The notes beneath the pieces were generated by a model. It was not told where the DNA came from. It ran no database searches and saw only the letters and a list, made by a program, of their open reading frames with translations. Shown in pieces: positions 1-64,000 of a stretch of DNA of 64,000 nucleotides. Position 1 is the first letter of the stretch. Each line of letters starts with the position of its first letter. The stretch spans positions 736,001 through 800,000 of the forward strand of contig OY843768.1 in assembly GCA_963693095.2 (NCBI GenBank), read 5' to 3'. Both the position numbers and the translations under genes were made by a program. The stretch comes from Cenarchaeum sp. Lineage in GTDB: Archaea; Thermoproteota; Nitrososphaeria; Nitrososphaerales; Nitrosopumilaceae.

Positions 1-247
1 CGACTATCATGCCGTCTGAGCGGCTCGTCCCGCTAGAGATGCTAGAGGCCATGTTCGAGTCATCAGAGACCTCTGTGGCAAGCGACGCGACGTCGGCTGC
101 CGAGCGGTCAGTCTCCATGGCGATGCACTTTTTTGCCCATTCGGTCATGATGAGGTGGGTCTTTACGCCCAGGCCGCCAAGAACCTCCAGCGCGCGTATG
201 CCGTATATGACCCCCGTGCTGCCGGTGATCCCCACTGTGAGCCTCAT
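1..247 (-). CDS. ubiX: Flavin prenyltransferase UbiX/Pad1 family (5' part; runs off window start)
   Basis: Read manually on the minus strand from ATG at 247: MRLTVGITGSTGVIYGIRALEVLGGLGVKTHLIMTEWAKKCIAMETD...NMASSISSGTSRSDGMIV. This has the typical UbiX N-terminal GITG(A/S)(S/T)G and 'A.ISSGS' motifs. Not in the ORF track because it lacks a stop inside the window. Confidence 0.9.
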   Translation of the reverse strand, partial: MRLTVGITGSTGVIYGIRALEVLGGLGVKTHLIMTEWAKKCIAMETDRSAADVASLATEVSDDSNMASSISSGTSRSDGMIV

Positions 248-306
248 GCGAGGCACAGTGCCGCTGCGGGTATTTTATCGCTTTGTGGGCCATCAGGCGC
301 GCCGAC

Positions 307-450
307 TCACGCGCCGGCCTGCGCGTGGCCCCCTCGCGCGGCGTCCTCTTTTTCTGCACGGCGCCGGCGCCAGAGCATCACGGAACCGCACACCACCATC
401 GCGCCCAAAAGCAGCACGCCTAGCATGACGAGCTCAAAGCTGTACAGCAT
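307..450 (-). CDS. Small single-TM membrane protein (47 aa)
   Basis: MLYSFELVMLGVLLLGAMVVCGSVMLWRRRRAEKE...: a hydrophobic helix followed by a basic stop-transfer patch, co-oriented upstream of ubiX. Confidence 0.5.
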   Translation of the reverse strand: MLYSFELVMLGVLLLGAMVVCGSVMLWRRRRAEKEDAARGGHAQAGA

Positions 451-574
451 GGGATGCGCCACTGTGGCCCAGACCGATAAACCTTCGCCGGATCGCAGCG
501 GCGCGTGGGGCAGTCTTGCGCCATGCGCGCCACGGATTATAGCTATATTAGATGCGTCATGCCGACGGCCCACC

Positions 575-1663
575 GTGATACCACGGGCGCAGATGCAGCG
601 CATTGCCGACTCGTACGGCGAGCCCAGGGTCGGCGTCATGGGCAGCCACTCGGCACTAGAGGTCATGGACGGCGCAAGGGACGAGGGCCTGGGGACCGTG
701 GTCTATTGCCAGCGGGGCCGCGATACCCCATACAGGCGCTTTTCGCGGATCGCCGATGAGATCATCACGTTGAGGCGCTTTGCGGACATGGCGTCTGCGC
801 GAACGCAGGCCGCCATGCGCGACACGTCGACAATAGTCGTGCCGCACAGGTCCTTTGCGGTCTATCTGGGCTATGCGCGCATCGAGAACTCTTTTCGCGT
901 GCCGCTCTTTGGAAATCGCGCAATGCTGCGCGCCGAGGAGCGCGACGAGCGCAAGAACCAGTATGACCTGCTCAAAAAGGCCGGAATAAGGCACCCGCGC
1001 GTGGTAAGGCCACGAGACATTGCCGGACCGTGCATCGTAAAGGTCCAGGAGGGCGCGCGCCGCCTCGAGCGCGCGTTCTTTACGGTGACGTCGAGGGAGG
1101 ACTATGAGGCAAAGGCAGACGAGCGCATAAGGCGCAAGATCATAACGAAAAAAGGCCTAGAGCGCGCCGCAATAGAAGAGTTTGCGATTGGAACATACAT
1201 GAACTTTAACTTTTTTTCCTCGCCGCTCACCCCGGAGGCCGAGTTTCTCGGCGTCGAGAGGCGCCTCCAGTCAAACCTGTACGACTTTAACTCGCTGCCC
1301 GCGCGCCAGCAGCTAGAGATGGACATAGACCTGCAGAACGTCGAGGTTGGCCACACGCCGGCCAGCGTGCGCGAGTCGCTCCTTGAAAAGGTCATCGACA
1401 TCGGTGACCGGTTTGTGCGCGCAGCGCGCCAAATGTACAGTCCCGGCGTGATCGGGCCGTTCTCGCTCCAGTCCGTGATCACAAAGGACCTCGAGCTCGT
1501 CGTGTACGACGTCTCGATGCGCGTGCCGGGCAACCCCATACTGGCGACGACTAGCCCCTACACAAAGTACACGCACGGCACTGTCATCGGCGTGGGCAGG
1601 AGGATAGCCATGGAGATAGCGCACGCGCGCGACTCTGGCCGCCTTGCGGACATTGTCACCTAG
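575..1663 (+). CDS. purP: 5-formaminoimidazole-4-carboxamide ribonucleotide synthetase PurP family (ATP-grasp)
   Basis: Motifs GSHSALEVMDGARDEG, ERAFF, VGHTPASVRESLLE, GPFSLQ and GRRIAMEI. The probable start is GTG 575, about 28 nt after the TATA-like CTATATTA, rather than the ORF-track start at 155. Confidence 0.9.
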   Translation: MIPRAQMQRIADSYGEPRVGVMGSHSALEVMDGARDEGLGTVVYCQRGRDTPYRRFSRIADEIITLRRFADMASARTQAAMRDTSTIVVPHRSFAVYLGYARIENSFRVPLFGNRAMLRAEERDERKNQYDLLKKAGIRHPRVVRPRDIAGPCIVKVQEGARRLERAFFTVTSREDYEAKADERIRRKIITKKGLERAAIEEFAIGTYMNFNFFSSPLTPEAEFLGVERRLQSNLYDFNSLPARQQLEMDIDLQNVEVGHTPASVRESLLEKVIDIGDRFVRAARQMYSPGVIGPFSLQSVITKDLELVVYDVSMRVPGNPILATTSPYTKYTHGTVIGVGRRIAMEIAHARDSGRLADIVT

Positions 1664-2085
1664 GCCTCAACGCTGGCCTTTAGGAGTGAGCGCCTCACGA
1701 GTATCGGAATGTTGTAGAATGCCGCAAGGGCCAGCGCGTCTGACGCCCTATAGTTGCGCAGGACCATGTCGCCGTCCCTGCCGGTAAAGTAGAGGTTTGC
1801 GCGCAGGACCTCGTTGCTCTCATAGACCTTTACCTTGACTAGCACAAGGCCATTGTGCTCGCAGACCTCCTCGATCATGCGATAGACCGTCGGAATGTCA
1901 TCGCGCGAGTCCCCAAGAAACCTCATGATGTATCCGGCGATCTCGCCGGAGAATGACCTGATGTGGAACTGCTTGCCTGACTCGGCCTTTAGTATCACTA
2001 TGCCCTCTAGGCCATATGGGTCAACATACCCAACGTGGCCTATCCGGACAGTCTCATAGTCAGGCTCGCTTTGCGCTATGTCCAT
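1660..2085 (-). CDS. Bifunctional nuclease (DUF151) family protein
   Basis: Motifs 'PTVY.MIEE', 'LVKVKVY', 'RANLY' and 'RASDALALA...PILV' match DUF151. A TTATAA box lies about 35 nt upstream. Confidence 0.8.
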   Translation of the reverse strand: MDIAQSEPDYETVRIGHVGYVDPYGLEGIVILKAESGKQFHIRSFSGEIAGYIMRFLGDSRDDIPTVYRMIEEVCEHNGLVLVKVKVYESNEVLRANLYFTGRDGDMVLRNYRASDALALAAFYNIPILVRRSLLKASVEA

Positions 2086-2181
2086 CGGCAATCGCAACAC
2101 GCGTGCCGCGCGCGCCCCTTATAAGCACGCCGACGTGGCACTAGTCAGTTAAAATATCATTGCGCGCACGGGAGCCTGAAA

Positions 2182-3999
2182 ATGTCCGCAGCGCCGGAGC
2201 GATCCGTGTCATATGTCCTCTCAAAGCCCGTCTCGGCATACATGGGCCGTGACGTCCTCATGCTCGGCGAGGGCACACTCACGCGCGAGGCCGCACACAC
2301 GCTCCAGCGCTACGAGCGCGATGACATTATCGTCACCGGCACTGACGGCAAGCCCGTCGGGATTGTGACAGACCAGGACATACTCAGCAAGGTCGGCGAC
2401 ATTACGGTCTATGCCGAGGCGACCACGCTCCATGACATCATGAGCTCGCCCCTCCACACAATAGGCCATGACGCGACGCTGCGCGAGGCCCTTGCGATAA
2501 TGAAGTCCAACGGAATCAGAAAGCTGCCCGTCATCTCGCGCAAGGGCGACGTCATTGGCATCATACTCCAGGTGACCATCGCAAACGTCATACGCGACTC
2601 AGTCACGCGCGCGCCTCGCCTGCTCAGCCCCCCGATAAAGGCGATTCTTGGCAACCTCGGCTTTGTCCTCCAGTTCGCCGGCGTCCTCATACTCGTGCCC
2701 GCAATAGTCTCGACGGTTCTGCGCGAGTTTGAGACTGCCACGGGCATATACCTGACTACTGTCCTTCTCCTAGTGACAGGGTTCTTTCTAAACTCATACG
2801 GTGAAAAGGCCAGCCTAAACCTGCGGCAGGCCTCGATACTCGTATTTTCCAGCCTGTTCATACTCACGCTCTTTGGGACGATACCGTATCTCTATGTGTC
2901 GCAGTTTGGCGACATTCCGCCAGTTGAAAACTTTGCTAGCAGCTTTTTCTCCAGCGCTGCGGGTTTCACGACAGGGGGAATCTCGATATTTGAGACGCCC
3001 GAGACGCTCACAAAGTCGTTCATATTCTACAGGAGCTTTACGCAGCTCGTGGGCGGCATGAGCTTTATCTATCTCGTGATAACTGCATTCTATCCGGAGG
3101 GCAAGCTCCAGTCGATGCGTGGGTTTATCTCGGGCAGGACGCTTCACCTCCGCGAGCTCTTTGGCACAATCGCCGTCATATTTGGGCTCTATATCACCAT
3201 AGTCGCCGCCCTCCTCTATGCCTTTGGCGGGAACGACATACTGGACAACTTTGCGCTCGCGATGAGCACGGTGTCAACTGGCGGGTTTGTCCCCTCGTCT
3301 GGCATGATCGCCGGCCTTGCGTGGCAGTCCGAGATCGTCCTGATGGCCGCAATGATCCTCGGTGCGCTGCCGTTCACGTTTCACTATGCCTTTGTCAGCA
3401 AAAAGTTCCTCTCCCCCAAGCTCGGCAAGGAGGTCATGGCATACTTTGCCCTCCTCGGCGGCGCATCGCTTCTCTTTGTCGCGACGAGCGGCATGGGCGC
3501 CCTAGAGTCCGTCTTTTACACGGTGTCGGCAAGCACGACTGCCGGCCTCCAGTACGAGTCGCTTGCGGGCACGAACGTGGTGTCGCATGCCATACTCACA
3601 ACGCTCATGCTCGTGGGGGGGTGCGGCTTCTCCACTGCAGGAGGCGTAAAGGTCTACCGCATGATGGGCATGCGCAATGTCGCTGCCGTCATGAGGGGCA
3701 GGGCAGGCACGCTGGCCGATGACGCCAGGAAGGAGGCATACTCGACTATCATCATACTCGCCCTCTTTCCCGCAATAGCGCTTGGCGCCGGCGCGTACCT
3801 GTCGGCCTCGACTGGTGCCAGCTATGACGACGCCCTCCTCGAGGCGACTGGCATCATAACCACGGGCGGCCTGTCTAGCGGCATAGTCAACGTGGACACG
3901 GATCCCGCGACAAAGGTGGTCTTGAGCTTTATGATGATATTTGGCCGCCTCGAGGTAATTGCGATCGTGTACATATTTGTGCCGAGGCTGGCCTCTTGA
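2182..3999 (+). CDS. trkH: TrkH-family K+ uptake permease with N-terminal CBS pair
   Basis: N-terminal CBS motifs (GIVTDQDI, IMSSPLHTI, IRKLPV); multiple TM helices with pore loops GFTTGG, VSTGGF, STTAG and ITTGGLS; C-terminal MIFGRLE. Confidence 0.9.
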   Translation: MSAAPERSVSYVLSKPVSAYMGRDVLMLGEGTLTREAAHTLQRYERDDIIVTGTDGKPVGIVTDQDILSKVGDITVYAEATTLHDIMSSPLHTIGHDATLREALAIMKSNGIRKLPVISRKGDVIGIILQVTIANVIRDSVTRAPRLLSPPIKAILGNLGFVLQFAGVLILVPAIVSTVLREFETATGIYLTTVLLLVTGFFLNSYGEKASLNLRQASILVFSSLFILTLFGTIPYLYVSQFGDIPPVENFASSFFSSAAGFTTGGISIFETPETLTKSFIFYRSFTQLVGGMSFIYLVITAFYPEGKLQSMRGFISGRTLHLRELFGTIAVIFGLYITIVAALLYAFGGNDILDNFALAMSTVSTGGFVPSSGMIAGLAWQSEIVLMAAMILGALPFTFHYAFVSKKFLSPKLGKEVMAYFALLGGASLLFVATSGMGALESVFYTVSASTTAGLQYESLAGTNVVSHAILTTLMLVGGCGFSTAGGVKVYRMMGMRNVAAVMRGRAGTLADDARKEAYSTIIILALFPAIALGAGAYLSASTGASYDDALLEATGIITTGGLSSGIVNVDTDPATKVVLSFMMIFGRLEVIAIVYIFVPRLAS

Positions 4000-4787
4000 G
4001 GCCTGGCGTTCGCGTTATAGCAGTTGGGCTGGCATCCATTGCGATTCTCTTTTTGCTCTATGCGCGATACGCGACAGACGCCTCGATGATTGCGCCTGAT
4101 GCCCTGGAGCCGCTGCAGAGGATGGCGCACGCGTTTTACGCGCTCCTCCTCGCCTCCCTGGCGTGTGTTGCGTTGGGAATGTACACGTTTCACCGCGCAA
4201 TGGCGCGCGATGGCGCCGACGGGACGCTGGCGAGGATTGCGCTTGCGACGTGGGCACGGCGCCCGCGGATGGTCTTTGTGGTGACGCTCGTCGCCTATGG
4301 AACGTTTTTTTCACTGACGTCAGGCACGCTCGTGCATCAGCCTGACGTGTCATTCTCGTACCACTATGGGGCGCAGATTCCCTCCATCGAGGTCGCACCA
4401 TGCTGTGACGTGCCCGGATACATGCCAAAGGCCATCATATACCTGACGGACAATGTCGGACTGCAGGTCATACCGGTGAACATGGTCCTGCAGGTCACAG
4501 TCTCATATCTCGTCGCGCTAAACATGTCGATTGCCTCAGTGGCGCTGTCGGCATCTCGCGCGCGACGCAGCATCTCTGGCGTTGGCGCAATAACTGGCCT
4601 GTTTGTCGCGTGTCCTACCTGCGCAGGATCTGTGGCATCGGCGGTTCTCGGGACTGCAAGCGGCATCACGCTGGCAGTGGCGCTATCGCAGGTTCAGACA
4701 GGGCTCATTGCGGTGTCCATACCGGTGCTTTTGGTCACGCCGCTCCTCCTTGCGCGCCGTATCCCCCGGCGCAGCGCGCAGTGCTGA
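3996..4787 (+). CDS. Conserved hypothetical multi-TM membrane protein with CPTC motif
   Basis: Several hydrophobic helices; PCC and ACPTCAG motifs; 4-nt overlap with the trkH stop suggests coupling. Confidence 0.75.
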   Translation: MRPGVRVIAVGLASIAILFLLYARYATDASMIAPDALEPLQRMAHAFYALLLASLACVALGMYTFHRAMARDGADGTLARIALATWARRPRMVFVVTLVAYGTFFSLTSGTLVHQPDVSFSYHYGAQIPSIEVAPCCDVPGYMPKAIIYLTDNVGLQVIPVNMVLQVTVSYLVALNMSIASVALSASRARRSISGVGAITGLFVACPTCAGSVASAVLGTASGITLAVALSQVQTGLIAVSIPVLLVTPLLLARRIPRRSAQC

Positions 4788-4788
4788 G

Positions 4789-5070
4789 TCAGGCTGCCGG
4801 CTTTTTTATCTCGCGCGTTTTCATGCCACCCTCGCCGCGTGCGGTCCCAAAGCTGACAAGCATGAGCAAAAAACCGACACCGATTAGCATGCTGGCAAGT
4901 ATGACCATGTTGCCGTTCTCGCGCTCGTCGAGGAGTAGCTCGGCGATCTCTGCATCAGTCATGCCCTGCCTGCCTGCTGGCGCCTCGGCTCCGAGATATG
5001 CGACAAAGACGGTTCCAAGCACGAGCATGGCCGCGCCTGCGCCCATCATGCCCATGTTTATCCTGATCAC
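4789..5070 (-). CDS. Small 2-TM membrane protein
   Basis: (M)IRINMGMMGAGAAMLVLGTVFVAYLG...ILASMLIGVGFLLMLVSFG...EIKKPAA has two TM helices; the GTG start at 5070 is inferred. Confidence 0.65.
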   Translation of the reverse strand: MIRINMGMMGAGAAMLVLGTVFVAYLGAEAPAGRQGMTDAEIAELLLDERENGNMVILASMLIGVGFLLMLVSFGTARGEGGMKTREIKKPAA

Positions 5071-5116
5071 ATACGCGCGCGGGTTGGCAGACGAATTTAG
5101 GCTTTTGCCGCGCGGC

Positions 5117-5443
5117 GGCCCTGTCCACGAATGGGCGCGGATGGCAGATCCGGGCAACGGCATGGCGTGAAATTTCGGCTCCCCTGCATCCCGGTGCCGG
5201 ATCCCGCCACTGGATCAAGGCCGTGCTGCCTCGACGAACTGGTTTCCCACCGATCTGGCCCCCTACGGATCTCCCCCATGTACAGATGCACGAGGGTGGG
5301 AAATACCTCCCCCGGGCTCGCGCTTTCTGTTCCTTGCAATAAATGTGGAGAGGCCGGCGCGCCGATCTATGGGCTATTGAGTCGGCCTGCTCTTGATCTA
5401 AAAGCTTTGCTGCACTTTTGTGGGATCATTCATGGACAAAGCC
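5117..5443. mobile_element. MITE-like non-autonomous element related to the IS481-type remnant at 8790-9323
   Basis: Imperfect terminal inverted repeats GGCCCTGTCCACGAATG (5117-5133) and CATTCATGGACAAAGCC (5427-5443). The right end CACTTTTGTGGGATCATTCATGGACAAAGCC is nearly identical to 9293-9323, and the left end is homologous to 30386-30442. Confidence 0.65.
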
Positions 5444-5928
5444 GTGCGAGACCCCTATTTCATAGCCTGATTTCGGGCACGCCGCCTCTGCGCATCCCGA
5501 CAGCCCCTACCTGCCGTGACCCGTCTGAGGGGATTCCGTGTGCCTTTGAGGCGTTTGTGGCGCTGGTGGTGAAAGAGAAGGCCATGGCTCCGGGTCACGA
5601 CGTTTGCCCTGTGCGCTCCTGAGCTGGACGATCCGGATGACGAGTTTGCCGCCCATATCGTGCGCACAAGCCGTATGCATGTGATCCCCTAGTGGCGGTT
5701 GTGGGACGCACCAATCAGCTCGACCCCGACCAATAACCATGGTGCGAAACGACAAACTTTTGCGGTCAGTCCGTAGGTATTTTATATTGGCACTTTTTGG
5801 CACCGCCGTTGAGCTCATCGAATTCACATGATCCCGGCCTGATCGCCTCCCTGTCTCCTCACATCGAAGCCGCAATCAGGGCATCACCGTGCACGTGTGC
5901 CCTACTCCGTCCCGATGTGATCCTGGGG

Positions 5929-6633
5929 ATGGTTATTAGGCATGGTCTAGACTCACAAAGGCGCATCCCAGAGTTTCGACAGCTATCCAATAATGCTCAA
6001 ACAAAATTTGCTGATGCTGTGTCTGACCCTGGCAAAAAGCAATTAACAAGCACGCAGATTGAGACCCTTGGCCTCCTCGAGGTTCCATCGTCCGAGATAG
6101 ACGAGCACAATAATGGGCTAAACGAAATATTCCAGACACACAAACTCGGCAAAGTCGTCCGTGACTTTGAGGAAGTTGCAGTCGCATACAATGCCTCACT
6201 TCGGTACTTGTGGACTGGCACAACTGAGCTCTCACGCTTCATAAATGGTGTCGAAGAACTTGACAGTATGCTGAACACCCGCCAGTTTCACTCGAACAAA
6301 CGCAATTTCGTGTCAACATCAATCACCAAATCTCCATGGTTCGTACATCGTACCACGTCATACCACATCAGGGTAACTGACTGGTATAGGAAACACGCGT
6401 TACCGATCACACATACGTCAGTTTTTGCGATCGCCAATCCAGAAATTCTTTCTGGACACAAGAGCGTTTCTTTTCTAGAAGATGAGGTGCGCATAAAAAA
6501 CGGAACAACGATTGAAAATGACACACTCAAGATCATTTTTTACCACCAGCCATCCACCCCAAAGTCATTCACAGGCAATCTGATTAAAACGTACTCTCCT
6601 CTTGGACGTGTGTGTATTGAATATCACAGCTGA
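5929..6633 (+). CDS. Putative ADP-ribosyltransferase-fold (R-S-E clade) toxin-like protein
   Basis: AT-richer than flanking genes. Ordered motifs LSRF..EELDSML (R plus helix), NFVSTS (STS) and LEDEVRI (ExE). The start is uncertain (ORF-track TTG 5797 or ATG 5929). Confidence 0.55.
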   Translation: MVIRHGLDSQRRIPEFRQLSNNAQTKFADAVSDPGKKQLTSTQIETLGLLEVPSSEIDEHNNGLNEIFQTHKLGKVVRDFEEVAVAYNASLRYLWTGTTELSRFINGVEELDSMLNTRQFHSNKRNFVSTSITKSPWFVHRTTSYHIRVTDWYRKHALPITHTSVFAIANPEILSGHKSVSFLEDEVRIKNGTTIENDTLKIIFYHQPSTPKSFTGNLIKTYSPLGRVCIEYHS

Positions 6634-6839
6634 TCAACGTTTGTGCGCGTCAGTGATTCAGACGGTAACAATGAGACTGCAGGGCGTGTCTGGGGGCAGC
6701 TATGGCCATATGATGGAACACGGTAAGCTGCTTGCCTAGTTCTTTGCCCTAGACACGTGCAGTCCGCGTGTGTCTATGTCTTTGGCTGCGCCTGTGTGAA
6801 GCATTAGACTTAATAGGCGTAACACTGCAGAAGCGTTCA

Positions 6840-7097
6840 ATGAACACAGCGCGGCGCGAAGCCCTGAGACTCATCGCCTACGGCCTTCAATTCTATGGCT
6901 CTGTGTCTGGTGGGGAACTAATGACGCGGCTCATAGGGTTGCTATCAGAAAAGGAGGCATGGGGCATTATCGCCGAGGCCGAGAGAATGGGCATGATCGA
7001 GCACGCCGAGATGATTTTCGAGTCATCCGATCCAAGGGCTCAAGAGTGGCGCCTCGTCAAGGGTTTCAATGTGGAACGACTAGAGATACCCACATAG
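6840..7097 (+). CDS. Small hypothetical protein, possibly winged-helix (85 aa)
   Basis: MNTARREALRLIAYGLQFYGSVSGGELMTRL...IIAEAERMGMIE...EWRLV has a helix-helix-helix plus wing-like pattern. The TATA-like CTTAAT lies about 30 nt upstream. Confidence 0.5.
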   Translation: MNTARREALRLIAYGLQFYGSVSGGELMTRLIGLLSEKEAWGIIAEAERMGMIEHAEMIFESSDPRAQEWRLVKGFNVERLEIPT

Positions 7098-7202
7098 ACA
7101 GACCACCGCCCCTGCTGTTTCCGCTTCGTATTGTGCGTATTCATATCTGACTTTGGGCGCACGGGTACTTAGTCGCTTTACCAGAAGACGCCAAAACACC
7201 CG

Positions 7203-7400
7203 TCACATCGTACGAAAAGCAGCATTGGGCGAGATTGGCGCTTTTCTGAAGACGTGTCTTTTCACGCTTTGCGGCGTCCCCTCGCCGACGCTGTTCGAGT
7301 GCTCGATGCCGGTATGCTCACGTAACACGAATAGCCCGGGAACATCCCGCTGCCTGACCGCGACGCAGATGGGCTTGCGAACCATGACCGTGCCTGCTCG
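7203..7400 (-). pseudogene. Degenerate IS66-family transposase C-terminal fragment
   Basis: LFVLREHTGIEHSNSVGEGTPQSVKRHVFRK resembles the IS66 TnpC 'LF.F.EHPG.EPTNN.AERALR...RK' segment and the better-preserved remnants at 44.5-49.8 kb. Confidence 0.5.
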
Positions 7401-7510
7401 AATATTTATGAGCATCAGCTAATTTCTGACGTGTAAATAGCACCACGTTGACATTGTTTCTGACGGCTATCAAATCTGCTTTTGCATCACGTCAGTAATA
7501 CTCGCCCGTC

Positions 7511-8680
7511 TTACACTTTGCTTTCCCCAAAAATCCCTCTTAGTGTGTTGCTGGCTTTTTCGTGGTTGCTGTTTCCGTGGTCGCTAAGAGTGTATTTAGT
7601 AACTTTGTTTTGTGCTAACGCGAGCCTTTTATCAATATCTGCAAAATTGGGGCTATCGATGGGGTTGTCGGGCACGATGTCACTGTGCGCAAACTTTCCC
7701 TGCATGCTGTTCATGATCGCCTTTGCCTCATCTATGTCATCATATACGTGCGTGACAAGCGTGGGATTGTCACAAAGCAACTGCCTTATGCTTGGACACG
7801 CCCCTACGTCTTCGTGCGCGAACCATCGGTTTTGTAGATCCAGGTACATTTCATATCTTGAAGAAAATCCCTGACTTGTTTTCAACCCTAGCTTGTCGCA
7901 CAATTCGGCAAAGTTGCGCAGATCAATGATCATGTATCGTATCGTATACGCTGCTATGGTCAAAGTTGTGACCTTGTTTATTGGGTCATCCTGGAATTCT
8001 TTTATGCTGTGTTTCAATATATCTAGCAGCATATCCATTCCATTACATATACTGTACATATTGCCGTATGTACCGTTGTGTGCTTTTACGTCTAGCGAAA
8101 CTGATATCTTGTTATACTCTGCTGACAGCCTGTACGCATCACTTGCCGTTCTGGGATTTAATTGAGCCAGAATTTCACTCCACTGCCCTATACTGATCCC
8201 GGCATTGCTCTTATTTTTGCGCCTTTCTATTATGTCGTCCTGAAACTTTACCACTAGGCGAGCATAGATCAAGATGTCCTCAAGCTTTTTTGAATCCATC
8301 CTTGAGCCCACTTTGGTCAACATAATTGCCGAGCCCGTCCCCAGATCGCTACCCAGCTCCCTAACAAACCTGATAGTGTCCCGCTGTCCTTCAAGAATTG
8401 TGCAGAGCTTTTGTGGGTCTGGGTGTTCTTGAGCTGATATTATGGTGCCAAAGTTGCGCCCAAACAGTCCAGCAAAGTTCTGAAGCTCTATGACAAAATA
8501 TCGCACATACCTGAGCACCTCTTCGGCCGAAGGGGGAAAGCACAGCATGCCCGTTACGCCCTGACTTCCCGTGTGCAATCCCTGGTTCATATACCAGTAG
8601 TATAGCTGGTCAATTAGAGATTTTAGGCGCCAGGTGCTTTCTACAACACGGGCAAGGACCACCTCATGGCTGTCCGTCAT
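7511..8680 (-). CDS. Low-GC alpha-helical protein with internal duplication and a degenerate HEPN-like motif
   Basis: Open for 389 aa from ATG 8680. Repeated segment VLRYVRYFVIELQNFAGL / AYTIRYMIIDLRNFAEL; LQNRWFAH resembles the HEPN R-x5-H motif ('RNxxxAH'). Confidence 0.55.
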   Translation of the reverse strand: MTDSHEVVLARVVESTWRLKSLIDQLYYWYMNQGLHTGSQGVTGMLCFPPSAEEVLRYVRYFVIELQNFAGLFGRNFGTIISAQEHPDPQKLCTILEGQRDTIRFVRELGSDLGTGSAIMLTKVGSRMDSKKLEDILIYARLVVKFQDDIIERRKNKSNAGISIGQWSEILAQLNPRTASDAYRLSAEYNKISVSLDVKAHNGTYGNMYSICNGMDMLLDILKHSIKEFQDDPINKVTTLTIAAYTIRYMIIDLRNFAELCDKLGLKTSQGFSSRYEMYLDLQNRWFAHEDVGACPSIRQLLCDNPTLVTHVYDDIDEAKAIMNSMQGKFAHSDIVPDNPIDSPNFADIDKRLALAQNKVTKYTLSDHGNSNHEKASNTLRGIFGESKV

Positions 8681-8789
8681 GGACAATTTCCCCCGTGGCA
8701 GATCTTTTCTTGCACCGGTGCGTCCCCGTAATGTGTGCTCATGTAGGCTCGTGCGGGTGTCTGGAATATATGGGTTTTTCCTGCCGATC

Positions 8790-9323
8790 GGCTTTGTATT
8801 GTACAAAAAGTAGTAGACTGGGCAGGAATGCCCGCCGGGCGCTGATCCGGGAGCCCATGGAGGGCCGCCGACGAGCCATGCCGATCAGGAGGTCTGACGC
8901 ACCGGCGCAGGCCCTCTCGGACCACGGCACGCAGTTCACTGCGACCAGGTGCGGCGCCCCGACCCGCAGCTGAACGCCGACGCTCTTCGAGCGGGAGCTG
9001 CTGGACCGCGACATAGCGCACCTCATGGCGCGCGTCCGCCACCCCCAGACCAACGGCCAGGTCGAGAGGCTCTTCCAGACGCTCGAGGCCCAGATTGGCC
9101 ACTTTGGCTGAGTTCCCGAGTTCATTGCGCACTACAACGAGAGATGCCTCCACTTCGCCCTGGACATCAAGGACGGCTAGACGCCCCTGCTGGCCTTCGG
9201 GAGGCGCAGGGCCGACTGGCGGGTCCGGGCGGAGAACCAGAGGTGGATGGAGGTGGACTCGAATGAGTGAGTCTACGATCTGTACAAGGCCTCACTTTTG
9301 CGGGATCATTCACGGACAAAGCC
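8790..9323 (+). mobile_element. IS481-family (rve integrase-core) transposase remnant with right end
   Basis: Reads ...LSDHGTQFTA...FERELLDRDIAHLMARVRHPQTNGQVERLFQTLE...FIAHYNERCLHFALD...TP with in-frame stops (TGA near 9109, TAG 9178). It ends in CATTCACGGACAAAGCC, and GGCTTTGT occurs at 8790. Confidence 0.8.
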
Positions 9324-10155
9324 CCGCGCGGCGCGCTATCTGCGGCTCGTGTGCGGGAACCCACCCGCCCTTACGGCCCATCTCGAGCACACGCCGTATG
9401 GACTCCTCGCCGGCCTCGCCCATCTCCACTGTTGTGGGATTGACGTACATTTTGACAAAGCGCTCTAGCATGTCGCGCGGCTTTGACCTAGAGTATCTCA
9501 TCGCATAGTCCATCGCGTCATCAAAGTGCGCAATGCCATACTCTATCGAGTCGCGCAGGCACGCGTCAAATCTCGATATGGCCTCCTCGCCTAGCGCGTT
9601 GCGCGCCACGTTGACGCCCAGGGGCACGGGCAGGCCGCCGGTCTGGCCGTCCCACCACTCGCCGACGTCTGCGACCTTTTGCGTCCCCTCCTCGGCATAT
9701 GTCAGCTGCGTCTCGTGTATCACAAGGCCCGCGTCTGCGGCACCAGAGCTGACAGCCTCGGGTATGTCGCTAAATTTCATCTCCTTGTAGTCATACTCGC
9801 CGATCATCAGCCGCAGGAGGAGAAACGCCGATGTCAGTCGTCCCGGCACGGCAATGGTGGTCTTTTTGATCTCCTCTAGGGTGATGCCCTTGCGCGCCAC
9901 GACGATAGGCCCATAGCCCAGGCCAAAGCTTCCGCCACTGCGCAGTATCGTGTGCTCGGGCATGTGCGCGCACGCGTGAACAGAGACTGCAGTGACGTCG
10001 AGCTTGCCCTCGTCGACACCAGACCTGTTTAGCGTCTCAATGTCCTCGACTGTGTGCCTTATGTCGAGCCCATGCGTGCTGACCTTGCCGGTGAGCATGC
10101 CATAAAACATGAACGCGTCATCGGCATCAGGAGTGTGCCCCACGGTTATCTCCAA
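9310..10155 (-). CDS. mqnD: 1,4-dihydroxy-6-naphthoate synthase MqnD (futalosine pathway)
   Basis: Motifs GHTPDADDAFMFY, DIETLN, GYGPIVV, AVPGRLTSA, GLVIHE, LPVPLG and MYVN. Confidence 0.9.
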   Translation of the reverse strand: MEITVGHTPDADDAFMFYGMLTGKVSTHGLDIRHTVEDIETLNRSGVDEGKLDVTAVSVHACAHMPEHTILRSGGSFGLGYGPIVVARKGITLEEIKKTTIAVPGRLTSAFLLLRLMIGEYDYKEMKFSDIPEAVSSGAADAGLVIHETQLTYAEEGTQKVADVGEWWDGQTGGLPVPLGVNVARNALGEEAISRFDACLRDSIEYGIAHFDDAMDYAMRYSRSKPRDMLERFVKMYVNPTTVEMGEAGEESIRRVLEMGRKGGWVPAHEPQIARRAGLCP

Positions 10156-10412
10156 TGGTGGAGGCGGCCCAATGTCGGTATAAAAATCAAGGGCGATCCC
10201 CGGCAGTCAGCCGTGTGGCCTGTATGGGTGCAGGAATGAATCAGAGTCGGCCGAAACGCAAACTGGCCGATTGTGGACTGCGCGGCAGGCAGGCTTTGGC
10301 GTTTTATGGGCAGAGCAGAGCTGAACAGCGAGTGCGTGCGATCCCAAAGGCAATTCTGCCGGCTAGCCGACCCTGTCATACATGTGGCAGAGTATGCGCC
10401 ACGCAGAATCGC

Positions 10413-11105
10413 CTAGGCGGGAGCTGCGGGGGCAGGAGAGGCGCCTGCCGGTGCGAGCTCGGGGTTTAGCTCCTCCTCGACCTGCCGGTCCACTGCCCTC
10501 TCGAGGCACTCCACGACCTCTTCTATCGTCGCGCTGCCGTCTGCGTACCTCTTTATGCACGCGCTAACCTCGGGCGTCTTTCTGTTCACCCTCTTTGATT
10601 TCCTGCTGAGCTTCAGAAATGTCCATAGCGTAAAGACTCCCGGCTCTGCCAGCGGCGTGAACAGCGAATCGCTGCCTATGTACTTTCTGATTCCCAGAAC
10701 TTTGAGATCTTCCAATGTCAGATAGCCTCGATCCTCTGTCGGCTTGTCGGGATCATCCCTGAGGAACACGGTGTCGTCATAGTCATAGTCTGACACCATC
10801 CCCGACAGTTGCGCCGGGACCATCGCCTCCTCATAGCAGATGCCCCAGCGCTCTATCATGCGCCTGTCCAGCTCGAGCCGCTTGAGCCTGCCTCCGGCCT
10901 CCTCGAGTATCTCGACCATGTGGTCCGTGAGCTCGCAGTCGCGCTCGGCCTCGTCTGACAGAGCCTCTGGCGTCATGTGATCGAGCTCGTAATTGTACTC
11001 CTCGTCGGGCGCGGCCTCCTTGCCGTCTGGCTCCTCGAGCTTGCTGGCTGGTGCCCCCGCGCCACGGCGCGCATCGCCGGCATATGTGTGGTCCTGCATG
11101 CGCAT
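10413..11105 (-). CDS. Hypothetical protein, tandem paralog copy 2
   Basis: The ATG at 11105 overlaps the TGA of the upstream paralog (TGATG). It shares AERDCELTDHMVEILEEAGGRLKRLELDRRMIERWG...VEEELNPELA with copy 1. Confidence 0.7.
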   Translation of the reverse strand: MRMQDHTYAGDARRGAGAPASKLEEPDGKEAAPDEEYNYELDHMTPEALSDEAERDCELTDHMVEILEEAGGRLKRLELDRRMIERWGICYEEAMVPAQLSGMVSDYDYDDTVFLRDDPDKPTEDRGYLTLEDLKVLGIRKYIGSDSLFTPLAEPGVFTLWTFLKLSRKSKRVNRKTPEVSACIKRYADGSATIEEVVECLERAVDRQVEEELNPELAPAGASPAPAAPA

Positions 11106-11758
11106 CACGTGCGCGCCGCGGCAAGCTCGGGGTTTAGCTCCTCCTCGACCTGCCGGTCGACTGCCCTCTCGAGGCACTCCACGACCTCGCCTATCGTCGC
11201 ACTCCCATCTGCGTACCTCTTTATGCACGCGCTAACCTCGGGCGTTTTTCTGTTCACCCGCTTTGATCGCTCGCTGAGCTTCATGAATTCTTCTAGCGTG
11301 AATGTTCCGGGCTCTGCTAGCGGCGTGAACAATGAATGATGGTTTACAGACTTTCTGATGCCCAGAACCTTGCAATCTCTCAACACCAGGTATCCCTGAG
11401 TCTCTGTCGGCAAGTCGGGATCGTCCGTGAGGAACACTGTGTCGTCATAGTCATAGTCTGACACCATTCCCGACAGTTGCGCCTGGACCATCGCCTCATC
11501 ATAGCAGATGCCCCAACGCTCTATCATGCGCCTGTCCAGCTCGAGCCGCTTGAGCCTGCCTCCGGCCTCCTCGAGTATCTCGACCATGTGGTCCGTGAGC
11601 TCGCAGTCGCGCTCGGCCATTTCTGACCACATCTCCGGGGTCCATGACGTCATTCCTCCCCTGCATATCTCCGCCGCGATCTCCGCACTGCTGCGTTCCT
11701 CCTCTCTAAGCACAGCCTCGTGATCGGGCTCCTCAAGCTTGGCGCTCGCCGCGTTCAT
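11105..11758 (-). CDS. Hypothetical protein, tandem paralog copy 1
   Basis: ATG 11758 has a TATA box (TTATATA on the minus strand, about 11781-11787) roughly 25 nt upstream; paralogous to 10413-11105. Confidence 0.7.
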   Translation of the reverse strand: MNAASAKLEEPDHEAVLREEERSSAEIAAEICRGGMTSWTPEMWSEMAERDCELTDHMVEILEEAGGRLKRLELDRRMIERWGICYDEAMVQAQLSGMVSDYDYDDTVFLTDDPDLPTETQGYLVLRDCKVLGIRKSVNHHSLFTPLAEPGTFTLEEFMKLSERSKRVNRKTPEVSACIKRYADGSATIGEVVECLERAVDRQVEEELNPELAAART

Positions 11759-12169
11759 GGGATGGTGTGCCTTGCCATAATATATAATTCCTAAGCCGGT
11801 TCCGGCCATCTTGGCAAATGCCTCTTGTCGCCTAGGGCGATAATGTCATCCAACGCCATTCGATCAAAGTCTGCTGCGACTCCCACCCTCGGCAAGGCCC
11901 GTGGCGCGACTCGTTGGGACACTCTTTGGAAAGGGGGCGCCAGATGTGGTTGCCGGGGCGCACATGACCGGAATGAACGGGCACGACGGGGTGGACGCCG
12001 AGTCGATCGTCCCAAAAGGGCAGGAACATGCTCCCTCATCTGTCGCCACACCGGCCTCCGGAATCTAGCCCGAGCAGGGCAAGGAACCGCGCGCCGTCTG
12101 TTGTTGGACCAGAAAGTGCGGGCAGTGCCCATATACGTTTATTATCAAGCATTTGGGCCTTTTGGACGG

Positions 12170-14362
12170 TTGAAGTACAAGTCAACAGAGCAGGTCCTAA
12201 AGACGATCAGCGACAAGGAGCGCATACGCAACTTTGGAGTCATTGCGCACGTCGACCACGGCAAGACGACGATGAGTGACAGCCTCCTTGCGCACTCGGG
12301 GATAATAGCGCCCTCTGCGGCCGGCAAGGCCCTTGCGCTTGACTCGATGAAGCAGGAGCAGGACAGGGGAATCACCATAGTGCAGGCAAACGTCACGCTC
12401 GCATACTCAAAGGACGGCACAGAGTATGTCATAAACATGATAGACACGCCCGGCCACGTCGACTTTAGCGGGAGGGTCATACGCAGCCTGCGCGCAATTG
12501 ACGGGGCTGTCGTCGTCTGCGACGCAGTAGAGGGAATAATGACGCAGACAGAGACGGTAACGCGAATGGCTCTCGAGGAGCGCGTGCGTCCGGTTCTCTA
12601 CATCAACAAGATCGACCGCCTCATAAAGGAGCTACGCCTCACGCCCGAAAAGATGCAAGAGACCCTTGCCAACGTCGTGAAAAACTTTAACTCGTTAATC
12701 GACACGTATGCCGAGCCCGAGTACCGCGAAAAGTGGAAGGTCTCCATACAGGACGGGAGCGTCTCGTTTGGCTCGGCAAAGGACCGCTGGGGGTTCAACA
12801 TTGACATTATGAAGGAAAAGGGCGCCTCGTTCAAGGACATCTATGCCGCATATGACAGCAGCGGCAGCGTCGAGGCCCTCGCCGAGCGCGTCCCGATAGC
12901 CGATGCGATCCTCGGCATGGTCGTAAAGCACCACCCTCCCCCGCATGTGGCCCAGGCGTACCGCGTGCCAAAGATATGGAAGGGCGACCTTGACTCTGAA
13001 ATCGGCCGCGCAATCGTCAACTGTGACGAGTCCGGACCCACGGTGATGATGATAGTCAACATGGCCCTGGATCCCGCAGCAGGACCCGTTGCCATCGGGC
13101 GCCTCTTTTCTGGGACGATAAAGGACGGCGACACCGTGAACATTATAGACTCAAAGCGCGAGGGCCGCGTCCAGTCCGTCAACTTTTTCATGGGAAACCA
13201 GCGCGAGCAGGTCGGCAGCCTCGGCGCGGGCAACATACCGGCACTCCTGGGCCTCACCGAGGTCAGGGCAGGCCAGACTCTCTCGAGCATAAAGGGCATA
13301 AACGTCTTTGAGGGCATAAAGTATGTTTCTGAGCCCGTCGTGCAGATCGCCATAGAGCCAAAGCACCCAAAGGACCTCCCGCGCCTAGTCGACGTGCTAA
13401 AGCGCCTGACGATCGAGGACCCAAACCTCGTGGTAAAGATAAACGAGGAGAGCGGCGAGACGATAATCGCCGGAATGGGCGTTTTGCACCTAGACATCGC
13501 AACGACGCTGATAGCCGAGAACAAGGTCGACATCGTCACCTCTCCGCCGCTCATCAACTATAGGGAGACGGTGAGGGGCGCATGCGATGCCATAATGTCA
13601 AAGTCGCCCAACAGGCACAACAAGATATTCATGAGAGTCGAGCCCCTCGAGGACGCCGTTGCCGACCGCATCCGTGACGGGACGCTCTCGGAGATGAAGG
13701 ACAAGAAAGAGGTCGCAAGGATGCTGCGCGAGCTCGGCTGGGAGCCAGACGTCGCAAAGAGCGTCATGCGCTTTGACCCGCGCGGAAACGTCATGATAAA
13801 CGCTACAAAGGGCGTCCAGTTCATCCAAGAGTCGACTGACTCGATACTCTCGGGCTTTGATGACGTGATGAAGGAGGGGCCGGTTGCGCGCGAGCAGGTC
13901 CGCAACTGCAAGTTTGTCTTTACGCACTTTGTGCCCCACGAGGACCCCGCGCACCGCGGCCTCGCTCAGCTTGGGCCGGCATCGCGCCGCGCGTGCATGG
14001 GTGCCGCACTGATGGCCAGCCCAACGCTCCTCGAGCCAGTCCTCGCAATCGAGGTTCGCGTTCCGCAGGACATGATAGGCAACGTCGCCACGGTCATATC
14101 TGGCAGGCGCGGAAAGGTCCTGGACACGCAGCAAAAGGGCGTGATTAGCATCGTGACTGGCGAGCTTCCGGCATCCGAGACCTTTGACCTCTCAGAGGCC
14201 ATGAGGGGCCAGACTGCCGGCAGGGCAATGTGGAACACTCACTTCAAGGCGTGGTCAGAGGCCCCAAAGTCGGTTCAGGCCCAGGTCGTATCTGACATTC
14301 GCAAGCGAAAGGGCCTTGCCCCCGACCCGCCAAAGCCCGGCGAGTTTGTCGACAGGGAGTGA
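12170..14362 (+). CDS. fusA: Translation elongation factor 2 (aEF-2)
   Basis: Motifs IRNFGVIAHVDHGKTT, RGITI, DTPGHVDF, NKID and the diphthamide loop HEDPAHRG. TTG start at 12170 is inferred from the TTTATTA box about 30 nt upstream. Confidence 0.97.
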   Translation: MKYKSTEQVLKTISDKERIRNFGVIAHVDHGKTTMSDSLLAHSGIIAPSAAGKALALDSMKQEQDRGITIVQANVTLAYSKDGTEYVINMIDTPGHVDFSGRVIRSLRAIDGAVVVCDAVEGIMTQTETVTRMALEERVRPVLYINKIDRLIKELRLTPEKMQETLANVVKNFNSLIDTYAEPEYREKWKVSIQDGSVSFGSAKDRWGFNIDIMKEKGASFKDIYAAYDSSGSVEALAERVPIADAILGMVVKHHPPPHVAQAYRVPKIWKGDLDSEIGRAIVNCDESGPTVMMIVNMALDPAAGPVAIGRLFSGTIKDGDTVNIIDSKREGRVQSVNFFMGNQREQVGSLGAGNIPALLGLTEVRAGQTLSSIKGINVFEGIKYVSEPVVQIAIEPKHPKDLPRLVDVLKRLTIEDPNLVVKINEESGETIIAGMGVLHLDIATTLIAENKVDIVTSPPLINYRETVRGACDAIMSKSPNRHNKIFMRVEPLEDAVADRIRDGTLSEMKDKKEVARMLRELGWEPDVAKSVMRFDPRGNVMINATKGVQFIQESTDSILSGFDDVMKEGPVAREQVRNCKFVFTHFVPHEDPAHRGLAQLGPASRRACMGAALMASPTLLEPVLAIEVRVPQDMIGNVATVISGRRGKVLDTQQKGVISIVTGELPASETFDLSEAMRGQTAGRAMWNTHFKAWSEAPKSVQAQVVSDIRKRKGLAPDPPKPGEFVDRE

Positions 14363-14368
14363 GGGCTC

Positions 14369-16096
14369 CTAGCCCAGAACGCCGCCGAGTACGTCCATGT
14401 ACGAGGAGGGCACATACCTGCGCATCCTCTGGACCAGGTCGCGCGCGCCGGCATCAAGAATGTACGTGACTGCATGGTCATCGGCGCTGCGGACCGAGCG
14501 GCCCATGCCCTGCAGCAGCTTTGTGAGCGCGGCGTACCTGTACCAGACGTCATCCCTCTTCATCTTTGCCATGGTCCGCCTGTCGCCAAGCGACAGGTAT
14601 GGCGTCTTTATGATGATCTGAAACCTCGAGAGATCGTCCTTGAGGTCGACGCCATACCAGAGTGATGGTGAGACCAGGACGCTGGGATCGCCGTCTTGGC
14701 CGTGCTCGGCTAGTGTCTGCTCTCGCTCCTGTCCGGAGTCGTTGTGGAGTATGCGGAGGCGTGCGGCCTCGGCGGCGCCCAGCTCGGAGCGGACGTGTGC
14801 GGCAATGGCGTCACAGTGGTCCTTGCGCGATGTCAGTATGAGGCCCTTTTCTCCGGCGTGGTTTCGGAGTATGCCCGCAACGGTCGAATAGACTGCGACA
14901 TAGTCCTCTTCGGTGGATCTCGCGTTCAGCCTGCGCACGTCCATAAAGCGAACCTCGCGGCTCTTCGCCGGAAACGGCGAGCGCTCGATCTCTATGAACG
15001 CGCAGTCCTTGTCCTCAAGGCCCATCGTCTTGCAGAATATCTCCCTGTGGACAGTCGCGCTCATGTAGAGCTGGCGGTCCATGTCAAAGAACCTGCGCGC
15101 ATGTGCGCCGACCTCCAGGGGCTTTATCGAGATTCCCCCGCTCTCTGTTGGCTGCACTATCATGTTCTCTGGCGCGCTGTCAAGCTCGTGGCGTATGGCG
15201 TCCAGGTCGTCTCGCCTTCGGCGGTACCTTGCGACAGCAGAGTCCTGCCGGTCGCCAGCCGCATCCCCCTTGCCGGACTCTTCCATCTCGGCGACTGCCT
15301 CGTGGTACACGTCAGCGACGTGCTCGACCATCTTTTTCACGCCGTCAACGTCGTCAGTGGCATAGTCTGACATGCGCAGGTTCACGTCAGATAGGTGCGA
15401 GCGGTATATGTCCATGCCTATCATGTCTATGAGCTGGTCCTCTATCTCATGGGCCTCGTCAGCAATGATTGACCGGCGCTTTAGCATGTCTGCGGCTCCT
15501 GATGGCGGGTACTTGCGCGTCAAAAAGTACGCCGCATAGTTGAACACCGTGTGAGACGCGTTGAGCGCGATGTATTTTTGGTCATAATAGTGGCACTTTT
15601 GGCCCTCGGTGAGCGCCTTTATCGACTCGGCCTCTGTCCCGCGGCCGTCGACTGCATACTGTGTGGGCATTGGCTTGTGCTCGCAATAGACTGTCCTCTT
15701 GCGCCCTCCGGCGGCGACCTCCTTCCACGAGCAGTTTGCTCGCGAGCACGACAGCGCGTCATCACCGCTAGCCGCATCAGTGCCTGTGCCTGCCTGCTCG
15801 CAGAGGACGAGGCACGGAAAGTTGGACTTGCCCTTTAGCGGCCGCACCCACGCAAAGTCCCCCGTGTACTGGTCCTGCAGGACCTTTTGCGCCGTGAGCG
15901 TGTGCGACGAGCCCGTCGCTCGCGCAAACGCCATGGCGATGTGGCTCTTGCCAATTCCGGTCGGCGCGCAGAGTATGATGTGCCTAAACCCCGAGGAGAG
16001 CGCGTCATCTATGCGGCCCATAATCTCAGACTGCACGGCACGCGGCTCATAGGCGGCCGGAAAGCTCTTGGCCAGGGAGGCCACCTGAGAGGACAC
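14369..16096 (-). CDS. Rad3/DinG/XPD-like SF2 ATP-dependent helicase
   Basis: Motifs APTGIGKS, DEAH, MSAT, SPF, GVD and QGMGRSVRSADD; Cys-rich insert (FPC...C..ANC...CHYY). GTG start at 16096 is inferred with a TTAAAA box upstream. Confidence 0.88.
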   Translation of the reverse strand: MSSQVASLAKSFPAAYEPRAVQSEIMGRIDDALSSGFRHIILCAPTGIGKSHIAMAFARATGSSHTLTAQKVLQDQYTGDFAWVRPLKGKSNFPCLVLCEQAGTGTDAASGDDALSCSRANCSWKEVAAGGRKRTVYCEHKPMPTQYAVDGRGTEAESIKALTEGQKCHYYDQKYIALNASHTVFNYAAYFLTRKYPPSGAADMLKRRSIIADEAHEIEDQLIDMIGMDIYRSHLSDVNLRMSDYATDDVDGVKKMVEHVADVYHEAVAEMEESGKGDAAGDRQDSAVARYRRRRDDLDAIRHELDSAPENMIVQPTESGGISIKPLEVGAHARRFFDMDRQLYMSATVHREIFCKTMGLEDKDCAFIEIERSPFPAKSREVRFMDVRRLNARSTEEDYVAVYSTVAGILRNHAGEKGLILTSRKDHCDAIAAHVRSELGAAEAARLRILHNDSGQEREQTLAEHGQDGDPSVLVSPSLWYGVDLKDDLSRFQIIIKTPYLSLGDRRTMAKMKRDDVWYRYAALTKLLQGMGRSVRSADDHAVTYILDAGARDLVQRMRRYVPSSYMDVLGGVLG

Positions 16097-16149
16097 GGTG
16101 GCGTGCGCCTGTGCGGCTCCTTTTAATCCATTGGGGCATGCCGGGGGGT

Positions 16150-16327
16150 GCCTTGTGCAAAAAGCAGGAGCGGCCAAGATGGCCTGCAGGGCGCAGAACA
16201 GGTGGATCACTGAATGCCTGCGGGTTCCTGTCTAGTGCCCCGAATGGGCAGAGGTGGACTCGATCGGGCAGCGCCACGGCTTTTTGCATAAAACAGCCCA
16301 CTTGCGGGATCATTCATGGGCAAGGGC
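16150..16327. mobile_element. Short remnant of the same IS481-related element family
   Basis: Contains GAGGTGGACTCGA (the end of the transposase, as at about 9250) and the right end CCCACTTGCGGGATCATTCATGGGCAAGGGC. Its 5' part GCCTTGTGCAAAAAG...CAGGGCGCAGA matches 18267 and 20656. Confidence 0.6.
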
Positions 16328-16388
16328 TGCGCCTGCGCGCACGGGGCAGAGGCGCGACTGCGCACAGGCATGGCTGCCATGCCCCACC

Positions 16389-17153
16389 TCACTGTGCGGC
16401 ACCACGTCCACGGGAGCCAACAAGGCTCTGCAGCGCGCCGCTGCGCTCATGCCTCGCAATGCTTCGCCTGATCTTGGCGGTCAGCTCACGCCTGTGCTTT
16501 GGCGCGATGGCATCATGCACGTCGTGCGTGAGCCTCAGCAGCTCCCTGGAAAACGGGCGGGTGAGTATGTGTGCCAACGTCGTGTCTCGATGGTCGTCAA
16601 GATACTCGGATATGGCATTGAAAACCAGATCGTCAACATCCTCGTTTGCGGTGTTTTCGGAGAATGGGTATCGCCAGTGGGGGTCATCGAACCCCTCGAG
16701 TGACACGCCGGCATGCAGGGCAGAGGTCACCTTGTCTGCCCCAAAGTCGCCCACGCCATGGACAGAGTCGGCCCCGAACACGATGAGCGGGAGCCCCGTA
16801 TGCTGCCGCACCCTGGGCTCGTGCTCGGCGTTTATGGCGTACACTACCGTGTGGCTGGTCACCTTGCATGCGGGGCCGACGAGTTCTTGGATCTTTGAGA
16901 GATCCAGGTCGGCATAGGCGGCATCCTGCCCGAGGTCGATGTTGGGGCCGGCCTTGCATTCGATGAGCAGGGCGTGGCCGGAGTTAGACACAATCACAAT
17001 GTCCGGCTTGACGTTCCTGCCCTGGCGCTCTATGATCCCCTCCACGACCCGCACGACATAGCCCAGATCGAAGAGCGTCCTGGGCCAGTCCCCACGGCCA
17101 TCCATGGCGCACAAACCCAGAATCATGTTCAAGACCAGCGCGTGTCTATCCAC
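16389..17153 (-). CDS. PD-(D/E)XK restriction-endonuclease-like protein
   Basis: VKPDIVIV...LLIECKAG (PD...ExK) followed by 'GQDAAY' (QxxxY). The GTG start overlaps the upstream gene's stop and is preceded by GGAGG. Confidence 0.7.
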   Translation of the reverse strand: MDRHALVLNMILGLCAMDGRGDWPRTLFDLGYVVRVVEGIIERQGRNVKPDIVIVSNSGHALLIECKAGPNIDLGQDAAYADLDLSKIQELVGPACKVTSHTVVYAINAEHEPRVRQHTGLPLIVFGADSVHGVGDFGADKVTSALHAGVSLEGFDDPHWRYPFSENTANEDVDDLVFNAISEYLDDHRDTTLAHILTRPFSRELLRLTHDVHDAIAPKHRRELTAKIRRSIARHERSGALQSLVGSRGRGAAQ

Positions 17154-18213
17154 TGCACCCTCCTGTGGTCAAGTCTATGCAGGTGGCGCCTGCGTCATAG
17201 TGCATCTGTATCCTCGAGAGCAGCCAGAGTGCGGCGCTGCCGGGATGGTGTTTTCTGAGCGTGACGAGTATCGCGGGGGAGTCCTCGTGTCTGGTCGAGA
17301 TTGCAGTCTTCATGCATATTCCGCTGCCCCCGTCAAAGGTCGGAACAGCATAGTACGTGTCTCCCTTCTTGAGGTGCCTCTCTAGCATGCGCGGAAACCT
17401 GGGATTCCCATACACAATGTCCACAAACCGCTGCACGTCCTCGATCCTTTTTGAGAGCCGGATCTTGACCCCGCCACCAATGTCGGTGAGGTCAGGGCCC
17501 ATGAGGAATCCCGTGCTGCACTCCTCGACCCTGGTGGCCATCCTTGCGTACCTCTCCCTGATCATGCCGGCGAGGCACAGGTGCGCCTCCACGCACGTCC
17601 CGTCCCTTGCGGCGATCCACCCGTCGCAGTCGGCGTCGATCTCCACGTGGCCGGAGCCGCCGGCCCCTGCTCCCCTCGCGCGCACTGTTCCCAGGACCGT
17701 GCGGCCGCCCACCATGCGCGTGGCCTGGTGGCCCGCCCGCGACGTGCCGTTGAGGCCGTTCGCGTCGCTGCGCCACTCGTTGACGCACTCGTTTAGCGCG
17801 CGCGGCCCTATCCAGGCGCGGTTGACCTGCGTCGTGTGGACGAGGAGCGCCATCGCCCTGCTGGCTATCCTGTCAGTGGCCAGCGTGTGCACAAGGCAAA
17901 ACCTCCCCATGCGCCGATCCATGTACAGCTTGCAGTCCGGCACGAGCTTTTGGCAGGCGCGGCCCCCCGACGGCAGCTCCCCGACGTCTCGGGGCACGAG
18001 CGTGGAGACGCCGGACACCCCGGTCGGCGTCTCGACCCACCGTATGTCCGGCAAGCGGCTTGCCGGGGCGTGGCCATACTCGAGGTCGGCGACGAACGTC
18101 TTTAGCCCCATGGATCCCGCAGTGTCCATGCCAACGCGCATCATGGCGCGCAGCGCCCCGTCAATCTCGGCGCCGGTGCGCACCGACTCTAGTCCCGCAA
18201 TGACGGCCGTCAT
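17146..18213 (-). CDS. Hypothetical protein (355 aa), partner of the PD-(D/E)XK nuclease, copy 1
   Basis: ATG 18213 has an ATATAT TATA box about 25 nt upstream; 8-nt overlap with the nuclease start; near-identical paralog at 19538-20602. Confidence 0.75.
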   Translation of the reverse strand: MTAVIAGLESVRTGAEIDGALRAMMRVGMDTAGSMGLKTFVADLEYGHAPASRLPDIRWVETPTGVSGVSTLVPRDVGELPSGGRACQKLVPDCKLYMDRRMGRFCLVHTLATDRIASRAMALLVHTTQVNRAWIGPRALNECVNEWRSDANGLNGTSRAGHQATRMVGGRTVLGTVRARGAGAGGSGHVEIDADCDGWIAARDGTCVEAHLCLAGMIRERYARMATRVEECSTGFLMGPDLTDIGGGVKIRLSKRIEDVQRFVDIVYGNPRFPRMLERHLKKGDTYYAVPTFDGGSGICMKTAISTRHEDSPAILVTLRKHHPGSAALWLLSRIQMHYDAGATCIDLTTGGCSG

Positions 18214-18360
18214 GGCATGCGTCAGACCCCATGCCAAATATATCCATTTGCCAAGCGCGGGCTCTTGCCTTGCGCAAAAAGTGGCGGGGTGGGCGGGAAC
18301 GCCTGTAGGGTGCAGATCATGCGAGCCCATGGAAGGTCGGCGGGTCAGGGCAGGGAACTA

Positions 18361-19465
18361 TACTCACGAGCTAAAGTTCGTATAGATGATCAAGTTTCCC
18401 CGACCCCGCAGCTATATTGATCGCCCCCTCCCGCGCCAGGGCATGGACGACCGGAAGCGGGAGGAGCTGAGGGACGCGCACCACAGCGAGAAGAGCGGGC
18501 ACGTGAGGGACAGGATGCTCGCCGTGCACTGCGTGGTCAACATGGGCATGACGCACGAGGACACGGCGGACACGCTGATGCGGTGCCCGGGGTGGGTCGG
18601 CAAGTGGGTTGCGCGGTACCGGGAGGGCGGGCTTCCCGCCCTCCGCGACCTCCCGCGCTCCGGGAGGCCGCTGGCCGTGCCGCGAACGGCGCTCGACGGG
18701 ATCCTCGCCGACGCGTCGGGATCCCCCACGACCCCGGCCGCGGTCCGCGACAGGATCGCCGGGGCGGCGGGGACACTGTTCCACATAGCCAGCGTGAGGA
18801 GGCTCATGCGCGAGTTCGGCCTCTCGCGCAAGAGGCCGCGAAAGGCCCACGTCAACAGGGCGAGCGCGTCCGCCGTCCGCAGCTGGCAGCGGCGCCTTGC
18901 GGGGGCGGCGCCACGCCTGGCGCGCGCGGGATACACGATGCTGGTGCAGGACGAGTCGATCATCGTGAACGACGCCGGGGGCATGGCGACGCACTGGACG
19001 CCGCGCACGGTGCCCGTCTACGAGCCGTACACCGGGAGCCACGAGCGGATCGTCGTGTACGGGGCGATCGCCGAGGACGGGCGGCAGGCGTTCCGGACGC
19101 GCGACAAGTTCAACGCGGACACGTTCGCGCAGTACCTTGCGGAGCTGCACGGGAAGTTCGGCAAGATCGCCGTCATCGTCGACAGGGCTCCCCAGCACCG
19201 CGCGGGGGCGGTCAAGGACCTGCTGCGCGCCAACGGCGAGATCAAGCTCATCGAGCTGCCGGTGGGATCCCCGCAGCTAAGCGCCATCGAGGGGACGTGG
19301 CGCATACTCAAGAGGGACGTCAGGGTCCCGGGGCAACCACGAACCCTGGACGAGCTGAGGATCGCGGTCGGCGAGTACCTCAGGACCAAGCGGTTCAACC
19401 TGAACATCTACGCATACCTGAACAGGAAGGTCGTGGAAGGTCACACGAACTTTAGCTCGTGAGTA
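18361..19465 (+). mobile_element. Intact IS630-family insertion sequence
   Basis: Perfect inverted repeats CTATACTCACGAGCTAAAGTTCGT (18358-18381) and ACGAACTTTAGCTCGTGAGTATAG (19445-19468). These include a duplicated TA in a reconstructed CTAG target, which is canonical for IS630. Confidence 0.93.
18386..19462 (+). CDS. IS630-family transposase
   Basis: HTH region (WVARYREGGLPALRDLPRSGRP) and DDE motifs QDES, VDRAPQH and SPQLSAIE; single uninterrupted frame. Confidence 0.92.
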   Translation: MIKFPRPRSYIDRPLPRQGMDDRKREELRDAHHSEKSGHVRDRMLAVHCVVNMGMTHEDTADTLMRCPGWVGKWVARYREGGLPALRDLPRSGRPLAVPRTALDGILADASGSPTTPAAVRDRIAGAAGTLFHIASVRRLMREFGLSRKRPRKAHVNRASASAVRSWQRRLAGAAPRLARAGYTMLVQDESIIVNDAGGMATHWTPRTVPVYEPYTGSHERIVVYGAIAEDGRQAFRTRDKFNADTFAQYLAELHGKFGKIAVIVDRAPQHRAGAVKDLLRANGEIKLIELPVGSPQLSAIEGTWRILKRDVRVPGQPRTLDELRIAVGEYLRTKRFNLNIYAYLNRKVVEGHTNFSS

Positions 19466-19537
19466 TAGGGGTGTATGGAGGGCCTGAATGGGCAGCGCCA
19501 CGGCTTTTCGCATTAAACAGCCCACTTGCGGGATCGT

Positions 19538-20602
19538 TCATGGGCAATGCCCTGTGGTCAAGTCTATGCAGGTGGCGCCTGCGTCATAGTGCATCTGTAT
19601 CCTCGAGAGCAGCCAGAGTGCGGCGCTGCCGGGATGGTGTTTTCTGAGCGTGACGAGGATCGCGGGGGAGTCTTCGTGTCTGGTCGAGATTGCGGTGCTC
19701 AGGTACGTTCCGCTGCCCCCGTCAAAGATCGGAACATAGTGGCACGTGTCTCCCTGCCTGAGGTGCCTCTCTAGCATGCGAGGAAACCTGGGATTCCCAT
19801 ACACAATGTCCACAAACCGCTGCACGTCCTCGATCCTTTTTGAGAGCAGAATCGTGACCCCGCCACCGACGTCGACGAGGTCCGGGCCCATGCGGCAGCC
19901 CGTGCTGCACTCCTCGACCCTGGTGGCCATCCTTGCGTACCTCTCCCTGATCATGCCGGCGAGGCGCAGGTGTGCCTCCACGCACGTCCCGTCCCTTGCG
20001 GCGATCCACCCATCGCAGTCGGCGTCGATCTCCACGTGGCCGGAGCCGTTGGCCCCTGCTCCCCTCGCGCGCACTGTTCCCAGGACCGTGCGGCCGCCCA
20101 CCATGCGCGTGGCCTGGCGGCCCGCCCGCGCCGTTCCGTTGAGGCCGTTCGCGTCGCCGCGCCACCCGTTGACGCACGCACTGAGCGCGCGCGGCCCTAT
20201 CCAGGCACGGTTGACCTGCGTCGTGTGGACGAGGAGCGCCATCGCCCTGTTGGCTATCCTGTCAGTGGCCAGCGTGTGCACAAGGCAAAACCTCCCCATG
20301 CGCCGATCCAGGTACAGCTTGCAGTCCGGCACGAGCTTTTGGCAGGCGCGGCTCCCTGGCGGCAGCTCCCCGACGTCGCGGGGAACCAGCGTGGAGACGC
20401 CGGCCACTCCGGTCGGCGTCTCGGCCCACCGTATGTCCGGCAAGCGGCTTGCCGGGGCGTGACCGTACTCGAGGTCGGCGACGAACGTCTTTAGCCCCAT
20501 GGAGCCCGCAGTGTCCATGCCAACGCGCATCATGGCGCGCAGCGCCCCGTCAATCTCGGCGCCGGTGCGCACCGACTCGAGCCCCGCAATGACGGCCGTC
20601 AT
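19538..20602 (-). CDS. Hypothetical protein (354 aa), copy 2 of the nuclease partner
   Basis: Duplicate of 17146-18213 with the same promoter. The last codons (HCP*) come from the adjacent IS-related right end instead of GCSG*. Confidence 0.7.
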   Translation of the reverse strand: MTAVIAGLESVRTGAEIDGALRAMMRVGMDTAGSMGLKTFVADLEYGHAPASRLPDIRWAETPTGVAGVSTLVPRDVGELPPGSRACQKLVPDCKLYLDRRMGRFCLVHTLATDRIANRAMALLVHTTQVNRAWIGPRALSACVNGWRGDANGLNGTARAGRQATRMVGGRTVLGTVRARGAGANGSGHVEIDADCDGWIAARDGTCVEAHLRLAGMIRERYARMATRVEECSTGCRMGPDLVDVGGGVTILLSKRIEDVQRFVDIVYGNPRFPRMLERHLRQGDTCHYVPIFDGGSGTYLSTAISTRHEDSPAILVTLRKHHPGSAALWLLSRIQMHYDAGATCIDLTTGHCP

Positions 20603-20954
20603 GGCATGCGTCAGACCCCATGCCAAATATATCCATTCGTCGAGCGCGGGCTCTTGCCTTGCGCATAAAGTGGACACGGGAGCAAGATTGCCGGCAGGGC
20701 GCAGATCAGGGGACTCACTGAAGGCTAGCGAGTCCGGCAGGCTGCCGAAGCACACGTTTGTGGGCCTCCGGCGCTGCGCATCATCGATGCGCTCAAGCGG
20801 CGTCTTTGAGCGCCAAACGGCAAACGCGACTATGGCAAATAACGCAGACAGAATAAACTCGATCGTTGCGCCGTGCTAGGCAGAACCACCAGTCGCGAGA
20901 TCAGCAGGCTCTGATGTGCGATGATGCGCCATCTCACACGCGCATGCCGCGCAG

Positions 20955-23900
20955 CTATTCTGGGGGCGGCGCCGGATACATCTCTAGGAGCTCTAGCTCG
21001 GCGAGGTTTATCTCGTGGGCGATCTTTGCGCGGAGGCGATCGAGATACACCTGCTGATCCTCGGGCTCCGAGGAGACGACATGGGCAGGCGCGGCAGCCG
21101 GCGCGGTCGGCACAACTCCCATGGCATGCAGGTGCTCCCTGGCGATCGCGCGCTCGTATGCGATGAGCTCCGCAAAGCTGTCGGTGCCGCGCGCCCAGCC
21201 ATGCTGCGTCGCGCGTTCCTCGTCATACATTGACTCGTCGATCTCGTGGTATAGCGAGGCGAGGTTGCGCAGTGGCTCGTACGTGCCGGCCGGGGTGATG
21301 CGATAGACGCGGTACTCGTCGTCTAGCATGTACGTCACGTGGCGCGTGTCATAGTCGTACGTTCCGTCGCCGTCGGCATCGACATTGCTGGCGATGAGCG
21401 GGTAAAGCACGAGCGTCCCGTCGTTGACCTCGATGCCGTGGCTCGGGTTTAGCGACTCGCCGGTCACGTGGACGCCGTGGTTGAAAAAGTTCTGCCACGA
21501 GTTGCGCCTCTCGTCCCAGACGACTGTCGAGACGACGTCAAAGTCCAGGGGCTCGCGGAACGTGTGGTGTATCGTGACTATGCGGCACTCGGCGTCAGAG
21601 CCTGCCATGCACGCGCCAATCTCCGAGCTCGCGCGCAGCGTTTCTGCGTCTATCGTGTCGACTGCGCCGCCGACTGACGCCGTCGCGTTGCCGTTGCCGT
21701 ACGGCAGGCTCACCCTTATCTCGGCGCTCGACTCGCCAAAGTGCTGCCCGCGCCCCAGGCCAAAGGCCAGGCCGACGTGCCTGACGTTGAGCGGGCCCGT
21801 GTCCTCAAAGACCTTTATGATCGCGACGTTCTCGACTCCCGTCTCGACGGTTATGAGCGGCATTGGCGTGTAATAGTACTCGGCATCCACGGTCTCGCCG
21901 TTGTACGAGAACCCCTGGCTCACGCGCCTCGTCCCCGTGGAGTCGACTCCCAGCGTCGGCGGCGTGCAGTCATCACAGCCGTCCCCGCCGCCGCCGCTGA
22001 CTCCGGCCTGCGTGGCGCCAAAGCGCGTAAAGTGGTTTGTCCATATCACGAGATCCCCGCCGTCGCGCACGCGGCACTCCTCGAGCCTGATGGCGCCAGA
22101 GCCAATCTCTCCGGGCACCTCTGAGGCGTCACGCGATTCGCACTCGGGTATGGAGTGAACGGTGAGGCCGTCTGCGCCGGACAGCCAGAACGCATGGACC
22201 GCAGCGCCGGCACCGAGCAGCCTTATCGCCACAGGCCTGTCAAATGTCATCGGAGCCGCATCACCGCTCTTGCCGAACTCGACGAGCGTCGCCGGCGGCC
22301 TGGAGGCCAGGACCCTGGTCACTGCCTCGTTGGCCGCAGTCTCCTCCTCGTCTGCTCCAGTCGCTGCGACATACTCGGTGTCGCGCGCCGGGGGCGGGAG
22401 TCGCACGACGACGACGGACTCGTCAGCGTCGTCATCTCCAAAGTCCTCGACCACCGTCGCCTGGGGTAATGTGACAGTCGCCCCGTCCACGTTCACCGTT
22501 ATCGTTCCGGCTAGCGTGTCACTGGGCAGCTCACTCAGGACGATCGTCGTGCTCTCGCCCAGCTCGCCTCTCTCCCCTAGAGCCTTGATTGTGTACGTGC
22601 CTGTGGCAGGCACGGTGAAGAGCTCGGGCACGGTAATAGTGCCGCCAGTCTCGACTAGGGGCGCCGGTATGCTCGACACGGGAACAAGCGGGTTATCGGC
22701 CCTGTCAAACAGACCCGTTATAGAGAGTGTGAAGGGGCCATTTAGTACGCGCTGGTGCGTTTGTCTGATCGTGTGCACGGGAGCGTCGGCAGGTATGTTG
22801 GGCTCAAAGGTATGCCTCGGGCCAAAGAATTCCGCTGTGTCTGGGCCAACCGACAGTATCTCGGCTGCTGTGCCGTGCACAGGCTCGGTGTATATTGTTA
22901 GCTGATGCGTATTTCCCGGTGGGCGAAGCACGTGGAGGAGCTCTGGAGGCACGGTGTCTATGACGGCGTTGCCGCCTGACGTGATGTGCGATTGGGTCAG
23001 TTCCACGTCAGTCGCGGGGTTTGCCCCCGTTGCGCGTATGGCAAACTCTAATGGAGCGTTGTCGTCGGCGGCGTCCACCACGAACGAGTGTGACCACGTC
23101 CTGTCGTCGGTGTCGCCGTTGTTGCCCATCGCCGTCGGCGCGCTTGTCCTGTGCGTGCCCGGCACCGTTATCATCGGTGCCGGCGACGTCACGATGTCCT
23201 CGCTGAACGTGACGTCGAGTGTGATCCTGTCACCGACGTTGGCGTGCTGTGAGTTTGGCCCTGTCCTGTCTGTGAACGAGCCGCTAGCCTCGTTTGCGAC
23301 GGTCAGCGTGAGCGGGTACGCCGAGAGCGGCGCGTCATCCGCAATGTCGTTTGTTGCCGTGTTCGCCGCCAGGCCATTGGGTGCCGTAGACGCGTCAAGT
23401 ATGTCCGGCATCATGGAGGCGGGAACGTCATAGCCCAGCGCGGGCGGCGTGATGGTCGTGTCGCCTGTGCCCCAGCCGCTTGCGATCACGGTCGACTCGG
23501 CCAGCGTGAGCGTGAGCGTGCGCCCGACAAGCTCCGCGGTTCCAAAGTTTGTGCCCGCCGTGACGGCCGCGGCGAGCTCTGTTGCCGTGGGCAATGCCGG
23601 CGGGGTTGTCGTCGTCGCATAGTGGTACCAGCGCGAGGCGTCCGGCCCGCCTGCGGCTGCCGTGACGTCCTCGTCAAACGTGACCTCTATTGACCTGGGC
23701 GACACCGTCTTGGCCGTAAAGAGCGGCGGCAGGCCGTCAATTGCCGTCGTGCGCCCCGCGATGGGCGTGCCGTCAGAGGCCAAGAGCACCGGCATTGTCT
23801 GGCCCGAGACCGGCCTGTACGCAATGTGGGGGGTGGCATCAGAGGCCTGTGCGTCATACCCGATGTAGAACGTGAGCGGCTCGGTGTCGGTGCCAGAGCA

Positions 23901-26900
23901 GATGCTGGTAATGTCAAACGGCGGGGTTGACACCACCGTCGGGGCGCCGCCGCTCGTGCACACAACCGAGAACGCAGAGGCCTGCGTCCCGCCGGTTCCG
24001 TCACGCGCCGTGCCGACAAACCACTCGTCGAGGTTGATGTTGCCCGTGACCATGCTGGTGAACACGATCCTGACATAGGTCGAATCTGCCGCCCTGTGGG
24101 TCGTCGCCGTGTATGCGGCCGGCGGGATCACCTCCACATACTCTTGCGTCACCATCATGTTGGCCGCAAGCGAATTGGGCACCATGGCCTTGTCCGTGAC
24201 CTGGCCGACGCGGATCACATAGGTCTCTCCAACTGTCGCATCATCCCTGAGGGTCATGCGCACAAAGTGATCCGAGCCTGGCTGCGTGAGGCTGGCCACG
24301 CCAAGGTCAGGCGTGATGCCCCATCCGGCAGTCGTGGCTGGCAGCACGACATCCTCGGTGAACGTCACGTGCACGGTTGTGTGCGAGGTGAACGTGACTG
24401 TGTCTATGGAGGGCACGAGCCTGTCCGGAACGATCACCGATGAGCCGGTGGCCAGGGGGTTGCCGGCCCCGTCACTCAGGCCAGTGCCCATATACGTCAC
24501 AGTCGGCGCAAAGCTAGTGTCAACGTCCGCATCGGCGTACGCTATGTCCACTCGGTCGCGCGCCGAGTTGAGGGCCGCGCTCGTGACTGTGACTGCAGTC
24601 GTGCCCTCGGCGACTCCCCAGTCTGCTGAACCCACCGTTGCGCTTCTGGGCAGGTTCTCGGACAGCTTTACAGTCAGCGTCGTGGCCGACGTCGTCCCCG
24701 TGTCAGCGTCTGTGAGCATTGTGGGGGGCGTGCGGTCTATGCTGACGCGGTATCCGGCACCTGCTATGGAGCTGCCGTCAGCATTAGTCGCGCGAGTCGT
24801 CAGGTCAGCGTGCGTGAATGTTGCCGCGTTTCCCTCGGCGTCCCTCACTGTGATGCTGAACGTGACGTCGACCTCTGGCGAGCTGGCCGTCACGGTGTGC
24901 GAATAGTTGTACTGTAGTGGGGCAGAGTTATGTGGCCTGAACATGTGCGAGGCAGTCACCGGCGAGGCCGAGTCCGTAAAGAACATCGCGTCGCCAAGAG
25001 CCGCCACGTTATTGTTAGTGTTGTCATTATACAGTGGAATAAGCGTGTTGCCGACGTAGAGCGGCTCGGTGACTGTTACGTTAACCCACACATTATCGTT
25101 TAGGCGGGCAGGAGCCGCGAGGTCCATCTTGAACGTGCCCATCTCCTTCTTTGTCATGTGCAGCGAGTTTCCGGCTGCCAGTTCGGGCGGCGCGCCGTCA
25201 CTGGCCTCAGTCGAGTACGACAGCACGGCATTCACGCCATCCGTCAGGGTTCCGGCCACATACATGACAGACGGCGTGGCCGCCGTCGAGGAGAGCGGCC
25301 CGTGCGTGATGAGGAGCTCCGTAACGGCAGGGCTCGACGGTATGGACGGCGTGACTGCGTCACCTGCCCCTGCCGAGGTCTCCGGCGTTGCAGTCACCGT
25401 GCCGGAGGTGACCACAGTCGCCACGCTCAATGTCGTCAGCGCCACATTGCCTGCGTCACTGGCCGCGTCGTTCTCGGTGACCGTCCAGTTCCTCGTGTCA
25501 AGCGTGCCCCCAAGGCTGCCATCAAACGTGACCCTCGTTGTGGTCAGCGTCTGTGTCTCGGCCGTAAACGAGTCCGCAGGCGTGATCATGGACGACTCTT
25601 CTGCGCCCACCGCGTTGGCAGGCTCGGCCATGTCCGCTATATCATAGTCTGGAATCACCGTGTACTCCGTGCCAGCCACGATCGGCGAGCCGAGGGTGAG
25701 CGTGTACGTGAGCGGTGACGAGCGCACGGCGGACAGTACCTGTATCCCCACGGGGGTGACGGAGATGCTGCCTTCTTGTTCCACAACCCAGTCGTTGTCC
25801 GTGCCCTCGATGGCCGCGACGTACGGGCTGGACGTGCCCTCTGTGTTCTCCACAAACGTGACGGGCTCGGTGAACGTGACGTGCAGCGAGGTCTGCAGGG
25901 ATATCACGGCTGCCCTTATCTCCGGTGGCGCCGTGTCGGCGGCGACTGCCTGGCCTGTTGGCACAGGCGTGCTGCCGTAGTACAAGTCACCACTCGCCGA
26001 GCTGTATGTCACTTTTGGCGTCGAGGCCGTCGAGGCCAGGCCAACGTGAGTCAGGACGTACGAGCGGGCGAGCACCTCCATATCTTCAAAGATGCCAATT
26101 GCCGACGTGACTGCCATGACCATCCTGTCCGTGCCGTCCTCGCTCACTGTCCAGTCGTCGGCATCGAGTGTGCCGGTCGGGCGCGACGGAAATGTCACGG
26201 CGATGCTATCTGAGTCTAGCGTCCTTGCAGTAAAGACGGCCGGCGGGGCGTCCCCGTTTGCAGCTGACACCGAGCGCTCCGTGACTGCGTTGCCCTGCGC
26301 GTCGGCCAGTCCGGTCGACGGCAGGATGACCGTGTGCTCTATTCCATTAACGGCGTTGGAGGCCAGCGTGATGGTAAGCGTGTTTGTGCCAGTGTCGTAC
26401 GTCGGCGAGCCTGTCGTCTGCGGTACGGTGTCCGGAGCGTCACCATCATCGCTTCCATCAGGCATTGTGACTGTGTACGCCAGGCCGGCTATTGTCTCTG
26501 CGTTGGCCATCGACTCGCCAAAGTTGACTGTGATCATGTTATCCGCGCTAAACGAGGCAACGGGTGCTGGCGGCGTGCCGTCTGTGGCCTGAGGGGCGGG
26601 CATCGCATTAAGCGTTTTGTCCGCAAGATCCACGATCCCCGGCGGGGCACTATCGCCAGTCGGCACCGTATAGGCAACTACCGGCATGGCAGCAGTTGAG
26701 CCCGTGTCCGGGTGTGTCAGTGTGAGTGCGCCGTTGAGCTGGCTGCCAGCAGCCGAGGCGCCAAACCCGCCAACAGTCCATCCGGCAGCGCGCGAGCCGA
26801 CGGCGGGCAGGACGACGGCCTCGCTGAACGAGACGTCCGTCTCGGTTCGGCTCACAGTCTTTGCCGTGTACGTCGGCCGCACTGCGTCGACGGACTCGGC

Positions 26901-29900
26901 GGTGAAATGTGGCACGTTGAGCCCAAGTGGGTTAGCCACAAAGCCAATGCTAATGTTGTGCCTGACAGCCGGTGTGGATCCCGTCGAAGAGAGCGGCGCG
27001 TGCGTGATCGTCATCTCTGTTGCCGTGTTCGTACCTAGTGCAGCGATCAAAGCCTGCCCATGGAGTCGGCTCGCAGATTTGGTGCCTAGCACAATTGTCG
27101 TTACCTGTCTATCCTCGGATGTCATCGAATCACCGTCGTCGTCGTCAGTCACCACCCACTGTCCCACGTTGAGAATATCAGACGGTGCGCCAAAGAACGA
27201 CACAGTCGTGCTCGTCGGCGAGTTTGTCACTGCCGTGAATGGCGGCGCACGAGTCACAACACTCGTGGCCGTCAGGGCGTTGCCGGACGTGTCGGCCAGT
27301 CCGGAGGACGGCAGTGTCACCGTGTACTCATCGTAGCGTAACGCCGGGTCAGTCAACATGAGCTCCAGCGTGCGTGTCGCCGGATTGTACTCGTGCGATC
27401 CTGACAGCGTCACGGTTTCTGTAGGCCCAAGCACGCCAAAGTCGTTTGTCGAAGGCTTTTTGCTCGCCGTGTAGGTGAGGCCCGCTATCGTCTCCGGACT
27501 GGCAAGCTCCTCGCTAAAGGTCACTTTGATCACGCTCGACGTCCCAAATGACGCGCTCGCCGTGGGCCCGATGCCGTCGGTGAGGGGCACAGACGATCCG
27601 GTGCGCAGGACGACGAGTCCTGACGCGTCAACGACCCTGTTGGAGGCCGTGTCGGATCCCGTGTACAGCAGTGCCGTGCCGGCGCCCAAGTGGGTAAAGT
27701 CCAGTGCCTGCGTGCGCGTGAGCGTGATCGTGTTGGCGATGACAACGCCTGTGTCAAACGTTATGCCGCCGCCAATGGTCCACTCTGAGCCCGTGAGGGC
27801 AATATTGGTGTCGACAGACTTTGAGAGCGTCGCGCTCACCTGCGTTGGCGAGTCGAGTGTCGCCGAGACCAGCGTCATCGGGGTGCCGTCGACGACCGTT
27901 TTTGGCGGCGGTATCATGTCGATGCGATCAACCGGCATCAGTTCATCCAGCGTGAACGGGTCGCTGTCCATCGTGTCGCCGCCCGAGTCGGCCAGGGCCG
28001 TCTGTCCTGCCGGAAGCGTCGCGGGCTCCCTGAACAGGATGCCCGGCAGTGATGTCAACTTCGCGTCCAACATTGACGCGTGCCTTAGCGTGAACGCGGT
28101 CGCCGAGTCGAGCTCGACTGTCGGCGAGCGCAGCAGGTCGACTGTGCTGTGCTCGCCGGCCCTGACTGACTGGATCTCCAGGGTAACCGGACCGTCAGAC
28201 GTCGTGCCCTGGAGGCTCCAGTCAGCGGCGCGCAGCGTCCCGCTCACGGCCTCGTCAAGCCTGACTACTGTCGTGCGGTCGCCCGTCGAGAGCGCCACAG
28301 AGATCTCGGGGGCAGGCGAGTCAACGAGCGAGATCCCGCCACTCCCGCTGCTGCGGTTTGGCGGCGTGGCCCCATCCCCAAACTGAGTCGCCTCGGGATA
28401 GTATTCGGCGCTCTTGAGGCGCTGTGGCAGTGTCCCAACCACCTCGTTGGGGTTGGTCGGCGAGACCATGAGATTGGAGCCCCCAACAGAGCCTGCAACA
28501 GATCCACGTGAGAGGCGCTCGGTGTACACTTTGATAACGGAATCTGGAAGTATAGTGACGGGGGCATTGAATCTGGCGCTCACGGTCGTGCCATCACGGC
28601 TAACAGATGCGCTAATAGTGCCAATGCCAACCTTGTCGAGTGCGACGATCTCCCACACCCCGGCGCCCAGGTCCGTGCCGCCAAACACGAGACCCCCGGT
28701 GGCCGGTGAGGTGTACCTGATCGTCGGCGTCTCATCAGGACCCAAGACGTCACTAGAGGCAACTCTAAGGTCAAAGTCTTGCCTCTCAGTTAGCGTTTCC
28801 GTGGGGCCTCTAGGAGGTGTAAAGGGATTTCCAAGTTCCGTAACGGGTATCTCCCTTGTAGAATCAGGGAGGTTGATGATGGTGAACTCGGATGCGCGAA
28901 TCGTGCTGCCGGTTGCAGCGGACCTGAGAACTACTTTGTAGAAACCTTCGCCGATCTTTTCCACACGGTCGAACGGCGACATGTGCGTCAGTGTGCACGT
29001 GGCGCCGCACGTTGCGGGGTCAAATGGGGTGCCAGCGCTGTTCTCGAATGTCGGCGCGATGGTGTACGCGACGCCGTGGATCGCATTGGCGCTTAGCGTG
29101 GCCGTGACGATCATGGCGGTGGTACGCGCAACACTCGACACGGTGATCACGTCTGGCAGGGTGTCTGCGTCATGGGGAGTTAACGTGTTGTCAGGCGCCG
29201 TGACCCCAAGGTTGGACGTAGTGACGGTGGACATGTCGATGGTATCGTCAAACGTCATGCGAATCGTCTTTGAGCCCGTAAACTCTGCAGAGCTCAAAAC
29301 CAGCGGCGCCGTGTACGTCAGTTCGCACGTGGCGCCGCACGTTGTGGGGTCAAATGGGGTGCCGGGGCCGTTTGCGAATGTTGGCGCGATGGTGTAAACG
29401 ACGCCGGGGATCGCATTGGCGCTTAGCGTGGCCTCGATATTCCTGGCGGTAAGACGGTTAACACCCGACACGGTGATCTCGTCTGGCATGGTGTCTGCGT
29501 CATGGGGAGTTAACGTGTTGTCAGGCGCCGTGACCCCAAGGTTGGACGTAGTGACGGTGTCAGCGGCGATAGTGTCCACGAACTTCATGAGAATCGTCAT
29601 TGGGCCCGTAAACTCTGCTGATGACAGAACATTCGCGCGCACGAGCACGCTGGCAGTGTTGCCTGACGTGATATCTTGCCAATTTATCAGGTCTGCCCCC
29701 GATGTTGGGCTTGTGTTTGGGGCAGTTGCCGTGTCCGTGGCCACGATGGTAAAGGTGAGTGTGAAACCACCGGTGTCAGCGGCGTCTATAGTGAACGTGT
29801 GCGACCAGCTCCGGTCATTGCCGTCGGCGGTGTTGACCATGTCCACGGCCGTCGGCGTCCTGTGCGCTCCAGGGACCACTATCGTCGGCGCCGGCGATGT

Positions 29901-30137
29901 CGCGACGTCCTCGTCAAACGTCACGTCTATGGTAATCCTGTCACCGGCGTTCGCCCAGTGCGCACGACCCCCACTGCGATCCATAAAGGTGCCTTCAACA
30001 TTGTCGGCCACGGTGACCGTGAGGACGGTGACCCCCGGAGGATCCGTGTCTGCCCCCTGGGCCGACGCGCCGCTGACAGAGGCGGCAAGAAAGAGCGACA
30101 TGATCGCAAACGCCAGTGTTGGCACTGCAGCCCGCAT
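20955..30137 (-). CDS. Giant secreted surface protein with many Ig-like/SwmB-like beta repeats (3060 aa), copy 1
   Basis: Signal peptide MRAAVPTLAFAIMSLFLAASVSGASA; Thr/Ala/Asp-rich; recurring 'D..PP....T......VTFSE' and 'L.D..GN' motifs; C-terminal GGGGDGCDDCTPPTLG...GFSYNG domain of the kind seen in thaumarchaeal large surface proteins. Confidence 0.9.
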   Translation of the reverse strand: MRAAVPTLAFAIMSLFLAASVSGASAQGADTDPPGVTVLTVTVADNVEGTFMDRSGGRAHWANAGDRITIDVTFDEDVATSPAPTIVVPGAHRTPTAVDMVNTADGNDRSWSHTFTIDAADTGGFTLTFTIVATDTATAPNTSPTSGADLINWQDITSGNTASVLVRANVLSSAEFTGPMTILMKFVDTIAADTVTTSNLGVTAPDNTLTPHDADTMPDEITVSGVNRLTARNIEATLSANAIPGVVYTIAPTFANGPGTPFDPTTCGATCELTYTAPLVLSSAEFTGSKTIRMTFDDTIDMSTVTTSNLGVTAPDNTLTPHDADTLPDVITVSSVARTTAMIVTATLSANAIHGVAYTIAPTFENSAGTPFDPATCGATCTLTHMSPFDRVEKIGEGFYKVVLRSAATGSTIRASEFTIINLPDSTREIPVTELGNPFTPPRGPTETLTERQDFDLRVASSDVLGPDETPTIRYTSPATGGLVFGGTDLGAGVWEIVALDKVGIGTISASVSRDGTTVSARFNAPVTILPDSVIKVYTERLSRGSVAGSVGGSNLMVSPTNPNEVVGTLPQRLKSAEYYPEATQFGDGATPPNRSSGSGGISLVDSPAPEISVALSTGDRTTVVRLDEAVSGTLRAADWSLQGTTSDGPVTLEIQSVRAGEHSTVDLLRSPTVELDSATAFTLRHASMLDAKLTSLPGILFREPATLPAGQTALADSGGDTMDSDPFTLDELMPVDRIDMIPPPKTVVDGTPMTLVSATLDSPTQVSATLSKSVDTNIALTGSEWTIGGGITFDTGVVIANTITLTRTQALDFTHLGAGTALLYTGSDTASNRVVDASGLVVLRTGSSVPLTDGIGPTASASFGTSSVIKVTFSEELASPETIAGLTYTASKKPSTNDFGVLGPTETVTLSGSHEYNPATRTLELMLTDPALRYDEYTVTLPSSGLADTSGNALTATSVVTRAPPFTAVTNSPTSTTVSFFGAPSDILNVGQWVVTDDDDGDSMTSEDRQVTTIVLGTKSASRLHGQALIAALGTNTATEMTITHAPLSSTGSTPAVRHNISIGFVANPLGLNVPHFTAESVDAVRPTYTAKTVSRTETDVSFSEAVVLPAVGSRAAGWTVGGFGASAAGSQLNGALTLTHPDTGSTAAMPVVAYTVPTGDSAPPGIVDLADKTLNAMPAPQATDGTPPAPVASFSADNMITVNFGESMANAETIAGLAYTVTMPDGSDDGDAPDTVPQTTGSPTYDTGTNTLTITLASNAVNGIEHTVILPSTGLADAQGNAVTERSVSAANGDAPPAVFTARTLDSDSIAVTFPSRPTGTLDADDWTVSEDGTDRMVMAVTSAIGIFEDMEVLARSYVLTHVGLASTASTPKVTYSSASGDLYYGSTPVPTGQAVAADTAPPEIRAAVISLQTSLHVTFTEPVTFVENTEGTSSPYVAAIEGTDNDWVVEQEGSISVTPVGIQVLSAVRSSPLTYTLTLGSPIVAGTEYTVIPDYDIADMAEPANAVGAEESSMITPADSFTAETQTLTTTRVTFDGSLGGTLDTRNWTVTENDAASDAGNVALTTLSVATVVTSGTVTATPETSAGAGDAVTPSIPSSPAVTELLITHGPLSSTAATPSVMYVAGTLTDGVNAVLSYSTEASDGAPPELAAGNSLHMTKKEMGTFKMDLAAPARLNDNVWVNVTVTEPLYVGNTLIPLYNDNTNNNVAALGDAMFFTDSASPVTASHMFRPHNSAPLQYNYSHTVTASSPEVDVTFSITVRDAEGNAATFTHADLTTRATNADGSSIAGAGYRVSIDRTPPTMLTDADTGTTSATTLTVKLSENLPRSATVGSADWGVAEGTTAVTVTSAALNSARDRVDIAYADADVDTSFAPTVTYMGTGLSDGAGNPLATGSSVIVPDRLVPSIDTVTFTSHTTVHVTFTEDVVLPATTAGWGITPDLGVASLTQPGSDHFVRMTLRDDATVGETYVIRVGQVTDKAMVPNSLAANMMVTQEYVEVIPPAAYTATTHRAADSTYVRIVFTSMVTGNINLDEWFVGTARDGTGGTQASAFSVVCTSGGAPTVVSTPPFDITSICSGTDTEPLTFYIGYDAQASDATPHIAYRPVSGQTMPVLLASDGTPIAGRTTAIDGLPPLFTAKTVSPRSIEVTFDEDVTAAAGGPDASRWYHYATTTTPPALPTATELAAAVTAGTNFGTAELVGRTLTLTLAESTVIASGWGTGDTTITPPALGYDVPASMMPDILDASTAPNGLAANTATNDIADDAPLSAYPLTLTVANEASGSFTDRTGPNSQHANVGDRITLDVTFSEDIVTSPAPMITVPGTHRTSAPTAMGNNGDTDDRTWSHSFVVDAADDNAPLEFAIRATGANPATDVELTQSHITSGGNAVIDTVPPELLHVLRPPGNTHQLTIYTEPVHGTAAEILSVGPDTAEFFGPRHTFEPNIPADAPVHTIRQTHQRVLNGPFTLSITGLFDRADNPLVPVSSIPAPLVETGGTITVPELFTVPATGTYTIKALGERGELGESTTIVLSELPSDTLAGTITVNVDGATVTLPQATVVEDFGDDDADESVVVVRLPPPARDTEYVAATGADEEETAANEAVTRVLASRPPATLVEFGKSGDAAPMTFDRPVAIRLLGAGAAVHAFWLSGADGLTVHSIPECESRDASEVPGEIGSGAIRLEECRVRDGGDLVIWTNHFTRFGATQAGVSGGGGDGCDDCTPPTLGVDSTGTRRVSQGFSYNGETVDAEYYYTPMPLITVETGVENVAIIKVFEDTGPLNVRHVGLAFGLGRGQHFGESSAEIRVSLPYGNGNATASVGGAVDTIDAETLRASSEIGACMAGSDAECRIVTIHHTFREPLDFDVVSTVVWDERRNSWQNFFNHGVHVTGESLNPSHGIEVNDGTLVLYPLIASNVDADGDGTYDYDTRHVTYMLDDEYRVYRITPAGTYEPLRNLASLYHEIDESMYDEERATQHGWARGTDSFAELIAYERAIAREHLHAMGVVPTAPAAAPAHVVSSEPEDQQVYLDRLRAKIAHEINLAELELLEMYPAPPPE

Positions 30138-30159
30138 ACTGCCGCCCTCTCAACATACG

Positions 30160-30215
30160 AGTATATAACACAATTGGTGGGTTTGCGCCCAAAATGCCTC
30201 CCCCCCCCCCCCCCC
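30160..30215 (-). promoter_or_regulatory. TATA box (TTATATA, about 30162-30168) with upstream G16 tract (C16 on +, 30200-30215)
   Basis: The TATA box lies about 25-30 nt upstream of the ATG at 30137, and the homopolymer about 32 nt further upstream; same layout at copy 2. Confidence 0.6.
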
Positions 30216-30385
30216 ATACGGCATGCCCCGACCTAGCCACAGAGCCTTTTGCGAACCTTGGCCTGCCAAACAATATCGTTCGGGTTTCAGCAATGCTCGG
30301 CGCATCAGACTCAGAGTCGTTACGCTCGTCGTTCTCCATGCGGCAGCATGACTTAATTTCAGTATGAAGTGCTGGGCCGTGCCCT

Positions 30386-30442
30386 GCTTTGTCCACGAAT
30401 AGACGTGGACAGCAGCTCCCGGGAACGGCATGGCATGAAATT
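30386..30442. mobile_element. Left-end remnant of the IS481-related MITE family
   Basis: GCTTTGTCCACGAATAGACGTGGACAGCAGCTCCCGGGAACGGCATGGCATGAAATT aligns with 5118-5173. Confidence 0.55.
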
Positions 30443-30773
30443 CTAGAGGCGGCCAACAGGCCCTGTCATGTCGCCGCGCAGGGATATCCCCGGTATACTG
30501 GTGTGCGCCTTTGGCGCGCCTGCAAAAGGATCGCATGCTGGATGGGCCGTGCCGGGCTTGCGCCCCTCGGGACGTGCTCGCCGCCGCCGGAATCGCGCGT
30601 CCTGCCTGGGATGGGTTTGCGTCGGCATGGTGTTCTGGATGCCAGGTTTGGCCGTGCCGCAGGACCCGGCGCTAAACGGGCCTGGCAGTGCCACCTGGGC
30701 AGAACCACCAGTCCCGAGATCAGAAGACTCTGATGTGCGATGGCGCGCCATCTCACACGCGCATGCCGCGCAG

Positions 30774-33700
30774 CTATTCTGGGGGCGGCGCCGGATACAT
30801 CTCTAGGAGCGCAAGCTCGGCGAGGTTTATCTCGTGGGCGATCTTTGCGCGGAGGCGCTCGAGGTACTCCTGCTGATCCTCGGGCTCCGAGGAGACGACA
30901 TGGGCCGGCTCGGCAGTCGGTGCGGTCGGCACAACTCCCATGGCATGCAGGTGCTCCCTGGCGATCGCGCGCTCGTATGCGATGAGCTCCGCAAAGCTGT
31001 CGGTGCCGCGCGCCCAGCCATGCTGCGTCGCGCGTTCCTCGTCGTACATTGACTCGTCGATCTCGTGATAGAGCGAGGAGAGGTTGCGCAGTGGCTCGTA
31101 CGTGCCGGCCGGGGTGATGCGATAGACGCGGTACTCGTCGTCTAGCATGTACGTCACGTGGCGCGTGTCATAGTCGTACGTTCCGTCGCCGTCGGCATCG
31201 ACATTGCTGGCGATGAGCGGGTAAAGCACGAGCGTCCCGCCGTTGACCTCGATGCCGTGGCTCGGGTTTAGCGACTCGCCGGTCACGTGGACGCCGTGGT
31301 TGAAAAAGTTCTGCCACGAGTTGCGCCTCTCGTCCCAGACGACTGTCGAGACGACGTCAAAGTCCAGGGGCTCGCGGAACGTGTGGTGTATCGTGACTAT
31401 GCGGCACTCGGCCTCCGAGCCCGCCATGCACGCGCCGATCTCCGAGCTCGCGCGCAGCGTCTCGGCGTCTATCGTGTCGACTGCGCCGCCCACTGAGGCC
31501 GTCGCGTTGCCGTTGCCGTACGGCAGGCTCACCCTTATCTCGGCGCTCGACTCGCCAAAGTGCTGCCCGCGCCCCAGGCCAAAGGCCAGGCCGACGTGCC
31601 GGACGTTGAGCGGGCCCGTGTCCTCAAAGACCTTTATGATCGCGACGTTCTCGACTCCCGTCTCGACGGTTATGAGCGGCATTGGCGTGTAATAGTACTC
31701 GGCATCCACGGCCTCTCCGTTGTACGAGAACCCCTGGCTCACGCGCCTGGTCCCCGTGGAGTCAACTCCTAGCGTCGGCGGCGTGCAGTCATCGCAGCCG
31801 TCCCCGCCGCCGCCGCCGCCGGCTCCGGCCTGCGTGGCGCCAAAGCGCGTAAAGTGGTTTGTCCATATCACGAGATCCCCGCCATCGCTCACGCGGCACT
31901 CCCTGAGCTCGATGGCGCCAGAGCCAATACCTCTCGGCACCCCAGAGTCATCAAACGATTCGCACTCGGGTATGGAGTGAACGGTTAGGCCATCTGCGCC
32001 GGACAGCCAGAACGCGTGAGCCGCAGCGCCGGCACCGAGCAGCCTTATTGCCACAGGCCTGTCAAATGTCATCGGAGTCGCATCACCGCTCTTGCCGAGC
32101 TCGACGAGCGTCGCCGGCGGCCTGGAGGCCAGAACCCTGGTCACTGCCTCGTTGGCCGCAGTCTCCTCCTCGTCTGCTCCCATCGCCGCAACATACTCGG
32201 TGTCGCGCGCCGGGGGCGGGAGTCGCACGACGACGACGGACTCGTCAGTGTCAACATCCCCAAAGTCCTCGACCACCGTCGACTGGCGTAATGTGACAGT
32301 CGCCCCGTCCACGTTCACCGTTATCGTTCCGGCTAGCGTGTCACTGGGCAGCGAACTCAGGATGATCCTCGTGCTCTCGCCCAGCTCGCCTCTCTCCTCC
32401 CCCACAGCCTCGATTGTGTACTCGCCTGTGGCAGGCACGGTGAGCTCGAGCGCGCTAAGAGTGCCGCCAGCCTCGACCAGGGGCGCCTGCATGGTCGGCA
32501 CGGGAACAAGCGGGTTACCGGCCCTGTCAGTCAGGCCCGATATGCTGATTGTGAAGGGGCCAAAGTTCACGCGCGAGTGATCTTGTCTGATCGTGTGCGT
32601 GGCAGCTTCGGGAGCTATGGTAAGCGTAAAGGTATGGACCTGGCCAAGTGAGCCAGTCGACACTATACTGGCTACGCCGTGCACAGGCTCGGTGTATATT
32701 GTCAGCTGATGCGTATTTCCCGGTGGGCGAAACACTTGGAGGAACTCTGGAGGCTCGGTGTCTATGACGGCGTTGCCTCCGGACGTGATGTCCGACTGGG
32801 TCAGTTCCAGGGCAGTCGCGGGGTTTGCCCCTGTTGCGCGTATGGCAAACTCTAATGGAGCATTGTCGTCGGCGGCGTCCACCACGAACGAGTGTGACCA
32901 CGTCCTGTCGTCGGTGTCACCGGCGTTGTTCATCGCCGTCGGCGCGTTTGTCCTGTGCGTGCCTGGCACCGTTATCGTCGGTGCCGGTGACGTTACGATA
33001 TCCTCGCTGAACGTGACTTCGAATGTGATCCTGTCACCGACGTTGGCGTGCTGTGAGGTTGCCCCTGTCCTGTCCGTGAACGAGCCGCTAGCCTCGTCTG
33101 CGACGGTCAGCGTGAGCGGGTACGCCGAGAGCGGCGCGTCATCGGCAATGTCGTTCGTTGCCGTGCCGGTCACCAGGCCATTGGGTGCCGTGGACGCGTC
33201 AAGTATGTCCGGCTGCTCGGAGGAAGGGACGTCATAGCCCAGCGCAGCCGGCGTGATGGTCGTGTCGCCTGTGCCCCAGCCGGTTGTGATCACGGTCGAC
33301 TCGGCCAGCGTGAGCGTGAGCGTGCGCCCGTCAAGCTCCGCTGTTCCAAAGTTTGTGCCCGCCGTGACGGCCGCGGCGAGCTCTGTTGCCGTGGGCAGTG
33401 CCGGCGAGGTCGTCGCCGTCGCATAGTGGTACCAGCGCGAGGCGTCAGGCCCGCCGGCGGCGGCCGTGACGTCCTCGTCAAACGTGACCTCTATTGACCT
33501 GGGAGACACCGTCTTGGCCGTAAAGAGCGGCGGCAGGCCGTCAATTGCCGTCGTGCGCCCCGCGATGGGCGTGCCGTCAGAGGCCAAGAGCACCGGCATT
33601 GTCTGGCCCGAGGCCGGCCTGTACGCGATGTGGGGGGTGGCATCAGAGGCCTGCGCGTCATACCCGATGTAGAACGTGAGCGGCTCGGTGTCTGTGCCTT

Positions 33701-36700
33701 GGCATATGCTGGTAATGTCAAACGGCATGGCTGACACCGCCGTCGGGGCGCCGCCGCTCGTGCACACAGCCGAGAACGCAGTGGCCTGCGTCCCGCCGGT
33801 TCCGTCACGCGCCGTGCCGACAAACCACTCGTTGAGGTGGATGTTGCCCGTGACCATGCTGGTGAACACGATCCTGACATAGGTCGAGTCTGCCGCCCTG
33901 TGGGTCGTCGCCGTGTATGCGGCCGGCGGGATTATCTCCAAATACTCTTGCGTCACCTGCGTGCCGGCCGCAAGCGAGTTGGGCACCGTGGCCTTGTCCG
34001 TGACTTGGCCGAGGCGGATCATATAGGTGTCTCCAAGTGTCGCAGGATTCTCGAGGTTCATGCGTATAAAGCGATCCGAGCCGGGCTGCGTGAGGCTGAC
34101 CGTGCCAAGGCCAGGCGAGATGCTCCATCCGGCAGGCGAGGATGGCAGCGCGACGCCTTCGGTGAACGTCACGTGCACGGTTGTGTGTGAGTGGAACCTG
34201 ACAGTGTCTATGGAGGGCACGAGCCGGTCCGGAGCGATCACCGTTGAGCCGCTGGCCAGGGGGTTGCCGGCCCCGTCACTCAGGCCAGTGCCCATATACG
34301 TCACAGTAGGCGCAAAGCTAGTGTCAACGTCCGCATCCGCGTACCCTATGGTCACGAGGTCGCGCGCCGAGTTGAGGGTCGTGCTCGTGACTGTGACTGC
34401 AGTCGTGCCCTCGGCGACTCCCCAGTCTGCTAGAGCCACCGTTGCGCCTCTAGGCAGGTTCTCGGACAGCTTTACGGTCAGCGACGTGGCTGACGTCGTC
34501 CTCGTGTCAGCGTCTGTGAGCATTGTGGGGGGCGTGCGGTCTATGCTGACGCGGTATCCGGCACCTGCTATGGAGCTGCCGTCAGCATTAGTCGCGCGGG
34601 TCGTCAGGTCAGCGTGCGTGAATGTTGCCGCGTTTCCCTCAGCGTCCCTCACGGTGATGCTGAACGTGACGTCGACCTCTGGCGAGCTGCTCGTCACGGT
34701 GTGCGAATAGTTGTACTGTAATGGGGCAGATTGAAATGGCCTGAACATGTGCGAGGCAGTCACCGGCGAGGCCGAGTCCGTAAAGAACATCGCGTCGCCA
34801 AGAGCCGCCACGTTATTGTTAGTGTTATCATTATACAGTGGAATGAGCGTGTTGCCGACGTAGAGCGGCTCGGTGACTGTTACGTTAACCCACACATTAT
34901 CGTTTAGGCGGGCAGGAGCCGCGAGGTCCATCTTGAACATGCCCATCTCCTTCTTTGTCATGTGCAGCGAGTTTCCGGCTGCCAGTTCGGGCGGCGCGCC
35001 GTCACTGGCCTCAGTCGAGTACGACAGCACGGCATTCACGCCATCCGTCAGGGTTCCGGCCACATACATGACAGACGGCGTGGCCGCCGTCGAGGAGAGC
35101 GGCCCGTGCGTGATGAGGAGCTCCGTGACGGCAGGACTCGACGGTATGGCCGGCGTGGCTGCGTCACCGGCCCCTTCCGAGGTCTCCGGCGTTGCAGTCA
35201 CCTTGCCGGAGGTGGCCACAGTCGCCACGCTCAATGTCGTCAGCGCCACATTGCCTGCGTCACTGGCCGCGTCGTTCTCGGTGACCGTCCAGTTCATCGT
35301 GTCAAGCGTGCCTCCAAGGCTGCCATCAAACGTGACCCTCGTTGTGGTCAGCGTCTGCGTCTCGGCCGTAAACGAGTCCGCAGGCGTGATCATGGACGAC
35401 TCTTCTGCGCCCACCGCGTTGGCAGGCTCGGCCATGTCCGCTATATCACCGTCTGGAATCACCGTGTACTCCCTGTTAGCCACGATCTCCGAGCCGAGGC
35501 TGAGTGTGTACGTGAGCGGTGTTGCGCGCATGGCGGACAATACGAGTATCTCCACAGGGGAGGCGGAGTTGTCTTCTTCTTCTGCCACAACCCAGTCGTT
35601 GTCCGTGCCTTCGGTGCCCTCGACGTACGGGTCGAACGTGTCCTCTATGTTCTCCACAAACGTGACGGGCTCGGTGAACGTGACGTGCAGCAAGGTCGGC
35701 GTGGATATCACGGAGGACGATATCTCTGGGGGTGCCGTGTCAGCGGCGGTGGCCTGGCTTGTCGTCAACACTGTAGTGCCGTAGGTCAGGTCGCCATCAG
35801 TGGCCGTGTATGTCACCTTTGGCGTCGAGGCCGTCGAGGCCAGGCCGTCGTGCGTTAGGATGATCGAGCGGAGAAGGTCACCAGTGCCTTCGAGAATCCC
35901 CGTCGCCGCCGAGACTGCCGTGACGCGCCTGTCCGTGCCGGCCTCGGTCACGGCCCAGTCGTCGGCATCCAGTGTGCCGCCCGGCTGGAGCGGGAACGTC
36001 ACGGCGATTGTCCTCGAGTCTATCGTCCTGGCCGTAAAGGCCGCCGGCGGGGCGTCCCCAAATGCCGTTGACACCGAGCGCTCCGTGACTGCGTTGTCCT
36101 GCGCGTCGGCCAGGCCGGTCGACGGCAGGCTGACTGTGTGCTCGACGCCAGTCGTGGCCGCAGAGGCCAGCGTGATGGTGAGCGTGTTCGTGCCTGCGTT
36201 GTACGCCGGCGATCCCGCTGCCTGCGGCACGGCGTCCGGATCGCCGCCGGCGTCGTCCCCGTCAGGCACGGTCACGGCGTACGTCAGGGTCGCTATCGTC
36301 CCCGCGTTGGCCATCGCCTCGCCAAAGTTGACCGTGATCGTGTCAGCCGCGCCAAACGAGGCCACGGGCGTCGGGGGGGCGCCGTCTGCGGCCATCCTTG
36401 CCGCCTGTGCGGAGAGCGCGTTGCCCACAGGATCCACGATCCCCGGCGGGGCGTTCGAACCGGTCGGCACCGTGTAGGTGACCGGCGGCGTGGCCCCAGT
36501 CGACGCCGTGTCCGCATGATACAGCGTTAATGCGCCAGAGGGCTGGCTGCCGGCATGCGAGGCCTGATGCCCTCCAACTTGCCATCCAGCGGCGCGCTCT
36601 CCGGCGACAGGCAGCACGACGGCCTCGCTGAACGTAATGTCCGTCCCGGTGCGGCTCACAGTCTTTGCCGTGTACGTCGGAGGCACATTGTCGACTGCCT

Positions 36701-39700
36701 CGGCGTTGTGATACGGCACGGAGAGTCCCTGGGCGGCCGACGGGCTACCGCTCACCCCTGGGGGCAGGCCGATTTGGGGGACGAAGTTGTGCCTCACATT
36801 TGGCGTGGATCCCGTCGATGAGAGCGTCGCGTGCGTGATTATCATCTCGGTCGCCGTGTTCGATGCAGGCAGCTTCAATGTGGGAAGGAGTTGCGATTGA
36901 GCCGCAATCAAGGACGTGGTGCCCAGCACGAGTGAGGATATCGGCCTCCTCTCGGATGTCCCCGGATCACCGTCATCATCATCAGTCACTATCCAATGGC
37001 CAAGGTTGAGAAAGCCGCTAGTCAACGGCGGGCCAAAGAACGACACAGTCGTTCTCGTCGGCGAGTCTGTCACTGCCGTGAATGGCGGCGCAGTCGCCAT
37101 GGCAGTCGTGGTCGTCAGGGCGTTGCCAGACGTGTCGGCCAGTCCCGTGGACGGCAGTGCCACCGCGTACACGTCGCGGTGTGTCGCCGTGCCGGCCAGC
37201 ATCAGCTCCAGCGTGTGCGTGAGTGGGTTGTACTCGTGTGGCCCGGACAGCGTCACTGCTGTCGAGTCCTCGGTCACCGTGTAGGTGAGGCCCGCTATCG
37301 TCTCCGGACTGGCAAGGGCCTCGCTAAAGGCCACATTGATCACGCCGGGTGCCCCAAATGACGCGCTCGCCGTGGGCCCGATGCCGTCGGTGAGGGGCAC
37401 AGACGATCCGGTGCGCAGGACGACGCGTCCTGACGCGTCAATGACCCTGTTGGAGGCCGTGTCGGATCCCGTGTACAGCAGTACCGTGCCGGCGGCCAGG
37501 TCGGTAAAGTCCAGTGCCTGCGTGCGCGTGAGCGTGATCCTGTCGGCGGCGACATGGCCCGTGTCAAACGTTATGCCGCCGCCAATGGTCCACTCTGAGC
37601 CCGTGAGGGCAATATTGGCGTCGACTGCCCTTGAGAGCGTCGCGCTCACCTGCGTTGGCGAGTCGAGTGTCGCCGAGACCAGCGTCATCGGGGTGCCGTC
37701 GACGACCGTTTTTGGCGACGGTATCTCACGTGTGCGATCAACCAACATCAGTTCATCCAGCGTGAACGGGTCGGTGTCCATCGGGTCGCCGCCAGAGTCG
37801 GCCATGGCCGTCTGTCCTGCCAAAAGCGTCGCCGGCTTTGCGAACATGATGCCCGGCATTGATGTCAAATCCAAATTCGATATTGACTCGTGCCTTAGCG
37901 TAAACGCAGTCGCCGAGTCGAGCTCTACTGTTGGCGTGCGCAGCAAGTCGAGTGTGCTGTGCTCGCCGGCCCTGACTGACTGGATCTCCACGGTGACCGG
38001 ACCGTCAGACGTCATGCCACTGAGGCTCCAGTCAGCGGCGCGCAGCGTCCCGCTCACGGCCTCGTCAAGCCTGACTACTGTCGTGCGGTCGCCCGTCAAG
38101 AGCGCCACGGAGATCTCGGGGGCAGGCGAGTTAACGACCGAGATCCCGGATCTCCCAGCGGACTGGTTTGGCGGCGTGGCCCTATCCGCAAAGTTCTGCG
38201 CATCGGGAATGTATTCGCCGCTCTTGAGGCGCTGTGGCAGTGTCCCAACCACCTCGTTGGGGTTGGTCGGCGAGACCATGAGATTGGAGCCCCCAACAGA
38301 GCCTGCAACAGGTCCTGTTGTGCCGACCGCGGTGTGCACACGTATAACGGACTCTGGAAGCACAGTGACGGGGCCACTGAATGTGACTCTCACGCTCGTG
38401 CCATCACTGCTAACAGATGGGGGACGAGTGGTAATGCTCACCTTGTCGACTGCGACGATATCCCACACCCCGGCGCCCAGGTCCGTGCCGCCAAACGCAA
38501 GACCCCCAGTGGCCGGCGAGGTGTACCTGATCGTCGGCGTCTCATCAGGACCCAAGCCGTCAGAAAAGGCAACGCGAATGTCAAAGTCTAGCCTGTTATC
38601 TATCGTGGACGTGACACCTCTACCAGCGGATGAAAAGGGATGTCCAACTGCCGTAACGGGTATTTCCCTCGTAGAATCAGGGAGGTTGATGATGACGAAC
38701 TCGGATGCGCGAATCGTGCTGCCGACCGCATTGGACTTGAGAACTGCAAAATAGCTGTTATCGCCGGTCTTGTCCACACGGAACGGCGGCGTGTGCGTCT
38801 GTGTGCACGTGGCGGCGCACGTTGCGGGGTCAAATGGGGTGCCAGCGCTGTTCTCGAATGTCGGCGCGATGGTGTAAACGACGCCAGGGATCGCATTGGC
38901 GCCTAGCGTGGCCGTGACGATCATGGCGGTAGTACGCGCAACACTCGACACGGTGATCACGTCTGGCAGGGTGTCTGCGTCATGGGGAGTTAACGTGTTG
39001 TCAGGCGCCGTGACCCCAAGGTTGGACGTGGTGACGGTGGACATGTCGATGGTATCGTCAAACGTCATGCGAATCGCCTTTGAGCCCGTAAACTCTGCAG
39101 AGCTCAAAACCAGCGGCGCCGTGTACGTCAGTTCGCACGTGGCACCGCACGTTGCGGGGTCAAATGGGGTGCCATAGCTGTTCTCGAATGTTGGCGCGAT
39201 GGTGTACGCGACGCCGGGGATCGCATTGGCGCCTAGCGTGGCCGTGGCGACAAAGGCGGTAGTACGGACAACATTCGACACCCCGATCATGTCTGGCAGG
39301 GTGTCCCCGTCAGGGGGAGTTATCGTGTTGTCAGGCGCCGTGACCTCAATGTTGGACGGAATGACAGTGGACGTATCGAGGGTACTGGAAAACTGCATGC
39401 GAATCGTCCTTGGGCCCGTAAACTCTGCAGAGGACAGAGCCAGCGGCCGCGCGTTCACCAGGGCATTGTTGCCAGACGTGATCTGTGAACCTGTTATCGA
39501 TCCCGTCCCCGTTGAGGGGTTTGTGTTTGCGGTGGGAGTTGCCGTGTCCGTGGCCACGATGGTAAAGGTGAGGCCGAAACTACCGCGGTCAGCGGCATCC
39601 ACAACGAACGAGTGCGACCAGGTCAGGCCATCAGAGTCACCGGCGTCGCCCATCGCCGTGGCCGTCGGTGTCCTGTGCGCGCCAGGCACCGTTATCGTCG

Positions 39701-39950
39701 GCGCCGGCGATGTCACGACGGCCTCGTTGAACGTCACGGCTATGGTGACCCTGTCGCCGGCGTTCGCCCAGTTCAAAGTACCTCCCGTGCGATCCACAAA
39801 GGTGCCGTCAACATTGTCGGCCACGGTGACTGTGAGGACGGTGACCCCCGGAGGCGTCGTGTCTGCCCCCTGGGCCGTCGCACCGCTGACAGAGGCGGCA
39901 AGAAAGAGCGACATGATCGCAAACGCCAGTGTTGGCACTGCAGCCCGCAT
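30774..39950 (-). CDS. Giant secreted surface protein with Ig-like/SwmB-like repeats (3058 aa), copy 2
   Basis: Colinear paralog of 20955-30137 (offset about 9.82 kb); near-identical signal peptide and C-terminal domain. Confidence 0.9.
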   Translation of the reverse strand: MRAAVPTLAFAIMSLFLAASVSGATAQGADTTPPGVTVLTVTVADNVDGTFVDRTGGTLNWANAGDRVTIAVTFNEAVVTSPAPTITVPGAHRTPTATAMGDAGDSDGLTWSHSFVVDAADRGSFGLTFTIVATDTATPTANTNPSTGTGSITGSQITSGNNALVNARPLALSSAEFTGPRTIRMQFSSTLDTSTVIPSNIEVTAPDNTITPPDGDTLPDMIGVSNVVRTTAFVATATLGANAIPGVAYTIAPTFENSYGTPFDPATCGATCELTYTAPLVLSSAEFTGSKAIRMTFDDTIDMSTVTTSNLGVTAPDNTLTPHDADTLPDVITVSSVARTTAMIVTATLGANAIPGVVYTIAPTFENSAGTPFDPATCAATCTQTHTPPFRVDKTGDNSYFAVLKSNAVGSTIRASEFVIINLPDSTREIPVTAVGHPFSSAGRGVTSTIDNRLDFDIRVAFSDGLGPDETPTIRYTSPATGGLAFGGTDLGAGVWDIVAVDKVSITTRPPSVSSDGTSVRVTFSGPVTVLPESVIRVHTAVGTTGPVAGSVGGSNLMVSPTNPNEVVGTLPQRLKSGEYIPDAQNFADRATPPNQSAGRSGISVVNSPAPEISVALLTGDRTTVVRLDEAVSGTLRAADWSLSGMTSDGPVTVEIQSVRAGEHSTLDLLRTPTVELDSATAFTLRHESISNLDLTSMPGIMFAKPATLLAGQTAMADSGGDPMDTDPFTLDELMLVDRTREIPSPKTVVDGTPMTLVSATLDSPTQVSATLSRAVDANIALTGSEWTIGGGITFDTGHVAADRITLTRTQALDFTDLAAGTVLLYTGSDTASNRVIDASGRVVLRTGSSVPLTDGIGPTASASFGAPGVINVAFSEALASPETIAGLTYTVTEDSTAVTLSGPHEYNPLTHTLELMLAGTATHRDVYAVALPSTGLADTSGNALTTTTAMATAPPFTAVTDSPTRTTVSFFGPPLTSGFLNLGHWIVTDDDDGDPGTSERRPISSLVLGTTSLIAAQSQLLPTLKLPASNTATEMIITHATLSSTGSTPNVRHNFVPQIGLPPGVSGSPSAAQGLSVPYHNAEAVDNVPPTYTAKTVSRTGTDITFSEAVVLPVAGERAAGWQVGGHQASHAGSQPSGALTLYHADTASTGATPPVTYTVPTGSNAPPGIVDPVGNALSAQAARMAADGAPPTPVASFGAADTITVNFGEAMANAGTIATLTYAVTVPDGDDAGGDPDAVPQAAGSPAYNAGTNTLTITLASAATTGVEHTVSLPSTGLADAQDNAVTERSVSTAFGDAPPAAFTARTIDSRTIAVTFPLQPGGTLDADDWAVTEAGTDRRVTAVSAATGILEGTGDLLRSIILTHDGLASTASTPKVTYTATDGDLTYGTTVLTTSQATAADTAPPEISSSVISTPTLLHVTFTEPVTFVENIEDTFDPYVEGTEGTDNDWVVAEEEDNSASPVEILVLSAMRATPLTYTLSLGSEIVANREYTVIPDGDIADMAEPANAVGAEESSMITPADSFTAETQTLTTTRVTFDGSLGGTLDTMNWTVTENDAASDAGNVALTTLSVATVATSGKVTATPETSEGAGDAATPAIPSSPAVTELLITHGPLSSTAATPSVMYVAGTLTDGVNAVLSYSTEASDGAPPELAAGNSLHMTKKEMGMFKMDLAAPARLNDNVWVNVTVTEPLYVGNTLIPLYNDNTNNNVAALGDAMFFTDSASPVTASHMFRPFQSAPLQYNYSHTVTSSSPEVDVTFSITVRDAEGNAATFTHADLTTRATNADGSSIAGAGYRVSIDRTPPTMLTDADTRTTSATSLTVKLSENLPRGATVALADWGVAEGTTAVTVTSTTLNSARDLVTIGYADADVDTSFAPTVTYMGTGLSDGAGNPLASGSTVIAPDRLVPSIDTVRFHSHTTVHVTFTEGVALPSSPAGWSISPGLGTVSLTQPGSDRFIRMNLENPATLGDTYMIRLGQVTDKATVPNSLAAGTQVTQEYLEIIPPAAYTATTHRAADSTYVRIVFTSMVTGNIHLNEWFVGTARDGTGGTQATAFSAVCTSGGAPTAVSAMPFDITSICQGTDTEPLTFYIGYDAQASDATPHIAYRPASGQTMPVLLASDGTPIAGRTTAIDGLPPLFTAKTVSPRSIEVTFDEDVTAAAGGPDASRWYHYATATTSPALPTATELAAAVTAGTNFGTAELDGRTLTLTLAESTVITTGWGTGDTTITPAALGYDVPSSEQPDILDASTAPNGLVTGTATNDIADDAPLSAYPLTLTVADEASGSFTDRTGATSQHANVGDRITFEVTFSEDIVTSPAPTITVPGTHRTNAPTAMNNAGDTDDRTWSHSFVVDAADDNAPLEFAIRATGANPATALELTQSDITSGGNAVIDTEPPEFLQVFRPPGNTHQLTIYTEPVHGVASIVSTGSLGQVHTFTLTIAPEAATHTIRQDHSRVNFGPFTISISGLTDRAGNPLVPVPTMQAPLVEAGGTLSALELTVPATGEYTIEAVGEERGELGESTRIILSSLPSDTLAGTITVNVDGATVTLRQSTVVEDFGDVDTDESVVVVRLPPPARDTEYVAAMGADEEETAANEAVTRVLASRPPATLVELGKSGDATPMTFDRPVAIRLLGAGAAAHAFWLSGADGLTVHSIPECESFDDSGVPRGIGSGAIELRECRVSDGGDLVIWTNHFTRFGATQAGAGGGGGGDGCDDCTPPTLGVDSTGTRRVSQGFSYNGEAVDAEYYYTPMPLITVETGVENVAIIKVFEDTGPLNVRHVGLAFGLGRGQHFGESSAEIRVSLPYGNGNATASVGGAVDTIDAETLRASSEIGACMAGSEAECRIVTIHHTFREPLDFDVVSTVVWDERRNSWQNFFNHGVHVTGESLNPSHGIEVNGGTLVLYPLIASNVDADGDGTYDYDTRHVTYMLDDEYRVYRITPAGTYEPLRNLSSLYHEIDESMYDEERATQHGWARGTDSFAELIAYERAIAREHLHAMGVVPTAPTAEPAHVVSSEPEDQQEYLERLRAKIAHEINLAELALLEMYPAPPPE

Positions 39951-39972
39951 ACTGCCGCCCTCTCAAGACGCG

Positions 39973-40027
39973 AGTATATAATACCGTTGGTGGGTTTGCG
40001 CCCAAAATGCCCCCCCCCCCCCCCCCC
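39973..40027 (-). promoter_or_regulatory. TATA box (TTATATA) with upstream G18 tract (C18 on +, 40010-40027)
   Basis: Same architecture as the promoter of copy 1, with a different tract length. Confidence 0.6.
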
Positions 40028-40354
40028 ACATACAGGCACCTGCCGAGCCGCAAGGCCGTCTGCGATCAGCAGAGCCTCGGACAGTGGCAGACACGCACGG
40101 GGGCAGGGGCGCCACAAGGCCAGGCGGAAAAGCACCCATTCCAGCATAAACCCAGAATCCCACCGGCAGACAAAAGATCCCACGGGCCATAAACCCCCCT
40201 CCCATGCCATTGGACCATCATCCCCACAGCCACAGCCCCACGCGTGGGCACACCGCCATGAACGGCGAGCCGGCAGAACCCCCACAGCCACGCCAACGGG
40301 CCGCTGCCAGGGCGCCCCAACGGTTTTAACACCAAGGCGCGCGCGCGCGATCGC

Positions 40355-41575
40355 GTGCTAACGATAGACGATCTCGAGCTGCACGGCAGGACGGTCTTCC
40401 TGAGGGCAGACATGAACTGCCCAGTCGACGCTGCGACCGGAGAGATTGCCGGAACGGGCAGGATAGAGGAGACGGCCGAGACGGTCAGGGATTTGCAGGG
40501 CGCAAAGGTAGTCATTGCGTCGCACCAGGGCAGGGTGGGCAACTCGGACTATACCGGAATGGTAGAGCACGCAAAGGTAATGTCGCGCGTCCTGGGACGC
40601 AAGATAGAGCACGTTCAGGACGTCATCGGCGAGGCAGCAAGCAGGGCGATATCAGAGATGAGTGACGGCGACGTTCTCCTCCTAGACAACCTGAGGCTGT
40701 GCGCCGAGGAGAATTACGAGTTCCCCCCAGAGGAGGCAGCGGGCACGATAATGGTAAAGAGGCTATCCGGACTCTTTGACGCGTGCGTTCTAGACTCGTT
40801 TCCAAGCGCGCACAGGGCACACCCGTCGCTAGTCGGAATGCCAAGGGTACTTCCCGCGTGCGCCGGCAGGCTAGTCGAGCGCGAGGTTCGCCGGCTAGGC
40901 GAGATAATGTCAGTCGCAAAGGCGCCGCACGTCCTCGTCCTCGGCGGAGCAAAGGTTCGCGACAGGCTAGAGGCAATAAGGCTGCTCATCGAGGGCGGGA
41001 GGGCCGACCACGTGCTGCTCACCGGCATGGTCGCTAGCGTGTTCCTGCGCGCGCAGGGAAGGATCGGCCACGAGCTTGGGCTGCATGACGAGCGGGGCCT
41101 CGTCTCGACTGCCCACTCGCTAATCGGCGAGCACCCCGGCGTGTTCATGACGCCTGTTGATGTCGCCCTGGAGGGAACGTCTGGCAGGTCAGAAGTCGAC
41201 GTGCGCGAGCTGCCCGGCGGCGCGCACGTCCTAGACATTGGCCAAAAGACCGTCGCGCACTATGCGAGGACGATATCGGGGGCCGGAACCGTCTTTATGT
41301 CAGGTCCGGCCGGAATGTTTGAGCGCGAGGGCTTTGAGGCCGGCACGCGGGGCCTCCTAGAGGCAGTCTGCGACTCGATGGCAACGACAGTCGTGAGCGG
41401 CGGGCACCTGAGCACGGCGCTGAGGAGGTACGGCCTCTCGGGCCGCGTCGACCATGTCAGCACAGCCGGCGGCGCGCTGGTCCAGTACATGGCCGGACGG
41501 CGCCTCCCGATGATGCGCGCACTAGACGAGGCCGGAGAGCGCGAGCTGGAGAGGCGCGCCGGCAAGTCAGGCTAG
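40355..41575 (+). CDS. pgk: Phosphoglycerate kinase (archaeal type)
   Basis: Motifs LRADMNCP, SHQGR, LLDNLR, AHRAHPS, LGGAK, DIG, GPAGMFE, SGGH and HVSTAGGA. Confidence 0.95.
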   Translation: MLTIDDLELHGRTVFLRADMNCPVDAATGEIAGTGRIEETAETVRDLQGAKVVIASHQGRVGNSDYTGMVEHAKVMSRVLGRKIEHVQDVIGEAASRAISEMSDGDVLLLDNLRLCAEENYEFPPEEAAGTIMVKRLSGLFDACVLDSFPSAHRAHPSLVGMPRVLPACAGRLVEREVRRLGEIMSVAKAPHVLVLGGAKVRDRLEAIRLLIEGGRADHVLLTGMVASVFLRAQGRIGHELGLHDERGLVSTAHSLIGEHPGVFMTPVDVALEGTSGRSEVDVRELPGGAHVLDIGQKTVAHYARTISGAGTVFMSGPAGMFEREGFEAGTRGLLEAVCDSMATTVVSGGHLSTALRRYGLSGRVDHVSTAGGALVQYMAGRRLPMMRALDEAGERELERRAGKSG

Positions 41576-41587
41576 GCAGCCCGCTCG

Positions 41588-41740
41588 GCGTTTTGGCAAA
41601 AAAAAAATCACACACTAGGGGGCACTGCTCTTTTGCCATACTGCCTGCCCTGCGTTTTGAAAAAAAAATCACACTAGGTGGTACTCTGCTCGTTCGCCAG
41701 GCTGCCGGCCAGGCGTTTTGAAAAAAAGCGCGCACTGGCC
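41588..41740. repeat. Three degenerate ~62-bp repeats with A7-A10 tracts between convergent pgk and mqnE
   Basis: GCGTTTTG(GC)A7-10...CACT(A)GG at 41588, 41652 and 41713. These read as T-tracts on the minus strand and could be terminators for mqnE. Confidence 0.6.
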
Positions 41741-41822
41741 GACTATGCAAAAGACGCACTCGGAAGAACACCTGGCGCGCGCAGGCCACACGAACACAAG
41801 TTGATCCCGGCAGAAAGGCGCA

Positions 41823-42920
41823 CTAGAGGCGGCGAACCGTCCCAAACATCGTGTCACGCTGGACGGGCGTGCGCCCAATCTCGCGAACCAACGCGCCAAG
41901 CTCGTCAACAGACGAGCCAGTGGACTTGCCGGCTGCCCTGTATATCTCCTCAGAGAACGCGGTCCCGACAAGGTCGTTGCCGCCGTTGGAGAGGGCGACC
42001 TGCGCGAGCTTTTTGCCGTACGCGACCCAATAGACCGAGATGTTGTCTAGCGCGCCGGCGAGCAGGAGGCGCGAGGCGGCCATGACGCGCAGGTCGTATA
42101 TCGAGGAGCACTCGGCAGTCACGTCCCCGTCGCGGACCAGCTCCGTGTTCTCGAGGCTGAACTTTAGCGGGATGAACGTGATAAACCCGCGGGTCCTCTT
42201 TTGGAGCTCGCGCACGCGCAAGAGGTGGTCGACTATATGCTCGGGCCGCTCGACGTGCCCATAGAGCATCGTCACGTTGCTCCTTATGCCCTGCCTGTGC
42301 GCCTCCTCGACTGTGTCAAGCCACTCTTGGCCGCTGCACTTGCCGCGCACGACCCTCTTGCGCACGTCCGGATGCAGGATCTCGGCGCCCCCGCCGGGAA
42401 GCGTGTCAAGGCCGGCGTCCTTTAGCCTCGAGAGAATCTCGCGCACGCTCACCCTTGTGAGGGCCGAGAGGTAGAATATCTCAGCGGCCGTGAACGCCTT
42501 TATATGCATGGCCGGCTGGCTCTTTTTTATCGAGCGGAGCATCTCCTCATAGTACTCGAGTGGGAGCTTTGGGTGAAACCCGCCGACAATGTGGACCTCT
42601 GTTGCGCCCATGCCCCGCGCCGCCGAGACGCGCGCAGTTATCTGCTCGGCGCTAAGCGTGTACGCGTCATCATCGCCGGCCTTGCGGTAGAACGCGCACA
42701 TTTGGCAGCTCGCAGCGCAGACGTTGGTATAGTTCATGTAGTAGGATGCGGCAAACGTCACGTCATCTCCCACGCTCCGGCGGCGGACCTCGTCGGCGAC
42801 GGCGCCGACCATGTGCAGGTTTTCAAGCGAGAATATCTCCATGCCGTCCTCGGCGTCAAGCTCCTCGCCCGCAAGGGCCCGCTCAAGCGCGCGTGACTTG
42901 CCCACTAGGCTCTCTAGCAC
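41823..42920 (-). CDS. mqnE: Radical SAM aminofutalosine synthase MqnE (CofH-like family)
   Basis: NYTNVCAASCQMCAF (CxxxCxxC), EVHIVGGFHP.LP.EYY, HIKAFTAAEI, PGGGAEI, TMLYGHVE and VYWV. These are closer to MqnE than MqnC, but MqnC is not excluded. Confidence 0.8.
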   Translation of the reverse strand: MLESLVGKSRALERALAGEELDAEDGMEIFSLENLHMVGAVADEVRRRSVGDDVTFAASYYMNYTNVCAASCQMCAFYRKAGDDDAYTLSAEQITARVSAARGMGATEVHIVGGFHPKLPLEYYEEMLRSIKKSQPAMHIKAFTAAEIFYLSALTRVSVREILSRLKDAGLDTLPGGGAEILHPDVRKRVVRGKCSGQEWLDTVEEAHRQGIRSNVTMLYGHVERPEHIVDHLLRVRELQKRTRGFITFIPLKFSLENTELVRDGDVTAECSSIYDLRVMAASRLLLAGALDNISVYWVAYGKKLAQVALSNGGNDLVGTAFSEEIYRAAGKSTGSSVDELGALVREIGRTPVQRDTMFGTVRRL

Positions 42921-43123
42921 AAGGGTGCGCACCACACGGGCAAATATAACGCTTGAGCGCACAGCCGTCGTGCGCCACCTGCGCGCAAATGCTGGGAAAT
43001 CACGGCACCATGTGCGCCATGGCGCCGCCAGAGAGCTTAATCGCGCAGGGCCCGCATCAGGCCCACAGTCCGCTGCCCTGGGCAGGCTATATCATATATA
43101 GCAGGGCAGCGTGGAATTCGTGC

Positions 43124-43732
43124 ATGACGTCGCCCTATTGGAGAGCGCACGGGGACCCGCCAATAGTAGTGGGGACTGCGGCGACCACGATATATATGCT
43201 AGGCATCATACTGGCCATAGCAAGGGTCACCGGAATCGTGCACGATGTCGGATCGTTTGGCGCCGTCATTGGGACCATGGCGTTGGGGTTTATGGTCTAC
43301 ATATTTGTGAATAGCACAACGCGCGACAACAAGGCCGAGCGGGGCAGAGAGTATGAATTGAGGGAGGCTGACAGTGAAAACATCAGTCGATTAACACACA
43401 TAATCAACCAGTGTGAGATATCGCTGCTAAAATTAGAGCAGCATAAAGAAACACCCAGGGAGAGATCAGTCATGGAGTTACAATATGTGCGAGGCCAGAC
43501 AGATGATATTGTAAAAAATTATGAAAAGTATTTGAGTCCAGAAGGTCGAAAACTAGTCGGAATCATTAAGGACATAATCGACGAGATGAGGTTTAACGGC
43601 CATGCAGGAAATACACGAATGGATGACGCGATTAAAAATATAGTACAATTAAAACAACACGTAATAGATGTGGATGATCATGTGCTCAAAAGCATCAGAG
43701 AGTCAACCATGCACGGAACGCCAAATCAGTAG
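43124..43732 (+). CDS. Array gene A1: 2-TM membrane protein with helical C-terminal domain (202 aa)
   Basis: TATA box (CATATATA) about 25 nt upstream; two TM helices (TTIYMLGIILAIARV; FGAVIGTMALGFMVYIFV); AT-rich C-terminal half. Confidence 0.75.
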   Translation: MTSPYWRAHGDPPIVVGTAATTIYMLGIILAIARVTGIVHDVGSFGAVIGTMALGFMVYIFVNSTTRDNKAERGREYELREADSENISRLTHIINQCEISLLKLEQHKETPRERSVMELQYVRGQTDDIVKNYEKYLSPEGRKLVGIIKDIIDEMRFNGHAGNTRMDDAIKNIVQLKQHVIDVDDHVLKSIRESTMHGTPNQ

Positions 43733-43759
43733 AGAGGCAGATTCGCGCCCAACTGCGCA

Positions 43760-44305
43760 TTAGCGCATATAGCCCAACCGGAGCAGCTCGTCATAAATTT
43801 GCTCTACCTGTTTTTTTGTGTAGGTTGGTTTTGTGGACGCAACGTATTTGGGCAATTCTGCTCCAACAATCCTATACTTAAGTTCGACAAGAATTAGCCT
43901 ACTTGCAATTTCAAGCCAAGTGAGATCATGCGTATGCATAAACTGTAAAAATTCGTCCATGCGAGGCCAATAGGCAATATCCCTGGAATCCGCCTCAGAT
44001 ATGTCAGGCAAGACATAATAGTCGCTGGCAAGTTCCGGGGAATATGGCCCATAATCAAAAAGGCCATGGCCATAGGTAAATGCCAGACCAAACACATTTT
44101 GGGCAAAATAGACATACAGTTGGATTTTGATGCGTTCGCTTTCTGACGCATCTCTGGGGTTTTTGTCGCAGTCGATCAATTTGTGCTCAAGAAGGAGCTT
44201 GAGGAGCGGAGCCGTGTTGGGATCGGCAACTAGCGGGTCGTTCAAAAAATCCGGTATCTCCAACGGGGCACGCTCAACTGCTGTTCCATATGCCGCAGGA
44301 ATCAT
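43760..44305 (-). CDS. Array gene B1: YwgA/Panacea (DUF4065/SocA)-like antitoxin-fold protein (181 aa)
   Basis: Motifs RIKIQLYVYFAQ, Y.H.LF.YGPYSPELASDYY and WLEIAS match the 'R.K.QK..Y...Y....GPYS..L...LE..AT' signature. Confidence 0.65.
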   Translation of the reverse strand: MIPAAYGTAVERAPLEIPDFLNDPLVADPNTAPLLKLLLEHKLIDCDKNPRDASESERIKIQLYVYFAQNVFGLAFTYGHGLFDYGPYSPELASDYYVLPDISEADSRDIAYWPRMDEFLQFMHTHDLTWLEIASRLILVELKYRIVGAELPKYVASTKPTYTKKQVEQIYDELLRLGYMR

Positions 44306-44494
44306 GCTATGGCACCCCACTGACCCAGGCTGCTCTCCTCGCCGTCATGACTTGGCAGAGTGGCTTAAATGATTTAACTGTTTTTGGAATTCCACGCGCG
44401 AGAATCTAGCATTCCTGCCCATTTTGGTCAAATGGGCGCGATCCTGCCGATCCGTTTACCGCGGCTACGCCCGCCGTGGGGGGGGGGGGGTGCC

Positions 44495-44745
44495 GTGGCC
44501 AGGCTCCGCCGTGCCCTGCCGCGAATGTTCGCGTTCTGCACGTCGGCGCCGAGCCCACGAACGGCGCCTCTGAGAGGGCGCTGCTGCACGGGGCCGTGCG
44601 CCGCAAGACAGGCGGCCAGCTCAAGTGGGGCGCCGCCCCGGCCGAGCGTATGTCGACCACCCCGGCATGCCTCTTCACGTGGAAGGCCACGGGGAAGAGC
44701 GTGGCCGGGGAGGTCATGCTAGCGATCCGGGTGCTGACCCCATGC
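44495..44745 (+). pseudogene. IS66 transposase C-terminal remnant, unit 1
   Basis: ARLRRALPRMFAF / VGAEPTNGASERALLHGAVRRKTGGQLK...ACLFTWK, frameshifted; preceded by a G13 run at 44478-44490. Confidence 0.75.
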
Positions 44746-44781
44746 CCAGTATTAGCCACAAAGGAGACAACTGGCGAGATT

Positions 44782-44925
44782 ATGTTTAACGGCCATGCGG
44801 GAAATACACTCATGGATGACGCGATTAAAAAGATCGGCCAGCTAAATCAACACGTGAGGGATGTGGATGATCAAAAGCTCAAAAGAACCAGAGAGACGAC
44901 CATGCACGGGACGCCAGATCAGTAG
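44782..44925 (+). pseudogene. Orphan 3' tip (47 codons) of array gene A
   Basis: MFNGHAGNTLMDDAIKKIGQLNQHVRDVDDQKLKRTRETTMHGTPDQ is homologous to the last 47 aa of A1/A2. Confidence 0.75.
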
Positions 44926-44950
44926 AGGCAGATTCGCGCCCAACTGCGCA

Positions 44951-45496
44951 TTAGCGCATATAGCCCGACTGGAGCAGCTCGTCATAAACTTGCTCCACCT
45001 GTTTTTTTGTGTAGGTTGGTTTTGTGGACGCAACGTATTTGGGCAATTCTGCTCCAACAATCCTATCGCGGAATTCAACATGAATTAGCGTACTTGCAAT
45101 TTCAAGCCAAGTGAGATCATGCGAATGCGCAAACTGTAAAAATTCGTCCTTGCGAGACCAATAGGCAATATACTGGGAATCCGCCTCAGATATGTCAGGC
45201 AAAAGACGATAGTCACTGGCAAGTCCCGGAGAATGTGCCCCATGTCTAAAAAGCACATGATAATAGCTGAATGCCAGATCAAACACATTTTGGGCAAAAT
45301 AGACATACAGTTGGATTTTGATGCGGTCGTTTTCTGAGGCATCTCTGGGGTTTTTGCCACAGTCGATCAATTTGTGCTCAAAGAGGAGCTTGAGGAACGA
45401 GGCCGTGTTGGGATCGGGAATTTGCGGATCACTCAAAATACCCGGCATGTCTGCCATGGCACGCTCGGATACTGCACCATATGCCGTGGAAGCCAT
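44951..45496 (-). CDS. Array gene B2: YwgA/Panacea-like protein (181 aa)
   Basis: Intact 546-nt paralog with the variant loop YYHVLFRHGAHSPGL. Confidence 0.65.
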   Translation of the reverse strand: MASTAYGAVSERAMADMPGILSDPQIPDPNTASFLKLLFEHKLIDCGKNPRDASENDRIKIQLYVYFAQNVFDLAFSYYHVLFRHGAHSPGLASDYRLLPDISEADSQYIAYWSRKDEFLQFAHSHDLTWLEIASTLIHVEFRDRIVGAELPKYVASTKPTYTKKQVEQVYDELLQSGYMR

Positions 45497-45674
45497 GCTA
45501 TAGCACCCCACAGACACAGTCTGCTCGCCGCGTCACCATGACTCGGCAGAATGGCCCAAATGATTTAACTGTTATTGGAATTCCACGCGCGGGAATCGGG
45601 CATTCCTGCCCATTTTGGCCAAATGGGCGCGATCCTGCCGATCCATCTGCCGCGGTGGCGCCCGCCGGGGCGCG

Positions 45675-45935
45675 CCGTGCCCGGGCTCCGCTGCGCCCTG
45701 CCGCGAATGTTCGCGTTCTGCACGTCGGCGTCGAGCCCACGAACGGCGCCTCCGAGAGGGCGCTGCGGCACGGGGCCGTGCGCCGCAAGACAGGCGGCCA
45801 GCGCAAGTGGGGCGCCGCCTCGGCCGAGCGCATGTCGACTACCCCAGCATGTCTCTTCACGTGGAAGGCCACGTGAAAGGCCACGGGGAAGGGCGGGCCG
45901 TAGAGGCCATGCGCGCGATCCGGGTGCTGACCCCA
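45675..45935 (+). pseudogene. IS66 transposase remnant, unit 2
   Basis: EPTNGASERALRHGAVRRKTGGQ; shares a 4-bp deletion with units 1 and 3 and a ~12-bp duplication with unit 3. Confidence 0.75.
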
Positions 45936-45974
45936 TGCCCAGTATTAGCCACAAAGGAGACAACTGGCGAGATT

Positions 45975-46118
45975 ATGTTTAAAGGCCATGCGGGAAATAC
46001 ACTCATGGATGACGCGATTAAAAAGATCGGCCAGCTAAATCAACACGTGAGGGATGTGGATGATCAAGAGCTCAAAAGAACCAGAGAGACGACCATGCAC
46101 GGGACGCCAGATCAGTAG
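45975..46118 (+). pseudogene. Orphan 3' tip of array gene A
   Basis: MFKGHAGNTLMDDAIKKIGQLNQHVRDVDDQELKRTRETTMHGTPDQ. Confidence 0.75.
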
Positions 46119-46143
46119 AGGCAGATTCGCGCCCAACTGCGCA

Positions 46144-46689
46144 TTAGCGCATATAGCCCAACCGGAGCAGCTCGTCATAAACTTGCTCTACCTGTTTTTT
46201 CGTGTAGGTTGGTTTTGTGGACGCAACGTATTTGGGCAATTCTGCTCCAACAATCCCATACTTGAGTTCAACAAGAATTAGCCTACTTGCAATTTCAAGC
46301 CAAGTGAGATCATGCGAATGCGCAAACTGTAAAAATTCGTCCATGCGAGGCCAATAGGCAATATCCAGGGAATCCGCCTCAGATATGTCAGGCAAAACAT
46401 AATAGTCGCTGGCAAGTTCAGGGGAATACGGCCCATAATCAAAAAGGCCATGGCCGTAGGTAAATTCCAGACCAAACACATTTTGGGCAAAAAAGACATA
46501 CAGTTGGATTTTGACGCGTTCGTTTTCTGACGCATCTCTGGGGTTTTTGTCACAGTCGATCAATTTGTGCTCAAAAAGGAGCTTGAGGAGTGGAGCAGTG
46601 TTGGGATCGGCAAGTAGCGGATCTTTCAAAAAATCTGGTATCTCCAACGGGGCACGTTCATGTATTACCCCATATGACGCAGGAATCAT
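46144..46689 (-). CDS. Array gene B3: YwgA/Panacea-like protein (181 aa)
   Basis: Intact 546-nt paralog with GPYSPELASDYY. Confidence 0.65.
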   Translation of the reverse strand: MIPASYGVIHERAPLEIPDFLKDPLLADPNTAPLLKLLFEHKLIDCDKNPRDASENERVKIQLYVFFAQNVFGLEFTYGHGLFDYGPYSPELASDYYVLPDISEADSLDIAYWPRMDEFLQFAHSHDLTWLEIASRLILVELKYGIVGAELPKYVASTKPTYTKKQVEQVYDELLRLGYMR

Positions 46690-46869
46690 GCTATGGCACC
46701 CCACTGACCCAGTATGCTCGCCGCGTCGCCATGCTCCAGCAGAATTACCCAAATGATTTAACCGTTTTTGGAATTCCACGCGCGGGAATCGGGCATTCCT
46801 GCCCATTTTGGCCAAATAGACGCGATCCTGTCGATCCATTTACCGCGGTGGCGCCCGCCGGGGCGCGCC

Positions 46870-47310
46870 GTGGCCAGGCTCCACTGCGCCCTGCCGCGAA
46901 TGTTCGCGTTCTGCACGTCGGCGTCGAGCCCACGAACGGCGCCGCCGAGAGGGCGCTGCGGCACGGGGCCGTGCGCCGCAAGGCAGGCGGCCAGCGCAAG
47001 TGGAGCGACGTCTCGGCCGAGTGCATGTCGACCACCCCAGCATGTCTCTTCACGTGGAAGGCCACGTGAAAGGCCACGGGGAAGGGCGGGCCGTAGAGGC
47101 CATGCGCGCGATCCGGGTGCTGCCCCCATACCCAGTATTAGCCATAAGGAGACAACCGATGAGATGATGTTTAACGGCCATGCGGGAAACACACTCATGG
47201 ATGACGCGATTAAAAAGATCGGCCAGCTAAATCAACACGTAAGGAATGTGGATGATCAAGAGCTCAAAGGGATCAAAGTCGACCATGCATGGAACGCCAA
47301 ATCAGTAAAG
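46870..47310 (+). pseudogene. IS66 remnant unit 3 plus frameshifted 3' tip of gene A
   Basis: EPTNGAAERALRHGAVRRK, then DEMMFNGHAGNTLMDDAIKK with a frameshift near 47270. Confidence 0.7.
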
Positions 47311-47335
47311 AGGCAGATTCGTGCCCAACTGCGCA

Positions 47336-47881
47336 CTAGCGCATATAGCCCAACCGGAGAAGCTCGTCATAAACTTGTTCTACCTGTTTTTTTGTGTAGG
47401 TTGGTTTTAGGAACGTAACGTGTTTGGGCAAGGCTGTTCCAACAATCCCATCGCGAAATTCAACATGAATTAGCGTACTTGCAATTTCAATCCAAGTGAG
47501 ATCATGCGTATGCGCAAACTGTAAAAATTCGTCCATGCGAGTCCAATAGGCAATATCCCTGGAATCCGCCTCAGATATGTCAGGCAAGAGATAGTAATCG
47601 CTGGCAAGTTGCGGGGAATATGGGCCATGTTCAAAAAGCCCATGGGAGTAGGTAAATGCCAGACCAAACACATTTTTGGCAAAATAGACATACAGTTGGA
47701 TTTTGACGCGTTCGCTTTCTGACGCATCTCTGGGGTTATTGCCACAGTCGATCAATTTGTGCTCAAAAAGGAGCTTGAGGAGTGGAGCCGTGTTGGGATC
47801 GGCAACGCGCGGATCGTTCAAAAAAGAGTCCAAGTCCGTCGTGGCACGCTCGGATACTGTGCCATATGCCGCGGAAACCAT
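47336..47881 (-). CDS. Array gene B4: YwgA/Panacea-like protein (181 aa)
   Basis: Intact 546-nt paralog with GPYSPQLASDYY. Confidence 0.65.
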   Translation of the reverse strand: MVSAAYGTVSERATTDLDSFLNDPRVADPNTAPLLKLLFEHKLIDCGNNPRDASESERVKIQLYVYFAKNVFGLAFTYSHGLFEHGPYSPQLASDYYLLPDISEADSRDIAYWTRMDEFLQFAHTHDLTWIEIASTLIHVEFRDGIVGTALPKHVTFLKPTYTKKQVEQVYDELLRLGYMR

Positions 47882-48172
47882 GCTATGGCACCCCACAGAC
47901 CCAGTATGCTCCCCGCGTCACCATGACTCAGCAGAGTGGCCTAAATAATTTAACCGTTTTTGGAATTCCACGCGCGGGAATCGGGCATTCCTGCCTGTTT
48001 TGGCCAAATGGACGCGATCCCGCCGATCCGTTTACCGCAATGGGGTGGAATTCCAGCCCATGTGCGCCATAGCGCCACCGGAGAGCTTAATCGTGCAAGG
48101 ACCGCATCAGGCCAAAGTCCACGGCTCAGGGCAGGCTATATCATATATAGCCGGGCAGCGTGGAATTCGTGC

Positions 48173-48781
48173 ATGACGTCGCCCTATTGGAGAACGCACG
48201 GCGACCCGCCAATAGTCGTGGGGACTGCGGCGACGACGATATACATACTAGGCATCATACTGGCCATAGCAAGGGTCACCGGAATCGTGCACGACGTTGG
48301 ATCGTTTGGCGCCGTCATTGGGACCATGGCGCTGGGGTTTATGCTCTACATATTTGTGAATAGCACAACGCGCGACAACAAGGCCGAGCGGGGCAAAGAG
48401 TATGAATTGAGGGAGGCTGACAGTGAAAACATCAGTAGATTAACACGCATGATCAAGCAGTGTGCGATAACGCTGCAAAAATTAGATCAACATAAAGAAA
48501 TATTCAAAAAAAGACCGGACATGGCAATACAACACCTGTTAGGACTGATAGACGATATTTCAACAAATTATGAAAAGTATTTGAGTCTAGAAGGCCGGAA
48601 ACTATTCGAAATTATTAGGGACACAATTGACGAGATGATGTTTAACGGCCATGCAGGAAATACACGTACGGACGATATGATTAAAAAGATCGATCAGCTG
48701 AATCAACATATAAGGGATGTGGATGATCAAGAGCTCAAAAGAAACAGAGAGTCGATCATGCACGGAACGGAAAATCAGTAG
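48173..48781 (+). CDS. Array gene A2: 2-TM membrane protein (202 aa)
   Basis: Same length and promoter as A1; TM half nearly identical, cytosolic helical half strongly diverged. Confidence 0.75.
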   Translation: MTSPYWRTHGDPPIVVGTAATTIYILGIILAIARVTGIVHDVGSFGAVIGTMALGFMLYIFVNSTTRDNKAERGKEYELREADSENISRLTRMIKQCAITLQKLDQHKEIFKKRPDMAIQHLLGLIDDISTNYEKYLSLEGRKLFEIIRDTIDEMMFNGHAGNTRTDDMIKKIDQLNQHIRDVDDQELKRNRESIMHGTENQ

Positions 48782-48804
48782 AGGCAGATTCGTGCAACTG
48801 CGCA

Positions 48805-49350
48805 TTAGCGCATATAGCCCAACTGGAGCAGCTCGTCATAAATTTGCTCTACCTGTTTTTTTGTGTAGGTTGGTTTTAAGGTAGCAACGTATTTGGGCAA
48901 TTCTGGTCCAACAATCCTATCGCGAAATTCAATATGAATTAGCCTACTTGCAATTTCAAGCCAAGTGAGATCATGCGTATGCGCAAACTGTAAAAATTCG
49001 TCCATGCGAGACCAATAGGCAATATCCTGGGAATCCGCCTCAGATATGTCAGGCAAGAGATAGTAATCACGTGCAAGTTGCGGGGAATGTGGCCCATGTT
49101 CAAAAAGCCCATAGCGATAGGTAAATGCCAGATTAAACACATTTTGGGCAAAAAAGAAATACAGTTGGATTTTGATGCGTTCGCTTTCTGACGCATCTCT
49201 GGGGTTTTTGTCACAGTTGATCAATTTGTGCTCAAAAAGGAGCTTGAGGAGCGGAGCCGTGTTGGGATCGGCAACGAACGGATCGTTCAAAAAAGAGTCC
49301 AAGTCCGCCATGGCACGCTCGGATACTGTACCATATGCAGTGGAAGCCAT
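48805..49350 (-). CDS. Array gene B5: YwgA/Panacea-like protein (181 aa)
   Basis: Intact 546-nt paralog with GPHSPQLARDYY. Confidence 0.65.
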   Translation of the reverse strand: MASTAYGTVSERAMADLDSFLNDPFVADPNTAPLLKLLFEHKLINCDKNPRDASESERIKIQLYFFFAQNVFNLAFTYRYGLFEHGPHSPQLARDYYLLPDISEADSQDIAYWSRMDEFLQFAHTHDLTWLEIASRLIHIEFRDRIVGPELPKYVATLKPTYTKKQVEQIYDELLQLGYMR

Positions 49351-49529
49351 GCTATGGCACCCCACAGACCCAGTCTGCTCGCCGCGTCACCATGACTCAG
49401 CAGAGTGGCCCAAATGATTTAACTGTTTTTGGAAATCCACGCGCTGGAATCGGGCATACCTGCCCATTTTGGCCAAACGGGCGCGATTCTGCCGATCCGT
49501 TTACTGCAACGGCGCCCGCCGGGGCGTGC

Positions 49530-49965
49530 CGTGGCCAGGCTCCGCCGCGCCCTGCCGCGAATGTTCGCGTTCTGCGAGCACGTCGGCGTCAAGCCCACGA
49601 ACGGCGTCGCCGAGAGGGCACTGCGGCACGGGGTCGTGCGCCGCAAGACAGGCGGCCAGCTCAAGTGGGGCGCCGTCTCGGCCGAGCGCATGTCAACCAC
49701 CCCGGCATGCCTCTTCACGTGGAGGGCCACGGGGAAGAGGGGGCCGTAGAGGCCATGCGCGCGTCCCAAGTGCTGACCACATGCCCAGTATTAGCCATAA
49801 GGAAGACAACCGGCGAGATGATGTTTGATGACCATGTAGGAAATACATGAATGTGTGTGGCGATTAAAAATATAGAGCGATGAAATCAACATGTAGCGGA
49901 TGGGGTGATCAAGAGCTCAGGGGGATCAGAGAGTCGATCACGCACGGAACGCCAAAACAGTAGAG
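49530..49965 (+). pseudogene. IS66 remnant (best preserved) plus degenerate 3' tip of gene A
   Basis: In-frame ARLRRALPRMFAFCEHVGVKPTNGVAERALRHGVVRRKTGGQLKWG...CLFTWRATGK; the A tip is interrupted by stops. Confidence 0.78.
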
Positions 49966-49988
49966 GCATATTCGCGCCCAACTGCGCA

Positions 49989-50534
49989 TTAGCGCATATA
50001 GCCCAACAGGAGTAGCTCTTCATAAATTTGCGCTACCTGTTCTTTTGTGTAGGTTGGTTTTAAGGTCGCAACGTATTTGGGCAATTCTGGTCCAACAATC
50101 CTATCGCGAAATTCAACATGAATTAGCGTGCTTGCAATTTCAAGCCAAGTGAGATCATGCGCATGCACAAACTGTAAAAATTCGTCCTTACGAAGCCAAT
50201 AGTCAATCTTCTGGGAATCCGCCTCAGATATGTCAGGCATGACATAATAGTCGCTGTTAAGTCCCATGGAGTATGGCCCATGTTCAAAAAGCCCATGGCG
50301 ATAGGTAAATGCCAGACCAAACACATTTTGGGCAAAATAGACATACAGTTGGATTTTGATGCGTTCGTGTTCTGACGCATCCCTGGGGTTTTTGTCACAG
50401 TCGATCAATTTGTGCTCAAAAAGGAGCTTGAGAAGCGGAGCCGTGTCGGGATCGGCAACGTGCGGATCTTTCAAAAAATCTGGTATCTCCAACGGGGCAC
50501 GCTCATGTATTACCCCATATGACGCAGGAATCAT
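49989..50534 (-). CDS. Array gene B6: YwgA/Panacea-like protein (181 aa)
   Basis: Intact 546-nt paralog with GPYSMGLNSDYY. Confidence 0.65.
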   Translation of the reverse strand: MIPASYGVIHERAPLEIPDFLKDPHVADPDTAPLLKLLFEHKLIDCDKNPRDASEHERIKIQLYVYFAQNVFGLAFTYRHGLFEHGPYSMGLNSDYYVMPDISEADSQKIDYWLRKDEFLQFVHAHDLTWLEIASTLIHVEFRDRIVGPELPKYVATLKPTYTKEQVAQIYEELLLLGYMR

Positions 50535-50857
50535 GCTATTGCACCCCACTGACCCAGTATGCTCGCCGCGTCGCCATGCTCCAGCAGAATTACCCAAATG
50601 ATTTAACTGTTTTTGGAATTCCACGCGCGGGAATAGGGCATTTCTGCCCATTAGGGCAAGGCAGCAGATCCTCGTGCGCCTGCCCCACGGCCCGTAGACA
50701 CGCCCGCCACGCCCCGGCCAATGCGCGACGTGGCCGCAGGCAGGATCACGGGAGGCCCGAGGCGGCCGCACGGATCACCCTGGCGGCCCCACGCCATGCC
50801 AAGATCACGCGAGTCGCGCCGCAAGCAAGATATGTGCCTGTGCGGCGCAGTCATGCG

Positions 50858-51103
50858 ATGAGCGCAAACACGATCAAAAAGGCCAAGAGGCTCGTAGAGT
50901 CTGGCAGCGTGGCCAAGATCGAGGACGACATCTACCAGGTCAGGTCATCGAGTGACGCATCAAAGTCGTACATTGTTGACGGCGAGTCGTGTGACTGTCC
51001 CGGATACGCCAACTTTTACAAGTTTCACGGCGGCAAGGGGATAAAGGCAAACTGTTCGCACCTAGAGGCAGTCAGGCTGTTCCGAGGCGACGAGAAAGCC
51101 TAG
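50858..51103 (+). CDS. Stand-alone SWIM zinc-finger protein (81 aa)
   Basis: KAKRLVESG.V...YQVRSS...YIVD...CDCP...CSH matches the SWIM CxCxnCxH pattern. Confidence 0.8.
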   Translation: MSANTIKKAKRLVESGSVAKIEDDIYQVRSSSDASKSYIVDGESCDCPGYANFYKFHGGKGIKANCSHLEAVRLFRGDEKA

Positions 51104-51951
51104 GCGCCGGCGCGCATACCGTCGCTGGCCATCCTGTACGCGATGTTCTTTACCATCACGTTGAGCGACTTCATGAGGTCGCTGCCCTCCTCATAGTTGC
51201 CCGTGTATGGCCCCACTGTAGTGCGTCGCGCAAGGGCCAGCGCATGGCCGGCCCGAAACGACGGGTCGCCGGCTATGCCTATGCACTGCCCACCGTTGTT
51301 CTGCACGGCAGAAAAGCATGGCACGTCATTCTTGCTGTCGCCAACATAGATCATGTTGCCAAACGGTATACGGCGACTTGCGTCATCCTTGAACGAGTTG
51401 ACGAGATATGGGTTTTTGCGCAGCTTTGTCCCGCCGATGCCCTTGTTTATCGCATGCAGGAACTTTGTCTTTTCGGTGAACGTGACGGCCGATTTTATGG
51501 CGTGTATCTTGCCATTCTCATCCTCGGCAAACGTGCCGCCAAACACGTCATTGAACGTGTCGGCAAACGGCGCGCCCCGTATGATCTCCTCAAATCCCGA
51601 CGATATTATGTAAAACTCTACGCCTATTCCGGCATCAACAATGTCAGGGTCAGAGTCGACCATGGCGCGAACTCGCGACACGAGATCCATGACCCCCGGA
51701 TTGGGCGTTATCTTACCTCCAAGCCCGCGCAGCAGGGCGTTGGTGTCCTGCGCTATGTCTCTGGTGCGAATCTTGTCGAGTATCATCGTCATCCACGCTA
51801 TTGGCGGATCCCATCCGTCGGCCACGAGCGACTTGTGCGCGTCCCAGAATGCGCGCGTGTCAACGCCGTTGCTCTCGAGCAAAAAGTTAGTCGTGTCTGG
51901 CGCGAGCGTGTCATCACAGTCACACACCACGGCTATCGTGCTCTGGGCCAT
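51100..51951 (-). CDS. HAD-superfamily hydrolase
   Basis: Motif I DCDDTL, YIISSG, TEKTK.L..INKG and MIYVGDSKNDVPC. Confidence 0.85.
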   Translation of the reverse strand: MAQSTIAVVCDCDDTLAPDTTNFLLESNGVDTRAFWDAHKSLVADGWDPPIAWMTMILDKIRTRDIAQDTNALLRGLGGKITPNPGVMDLVSRVRAMVDSDPDIVDAGIGVEFYIISSGFEEIIRGAPFADTFNDVFGGTFAEDENGKIHAIKSAVTFTEKTKFLHAINKGIGGTKLRKNPYLVNSFKDDASRRIPFGNMIYVGDSKNDVPCFSAVQNNGGQCIGIAGDPSFRAGHALALARRTTVGPYTGNYEEGSDLMKSLNVMVKNIAYRMASDGMRAGA

Positions 51952-52049
51952 ACGCAGCGATCCGTGACGGCGCATATTAAAACGGATTCGGCGCGCGTGC
52001 GGCAGCGGCACCCAAAGGTACATAATCCCAAAGCCGGCCCGCGCGCCCC

Positions 52050-52211
52050 ATGGTCATGCCGCTTGTCCACGAGAGCCGCCCAAAGTGCCACGTGTGCTGC
52101 GAGTCCTTTGAGGACATTGACGCGCTAAGGGAGCACAAAAAGGCTGTCCACGAGGACGCAGAGGGCCGCCGCGAGATGGGGCCGGCCCCAGGGGATGTCA
52201 GCGTGTTCTAG
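52050..52211 (+). CDS. Small C2H2 zinc-finger protein (53 aa, below ORF-track cutoff)
   Basis: Translated manually: MVMPLVHESRPKCHVCCESFEDIDALREHKKAVHEDAEGRREMGPAPGDVSVF (CxxC-x12-HxxxxH). Confidence 0.75.
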   Translation: MVMPLVHESRPKCHVCCESFEDIDALREHKKAVHEDAEGRREMGPAPGDVSVF

Positions 52212-52722
52212 GGCGCCGTGGATCGTCGCATGCGCGGCGGCCATGGCCACACACGCGCCGGCGGCCCATGCGCAGCAGGGCACGGCAACAGTCAGCAACG
52301 AGACGCTCGCAGTGCTAGTAGCCTCGATCGTCGCAGTAGTCGCCCTTGCCCTGTACGTCTCGCGCGCTGCCATCATGCGCAAAAAGACCGACTATGACGG
52401 CGCAGACTATGCCTCAAAGTCAGACCGAACGGGCGAAAAGTACAGCTCGGGATGGCATGATGACTATGAGCGACCAGGATCAGAGCACGCTACCGATGAT
52501 GACCACTATGCGACGCTGGGCATTGAAAAAAAGGCCACGGCGCGCGACATAAAGGAGCGCTATAGGGAGCTCGCAAAGAGGCACCATCCGGACAGGGACG
52601 GCGGGGACGCCGCCGAGCTCGTGCGCATAAACAGGGCATACGGCGTGCTCTCTGACCCCGAATCGCGCCGCGAGTACGACAGGTCGCTAGGGCAGGGCAC
52701 GCTCGGCTCGAATGACCCTTAG
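52195..52722 (+). CDS. Membrane-anchored J-domain (DnaJ-like) protein
   Basis: Signal/TM segments, then DHYATLG...IKERYRELAKRHHPD...INRAYGVLSDPESRREYD. Confidence 0.85.
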   Translation: MSACSRAPWIVACAAAMATHAPAAHAQQGTATVSNETLAVLVASIVAVVALALYVSRAAIMRKKTDYDGADYASKSDRTGEKYSSGWHDDYERPGSEHATDDDHYATLGIEKKATARDIKERYRELAKRHHPDRDGGDAAELVRINRAYGVLSDPESRREYDRSLGQGTLGSNDP

Positions 52723-53028
52723 CGAGAGCACGACGGTGCCGGACTGCTGCGAATAGCCCGTCAGGTTTGCGTGCATTCTCATCGGCGCATCGCCAAAGGA
52801 GCGAACCTCGATCTCGGCGAACTCGGTGCTAGGCCCGAGCATGGCGCCTGTCAGCATCGGGAGCATGGACGCATCGCGCATGCTCGCCCTGATCGTCGGC
52901 CATGGGCCTTCCGGACCGGCCTCTAGTGCCGCCTTGGCCACGCCATGTGCGGTGCCGCCGAGGATGACCTCGTATCTAGAGCCCTCGTGCGCACGCTCTA
53001 TCTCGCCGGGAAGCACGCCTGTGTCCAT
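52687..53028 (-). CDS. Hypothetical protein (113 aa)
   Basis: Plausible ORF filling the gap between the J-domain and HD genes; no recognised motif. Confidence 0.55.
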   Translation of the reverse strand: MDTGVLPGEIERAHEGSRYEVILGGTAHGVAKAALEAGPEGPWPTIRASMRDASMLPMLTGAMLGPSTEFAEIEVRSFGDAPMRMHANLTGYSQQSGTVVLSLRVIRAERALP

Positions 53029-53085
53029 TGCAGGGCGCGTGCGCGCAAATACAGATTTAAAGAATGCGCAGGCGCGCGCGTCTCG

Positions 53086-54402
53086 TTGCGGGAGTCAGGC
53101 GACACACATGGGCTAAAGTCACGCATACTCGAGGCCGCAGGTGGCATGGGCATAGGCGAGGACGTGTATACCGAGATGCTAGACTATACGATAGAGCTCT
53201 TTGAGTCACAGGGCCTTGGGACCGACTATTACGGGTACCACAACATCACCCACGAGCTCGAAGTCACGTACGCGGCGCTCATAGCGATGCGCGGGCACGG
53301 CGGCGAGGGCGAGTTTGGCCACACGGAGGCTAGGCACATGTATGCGGCCGCGCTGTTTCACGACTTTGAGCCGCAAAAGGACGCCGACAAGCCGCACGAG
53401 GAGGCCGTTCTCCGCTTTATAGACGCGGACCGAAAGGTGGGCGACCTTGTGGGCAGGGCCGGCCTTGACCTTGACCACATACGCGCGCTCATACTGCGCA
53501 CGACATACCCCTTTGAGGGCAAGAACCGCGAGCATGCCGAGCGCGAGATTGGCGCGTGCCATGACCGCATGGGCCTTGATGCCGCAGGGCGCGCGCGCAA
53601 CCTGTGGAGGGGCTGGTTTCTCTCCGTTCTTGACCGCGTGTGCGGGTATGCGCTCGGCCCGTTCCCAAAGGCCATGGAGATGGCAAAGATGAACGCGCAC
53701 GCGCTCGGATGGCACCCAAACCTCATCGTGCGCCGGTCAGTGTCGTACTTTGAGCGCCTCCTCAATGACGAGACGGACATGACGCGCATCGTGCTCGGCG
53801 CGCTGCCGCGCGACATGCGCAAGTGCTTTATGGACAACGTTCTCGAGTTCCTCAACTTGCGCCAGCACGAGATACGCATAGAGTCTGACTATATCTACGA
53901 GAACGTGAGGCTGCACCCGCTCATAGAGAGCCACAAGGCGCGCACGGATCCAGAATTTGCGCGCAAGCTCCTTGCCATATATGACGAGCTCCCAAATCCC
54001 CTCCAGGTTGCGCGCCACACGTTTGCCGAGACGCTGTGCGATCCCGAGTTTGTGGTCAACACGCTGCGCCTGGGTGACGGGAACGGGGAGATCGTCGGCT
54101 TTGCCAAAGGCGGCCCCTTGGAAAAGTACCAGCTCCGGCCGGAGATCCGTGACGAGTTTCGCGGCAGCGGCAACACGGTCTTTTTGGAGCCGATCGCCCT
54201 AAAGATGGGATACTGGGGCATGGGGGGCGGCAGCGGCATGAGGAGCATGTTTGCGATGCAGGCCCACACGCGAAATTTCCGCTACATGACCAGCTTTGCG
54301 CTCCGCGAGGTCGTCCAGGCCCGAATCGACAGTGGCGAGAGAATCGAGTTTGTCACGAGGTTTGACCCCGAGAGATGGGACTATTACCGCATGGAGATAT
54401 GA
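53086..54402 (+). CDS. HD-domain metal-dependent phosphohydrolase fused to a GNAT-like C-terminal domain
   Basis: YHNITHELEV, AALFHD and PHE HD motifs; C-terminal IVGFAKGGP...FLEPIAL..GYWGMGGGS.MR (GNAT motif A-like). TTG start inferred about 25 nt after TTTAAA. Confidence 0.75.
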   Translation: MRESGDTHGLKSRILEAAGGMGIGEDVYTEMLDYTIELFESQGLGTDYYGYHNITHELEVTYAALIAMRGHGGEGEFGHTEARHMYAAALFHDFEPQKDADKPHEEAVLRFIDADRKVGDLVGRAGLDLDHIRALILRTTYPFEGKNREHAEREIGACHDRMGLDAAGRARNLWRGWFLSVLDRVCGYALGPFPKAMEMAKMNAHALGWHPNLIVRRSVSYFERLLNDETDMTRIVLGALPRDMRKCFMDNVLEFLNLRQHEIRIESDYIYENVRLHPLIESHKARTDPEFARKLLAIYDELPNPLQVARHTFAETLCDPEFVVNTLRLGDGNGEIVGFAKGGPLEKYQLRPEIRDEFRGSGNTVFLEPIALKMGYWGMGGGSGMRSMFAMQAHTRNFRYMTSFALREVVQARIDSGERIEFVTRFDPERWDYYRMEI

Positions 54403-54482
54403 TCGCAGCGCAATGCGATTTGCCAATGTGTGAACAATTTTTAACTGTATCTCGCTAATATTAGGCAAGTGCTCGGGTTGGC

Positions 54483-54626
54483 ATGACGACGGGGTACTGC
54501 GTCAAGTGCAGAACCAAGCGGGAGATCAAGGGCGCAAAGCCTACGGTCATGAAGAACGGCAAGCCCGCTGTCAGCGGCACGTGTGCAACGTGCAGCACCC
54601 GGATGTTCAAGATCGGCAAGCTCTGA
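54483..54626 (+). CDS. DUF5679-like small zinc-ribbon protein (47 aa, below ORF-track cutoff)
   Basis: Translated manually: MTTGYCVKCRTKREIKGAKPTVMKNGKPAVSGTCATCSTRMFKIGKL; followed by a T7 tract at 54641-54647. Confidence 0.85.
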   Translation: MTTGYCVKCRTKREIKGAKPTVMKNGKPAVSGTCATCSTRMFKIGKL

Positions 54627-54706
54627 GCATCCGAGTTCCCTTTTTTGAAATGCGCACGATTCGCCAACAGTCGATCTAAAAAATGAACTAGTGTGGCTAT
54701 TCGACC

Positions 54707-56224
54707 CTATTGGAAGGGATCTATGAATGGACAGTTGACAATGTGGTCCGAGTCCATCGGGCGCGCGAGCGTGATGCTCACCTTGCCCTCTGACTTCATG
54801 GCCTGCACGTCACCGACGTTCTCTAGAAGGCGCGCGTCATGCGCATCCTCCCACGTGACTACGGATATGCGCCACATTGGCGAGTATCCGGCGTCGCCGA
54901 GGGCCGCCGTGGCTATGCCCGGCTGGAAGCCGAGTGGCCCGGGGCCCTTGAGTCCGTTGGTGAACTGGAACAAGTCAACTGCAGCCGAATTTGCGATCAG
55001 GCTTGCCGACGTGGGCGTGTGTGGCACTCCCATCGCGCCAGCAGGGCCGACCGGTGTGGCGTCAGTCACGATATAGTATATCGTGCGGCCATCCGGACCC
55101 CAGCCCCTGTGAGCAACAAACGTCACGGTCATGGCATCAGTGTCGATCTCGGTGACCTGGCCGCCCCCATAGGGCAGCTTGTCATCAATCTCGGCCTCAT
55201 TTACCATGAGCTGTCCGCCATTCCACATGACATGTGGCATGTTGATCACGACATCAAGCTCGGTAAGTGTTACCTCACCAGCATCGCTTGCGGCCATGAT
55301 CTCGGCCTCTGACATTAGAATCCGCGGCGTTGTGTCGGCGTTCCACGTGACATGGGTGTGCATTGTCAGCGCACTGTACGTGTCTGGCATTGCCGGCGTT
55401 GACGTAAAGACTTCGCCCTGATACCCGTGCACTCCGTTGCCCTCCATGCCATTTGTGAACATGTAGGTTTGCGAGAGGGCCTCGTCTGGCGCATTGGCCA
55501 GTGTCGGGGCAAGCTCCACGGTCCAGCCCTGGCTCTCCGTGATTATGGAGGCGTGGGTTGGGTCGCTAGAGTCCGTTATGACAAAGTATACACTCTGTCC
55601 GTCATGGTATCCCTCGTGTAGCGGCAGTGTTGCCGGCACGCTTGCGCGTGAAAGCAGCAGCTTGTGCGCATATGAGCCATCCTTGTCGTGCATGCGGTCC
55701 ATCTTGTCGTGGTCCATCATTTTGTCATGGTCCATCATCTTGTCGTGATCCATCATTTTGTCGTGGTCCATCATCTTGTCGTGATCCATCATTTTGTCGT
55801 GGTCCATCATCTTGTCGTTGGACATCCTGTCGTGACCCATCATCTTGTCTTGATCCATCATCTTGTCTTGATCCATCATCTTGTCGTGGTCCATCATCTT
55901 GTCATGTTCCATCTCGTCGTGCATGCGGTCATTCATCGCGTCGCCATGTTCCATCTGTTCTCCCATAGCGTCCATGCCGTCATTGTCCATGTGTTCGCCC
56001 ATCGCGGCGTCAGTGTCAGACATTGCCGATTCCATCGCCGGCTCTGCTGGCGAGATCATCGACTCCATTGTCTTTGACAGGTAGTCTGGCCCAACCTCGG
56101 AGCACAGCCTGTCACCACAGACGACACGCGCAGCGTCGGCAGCCGTTAGGCTACCGGCGGTCAGCGAAATGGCCATTGCCGGCACTATCGCAAATAGCAG
56201 CATTCGTTTCTGCAATGTGTTCAT
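54707..56224 (-). CDS. Secreted protein with Met/His/Asp-rich repeat linker and duplicated C-terminal beta domain
   Basis: Signal peptide; VCGDRLCSE motif; (HDKMMD)n; two related domains (YFVITDSSD...YMFTNG..G.G..GYQ...YSAL and YYIVTDAT...FQFTNG..G.G..GFQ...YSPMW). Confidence 0.85.
   Translation of the reverse strand: MNTLQKRMLLFAIVPAMAISLTAGSLTAADAARVVCGDRLCSEVGPDYLSKTMESMISPAEPAMESAMSDTDAAMGEHMDNDGMDAMGEQMEHGDAMNDRMHDEMEHDKMMDHDKMMDQDKMMDQDKMMGHDRMSNDKMMDHDKMMDHDKMMDHDKMMDHDKMMDHDKMMDHDKMDRMHDKDGSYAHKLLLSRASVPATLPLHEGYHDGQSVYFVITDSSDPTHASIITESQGWTVELAPTLANAPDEALSQTYMFTNGMEGNGVHGYQGEVFTSTPAMPDTYSALTMHTHVTWNADTTPRILMSEAEIMAASDAGEVTLTELDVVINMPHVMWNGGQLMVNEAEIDDKLPYGGGQVTEIDTDAMTVTFVAHRGWGPDGRTIYYIVTDATPVGPAGAMGVPHTPTSASLIANSAAVDLFQFTNGLKGPGPLGFQPGIATAALGDAGYSPMWRISVVTWEDAHDARLLENVGDVQAMKSEGKVSITLARPMDSDHIVNCPFIDPFQ
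55697..55910 (-). repeat. 18-bp coding tandem repeat (about 11-12 units of HDKMMD)
   Basis: Unit CCATCAT(C/T)TTGTC(G/A/T)TG(G/A)T is repeated on the + strand. Confidence 0.9.
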
Positions 56225-56408
56225 TGCGTCCGTGGACCCAAATGAGGGTTAAAAGCCTTTTTCCACATGCGCAGGCGTGCGCGGGGCCAAATCCACAAAC
56301 CCGCGGCCCCATGGCCCCCTGCGCATGGCCGTGGGCCGTCGCTGCCCCCTGTGGGCGCCCCAGCAGGCCCCCGCGCCGCAGGGGTGCACTGTGGGACCGT
56401 ATGGCCCA

Positions 56409-58130
56409 TCACTTTGAGCGGAGCATGTCCTGGATTTGGGCCAGTATGAGCTGCGCCTTTTCCTTGTTCTCAAAGGTCTGGACCTTGTCATCAAGTATCG
56501 TGTCGATCTCGTAGCTCTTGTTGACGAGTATGTCCGCGACATGCTCGTCGAGTGTCTTGTTGCCTATGAGATAGTACGCAAAGACAGTGTTCTTTTGCCC
56601 TATGCGGTGGAGGCGATCCTCGGCCTGCTGGTGGACCGCGGGGCTCCAGTCAAGCTCGGCAAAGATGACATAGCGGGCCTTGCTCAGGTTGATCCCGACA
56701 TTGCCTGCGCGAAGTCCGGCGATCATGAGATTGGACTCGCCCCCCTGGAACGAGTCGATGTTGGCCTGGCGAAACTTGTCCGTCTGGCCCCCGATCACCG
56801 TTGTGGGCTCAAACTCGGCAAGCTTTTCGTTGAGGAGCTTGTGTATTGACTTGTGGTGGCAAAAGACCACAACGCTCTCCTCTATCTCCATGATGTTTTG
56901 CACAAAGTTGATGACATGCGGCATCTTTGCCAGTCCGGCGACCTGTCTTTCGCTCTGGATCGCGCGCTGGTATGAGGAGTACTTGTCAAGCGTGGACTTT
57001 GACTCGAGCTGCTCCTCCTCCAGGCGGTTCCATATTTTCTTGAGCTCTGCCCTGTAATAGTCAATGTCGGCGTCAATGTACTCCTGGTATCTCACCTTGT
57101 CCTGCAGGTCCTTTAGGACATCGCCCTTTTTGCGGCGCAGCATGACGTGCTTGTGCAGCTTTTCGCGCAAGAGCCTGCGCTTGTTCTCCAGCACTAGTGA
57201 CTTGCCGCGCTCGTTCACATAGCAAAAGTACTGGCAAAACTCTGAATAGCTTCCAAGCAGTCCGGGGCTGAGGACATCTACGATTGGCCATATTTCTGAG
57301 CCGTGGTTGAATATGGGCGTGCCAGACAGGCCAATCCTGTGCTCCAGTGACGGCATTGCCGATATCTTTCGTATCGCCGAGTGCTTTTTGGTCGTCTTTG
57401 ATCGCATGTGGTGAACCTCGTCGCACACAAGCGTCTTTAGGTTTATCTTTAAAAAGTCAGGAACGCGCTTTTCAAGAAGCTCATAGTTGATGATGTAAAA
57501 GTCGCTCCTCTCAAGTATCTTGCGCCGGCCACGCCTGATGAGCTTTGATGTTGGCGATGACGCGTTGACCATGCGGCCGTTCTTGCTCCTCTTTTTGAGG
57601 AACTTGTCAATCTCGCGCTCCCAGTTCTTGAGCGTGACGAGCGGCGCGACTACAAGGACCGGAAACGCGTTCTTTTCGGTCGCAAGGTACGCGAGTGTCT
57701 GGACCGTCTTGCCCAGGCCCATCTCGTCGGCAAGCAGGGCGTTGCCGTTGGACTTTATCAGAAAGTCAAGGCCCTCGCGCTGGAATCCCAAAAGCTTGCC
57801 GCGAAACTGCGATCCGGGACTGACCTTTGCGAGCTTTTCAATGGGTGCGCGCATCTTGGGGCCGGCGACCTTGGCCTTGCCGACCCTGCGCTGCCATGCC
57901 GACTTTGATCGCACGTCGAGCTGGCAATGGCCCATTATCTGCTTTATGCGCTCGACGTTCTCGGGCTTGTCTGGCACGATGACCTCATCAGGCCCGTCGC
58001 CATACCACGACTGCGGTATGAGCTGCGAGGCCATTCCGACGGCGCGGCTGCCGGTGAGCTTCCAGCTCCATGCGTTGGAGTACTTGTCCATGACATACTC
58101 TAACTCGCCTGCGCTGCCCAACTCATGCAC
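56409..58130 (-). CDS. SWI2/SNF2-family helicase-like ATPase
   Basis: Motifs LLADEMGLGKT, INYE, CDEVH, LSGTPIFN, LRRKK.DVL, GNVGINL and QAEDRLHRIGQ. Confidence 0.92.
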   Translation of the reverse strand: MHELGSAGELEYVMDKYSNAWSWKLTGSRAVGMASQLIPQSWYGDGPDEVIVPDKPENVERIKQIMGHCQLDVRSKSAWQRRVGKAKVAGPKMRAPIEKLAKVSPGSQFRGKLLGFQREGLDFLIKSNGNALLADEMGLGKTVQTLAYLATEKNAFPVLVVAPLVTLKNWEREIDKFLKKRSKNGRMVNASSPTSKLIRRGRRKILERSDFYIINYELLEKRVPDFLKINLKTLVCDEVHHMRSKTTKKHSAIRKISAMPSLEHRIGLSGTPIFNHGSEIWPIVDVLSPGLLGSYSEFCQYFCYVNERGKSLVLENKRRLLREKLHKHVMLRRKKGDVLKDLQDKVRYQEYIDADIDYYRAELKKIWNRLEEEQLESKSTLDKYSSYQRAIQSERQVAGLAKMPHVINFVQNIMEIEESVVVFCHHKSIHKLLNEKLAEFEPTTVIGGQTDKFRQANIDSFQGGESNLMIAGLRAGNVGINLSKARYVIFAELDWSPAVHQQAEDRLHRIGQKNTVFAYYLIGNKTLDEHVADILVNKSYEIDTILDDKVQTFENKEKAQLILAQIQDMLRSK

Positions 58131-58210
58131 CTGATTTGAGCCGTGATCAACTGCGCGGTTTATGAACCTTGCCGTTATGGGCGTGATCGCAGCGGCCTCG
58201 AGGGCCGAGC

Positions 58211-58345
58211 CTAGGCGTGGCCTTCAGGGCCATGTGGGCCCGTGGAGGCGTCATGGCAGTCACATGTGCAGTCGTGCGTGGAGTGGTTGCTCAGGCAGTC
58301 TATGCACCGATAGTGCTCACGCTTCTCGCACGCCGAGCAGATCAT
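58211..58345 (-). CDS. Small Cys/His-rich metal-binding peptide (44 aa)
   Basis: MICSACEKREHYRCIDCLSNHSTHDCTCDCHDASTGPHGPEGHA; an AT-rich TATA-like box lies about 25 nt upstream. Confidence 0.55.
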   Translation of the reverse strand: MICSACEKREHYRCIDCLSNHSTHDCTCDCHDASTGPHGPEGHA

Positions 58346-58482
58346 GGCGCGGGGTGGAGGGGTGGCTTTTGTTAAGTTTTGCCCATGCCCACGCCTGTGC
58401 TCCGGTGAGCTCAACTATCGCTATTGTCGCATGAAATTTAATAGACAAGGGGGTTTATGGCACGAAGGCACGAGACCCATGC

Positions 58483-59580
58483 ATGAGGGCGCCCATCATG
58501 GCACTTGCCGCAGCGGCCATCCTGGCTCCCATGGCAGCCGGCGACGCCGAGGCCATCCTGTGGGATCTCCTCATCGACGCCAACGTCACAGCAGACGTGT
58601 CATACGGCAGCAGCATGACGGTGGCAGGGGCCGTGACCAACCATGCCGGCTGGCCGGTTCCGGATGCGGCCGTGACTCTCAGGGCCGGCCCGCACACGGC
58701 CATGGCAACGACGGGCGCCGACGGGACGTTTGAGACCACAGTGGACAGGACCGACATGATACCCGGCCTGCACGTGGCGCAGATGCGCGCTAGCACAAGT
58801 GACGGGCTGCTTGGCATGGCGAGCATACAGGTCTCCGTCGCCGGCGATGTCAGCCCGTCAGCACACACTGCGCGCCTTTTGTCAGAGGGGCATGCGATGC
58901 GCTACCTTGCCGCAGACGCGTCTGACTTTGAGGATGATCCAATTGGCGCAAAGCTGTACGAGCACTATCAGGCGCTGCAGCGAAGGCTGTTAACCGAGCG
59001 CGCAGTAGAGGAGATGGAGCAGGAGCGCAGGGAGGAGCTTGCGCTCATGCAGGCAACGGCTGACACACAGCGCATGAAGATGCTCGAGCGCGAGACCCAT
59101 GGTGATGGCACGTATGAGGGACGCGTGCGCGACGTGTTTGTGGACGGCCTTGACAGGTCTGTCCGCCCCACAATCGTCGCGCAGCTAGACTATACGCTCG
59201 AGGCGTACAGGGCAGGCAAGGAGGCCATGCGAACCGTGCTGGATCGTGGAGGAAGCATGGCCGAGGCGCTAGCGGCGCGCAATGCGGCTGCGGCAATACC
59301 GCGACATGTCATGGAGAGCCTCTCACCGGAAGTTGGGTTTGACATTGACGACTATCCGTGGGCCGCAGCACACATGACAAACTCCACGGCCGGCCCTGTC
59401 GAGGCAGTGCCAGTGGAGGAGACGCCAGAGGCAGAGTCACGCAACGCCACGGGTGCGCCGACAGGAACGGCCGCGCAGGGCGTCGAGGTCGGGCCGGGCG
59501 TCACGACTGTGTACATGAGCGTCAACGGCGAGCTTGTCAGGCACATCTTTAACGGCACTCACTGGACCGCAGCAGAGTAG
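58483..59580 (+). CDS. Secreted protein with an N-terminal Ig/carboxypeptidase-regulatory-like domain and a helical region
   Basis: Signal peptide; 'G.VTN..G.PVPDA.VTL....TTGADGTF' motif. Confidence 0.75.
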   Translation: MRAPIMALAAAAILAPMAAGDAEAILWDLLIDANVTADVSYGSSMTVAGAVTNHAGWPVPDAAVTLRAGPHTAMATTGADGTFETTVDRTDMIPGLHVAQMRASTSDGLLGMASIQVSVAGDVSPSAHTARLLSEGHAMRYLAADASDFEDDPIGAKLYEHYQALQRRLLTERAVEEMEQERREELALMQATADTQRMKMLERETHGDGTYEGRVRDVFVDGLDRSVRPTIVAQLDYTLEAYRAGKEAMRTVLDRGGSMAEALAARNAAAAIPRHVMESLSPEVGFDIDDYPWAAAHMTNSTAGPVEAVPVEETPEAESRNATGAPTGTAAQGVEVGPGVTTVYMSVNGELVRHIFNGTHWTAAE

Positions 59581-59631
59581 GCGCAGGCAGCCCCAAAATC
59601 GTTATATGCCAACGTGCGGCGTGATGCGACC

Positions 59632-60681
59632 ATGCGCCTAGTGCGCTATGCGCTCACGCGGGCGCTTGCCATGGTTGGTGTCCTTGTCGTGACGCTGTTC
59701 ATCACCGTCGCCCTCGTCGGCTCGGGCATGGACGGCATACTCGAGCGCTCCGTCGCGTTTCACGTCCGCTCCGAGATTGCGACCAATCCTGCCCTCGCAG
59801 GCTCGTTTGCCGATGCTGCCGCACTCGAGGAGCACATCGCCGCACGCATAGAGGAGCGCACGCGCGAGATCGGCCTGGACAGGCCATGGTGGGCGCCGGA
59901 TCGCATAGCAACGTCCATGTGGCGCATACTCGTGCTCGACTTTGGCCGTGCGACCTTTTTGACCTCGGACACCGGATCCACGGCAGTGGCGGACATACTC
60001 GGCGAGCGCCTCCCAAAGACCATCCTCCTGTTCACTAGCGCAACGGCAGTCATATCGATGATCGGCGTGGTTCACGGGGCCATGGCGAGCAGCCGAGCGC
60101 GATCGGTTGCCGACCGCCTCACGTCGGCGTTTGCCGTGATAAGCTCGAGCTTTCCGGTCTGGTGGGTTGGCCTCCTCATGATATTTACGTTCTCGTTTGC
60201 GTGGCAGGTGTTTCCCTCGCGCGCAACGCCAGACGTGCCGCCTGGCGATCCCGCATACATCGCATCGCTCCTCTACCACATGGCCCTTCCCCTAGCGACG
60301 ATCGTCCTGGTCGGATTTGGCGCATGGTCATACCTTGTGCGAAACTTTATGGTTGGCATACTGCAAGAGGATCACATTGCGGCAAGGCGCGCCATTGGCG
60401 TGCGCGAGAGGAAGATAGTGTACTCGCACGCGCTGCGCAACGCCGCGCCGCCGATCCTCACAGTCATGGCACTAAGCCTGTCAGGCTCGCTCGGCGGCGC
60501 AATAATAACAGAGGCAGTCTTTGACTGGCCTGGCATGGGCCGGCTCTACTTTGAGGCCGTCATGGTGATGGACCTGCCAGTCATAATAGGCTCGACGTAC
60601 GTTCTCACGGCGTTCTTTCTTGTGAGCGTGCTTGTCGCAGACCTGCTCTACATGCGCCTCGACCCGAGGACTGCGCGATGA
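59632..60681 (+). CDS. dppB: Peptide/nickel ABC transporter permease (DppB/OppB-like)
   Basis: Motifs GLDRPWW, LDFG, ERLPKTILL, the EAA loop (EDHIAARRAIGV...HALRNA) and ITEAVFDWPGMG. Confidence 0.88.
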   Translation: MRLVRYALTRALAMVGVLVVTLFITVALVGSGMDGILERSVAFHVRSEIATNPALAGSFADAAALEEHIAARIEERTREIGLDRPWWAPDRIATSMWRILVLDFGRATFLTSDTGSTAVADILGERLPKTILLFTSATAVISMIGVVHGAMASSRARSVADRLTSAFAVISSSFPVWWVGLLMIFTFSFAWQVFPSRATPDVPPGDPAYIASLLYHMALPLATIVLVGFGAWSYLVRNFMVGILQEDHIAARRAIGVRERKIVYSHALRNAAPPILTVMALSLSGSLGGAIITEAVFDWPGMGRLYFEAVMVMDLPVIIGSTYVLTAFFLVSVLVADLLYMRLDPRTAR

Positions 60682-62006
60682 GCGCGGGGCGCATCTCGAT
60701 TCGCGAGGAGATACTGCACAGCCGCATGGGAGTCGCCGGAATCACAATACTTGCCGCGCTCCTTGTGCTGTCTGCTGCCACCGTGGCCTCTGGACTGGGA
60801 GATGCGATCCGCGAGTGGAACGATCCGGCCGCATGGCTCACGCTCCCAAAATCGGCAATGCCGGCATGGGCAAACGTGGGGCCTGACAGGCTAGCCGAGC
60901 ACACAGTGGTAGATGGCAGTGCGGCGCGCGGCGGGCATTCGCACGCGACGGCGATCCACGACTTTGGGCTCAGTGCCGGCGGGCTGCCGTCTGATGTAAT
61001 GTTCGAGTATGCGGCACGCTACTCGGGCTCGCCGCTCCTTGAGCTGCGCGTGCTGCGGCCTGACGGGGCAGAGCTCGGCATTGCTGCCGTCGCGCTCCCG
61101 CGCTCTGATGGCGACTCGGTGCGCCACGGGCGCGTATTCTCGACAGACGCCTCGGTTCGCAGGATGGTCGCCATGCAGGCCGACGGTGCCGGTGCCGAGG
61201 AGGCCATGTTTGGGGGCTCGGACGGACGGGCACTGGCCGGAGCTTATGCCGTGGCCGCCACGATATACGGGACAGGTGGCGCCCCGGAGATCGTCTCCTC
61301 GCGGCTAGTCATCAGCGGTGGCGCATATGGCCCGATGGGAACCGACGAGATGCGCCGTGACCTCGCCGTTGGCCTCGCCTGGGGCGCCCCGCTTGCGCTC
61401 TTTGTGGGCGTGAGCGTCGCTGTCGCCTCGGTCATGATCGGCCTCGCATACGGCATGTATGCCGGATACAGGGGCGGCAGGGCCGATGAGACGATGATGA
61501 GGGCAAATGACGTCGTCTATGCGCTCCCCGCACTGCCATTCCTCGTCATACTCGCCGTCACGCTGAGCAACAGCATATTTGTCATGGTCGCATTTCTCGT
61601 CATGTTTGGCTGGGTTGCAGTCGCAAAGGTGTCGCGAAGCATGGCCCTGCAGGCAAGGGCGCGCGGGTACGTCGAGGCTGCCAGGATAATGGGCCAGCGC
61701 GACTCGAGGACGATACTGCGCCATGTCATGCCGCAGCTCCTGCCATACGCGCTGGCAAGCATCGCGATATCGGTTCCGGCGGCGATAACAACGGAGGCCG
61801 GACTCAGCTTTTTGGGCCTGGGGGATCCCGAGTATCCCACGTGGGGCCAGATGCTGCGCGATGCGAGCCTTCACGGGGCGGCAGCACGCGGCCTCTGGTG
61901 GTGGGTCGTGCCGCCGGGACTCATGATTGCGCTGACTGGCCTGGCGTTTGTGTTCATTGGCGGGTCGCTTGATGCGGCGATAAACCCAAGGCTGCGCCGA
62001 CGCTAG
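60678..62006 (+). CDS. dppC: Peptide/nickel ABC transporter permease (DppC/OppC-like)
   Basis: Motifs MGTDEMRRDL, YVEAARIMG...ILRHVMP, EAGLSFLGLG..PTWGQML and WWWVVPPG; ATGA overlap with dppB. Confidence 0.88.
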   Translation: MSAGRISIREEILHSRMGVAGITILAALLVLSAATVASGLGDAIREWNDPAAWLTLPKSAMPAWANVGPDRLAEHTVVDGSAARGGHSHATAIHDFGLSAGGLPSDVMFEYAARYSGSPLLELRVLRPDGAELGIAAVALPRSDGDSVRHGRVFSTDASVRRMVAMQADGAGAEEAMFGGSDGRALAGAYAVAATIYGTGGAPEIVSSRLVISGGAYGPMGTDEMRRDLAVGLAWGAPLALFVGVSVAVASVMIGLAYGMYAGYRGGRADETMMRANDVVYALPALPFLVILAVTLSNSIFVMVAFLVMFGWVAVAKVSRSMALQARARGYVEAARIMGQRDSRTILRHVMPQLLPYALASIAISVPAAITTEAGLSFLGLGDPEYPTWGQMLRDASLHGAAARGLWWWVVPPGLMIALTGLAFVFIGGSLDAAINPRLRRR

Positions 62007-62347
62007 GATCGCTCAAAGGCGCGTATGGCCTCTAGCGTCACGCCGCCAAGCTTTACCGTGTATGCGGCCGCAAGGTTGTTGCCGTTCCTCTCCTCGGCAT
62101 TGGCCTCGAGCTCCTCGGCAAAGGACGTCTTGTCGCGCCCGCGCGAGAATTCGCCGCCGGCCTCCTTTATGCAGAGTGGAAACTTTTTGAGCGCGACATT
62201 TTGCTCGAGGAGGTGCGCGATAAACCCCTTGTACGCCGCAATGTCATACCACTCGCGCGAGCGCTCGCCGCAAAAGGCGATCCACGTGTCTATCGTGTTC
62301 TGGTATATCGCCCTGTCCCGCAACGCCTCTAGCATCATCTGCGCCAC
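62003..62347 (-). CDS. Hypothetical protein (114 aa)
   Basis: Compact ORF co-oriented with its neighbours; no family recognised. Confidence 0.65.
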   Translation of the reverse strand: MAQMMLEALRDRAIYQNTIDTWIAFCGERSREWYDIAAYKGFIAHLLEQNVALKKFPLCIKEAGGEFSRGRDKTSFAEELEANAEERNGNNLAAAYTVKLGGVTLEAIRAFERS

Positions 62348-62351
62348 AACC

Positions 62352-62675
62352 TCAAAAGTGCGCGCTAGTCGCCCGTGATCCGCAGACGGGGCACTCGCGC
62401 CCCTTGTAGACCTTGCCGCACCTCATGCACGAGAACTGCGCAGACTCTGTCTCGCGGTTCATCCCAAAGAGGCCGCCGCCGAGGCCGGAGCGCTGCGAGC
62501 CAAGCCCCCCGCGAAGCTGGCCCATGTAGCGCCGGCGCAAAAAGAGCGGGAACGCGATGAATATGGCAAGGGCGATGCCAAGGCCGTACGGGAACGGCAG
62601 AACCATCTGCAGGCCTATCGATATTCCAAGCGACACAAAGAGGAACAGGAGGTAGTGCCTGTATGTGAATGCCAT
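62352..62675 (-). CDS. 2-TM protein with C-terminal zinc ribbon
   Basis: Two TM helices, a Gly-rich linker and CMRCG...CPVCGS; TTATAT box about 27 nt upstream. Confidence 0.75.
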   Translation of the reverse strand: MAFTYRHYLLFLFVSLGISIGLQMVLPFPYGLGIALAIFIAFPLFLRRRYMGQLRGGLGSQRSGLGGGLFGMNRETESAQFSCMRCGKVYKGRECPVCGSRATSAHF

Positions 62676-62773
62676 GCCCCACGCACGAAGGGGTTTTACA
62701 TATAACACTTTGCCCTGCGGGCAGCATCAGGGACGAGGCCTCCACCACAGGCCCGATTGGGCACTGGATTCGC

Positions 62774-62956
62774 CTACCTGCGCCTGCGCCGCTGGCCGGG
62801 CTTGTTTTGGCCCGGAACCCTGCTTAGCGCAAAGCGCTTCTTAAAGTTGGACTTGTTTCTCACGCTGGCGTTGGTTCCGACTCGCTTTCGACCCTCAACC
62901 TTGGGGGTCTGACCGCGAACCTTGCCGGCCTTTGTGAGTGATCCGTGAGTCGCCAT
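62774..62956 (-). CDS. rps30e: 30S ribosomal protein eS30
   Basis: MATHGSLTKAGKVRGQTPKV signature. Confidence 0.96.
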   Translation of the reverse strand: MATHGSLTKAGKVRGQTPKVEGRKRVGTNASVRNKSNFKKRFALSRVPGQNKPGQRRRRR

Positions 62957-63021
62957 TCTGCAGCAACGCCAAATGGCGACAATTTAAGGATTTATGGCCA
63001 TGCCCACGCCTGCGACCCGCC

Positions 63022-64000
63022 CTAGGTCGTCGGCATGTATGTGACTGTCGGGGTCAAGTCGGTGCCGCCGAGGCTGACGTGCCAGAGCACAAATGTCAGC
63101 GTGTCGTCAAGCTCAATCAGGGGATCGGCCTCGCCGGCTCCGCTGGAGGCGACGCCAGTGGCCACCGCACTGCCCACCATCCACTCTGACGCCCTAATCG
63201 TTCCGCTGACGGGCTCGTCGAACGTCACGGCGGTCTGGCCCATCTCGCCGGTCATGGCGCTAAATGTCGGCGTGATGCCGTCACTGGCGAGATCTGAGTT
63301 CGTGGGGACGGGACTCCCGGCGACACTGAGGGATCCAGGCACGGGCATGATTATGCCTTGCCCGCGCAACACTGGTTGCGTGTACGACACTGACGGCATC
63401 GAGTCCGGAGATGCGAGTGGCGCATGTGAGATGACGAGTGTCTTTTCGCTCGAAGAGTCCGATATCATGTGTGTTGACTTTGCGATCTCCTGTGTTGCAG
63501 GAGTGGCCGCAGGGGCATTTGCGGCATTTCCTAGCGCAATGCGCGTTATCGGGAAATCGGTCTCTCCAACATCGACCTTCCAGTTATCGGTGTCAATTAG
63601 GCCCCCCATAGAACCATCAAATGTCACGGCGGTCGTCTCTAGTCCTGTCGCCTTGGCCACAAAGTTGCCCGGCGTGTATATCGCGATCCGGGACTGGGTT
63701 GGGAGCGTGTTTTGTGCCGTAGACGTGTCTGTTATTGCAGACGAGACGAGTACTATGTAGGATATGGCCGCAGTTGCTTCATCGACAGACAGGCGAGCTG
63801 TAGACAAGTCATAATCGACACGTTCCACATCCAGTCCAGTCTCTCCAGATAATTGTGTGATTACCCTCCAGCCTGAGTTGGGACCTCGCACCGGCTCGCT
63901 GAACGTTGCGACAATGTGCTCAGAGTCCACAAATTCCACACGGGTTAAGACTGGACGCATCATGTCTGTGAGCTGGACTGTGGTTTGGCTGATCGCGTTG
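63022..64000 (-). CDS. 3' end of another Ig-like/SwmB-like repeat surface protein (extends past window end)
   Basis: Same repeat motifs as the giant proteins (ATFSEPV, TAVTFDGS.GG..DT.NW.V, HAPL.S....PSVSY, VSGTIRASEW); the frame stays open to the window edge. Confidence 0.75.
   Translation of the reverse strand, partial: NAISQTTVQLTDMMRPVLTRVEFVDSEHIVATFSEPVRGPNSGWRVITQLSGETGLDVERVDYDLSTARLSVDEATAAISYIVLVSSAITDTSTAQNTLPTQSRIAIYTPGNFVAKATGLETTAVTFDGSMGGLIDTDNWKVDVGETDFPITRIALGNAANAPAATPATQEIAKSTHMISDSSSEKTLVISHAPLASPDSMPSVSYTQPVLRGQGIIMPVPGSLSVAGSPVPTNSDLASDGITPTFSAMTGEMGQTAVTFDEPVSGTIRASEWMVGSAVATGVASSGAGEADPLIELDDTLTFVLWHVSLGGTDLTPTVTYMPTT

Follow-up and report, generated by a model that had tools for sequence, protein, structure and literature searches.

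Tandem genes for giant, probably cell-attached proteins in a sponge-associated Cenarchaeum form a segmental mosaic of a few allelic cassettes

Pathogens exposed to adaptive immunity characteristically reshuffle the cassettes of their surface proteins through gene conversion, and segmental conversion underlies the antigenic variation of Neisseria pilE/pilS, Borrelia vlsE and Anaplasma msp2. Bacterial surface proteins are also subject to phase variation through homopolymers in their promoters, like the C-stretch of the Bordetella fim promoter and the poly-G of Neisseria porA. Sponges have innate recognition only. Among eukaryotic parasites, the paralogous surface antigens DBLMSP and DBLMSP2 of Plasmodium falciparum are described, in the available part of the report, as having deeply diverged allelic lineages shared via non-allelic gene conversion (Letcher et al., 2024, PMC10919680). 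Among Archaea, Methanosarcinales have multi-gene loci, mosaic in structure, for surface proteins with PKD/Ig domains, and Thermococcales have the VARTIG module; the accessible portion of the paper describing them reports no similarly variable Ig domains beyond Thermococcales and does not deal with the Nitrosopumilaceae symbionts of sponges (Makarova et al., 2021, PMC8416519). A survey of the MAIN (microbial GAIN) family, as far as the accessible part of the preprint goes, includes Archaea (Brogan and Rudner, 2026, bioRxiv 10.64898/2026.05.12.724683). We describe here two genes, A and B, from a window of 64,000 nucleotides (the whole stretch of DNA analysed, to which all coordinates refer) of Cenarchaeum sp., a sponge-associated ammonia-oxidising archaeon. 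The pair is a segmental mosaic in which a few allelic cassettes are shuffled, not a product of open-ended hypermutation.

20955..30137, minus strand: gene A, intact ORF of 3060 aa; parts from N to C terminus are a predicted signal peptide, repeated beta modules, a ZU5/GAIN-like module and a conserved C-terminal module
30774..39950, minus strand: gene B, intact ORF of 3058 aa, paralogue of A and the copy adjoining PGK

These neighbouring ORFs of about 9 kb each lie in a 9.4-kb repeated unit found at 20876-30254 and 30695-40065, with a unique 440-nt spacer between the two; their offset of 9804-9843 nt is that of the segment, duplicated at about 9.82 kb, from which the original prediction had started. 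The 91-bp identity it had singled out is exact and extends to 93 nt (28409-28501 versus 38219-38311), and all six peptides it had quoted lie at homologous positions (aa 433, 536/537 and 2422/2425). In global alignment the proteins agree at 2489 of 3077 columns (81%; 36 gap columns) and the genes at 8037 of 9123 aligned nucleotides (88.1%). The same tandem pair occurs in two assemblies besides the 2.0-Mb Cenarchaeum genome of the window (G000, 99.55% complete), so that allele numbers given below are lower bounds from six copies in three genomes. It adjoins PGK in G000 and in G005, whose copies are denoted A2 and B2, while in the third genome the copies, X and Y, share one contig of 118,781 bp; DNA-level comparisons took in the four copies A, B, A2 and B2. 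Each of the six ORFs is unbroken, at a length of about 3000 aa. Downstream of the pair lie ORFs that match nothing in Pfam or NCBIfam and that the G005 flank lacks.

Two strain haplotypes of one gene wrongly placed in tandem, or a chimeric mosaic, might be mistaken for such a locus, and public short-read contigs are indeed shattered there (1059 pieces in one run), none of the pieces listed spanning the stretch. However, the pair, with its unique spacer and a promoter for each copy, recurs in three separate assemblies, two of them complete or nearly complete chromosomes (1 and 2 contigs), the flanks are syntenic at 92-94%, and the 12% difference between copies is resolvable by long reads; an assembly artefact is therefore very improbable. 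Contigs from four public runs (two studies) cover the locus and display 649 variant places, which may reflect different strains or variants within a clone; no RNA run was found to contain the stretch. In one public run contigs switch between A and B at homologous points, though words of 11 and 37 nt common to both genes may have led the de Bruijn graph to join them artificially.

Hydrophobic 19-mer windows are confined to aa 1-26, a signal-like N-terminal segment, and the proteins contain 12 cysteines in nearby pairs and 14% threonine, in keeping with the secreted or surface character predicted for them; to judge from these sequence features, the products are secreted, threonine-rich giant proteins that are probably attached to the cell. 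An AF2 model of aa 380-900 (mean pLDDT 61) is all-beta over aa 389-724 (block pLDDT 66-91), and the best Foldseek matches of the modelled part are tandem FN3/Ig arrays and the giant adhesins SiiE and Bap (E 1e-7 to 3e-5). The predicted Ig-like domains are thus recovered, as Ig/FN3-like beta-sandwich modules, for the modelled aa 389-724, about three modules in all, internal repeats suggesting the same for the remaining array. Tandem beta-sandwich modules and a secretion signal are shared with Ig/FN3-like repeat adhesins of the Big_5/SbsA type but a Pfam Big_5 match is not: the whole proteins matched no Pfam family at E<=0.01, and one 300-aa piece reached 21.4 bits against Big_5 (PF13205), below its cut-off of 23.6. 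Beyond the array lie two further modules.

22005..22454, minus strand: ZU5/GAIN-like (MAIN-like) module (aa 2562-2711), with W-T-N-H-F-T at aa 2699-2704 (HFT at 22026-22034)
20958..22004, minus strand: C-terminal module (aa 2712-3060), comprising a Gly linker, a CDDCTPPTLG domain, a D-x-D-G-D-G acidic motif and two terminal helices

In the 499-aa C-terminal piece, modelled with modest confidence (mean pLDDT 57), the H-F-T motif falls between the last two strands, at the junction of model strands 134-142 and 144-148, and in an alignment of 16 sequences its H141 and T143 (aa 2702 and 2704) are retained by at least 90% of the paralogues that reach these positions. VIA-align placed model residues 1-152 nearest to ZU5-ANK 3f59_A (Z 6.5, rmsd 4.2, 111 aligned) and to residues 376-540 of CD97 GAIN 9mqr_A (Z 6.3, rmsd 3.8, 114 aligned), Z values below 8 being common by chance; Foldseek returned nothing for the module at E<=0.001, and it has no Pfam, NCBIfam or PDB sequence match. 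The module may cut the chain. MAIN proteins, in the portion of the survey available, have the same order of parts, namely a signal peptide, adhesion modules, an autoproteolysis-type module with H-x-(S/T) and a cell-surface part, and their motif likewise sits in a turn that links beta strands (Brogan and Rudner, 2026, bioRxiv 10.64898/2026.05.12.724683); membership of A and B in this family rests on the motif and a middling structural match (Z 6.3-6.5), and cleavage is putative. The C-terminal module is 50-63% identical to the C-termini of at least seven other giant ORFs of the Cenarchaeum genome, and its family was matched in 18 of the 41 genomes searched, G000 included. It is presumably the surface-attachment part; A and B contain no known anchor such as sortase or SLH.

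Divergence between A and B is far from uniform, as had been anticipated, with clustering well beyond shuffled expectation: identical runs of at least 60 nt number 22 where 1000 shuffles yield 0.27 on average, the longest reaches 187 nt where the mean maximum after shuffling is 54, and differences per 10-aa window have an index of dispersion of 2.19. Thirty-two patches, amounting to 533 of the 3077 columns, hold 332 of the 588 differing ones and, again as foreseen, are less GC-rich than the frameworks in both copies, in GC (0.577/0.602 versus 0.635/0.639 for A/B) and in GC3 (0.637/0.665 versus 0.773/0.779). The description of the frameworks as identical captured the long identical runs but was overstated, since frameworks do differ (dS 0.128, dN 0.061), and a 570-codon core (aa 841-1410) is diverged throughout (dS 0.49). 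Compensated frameshifts were considered as a source of patches and rejected: nucleotide identity in the codon alignment is 0.55-0.88 and free alignment brings no patch near identity. The variable segments and their alleles, where copies joined by an equals sign share an allele, are as follows.

29388..30047, minus strand: block I of A (aa 31-250), three alleles in the four DNA copies (A=A2; B and B2 each distinct)
39114..39863, minus strand: block I of B, a cassette in common with an internal stretch of a 16,120-aa giant gene (G000:C1:370713-371462)
25908..28970, minus strand: block II of A (aa 390-1410), two morphs (A=B2, B=A2)
27618..28970, minus strand: sub-block aa 390-840, with excess non-synonymous change, containing the first two of the patches originally given as examples
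24768..25517, minus strand: block III (aa 1541-1790), A=B; A2 and B2 each distinct
22458..22937, minus strand: block IV (aa 2401-2560), containing the third example patch; alleles A; B=A2=Y; B2; X

Each variable segment exists as two to four discrete alleles among the six copies (four of them at aa 420-478), conserved at 93-100% between genomes and re-assorted between copies and genomes; "hypervariable", the term first applied to the patches, does not fit them in an open-ended sense. Discordant sites in the four DNA copies fall into contiguous blocks, with 562 of swapped, 63 of positional and 84 of within-genome pattern over the whole gene, and in windows starting at aa 390-1365 swapped sites number 540 against two positional and two of genome pattern. 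One block II lineage is found in A (distal, G000) and in B2 (proximal, G005) and the other in B (proximal) and in A2 (distal), so the morphs occupy swapped positions in the two genomes. Over aa 841-1410 different morphs are separated by dS 0.46-0.49 and dN 0.24, same-morph copies by dS 0.03-0.05. The third genome draws on the same repertoire: X is the same as A at aa 1-240 and 98% identical to it at aa 240-299, Y is the same as B at aa 2372-2599, and in block III X is similar to A/B and Y to B2.

Non-allelic conversion has also left direct signatures. X and Y show 100% identity across alignment columns 781-1140, roughly aa 778-1122 of A. The C-terminal 211 codons, with dS of 0.05-0.07 within genomes versus 0.17-0.20 between them, undergo concerted evolution within each genome. 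Block I of B is 92.5% identical over 750 nt to its counterpart in the 16,120-aa gene, with two 60-column windows at 100%, whereas gene A reaches only 80.0%. Gene conversion, as originally proposed, is thus upheld by the concerted C-terminus and the X=Y tract, but it does not homogenise frameworks only, for variable cassettes move too. Same-morph cassettes of G000 and G005 differ by dS 0.031-0.051, less than any of 13 flanking single-copy genes (0.083-0.329). A diversity-generating retroelement or similar targeted mutator might also make short, strongly non-synonymous patches in a surface protein, yet searching the 99.55%-complete genome for a reverse transcriptase (PF00078) gave no match, while controls did, and no pairing of a reverse transcriptase with a template repeat bearing adenine-specific mismatches turned up; as, moreover, patch alleles are stable between genomes and patches are spread across many modules rather than gathered in one C-terminal target, programmed hypermutation is exceedingly improbable.

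The P. falciparum antigens offer the nearest parallel, inasmuch as the accessible part of that report describes paralogous surface-protein genes with discrete, deeply diverged lineages in part of the protein, one lineage occurring in either paralogue, which is explained by gene conversion (Letcher et al., 2024, PMC10919680). The present case differs in being archaeal, in its sequence-unrelated proteins ten times longer, in having several independently re-assorting blocks of two to four alleles, in the participation of a third donor, the giant gene, and in a host without adaptive immunity. Likewise, the archaeal loci, in the portion of the account available, encode large, secreted Ig-fold proteins from genes side by side that are recombination mosaics, and VARTIG is exchanged between species, as the low same-morph dS suggests for A and B (Makarova et al., 2021, PMC8416519). 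There, however, it is the C-terminal Ig domain of VARTIG that varies, together with variable downstream genes, whereas in A and B the C-terminus is the conserved part; and no Pfam PKD or CARDB domain is detectable in A and B.

A rival reading is a neutral history, in which an old tandem duplicate under weak constraint drifts and its patches are what sporadic conversion has not erased, with no diversifying selection and functionless variability. Such a history would fit an overall omega of 0.73 between A and B, and it would fit the largest and most diverged block (aa 841-1410), which is old (dS 0.49) with omega 0.5. Over the whole gene dS is 0.362 in patches versus 0.128 in frameworks, and synonymous differences at unchanged residues number 41 of 195 versus 187 of 2237, as expected if conversion had spared the patches, whose lower GC3 would in turn fit GC-biased conversion of frameworks. 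Nor do variable sites, mapped on the predicted model, favour loops (odds ratio 0.94, p 0.82), so that their expected placement on exposed loops was not borne out, and within strands they show no significant i/i+2 alternation (p 0.10). Against such a history, however, omega between A and B is 1.48 in aa 390-840 (Fisher p 0.043) and 2.15 in aa 2401-2540 (p 0.016; 2.15-2.19 for block IV), the two p values marking marginal significance; in block I it is 1.22. Inside aa 390-840 patches have the same dS as frameworks (0.13 versus 0.10) yet a dN of 0.47, an omega of 3.6 that is inflated, amino-acid differences having themselves served to define the patches. Moreover, same-morph alleles, conserved across genomes and younger than the flanking genes, appear to have been retained and spread rather than left to decay, and six ORFs of about 9 kb remain intact. 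The neutral account is thus unlikely, albeit the more serious of the objections raised so far. Amino-acid changes that outpace silent ones in some blocks point to diversifying selection on the exposed array, as in the earlier proposal; the excess is seen at aa 390-840 and aa 2401-2540 but not at aa 841-1410. The opposite regime holds at the anchor end, where the C-terminal 340 aa (aa 2721-3060, omega 0.13) are the most conserved part; in the 13 flanking genes omega is 0.05-0.19.

Upstream of both genes lie homopolymer tracts and promoter elements.

30162..30168, minus strand: TTATATA box of A, 25-31 nt before the ATG (putative promoter)
30200..30215, minus strand: poly-G tract of A, 16 nt on the coding strand, 31 nt upstream of the TTATATA box
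39975..39981, minus strand: TTATATA box of B (putative promoter)
40010..40027, minus strand: poly-G tract of B, 18 nt on the coding strand, 28 nt upstream of the TTATATA box

Both twins thus have a TATA box and an ATG, not one expression site, and blastn of the locus against the whole genome found no truncated, promoter-less silent cassettes, the one near-identical outside donor stretch lying within a giant gene that is itself intact. The resemblance to antigenic variation first noted thus does not extend to the silent archive and single expression site of its strict form. What is shared with pilE/pilS, vlsE and msp2 is a surface protein diversified by segments copied from paralogous sequence, with conserved frameworks as the recombination substrate; the difference is that A and B are both full length with their own promoters and that exchange is seen on evolutionary time scales.

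The TTATATA box also precedes other giant genes. Of eight G/C tracts of at least 14 nt in the genome, six precede the best ATG of a giant (>=3000-aa) gene by 59-81 nt, each with a TATA-like box downstream of the tract, while four other giant genes have no G-run of six or more within 200 nt upstream. Tract lengths at three orthologous promoters of G000 and G005 are 16/19 nt for A, 18/17 for B and 21/17 for the third, all read from assembly-level homopolymers, which are error-prone; a fourth pair (18/19), at the largest gene, is likewise assembly-level and assigned from coordinates only. Public-run contigs break at the poly-G tract. Such slippage-prone tracts upstream of both promoters may vary expression, as do the long G/C homopolymers upstream of bacterial surface-protein promoters; here too the place is conserved, and the length may differ between related genomes, to judge from the assemblies. 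Known from assembled sequence, the tracts belong to an archaeal promoter and lie 28-31 nt upstream of the TATA box, in contrast to the core-promoter spacer of the bacterial cases.

Taken as a whole, we consider it likely that A and B are a functional tandem pair for giant surface proteins whose cassettes are moved by recombination, with diversifying selection in some blocks. The outward array is split into blocks, each with a small number of diverged allelic cassettes, which homologous recombination would move between A and B through non-allelic gene conversion, into or out of one or more other giant genes, and, as the low same-morph dS suggests, between related lineages; movement by these three routes would account for the different combination in each genome. 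Conversion together with purifying selection would keep the anchor end uniform, and viruses, recognition by the host or recognition between cells might be the selective agent. Anatomy and mosaic are shown, as are the signatures of conversion and the dN/dS values. A bolder reading, that of true programmed surface variation, the first in Archaea, has a giant-gene library of Ig-like cassettes feeding two expressed display genes, with random switching or tuning at poly-G promoters and a GAIN-like self-cleaving joint that sheds the array. We regard it as doubtful; if true, a vertically or horizontally transmitted symbiont would keep altering what the innate recognition of the sponge, or its own viruses, see.

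An architecture of independently re-assorting blocks, conserved anchor end, donor stretch in a giant gene, lineage-crossing alleles and slippery promoter tracts, found in an archaeal sponge symbiont, widens where cassette-shuffling systems are to be expected. The locus is also a candidate archaeal case of promoter homopolymer switching and of GAIN-type self-cleavage, so far shown in bacteria or animals. The pair moreover offers a compact handle on giant-gene function, two 9-kb genes in three genomes being far easier to study than larger ones. Giant genes occupy about 17% of the Cenarchaeum genome.

The duplication comprises two tandem, paralogous giant genes, here called A and B (B adjoins the PGK gene). 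The case is genuine and well supported: two giant archaeal genes for surface proteins that recombine and in part diversify, with a function and a selective agent that are inferred. The layout in the window is as follows.

20955-30137, minus strand: gene A, an intact open reading frame of 3060 aa
30774-39950, minus strand: gene B, an intact open reading frame of 3058 aa
20876-30254 and 30695-40065: the two copies of the repeated unit, with a unique 440-nt spacer between them

In the protein alignment A and B agree at 2489 of 3077 columns, and in the nucleotide alignment at 8037 of 9123 positions; their differences are clustered far beyond chance. Identical runs of at least 60 nt number 22, against 0.27 expected (1000 shuffles), and 332 of the 588 differing columns fall in 32 patches that span 533 of the 3077 columns. 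Reading frames, alignment and shuffles thereby confirm the duplicated pair with clustered differences put forward in the original prediction; the 91-bp identity quoted there is exact (the whole identical stretch is 93 nt), all six of its quoted peptides occupy homologous positions in A and B, and the patches are indeed poorer in GC than the frameworks, that is, the remainder of the genes (GC3 0.64/0.67 vs 0.77/0.78). The window contains no detectable tRNA or Rfam family.

A related Cenarchaeum genome (G005, a 1.64-Mb chromosome) has the same pair by PGK, as a proximal copy of 2957 aa (B2) and a distal copy of 3057 aa (A2), with flanks 92-94% identical to those of the genome studied here (G000). 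An assembly artefact is unlikely, as three independent assemblies share the tandem layout. The parsimony-informative sites of the four DNA copies are arranged in contiguous blocks; 562 show a swapped pattern (A=B2, B=A2), 63 a positional one (A=A2, B=B2) and 84 the within-genome one (A=B, A2=B2), and the pattern depends on the segment.

Relationships among the four DNA copies (A, B, A2, B2), by protein segment
aa 31-240: A=A2; B and B2 each distinct
aa 390-1410: swapped pattern throughout
aa 1541-1790: A=B; A2 and B2 each distinct
aa 2409-2560: B=A2; A and B2 each distinct
aa 2850-3060: solely the within-genome pattern

Over aa 2850-3060 the copies evolve in concert, with dS 0.05-0.07 within genomes vs 0.17-0.20 between genomes. 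In B2 (L021 2627-11500) a module some 110 aa long, which is one of the two 'SSAEFTG' repeats (aa 256-366 of A), is missing, and this shows that a module was lost via recombination between internal repeats. A third gene pair, X and Y, on a single 118,781-bp contig of another Cenarchaeum assembly, was the only further match among 2852 candidates scored from a set of 5.8 billion proteins. X equals A over aa 1-240 and is 98% identical to it over aa 240-299, Y equals B across aa 2372-2599, and X equals Y across approximately aa 778-1122 of A; four alleles are found among the six copies at aa 420-478, and four in block IV (the variable segment at aa 2401-2560). Given these allele combinations, the patches, originally described as hypervariable, are instead oligomorphic cassettes, each with few alleles that are re-assorted among the six copies; open-ended hypermutation does not describe them.

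Gene conversion, as had been proposed, is borne out between tandem copies by the C-terminus that evolves in concert and by the tract over which X equals Y. Block I (aa 31-250 in A) corresponds in B to window 39114-39863, and these 750 nt match the interior of a 16,120-aa gene (C1:370713-371462) at 92.5% identity, reaching 100% in two 60-column windows, whereas gene A and the same stretch of that gene are only 80% identical; this indicates ectopic conversion between block I of B and the 16,120-aa gene, in one direction or the other. For the B2 allele of block III (aa 1541-1790) the search for ectopic donors gave none closer than 85%, and for the A allele of block IV it gave none. Between G000 and G005, cassettes of the same morph (discrete allele) have dS of 0.031-0.051, below all 13 flanking genes (0.083-0.329), from which we infer, assuming similar mutation rates, that cassettes probably crossed lineages after the genomes split. 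In four public runs, drawn from two studies, short contigs together span the whole locus, with 649 variant places, and one run has contigs whose sequence changes from B to A at homologous positions; they hint at exchange only weakly, because graph assemblies can create such joins and these may be chimeras. Among the public runs listed as containing the stretch, none was of RNA.

Other sources of the patches were also considered. A diversity-generating retroelement was rejected, as a search of the genome for a reverse transcriptase (PF00078) found none; compensated frameshifts were tested and fail to explain the patches. Nor was a silent cassette archive, in the sense of strict antigenic variation, found. 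As a separate observation, contigs from other samples contain small deletion/insertion pairs a few bases apart (window 25450-25458, 31342-31344 and 35238-35240; in one example 2 nt are dropped and two single G then added), which would re-code two or three codons with the frame kept.

Over their whole length, A and B differ with dS 0.162, dN 0.119 and omega 0.73 (Nei-Gojobori), and individual segments range widely on either side of the latter value; in the 13 flanking single-copy genes, compared between G000 and G005, omega is 0.05-0.19.

Substitution between A and B, by segment (positions in A)
aa 390-840: omega 1.48, dS 0.106, Fisher p 0.043
aa 841-1410: omega 0.48, dS 0.488
aa 2401-2540: omega 2.15, dS 0.106, Fisher p 0.016
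aa 2721-3060: omega 0.13, dS 0.087, Fisher p 2.4e-7

The diversifying selection that had been predicted, as judged by dN/dS, is supported with marginal significance at aa 390-840 and 2401-2540, where omega exceeds 1, but not at aa 841-1410. Within aa 390-840, dS is alike in patches and frameworks (0.13 vs 0.10) and patch dN is 0.47, which argues for accelerated amino-acid change and against greater age of the patches; patch-level omega in this segment is 3.6, a value biased upward by the way in which patches were picked.

The sole hydrophobic segment of the A and B proteins is the signal-peptide-like aa 1-26, and the proteins contain 14% Thr and 12 Cys in nearby pairs. Internal repeats relate aa 29-120 to aa 2266-2357 (54%) and aa 170-279 to aa 280-389 (72-76%), with several further, weaker pairs. 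Searches of Pfam with whole proteins, 300-aa pieces and C-terminal pieces gave nothing that reached the cut-off (Big_5 scored 21.4 bits on one piece vs a cut-off of 23.6), and NCBIfam gave no match to the proteins. An AF2 model of aa 380-900 is all-beta, with a mean pLDDT of 61 and block pLDDT of 66-91 across aa 389-724; it rests on an 11-row alignment, shallow because the representative library search yielded few matches (9 at E<=0.001, one of them the query protein itself). Foldseek relates this model to tandem FN3/Ig arrays and giant adhesins (E 1e-7 to 3e-5), and no shorter fragments of aa 380-700 were found among 7999 candidates scored from the 5.8-billion-protein set. The proposed placement of variable residues on exposed loops is unsupported in the modelled region, where they account for 57 of 166 strand vs 56 of 170 non-strand positions (odds ratio 0.94, p 0.82); i/i+2 alternation of variable sites in strands is not significant either (p 0.10).

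For the C-terminal 499 aa, the model is poor (mean pLDDT 57) and without a Foldseek match at E<=0.001, and the family profile returned noise only (E>1) against PDB sequences. VIA-align related the first 150 residues of this model to a ZU5 domain (3f59_A, Z 6.5) and to the CD97 GAIN region (9mqr_A, Z 6.3), the only ones to cover those residues among the matches listed. The ZU5/GAIN-matching part is closed by W-T-N-H-F-T (aa 2699-2704), whose H-F-T motif, placed between the final two strands of the model, is kept by 90% or more of the paralogues aligned over that position. As described by Brogan and Rudner (bioRxiv 10.64898/2026.05.12.724683), GAIN domains and their microbial MAIN counterparts have H-x-(S/T), placed in a turn of this kind, as their catalytic motif, and MAIN proteins are ordered as signal peptide, adhesion domains, MAIN and surface anchor. 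The candidate module ahead of aa 2712 likely belongs, though unproven, to the MAIN/GAIN domains; it is followed by a conserved C-terminal module (aa 2712-3060), unassigned in fold and without a transmembrane segment.

Both genes have a TTATATA box 25-31 nt ahead of the ATG and, 28-31 nt upstream of that box, a poly-G tract of 16 nt in A (30200-30215) and 18 nt in B (40010-40027). The G000 genome has only 16 homopolymers of at least 10 nt, and six of its eight G/C tracts of at least 14 nt lie ahead of genes of at least 3000 aa (16120, 5241, 16161, 3060, 3058 and 24623 aa), at 59-81 nt from the best start codon of the opening frame, all six preceding a TATA-like box. Long poly-G tracts are almost confined to putative promoters of giant surface-protein genes; four other giant genes are without one. 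The orthologous G005 tracts at the twins are 19 nt (A site) and 17 nt (B site), that of a third gene is 17 nt in G005 vs 21 nt in G000, and that of the largest gene 19 nt vs 18 nt (paired by coordinates only), all these lengths being assembly-level values; contigs of the public runs break at the tracts. Conserved in place and varying in length, the tracts look like a candidate slippage switch. Among the papers that a literature search listed, none reports promoter homopolymer switching in archaea; one, PMC2831843, deals with homopolymeric tracts in prokaryotes.

The C-terminal 499 aa, whose nearest public relatives are in Cenarchaeum sp. MAGs, recur at 50-63% identity where at least seven further very long open frames of G000 end, these being 1061 to 16,125 aa long, and part of the C-terminal module is matched more weakly across the family, in 18 of the 41 genomes searched, G000 counted. 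The G000 genome measures 2.0 Mb in two contigs, and the window is C1:736001-800000. On contig C1, open reading frames of at least 3000 aa cover about 17%, a figure that counts one 3370-aa antisense frame taken as spurious; the largest are of 24623, 16161, 16120, 14560 and 11148 aa. The genes flanking the pair are archaeal (PurP-type DUF1297/DUF1246, aEF-2, XPD and futalosine-pathway MqnA/MqnC-like). No paper on these Cenarchaeum genes was found in a literature search, and a word search of the available text of two studies of sponge-Thaumarchaeota genomics (PMC7848895; PMC6697440) met no mention of them.

The closest phenomenon to the A/B pair is DBLMSP/DBLMSP2 of P. falciparum, paralogous surface antigens that share deeply diverged lineages via non-allelic conversion (PMC10919680). 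Within archaea, the nearest counterparts are two: the VARTIG module, which recombines between species, and the mosaic PKD/Ig loci of Methanosarcinales, whose C-terminal domain is conserved or homogenised; according to the same paper, Ig domains of comparable variability were not found outside Thermococcales (PMC8416519).

Several minor features surround the pair. Window 42953-50771, in a low-GC stretch (0.47-0.56), holds six tandemly repeated units, each about 1.19 kb long and coding for a protein of about 186 aa; these proteins are mutually 74-91% identical and without a Pfam match, and the units have counterparts in G005. An IS630-type (DDE_3) transposase gene at 18386-19462, with eight genome copies (99.7-100%), is flanked by paralogous ORFs of about 400 aa (17146-18330 and 19538-20755; 89% amino-acid identity, function unassigned), and tblastn finds neither the transposase nor the two ORFs in the G005 flanks examined. 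A second transposase family (about 49-51% identity) is present in 11 full-length copies. Directly downstream of PGK, at 41599-41720, lie two adjacent 61-nt direct repeats that are 75% identical and start with A9.

What the first reader, a model, noticed from the sequence alone, without database searches (positions are those of the whole stretch)
43000..50650. Tandem library of six intact, mosaic YwgA/Panacea-like antitoxin-fold genes coupled to a variable 2-TM gene: candidate new immunity/sensor array
Seen: six B genes, each exactly 546 nt, without stops or frameshifts and each with its own copy of the upstream region. The IS66 fragments and some A tips in the same units have decayed, so B appears to be under selection to stay functional. 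Amino-acid differences cluster in the N-terminal arm, the loop around GPYS (YGHGLFDYGPYSPEL / YYHVLFRHGAHSPGL / YSHGLFEHGPYSPQL / YRYGLFEHGPHSPQL / YRHGLFEHGPYSMGL) and the helix after LEIAS. Established: the R.K.Q..VY...GPYS...LE..A signature is typical of YwgA/DUF4065 (Panacea/SocA) proteins, which act as antitoxins to many unrelated toxins; a related region forms the DarG C-terminus. Inference: this is an amplified, diversifying panel of antitoxin or sensor variants, perhaps neutralising incoming toxins or controlling the convergent 2-TM protein as a membrane effector. I know of no described archaeal system with this layout.
Basis: partly seen in the sequence, partly recalled or inferred. 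Interest (0 to 1): 0.85.

Follow-up and report, generated by a model that had tools for sequence, protein, structure and literature searches.

The report
Amplified antitoxin-like genes with membrane partners
A sponge-symbiont-type archaeon carries six tandem, intact copies of a small gene distantly related to the "Panacea"/DarG antitoxin domain, next to two intact and four insertion-truncated copies of a two-helix membrane protein, most likely an amplified toxin-antitoxin-type module of a known general kind.

Summary
Six ~1.19-kb tandem units (43733-51150) each carry an intact 546-nt minus-strand gene B. Two intact 202-aa 2-TM genes (A1, A2) and four A remnants behind IS66 fragments lie between them.

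B has no Pfam, PADLOC or PHROGs hit. Even so, a 118-sequence family profile finds only M. tuberculosis DarG (7yk3) in the PDB (E 0.0019). The AF2 model's only whole-domain structural match is the same entry (Z 7.3, 136 residues). hhalign to Pfam-positive SocA_Panacea proteins gives 95-97% probability.

In other Thermoproteota, the gene just after a B relative is PIN, MazF/PemK or HD in 12 of 19 neighbours tested. In this genome, intact A-family genes directly follow B paralogs at six clear loci. The genome holds about 40 B paralogs.

B is therefore a divergent Panacea-like antitoxin candidate and A its candidate membrane toxin. That is inferred, not shown.

Diversifying selection is not shown. 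dN/dS is 0.38-1.01, and variable sites are not significantly clustered (P 0.33). Selection for intact ORFs is supported (P about 0.0008, no indels), and gene-conversion mosaicism is supported (P 0.0035).

A same-genus genome has 3 B and 2 A at the syntenic site.

Verdict: a new variant of a known kind, of moderate interest.

The parts
43124..43732 (+). A1: intact 202-aa protein with 2 N-terminal TM helices and a cytosolic helical bundle; candidate membrane toxin or effector. Start chosen at MTSPYW; the longer TTG ORF starts at 42953.
   Evidence: ORF. 202-aa database gene calls P0159-P0163. TM segments. AF2 model pLDDT 77.5. Homologous to 2-TM partners of other B paralogs at E 1e-6 to 3e-12.
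43760..44305 (-). B1: 181-aa Panacea/DarG-C-like antitoxin candidate, convergent with A1 (27 nt between the stop codons).
44306..44432 (-). Conserved upstream region of B1, repeated before every B. It holds a TATA-like ttaaatcatttaag 60-72 nt before the ATG and GGAAT/ATTCC palindromic motifs. Candidate promoter and operator (inferred).
   Evidence: (87% identity, no indels).
44440..44760 (+). IS66 transposase 3'-end remnant, unit 1.
44761..44925 (+). A tip: the last 54 codons of an A gene, unit 1.
44951..45496 (-). B2: the most divergent copy (GAHSPG variant). This type is conserved in the same-genus genome G004 (dN/dS 0.31).
45631..45953 (+). IS66 remnant, unit 2.
45954..46118 (+). A tip, unit 2.
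46144..46689 (-). B3: mosaic copy. Its first 90 nt are nearest B6 (5 differences); the rest is nearest B1.
46824..47144 (+). IS66 remnant, unit 3.
47146..47310 (+). A tip, unit 3. It is decayed near its end: only model positions 147-192 are matched and the frame runs on.
47336..47881 (-). B4: divergent from A2 across a 290-nt spacer.
48173..48781 (+). A2: the second intact 202-aa 2-TM protein, 78% identical to A1. Differences are concentrated in the cytosolic part.
48805..49350 (-). B5: convergent with A2 (GPHSPQ variant).
49485..49797 (+). IS66 remnant, unit 5.
49800..49961 (+). Decayed A tip, unit 5 (in-frame stop; not detected by the A profile).
49989..50534 (-). B6: the last copy, followed by unique flank.

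Best explanation
The locus is an amplified two-gene module of the Panacea-type toxin-antitoxin kind.

B: a cytoplasmic 181-aa protein. It has a disordered, variable N-terminal arm, a helical domain homologous to the Panacea (DUF4065) domain and the DarG C-terminal toxin-binding domain, and a C-terminal winged-helix-like end.

A: a 202-aa protein anchored by two N-terminal TM helices, with a cytosolic four-helix bundle.

Inferred mechanism:
- B binds the cytosolic part of A and keeps it from damaging or depolarising the membrane.
- B may also repress its own promoter through the winged helix.
- When B is lost or titrated (stress, virus infection, loss of the locus), A arrests the cell.

Array history, read from the sequence:
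- An IS66 element replaced the 5' three quarters of one A gene.
- The unit [B + promoter + IS66 remnant + A tip] was then multiplied by unequal crossing-over.
- The copies exchanged segments by gene conversion.
- The result is six B genes but only two intact A genes.

The surplus B genes are kept open by selection. The most likely reason is that they act as spare or cross-protecting antitoxins against the roughly ten A-family paralogs of this genome or against incoming ones.

Shown: homology of B, genomic linkage of A and B, array anatomy, selection for open B frames, recombination between copies.
Inferred: toxicity of A, binding of B to A, DNA binding by B.
For: B homology:
- A 118-sequence profile (A4) against all PDB sequences finds only 7yk3_B, DarG of M. 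tuberculosis (E 0.0019), aligned on the RLKxQK..GPYS motif.
- In the VIA wide search, 7yk3_D is the only match among the rows shown that covers the whole domain (Z 7.3, rmsd 4.0, 136 residues, model 28-177). All other rows cover only residues 126-181, as winged helices.
- 8 of 12 relatives weakly hit NCBIfam DarG positions ~183-296 (E 4.7e-5 to 0.074).
- hhalign of A4 against 18 Pfam-positive SocA_Panacea ORFs gives 95.3%, E 2.3e-8 over 99 columns. With all 21 ORFs it gives 96.9%, E 1.6e-10.
- Three loci are hit by both A4 and PF13274.
- PMC13621843 (passages read) states that DUF4065 proteins are homologous to the DarT-inhibiting C-terminal domain of DarG.

Antitoxin position:
- I picked 19 nearest neighbours from 33 loci of other genera. 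Six are PIN (3 above the Pfam cut-off), 2 are PemK/MazF and 4 are HD+HD_assoc_2. They lie mostly directly downstream and co-directional, some overlapping.

A-B linkage:
- A1 and A2 are homologous to 2-TM proteins that directly follow B paralogs at C1:19426, 27189, 1109245 and 1383129. The A profile adds 1331852 and 1934338. Gaps run from -33 to 106 nt.
- The A family was found only in the genus: 4 of 41 genomes.

Precedent:
- 3 of 9 validated Panacea pairs have membrane-depolarising toxins with TM helices (PMC8832971, passages read).

Selection:
- No stop among at least 165 substitution events (expected 6.75, P 0.0008).
- 0 indels in the B CDS against 6.7-8.4 gap openings per kb-pair in the IS66 remnant and A tip.
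- The B2 type is conserved in G004 with dN/dS 0.31. For A, dN/dS is about 0.13 in the TM part and about 0.42 in the cytosolic part.

Array dynamics:
- 623 of 1378 informative-site pairs are four-gamete incompatible; PHI-like P 0.0035.
- G004 has 3 B and 2 A at the syntenic site.
Against: - No Pfam, PADLOC or PHROGs model matches B or A. PF13274 finds nothing in this genome even at E 10.
- Foldseek against the PDB finds nothing for B.
- Z 7.3 is in the range that the tool says is common for unrelated helical models.
- A is a 202-aa protein with a folded cytosolic domain, unlike the small pore-forming peptides typical of membrane TA toxins. Its fold matches only generic four-helix bundles.
- In the window A and B are convergent or divergent, not the co-directional operon seen elsewhere.
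- B divergence looks close to relaxed. dN/dS is mostly 0.64-0.93, variable sites by codon position are 57/37/50, there is no significant clustering (P 0.33), and 15 of 44 family-conserved positions vary.
- Toxicity of A and neutralisation by B rest on analogy only.
Confidence: 0.55

Rival explanations
1. Sensor panel for abortive infection. The six B variants are not just spare antitoxins. Each would recognise a different viral or mobile-element protein, and its capture would release the shared membrane effector A, as a fused antitoxin domain does in CapRel-type systems. The array would then be a diversified recognition library, with many sensors and few effectors.
For: - The B:intact-A ratio is 6:2 here and about 14:3 in a second array at C1:16.7-33.1 kb.
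- B types are old and kept across species (B2 against G4_Bb, dN/dS 0.31), while between-type dN/dS is 0.6-1.0.
- Mosaic recombination reshuffles segments.
- The N-terminal arm is the most variable part (pN 0.24) and is predicted disordered.
- The family is expanded to about 40 copies in this genus, against 1 copy in 28 of the 36 other genomes that have it.
Against: - No window has convincing dN/dS above 1; the windows at 1.3-1.4 rest on very low dS.
- Variable positions are not clustered (P 0.33).
- No virus-derived partner or trigger is known.
- No RNA data were available.
- Four of the six units lack an effector beside them because of an IS insertion, which looks like decay rather than design.
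Confidence: 0.15
2. Membrane-tethered regulatory pair, not a toxin-antitoxin. B would be a winged-helix transcription factor, and A a membrane protein that sequesters or releases it, like an anti-sigma or membrane-sensor arrangement. Neither would be toxic.
For: - The C-terminal 55 residues of B superpose on many winged-helix DNA-binding domains (Z 5.7-7.3, rmsd 1.6-2.6).
- There is a conserved palindrome-rich upstream block.
- A has a sizeable cytosolic helical bundle with generic similarity to signalling bundles.
- A evolves under purifying selection.
Against: - Relatives of B pair with PIN, MazF/PemK and HD proteins rather than membrane sensors.
- B is homologous to toxin-binding domains.
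- Two A paralogs carry single in-frame TGA stops and four are IS-truncated while the neighbouring B genes stay intact. That is the pattern expected when a toxin is lost first.
Confidence: 0.1
3. Largely neutral amplification. The array would be a by-product of IS66-associated rearrangement and unequal crossing-over. The surplus B copies would have no function of their own and be on their way to decay, with gene conversion from a functional copy keeping the frames open.
For: - dN/dS is near 0.75, with near-equal variation at the three codon positions (57/37/50).
- Variable positions are not significantly clustered, and family-conserved positions such as P87, Y88 and P90 are changed in single copies.
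- Gene conversion is evident.
- Copy number differs between species, 6 against 3.
Against: - No disabling substitution where 6.75 are expected (P 0.0008).
- No indel in 6 x 546 nt, while adjacent non-coding parts of the same units have 6.7-8.4 gap openings per kb-pair.
- The oddest copy (B2, GAHSPG) has an ortholog-like partner in G004 with dN/dS 0.31.
- The upstream block is also indel-free.
Confidence: 0.12
4. Assembly artefact. Strain variants of a single A-B locus would have been stacked into a false tandem array.
For: Units are 85-96% identical, a range in which metagenome assemblers can mis-join. Only short contigs (142-1624 nt) from public runs could be laid on the array, and none spans a whole unit.
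Against: - A separate same-genus genome in one contig (G004) has three B and two A genes at the same syntenic site, with conserved flanks.
- Short contigs with 0 differences bridge the U3/U4 junction (run X6, study P3; 47263-47408) and the U5/U6 junction (run X1; 49646-49999).
- The units differ in structure (U4 carries a whole A gene), so they are not alleles of one locus.
- A second array of the same families lies elsewhere in the genome.
Confidence: 0.03

Closest known systems
PanA/PanT (Panacea, DUF4065, Pfam PF13274 SocA_Panacea) type II toxin-antitoxin pairs; Kurata et al. 2022, PMC8832971 (abstract and passages read)
   Same: - Small stand-alone antitoxin-position protein with the K.QKL.Y/F...GP(Y/F)S motif.
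- hhalign 95-97% to Pfam-positive members.
- Relatives pair with many unrelated toxins: PIN, MazF/PemK, HD.
- Membrane toxins with TM helices are among the validated partners.
- Occurs in archaea.
   Different: - B and 55 tested relatives do not reach the Pfam model.
- B carries a C-terminal winged-helix-like end rather than the N-terminal HTH described for some PanA proteins.
- The partner A is 202 aa with N-terminal TM helices and a folded cytosolic bundle.
- The genes are convergent or divergent here.
- Copy number of about 40 per 2-Mb genome exceeds the maximum of 25 DUF4065 genes per genome quoted in that paper.
- Tandem array with IS66-truncated partners.
DarG C-terminal domain of the DarTG system (PDB 7yk3; Deep et al. 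2023 Structure 31:780, known to me only through its citation in PMC13621843)
   Same: It is the only PDB sequence hit of the family profile (E 0.0019) and the only whole-domain structural match among the rows shown (Z 7.3, 136 residues). That domain binds and inhibits its toxin directly.
   Different: B has no macrodomain, and no DarT-like gene is adjacent. Sequence identity in the structural alignment is 12%. The partner is a membrane protein rather than an ADP-ribosyltransferase.
Orphan or surplus antitoxins and TA decay (general TA biology; from my own knowledge, not from a call)
   Same: Toxin genes are inactivated (IS truncation, nonsense codons) while the neighbouring antitoxin genes stay intact.
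   Different: Here the orphan unit was itself amplified four times and recombines with the intact units.

Membership tests
Panacea / SocA_Panacea (Pfam PF13274, DUF4065) | Match to the Pfam model above its gathering score | tested here: not met
   0 of 6 B proteins. 0 of 4 and 0 of 51 relatives. 0 matches in the whole genome at E up to 10.
Panacea / SocA_Panacea (Pfam PF13274, DUF4065) | Homology detectable by profile-profile comparison | tested here: met
   hhalign of A4 against 18 Pfam-positive ORFs: 95.3%, E 2.3e-8, 99 columns. With 21 ORFs: 96.9%, E 1.6e-10. The A4 HMM hits 8 of 21 Pfam-positive ORFs at E<1e-3. Three loci are shared by both searches.
Panacea / SocA_Panacea (Pfam PF13274, DUF4065) | Antitoxin-position gene next to diverse toxin genes | tested here: met
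   Relatives in other genera: 12 of 19 tested neighbours are PIN (6), PemK/MazF (2) or HD (4). In this genome the partner is the 2-TM A family.
Panacea / SocA_Panacea (Pfam PF13274, DUF4065) | Direct binding and neutralisation of the cognate toxin | not testable with these tools
   Needs co-expression and pull-down experiments.
DarG (DarTG antitoxin, NCBIfam NF048014) | C-terminal toxin-binding helical domain | tested here: inconclusive
   Sole PDB profile hit 7yk3_B, E 0.0019 over 37 residues. VIA Z 7.3, rmsd 4.0, 136 residues. NF048014 is hit weakly, far below its cut-off of 250 bits, by 8 of 12 relatives and not by B1 itself.
DarG (DarTG antitoxin, NCBIfam NF048014) | N-terminal macrodomain and an adjacent DarT gene | tested here: not met
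   B is 181 aa with no Pfam domain. Its neighbours are A genes and IS66 remnants.
Type II toxin-antitoxin module | Two small adjacent genes in one operon, antitoxin first | tested here: inconclusive
   Met at six other A-B loci of the genome (gaps -33 to 106 nt, same strand). Not met in the window, where the genes are convergent (24-28 nt between stops) or divergent (290 nt).
Type II toxin-antitoxin module | Toxin arrests growth; antitoxin rescues | not testable with these tools
IS66 family insertion sequence | DDE_Tnp_IS66 transposase gene | tested here: not met
   Only ~320-nt 3'-end remnants are present in units 1, 2, 3 and 5, and their translations have no Pfam hit. They are 75-79% identical to the ends of full 472-aa IS66 transposase genes elsewhere in the genome. 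They are remnants, not elements.
Known 2-TM effector or toxin families in Pfam and PADLOC | Match of A to any curated model | tested here: not met
   No family at E<0.01 shared by more than 2 of 10 A-family members. No PADLOC, NCBIfam or PHROGs hit.

The most novel reading that the evidence does not exclude
The B arrays of this archaeal genus would be a combinatorial recognition system. There are six copies here, about fourteen in a second array, and about forty in the genome. Recombining Panacea-like proteins would each sense a different invader protein and gate a small set of shared membrane effectors of the A family. That would be an innate-immunity layout of many sensors and few effectors, generated by tandem amplification and gene conversion.
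Probability: 0.15. Interest if true: 0.8.

Novelty: new variant of a known kind. Interest (0 to 1): 0.5.

Why it matters
- It places a large protein family on the map of the Panacea/DarG-C antitoxin superfamily. The family has 1392 representative clusters at E up to 1e-3 and is invisible to Pfam, PADLOC and PHROGs.
- Domain-based surveys of sponge-associated ammonia-oxidising archaea would miss these roughly 40 copies in a 2-Mb genome. One such survey reported no enrichment of toxin-antitoxin modules by Pfam or COG (PMC7848895, passages read).
- It offers a new candidate membrane-acting partner family (A), restricted to one genus among the genomes searched.
- It gives a natural case of what happens after toxin loss: antitoxin-only units are amplified, kept open and shuffled. 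This makes the question of why cells keep orphan antitoxins testable with a 6 x 2 rescue matrix.

Tried and rejected
- Pfam, PADLOC, NCBIfam and PHROGs on B and A: no usable hit for the window's own proteins.
- Foldseek against the PDB: no match at E<=0.001 for B; only generic helical bundles and GPCR fusion partners for A. A second look at Foldseek's own list gave only winged helices for residues 126-181 of B.
- ESM Atlas: the nearest clusters for B and A are unnamed. A cluster in which 13% of members carry PF13274 scored 0.79, which is a lead only.
- PDB profile search with the narrow 12-sequence alignment A2: only a chance beta-propeller hit at E 0.48. The broad alignment A4 was needed.
- The search for related loci with A4 failed because no stretch was conserved enough. 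With A2 it gave 6 loci.
- Complex prediction of B1 with A1 residues 66-202: no verdict (score 0.01 against a mark of 0.32). This is not evidence either way.
- Sequencing runs: no RNA holder was listed, so expression is untested. Only short contigs could be laid, and depth is not a copy number.
- Sigma-70-type promoter and intrinsic-terminator scans found fewer sites than shuffles, and they do not apply to an archaeon.
- Earlier findings of this scan: none for this genome.
- The inverted-repeat scan of the B upstream region was not run because my call was malformed. The palindromic motifs are read by eye.
- Rejected: membership in DarG proper (no macrodomain, no DarT).
- Rejected: positive selection as a demonstrated fact.
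- Rejected: 'differences cluster' as a statistically supported statement.
- Not tested: any relation to B. subtilis YwgA.
- Literature: I searched 'Panacea/DUF4065/antitoxin', 'DarG/C-terminal domain/DarT/crystal structure', '7YK3' and 'Cenarchaeum/toxin-antitoxin'. No listed paper describes this family or array, but these four searches do not prove absence. I did not open the supplements of PMC8832971, which could list archaeal members.

Full report
**What is there**

Between a radical-SAM (CofH/MqnC-type) gene ending at 42962 and unique flank from about 50.7 kb lie six head-to-tail units of 1184-1469 nt.

- Each unit carries a minus-strand ORF of exactly 546 nt (B1-B6, coordinates in 'parts'). 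All have an ATG start and a TAA or TAG stop, with no internal stop or indel.
- The six proteins are 74-91% identical to each other. They are at most 44% identical to any other paralog in the genome, so they form a young clade.
- Two intact plus-strand genes, A1 (43124-43732) and A2 (48173-48781), encode 202-aa proteins with two N-terminal hydrophobic helices. Database gene calls have the same length.
- In units 1, 2, 3 and 5 the place of A is taken by a GC-rich ~320-nt segment followed by the last ~54 codons of A.
- That segment is 75-79% identical to the 3' ends of several 472-aa genes in the genome. One of these genes is an IS66-family transposase by Pfam (PF03050, E 1e-38).
- The A tips of units 3 and 5 are damaged.

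**What B is**

No curated library recognises B or its relatives:
- Pfam: 0 of 6 copies, 0 of 4 and 0 of 51 relatives.
- PADLOC and PHROGs (apart from one relative hitting an unnamed family).
- PF13274 in the whole genome at E 10.

The word-index search found only 9 proteins. A profile search over 1.84 billion representatives found 1392 at E<=1e-3 and 234 at E<=1e-10, so this is a sizeable unnamed family.

Three independent lines tie it to the Panacea/DarG-C superfamily:

1. A 118-sequence profile searched against every PDB sequence returns one entry, 7yk3 (the M. tuberculosis DarTG complex, DarG chain). E is 0.0019, aligned over the RLKxQKxxYxA...GPYS motif.
2. The AlphaFold2 model (pLDDT 79) was aligned to 48,161 PDB representatives. 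It has 7yk3_D as its only whole-domain match among the rows shown (Z 7.3, rmsd 4.0, 136 residues, model 28-177). Every other row covers only residues 126-181 as a winged helix. Z 7.3 alone would be unremarkable. Its weight comes from landing on the same entry as the sequence search.
3. I took 21 ORFs from 301 genomes of the phylum that pass or approach the Pfam SocA_Panacea model. hhalign of the B-family alignment against 18 of them gives 95.3% probability (E 2.3e-8, 99 columns). The three loci also hit by the B profile were left out of that set. With all 21 it gives 96.9%.

In addition, 8 of 12 relatives weakly match NCBIfam's DarG model in its C-terminal half. A 2026 paper states that DUF4065 proteins are homologous to the DarT-inhibiting C-terminal domain of DarG (PMC13621843, passages read).

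B is thus a remote member of that superfamily. It is not a member of the Pfam family as currently defined, and it is not a DarG (no macrodomain, no DarT).

**What B's relatives do in other genomes**

In a sample of 301 genomes of the phylum, 38 have the family. Of the 36 outside this genus, 28 have a single match and the maximum is 6.

I inspected 33 fetched loci and chose by eye the nearest co-directional neighbour. Nineteen proteins were sent to Pfam. L028 and L042 duplicate L023 and L041. L052 and L054 resemble L048 by eye and were not sent. Results:

| Neighbour type | Count of 19 | Note |
|---|---|---|
| PIN | 6 | 3 above the gathering score |
| PemK/MazF | 2 | |
| HD + HD_assoc_2 (~430 aa) | 4 | 2 downstream, 2 upstream |
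| Winged-helix regulator | 1 | |
| Weak hits only | 2 | |
| No hit | 4 | |

Several of these genes overlap or abut the B gene. A small upstream gene paired with many unrelated toxin-type genes is the behaviour that defined Panacea (PMC8832971, abstract and passages read).

**What A is, and the A-B link**

A1 and A2 have no known family. Only five near-full-length relatives exist in 5.8 billion clustered proteins: the window's own A1 and A2, plus three from two other contigs.

Within the genome, BLASTP links them (E 1e-6 to 3e-12, 21-29% identity over ~180 residues) to 2-TM proteins at C1:14519, 19426, 27189, 1109245 and 1383129. A profile of the family also reaches 1331852 and 1934338.

Six of these seven intact genes lie directly after a clear B-family gene on the same strand, with gaps of -33 to 106 nt. 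The seventh (14519) follows an ORF with only a 9.8-bit resemblance to B. Other B paralogs are followed by 2-TM proteins that my searches did not link to A (193806/1055138, 999585).

The A family was found in 4 of 41 related genomes, all of them in the same genus.

The A model (pLDDT 77.5) shows TM helices at about 15-36 and 42-64. The second runs on as a long helix to residue 106, followed by a four-helix bundle. The basic stretch after TM2 suggests a cytosolic bundle (inference from the positive-inside rule).

A evolves under purifying selection, stronger in the membrane part (dN/dS about 0.13) than in the bundle (about 0.42).

The repeated A-B adjacency across diverged paralogs is the main evidence that the two proteins work together.

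**Genome-wide picture**

On all six-frame ORFs of at least 50 aa, the B profile finds 39 ORFs at E<=1e-3 and 43 at E<=1e-2. The A profile finds 19, fragments included.

A second array at C1:16.7-33.1 kb holds about 14 B ORFs. It has only 3 intact A genes, two A genes each broken by one in-frame TGA, and two fragments. 'Many B, few intact A' is therefore a recurring state in this genome, not a peculiarity of the window.

The record title returned for the nearest public relative names a Cenarchaeum sp. MAG. That genus comprises sponge symbionts (PMC7848895, passages read).

**How the array evolved**

The same-genus genome G004 (one contig) has A-B, an IS66-type spacer, then B-A-B at the syntenic site. 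The flanks are conserved at 89-94% identity. A multi-unit array therefore predates the split of the two species, and copy number has since changed (6 against 3 B).

Segment-wise nearest neighbours change along the gene. For example, B3 is nearest B6 in its first 90 nt and nearest B1 elsewhere. 623 of 1378 pairs of informative sites fail the four-gamete test, and neighbouring sites are more compatible than shuffled ones (P 0.0035). Gene conversion or unequal exchange between units is thus ongoing.

The simplest history is this. An IS66 element destroyed the 5' part of one A gene. Most of the IS was later lost. The resulting B-only unit was then multiplied.

**Selection on B**

Pairwise dN/dS is 0.38-1.01, with most pairs between 0.64 and 0.93. 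Variable sites fall 57/37/50 on the three codon positions. 75 of 181 residues vary. Their distribution is not significantly clustered (P 0.33), and family-conserved positions vary almost as often as others (15 of 44 against 37 of 79).

Against pure neutrality:
- None of at least 165 substitution events creates a stop or destroys a start or stop codon, where 6.75 are expected (P 0.0008).
- The CDS and its 127-nt upstream block have no indels, while the IS66 remnant and A tip in the same units have 6.7-8.4 gap openings per kb-pair.
- The most deviant copy, B2 (GAHSPG instead of GPYSP), has a close counterpart in G004 with dN/dS 0.31.

My reading is that the B genes are functional and under relaxed or heterogeneous constraint. 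Old 'types' are maintained across species and shuffled by recombination.

**Mechanism and its status**

Most likely (0.55) B is an antitoxin-like neutraliser that binds the cytosolic bundle of A. A is then a membrane-acting toxin or effector, as in the three validated Panacea pairs with membrane-depolarising toxins.

B's winged-helix end and the conserved palindrome-bearing upstream block suggest autoregulation.

Toxicity of A, binding of B to A and DNA binding by B are inferences. A structure prediction of the complex gave no verdict (listed under Tried and rejected).

Rival readings, each with its evidence in the Rival explanations section:
- sensor panel for abortive infection (0.15)
- non-toxic membrane-tethered regulator pair (0.10)
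- functionless copies kept open by gene conversion (0.12)
- assembly artefact (0.03)

**Novelty and verdict**

The kind is known: a Panacea-type antitoxin with a membrane toxin. What is new:
- a Pfam-invisible branch of the superfamily
- a genus-restricted 2-TM partner family
- an expansion to about 40 copies in 2 Mb, above the maximum of 25 DUF4065 genes per genome quoted in PMC8832971
- tandem, recombining arrays in which antitoxin-only units have been amplified after IS66 truncation of the partner

I rate it a new variant of a known kind, interest 0.5. The bold reading (a recombining sensor library) is not excluded, but nothing here supports it directly.

Noticed in passing
window 20955-30137 (-) and 30774-39950 (-): Two adjacent ORFs of about 3060 aa each with no Pfam family at E<=1e-5. 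They look like a tandem pair of giant proteins just upstream of pgk.
   Followed up: no
own genome C1:515968-564453 and C1:564486-608168 (outside the window): My crude ORF caller gives two adjacent open frames of 16,161 and 14,560 aa. A B-family gene and a 2-TM gene lie just upstream (C1:512472-513538).
   Followed up: no
own genome C1:16690-33146 (outside the window): A second, older array on the + strand. It has about 14 B-family ORFs, 3 intact A-family genes, 2 A genes each split by a single in-frame TGA (C1:17580-18143, C1:24947-25510) and 2 A fragments.
   Followed up: partly
window 41599-41720: Two tandem copies of a 61-nt unit that starts with an A9 run, 75% identical, in the spacer between pgk and the radical-SAM gene.
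   Followed up: no
own genome C1:45820-47238 and C1:843685-845103: Full-length IS66 transposase genes (472 aa; one checked by Pfam) sit directly beside B-family genes at two other loci. This suggests a recurrent association of IS66 with these modules.
   Followed up: partly
window 44364-44414 and the same block in every unit: The conserved B upstream block holds a TATA-like ttaaatcatttaag and GGAAT/ATTCC palindromic motifs. This is a candidate archaeal promoter plus operator, read by eye.
   Followed up: partly
window 42001-52000: G+C drops to 0.51-0.56 across the array, against 0.61-0.65 on the left flank and 0.62 in the next 2 kb on the right.
   Followed up: no
window 18386-19462 (+): A DDE_3 (IS630-type) transposase gene with HTH domains. 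It is another mobile element in the window.
   Followed up: no
window 6001-8000: This block has the lowest G+C of the window (0.487) and none of my called genes of at least 80 aa lies between 5163 and 9310.
   Followed up: no
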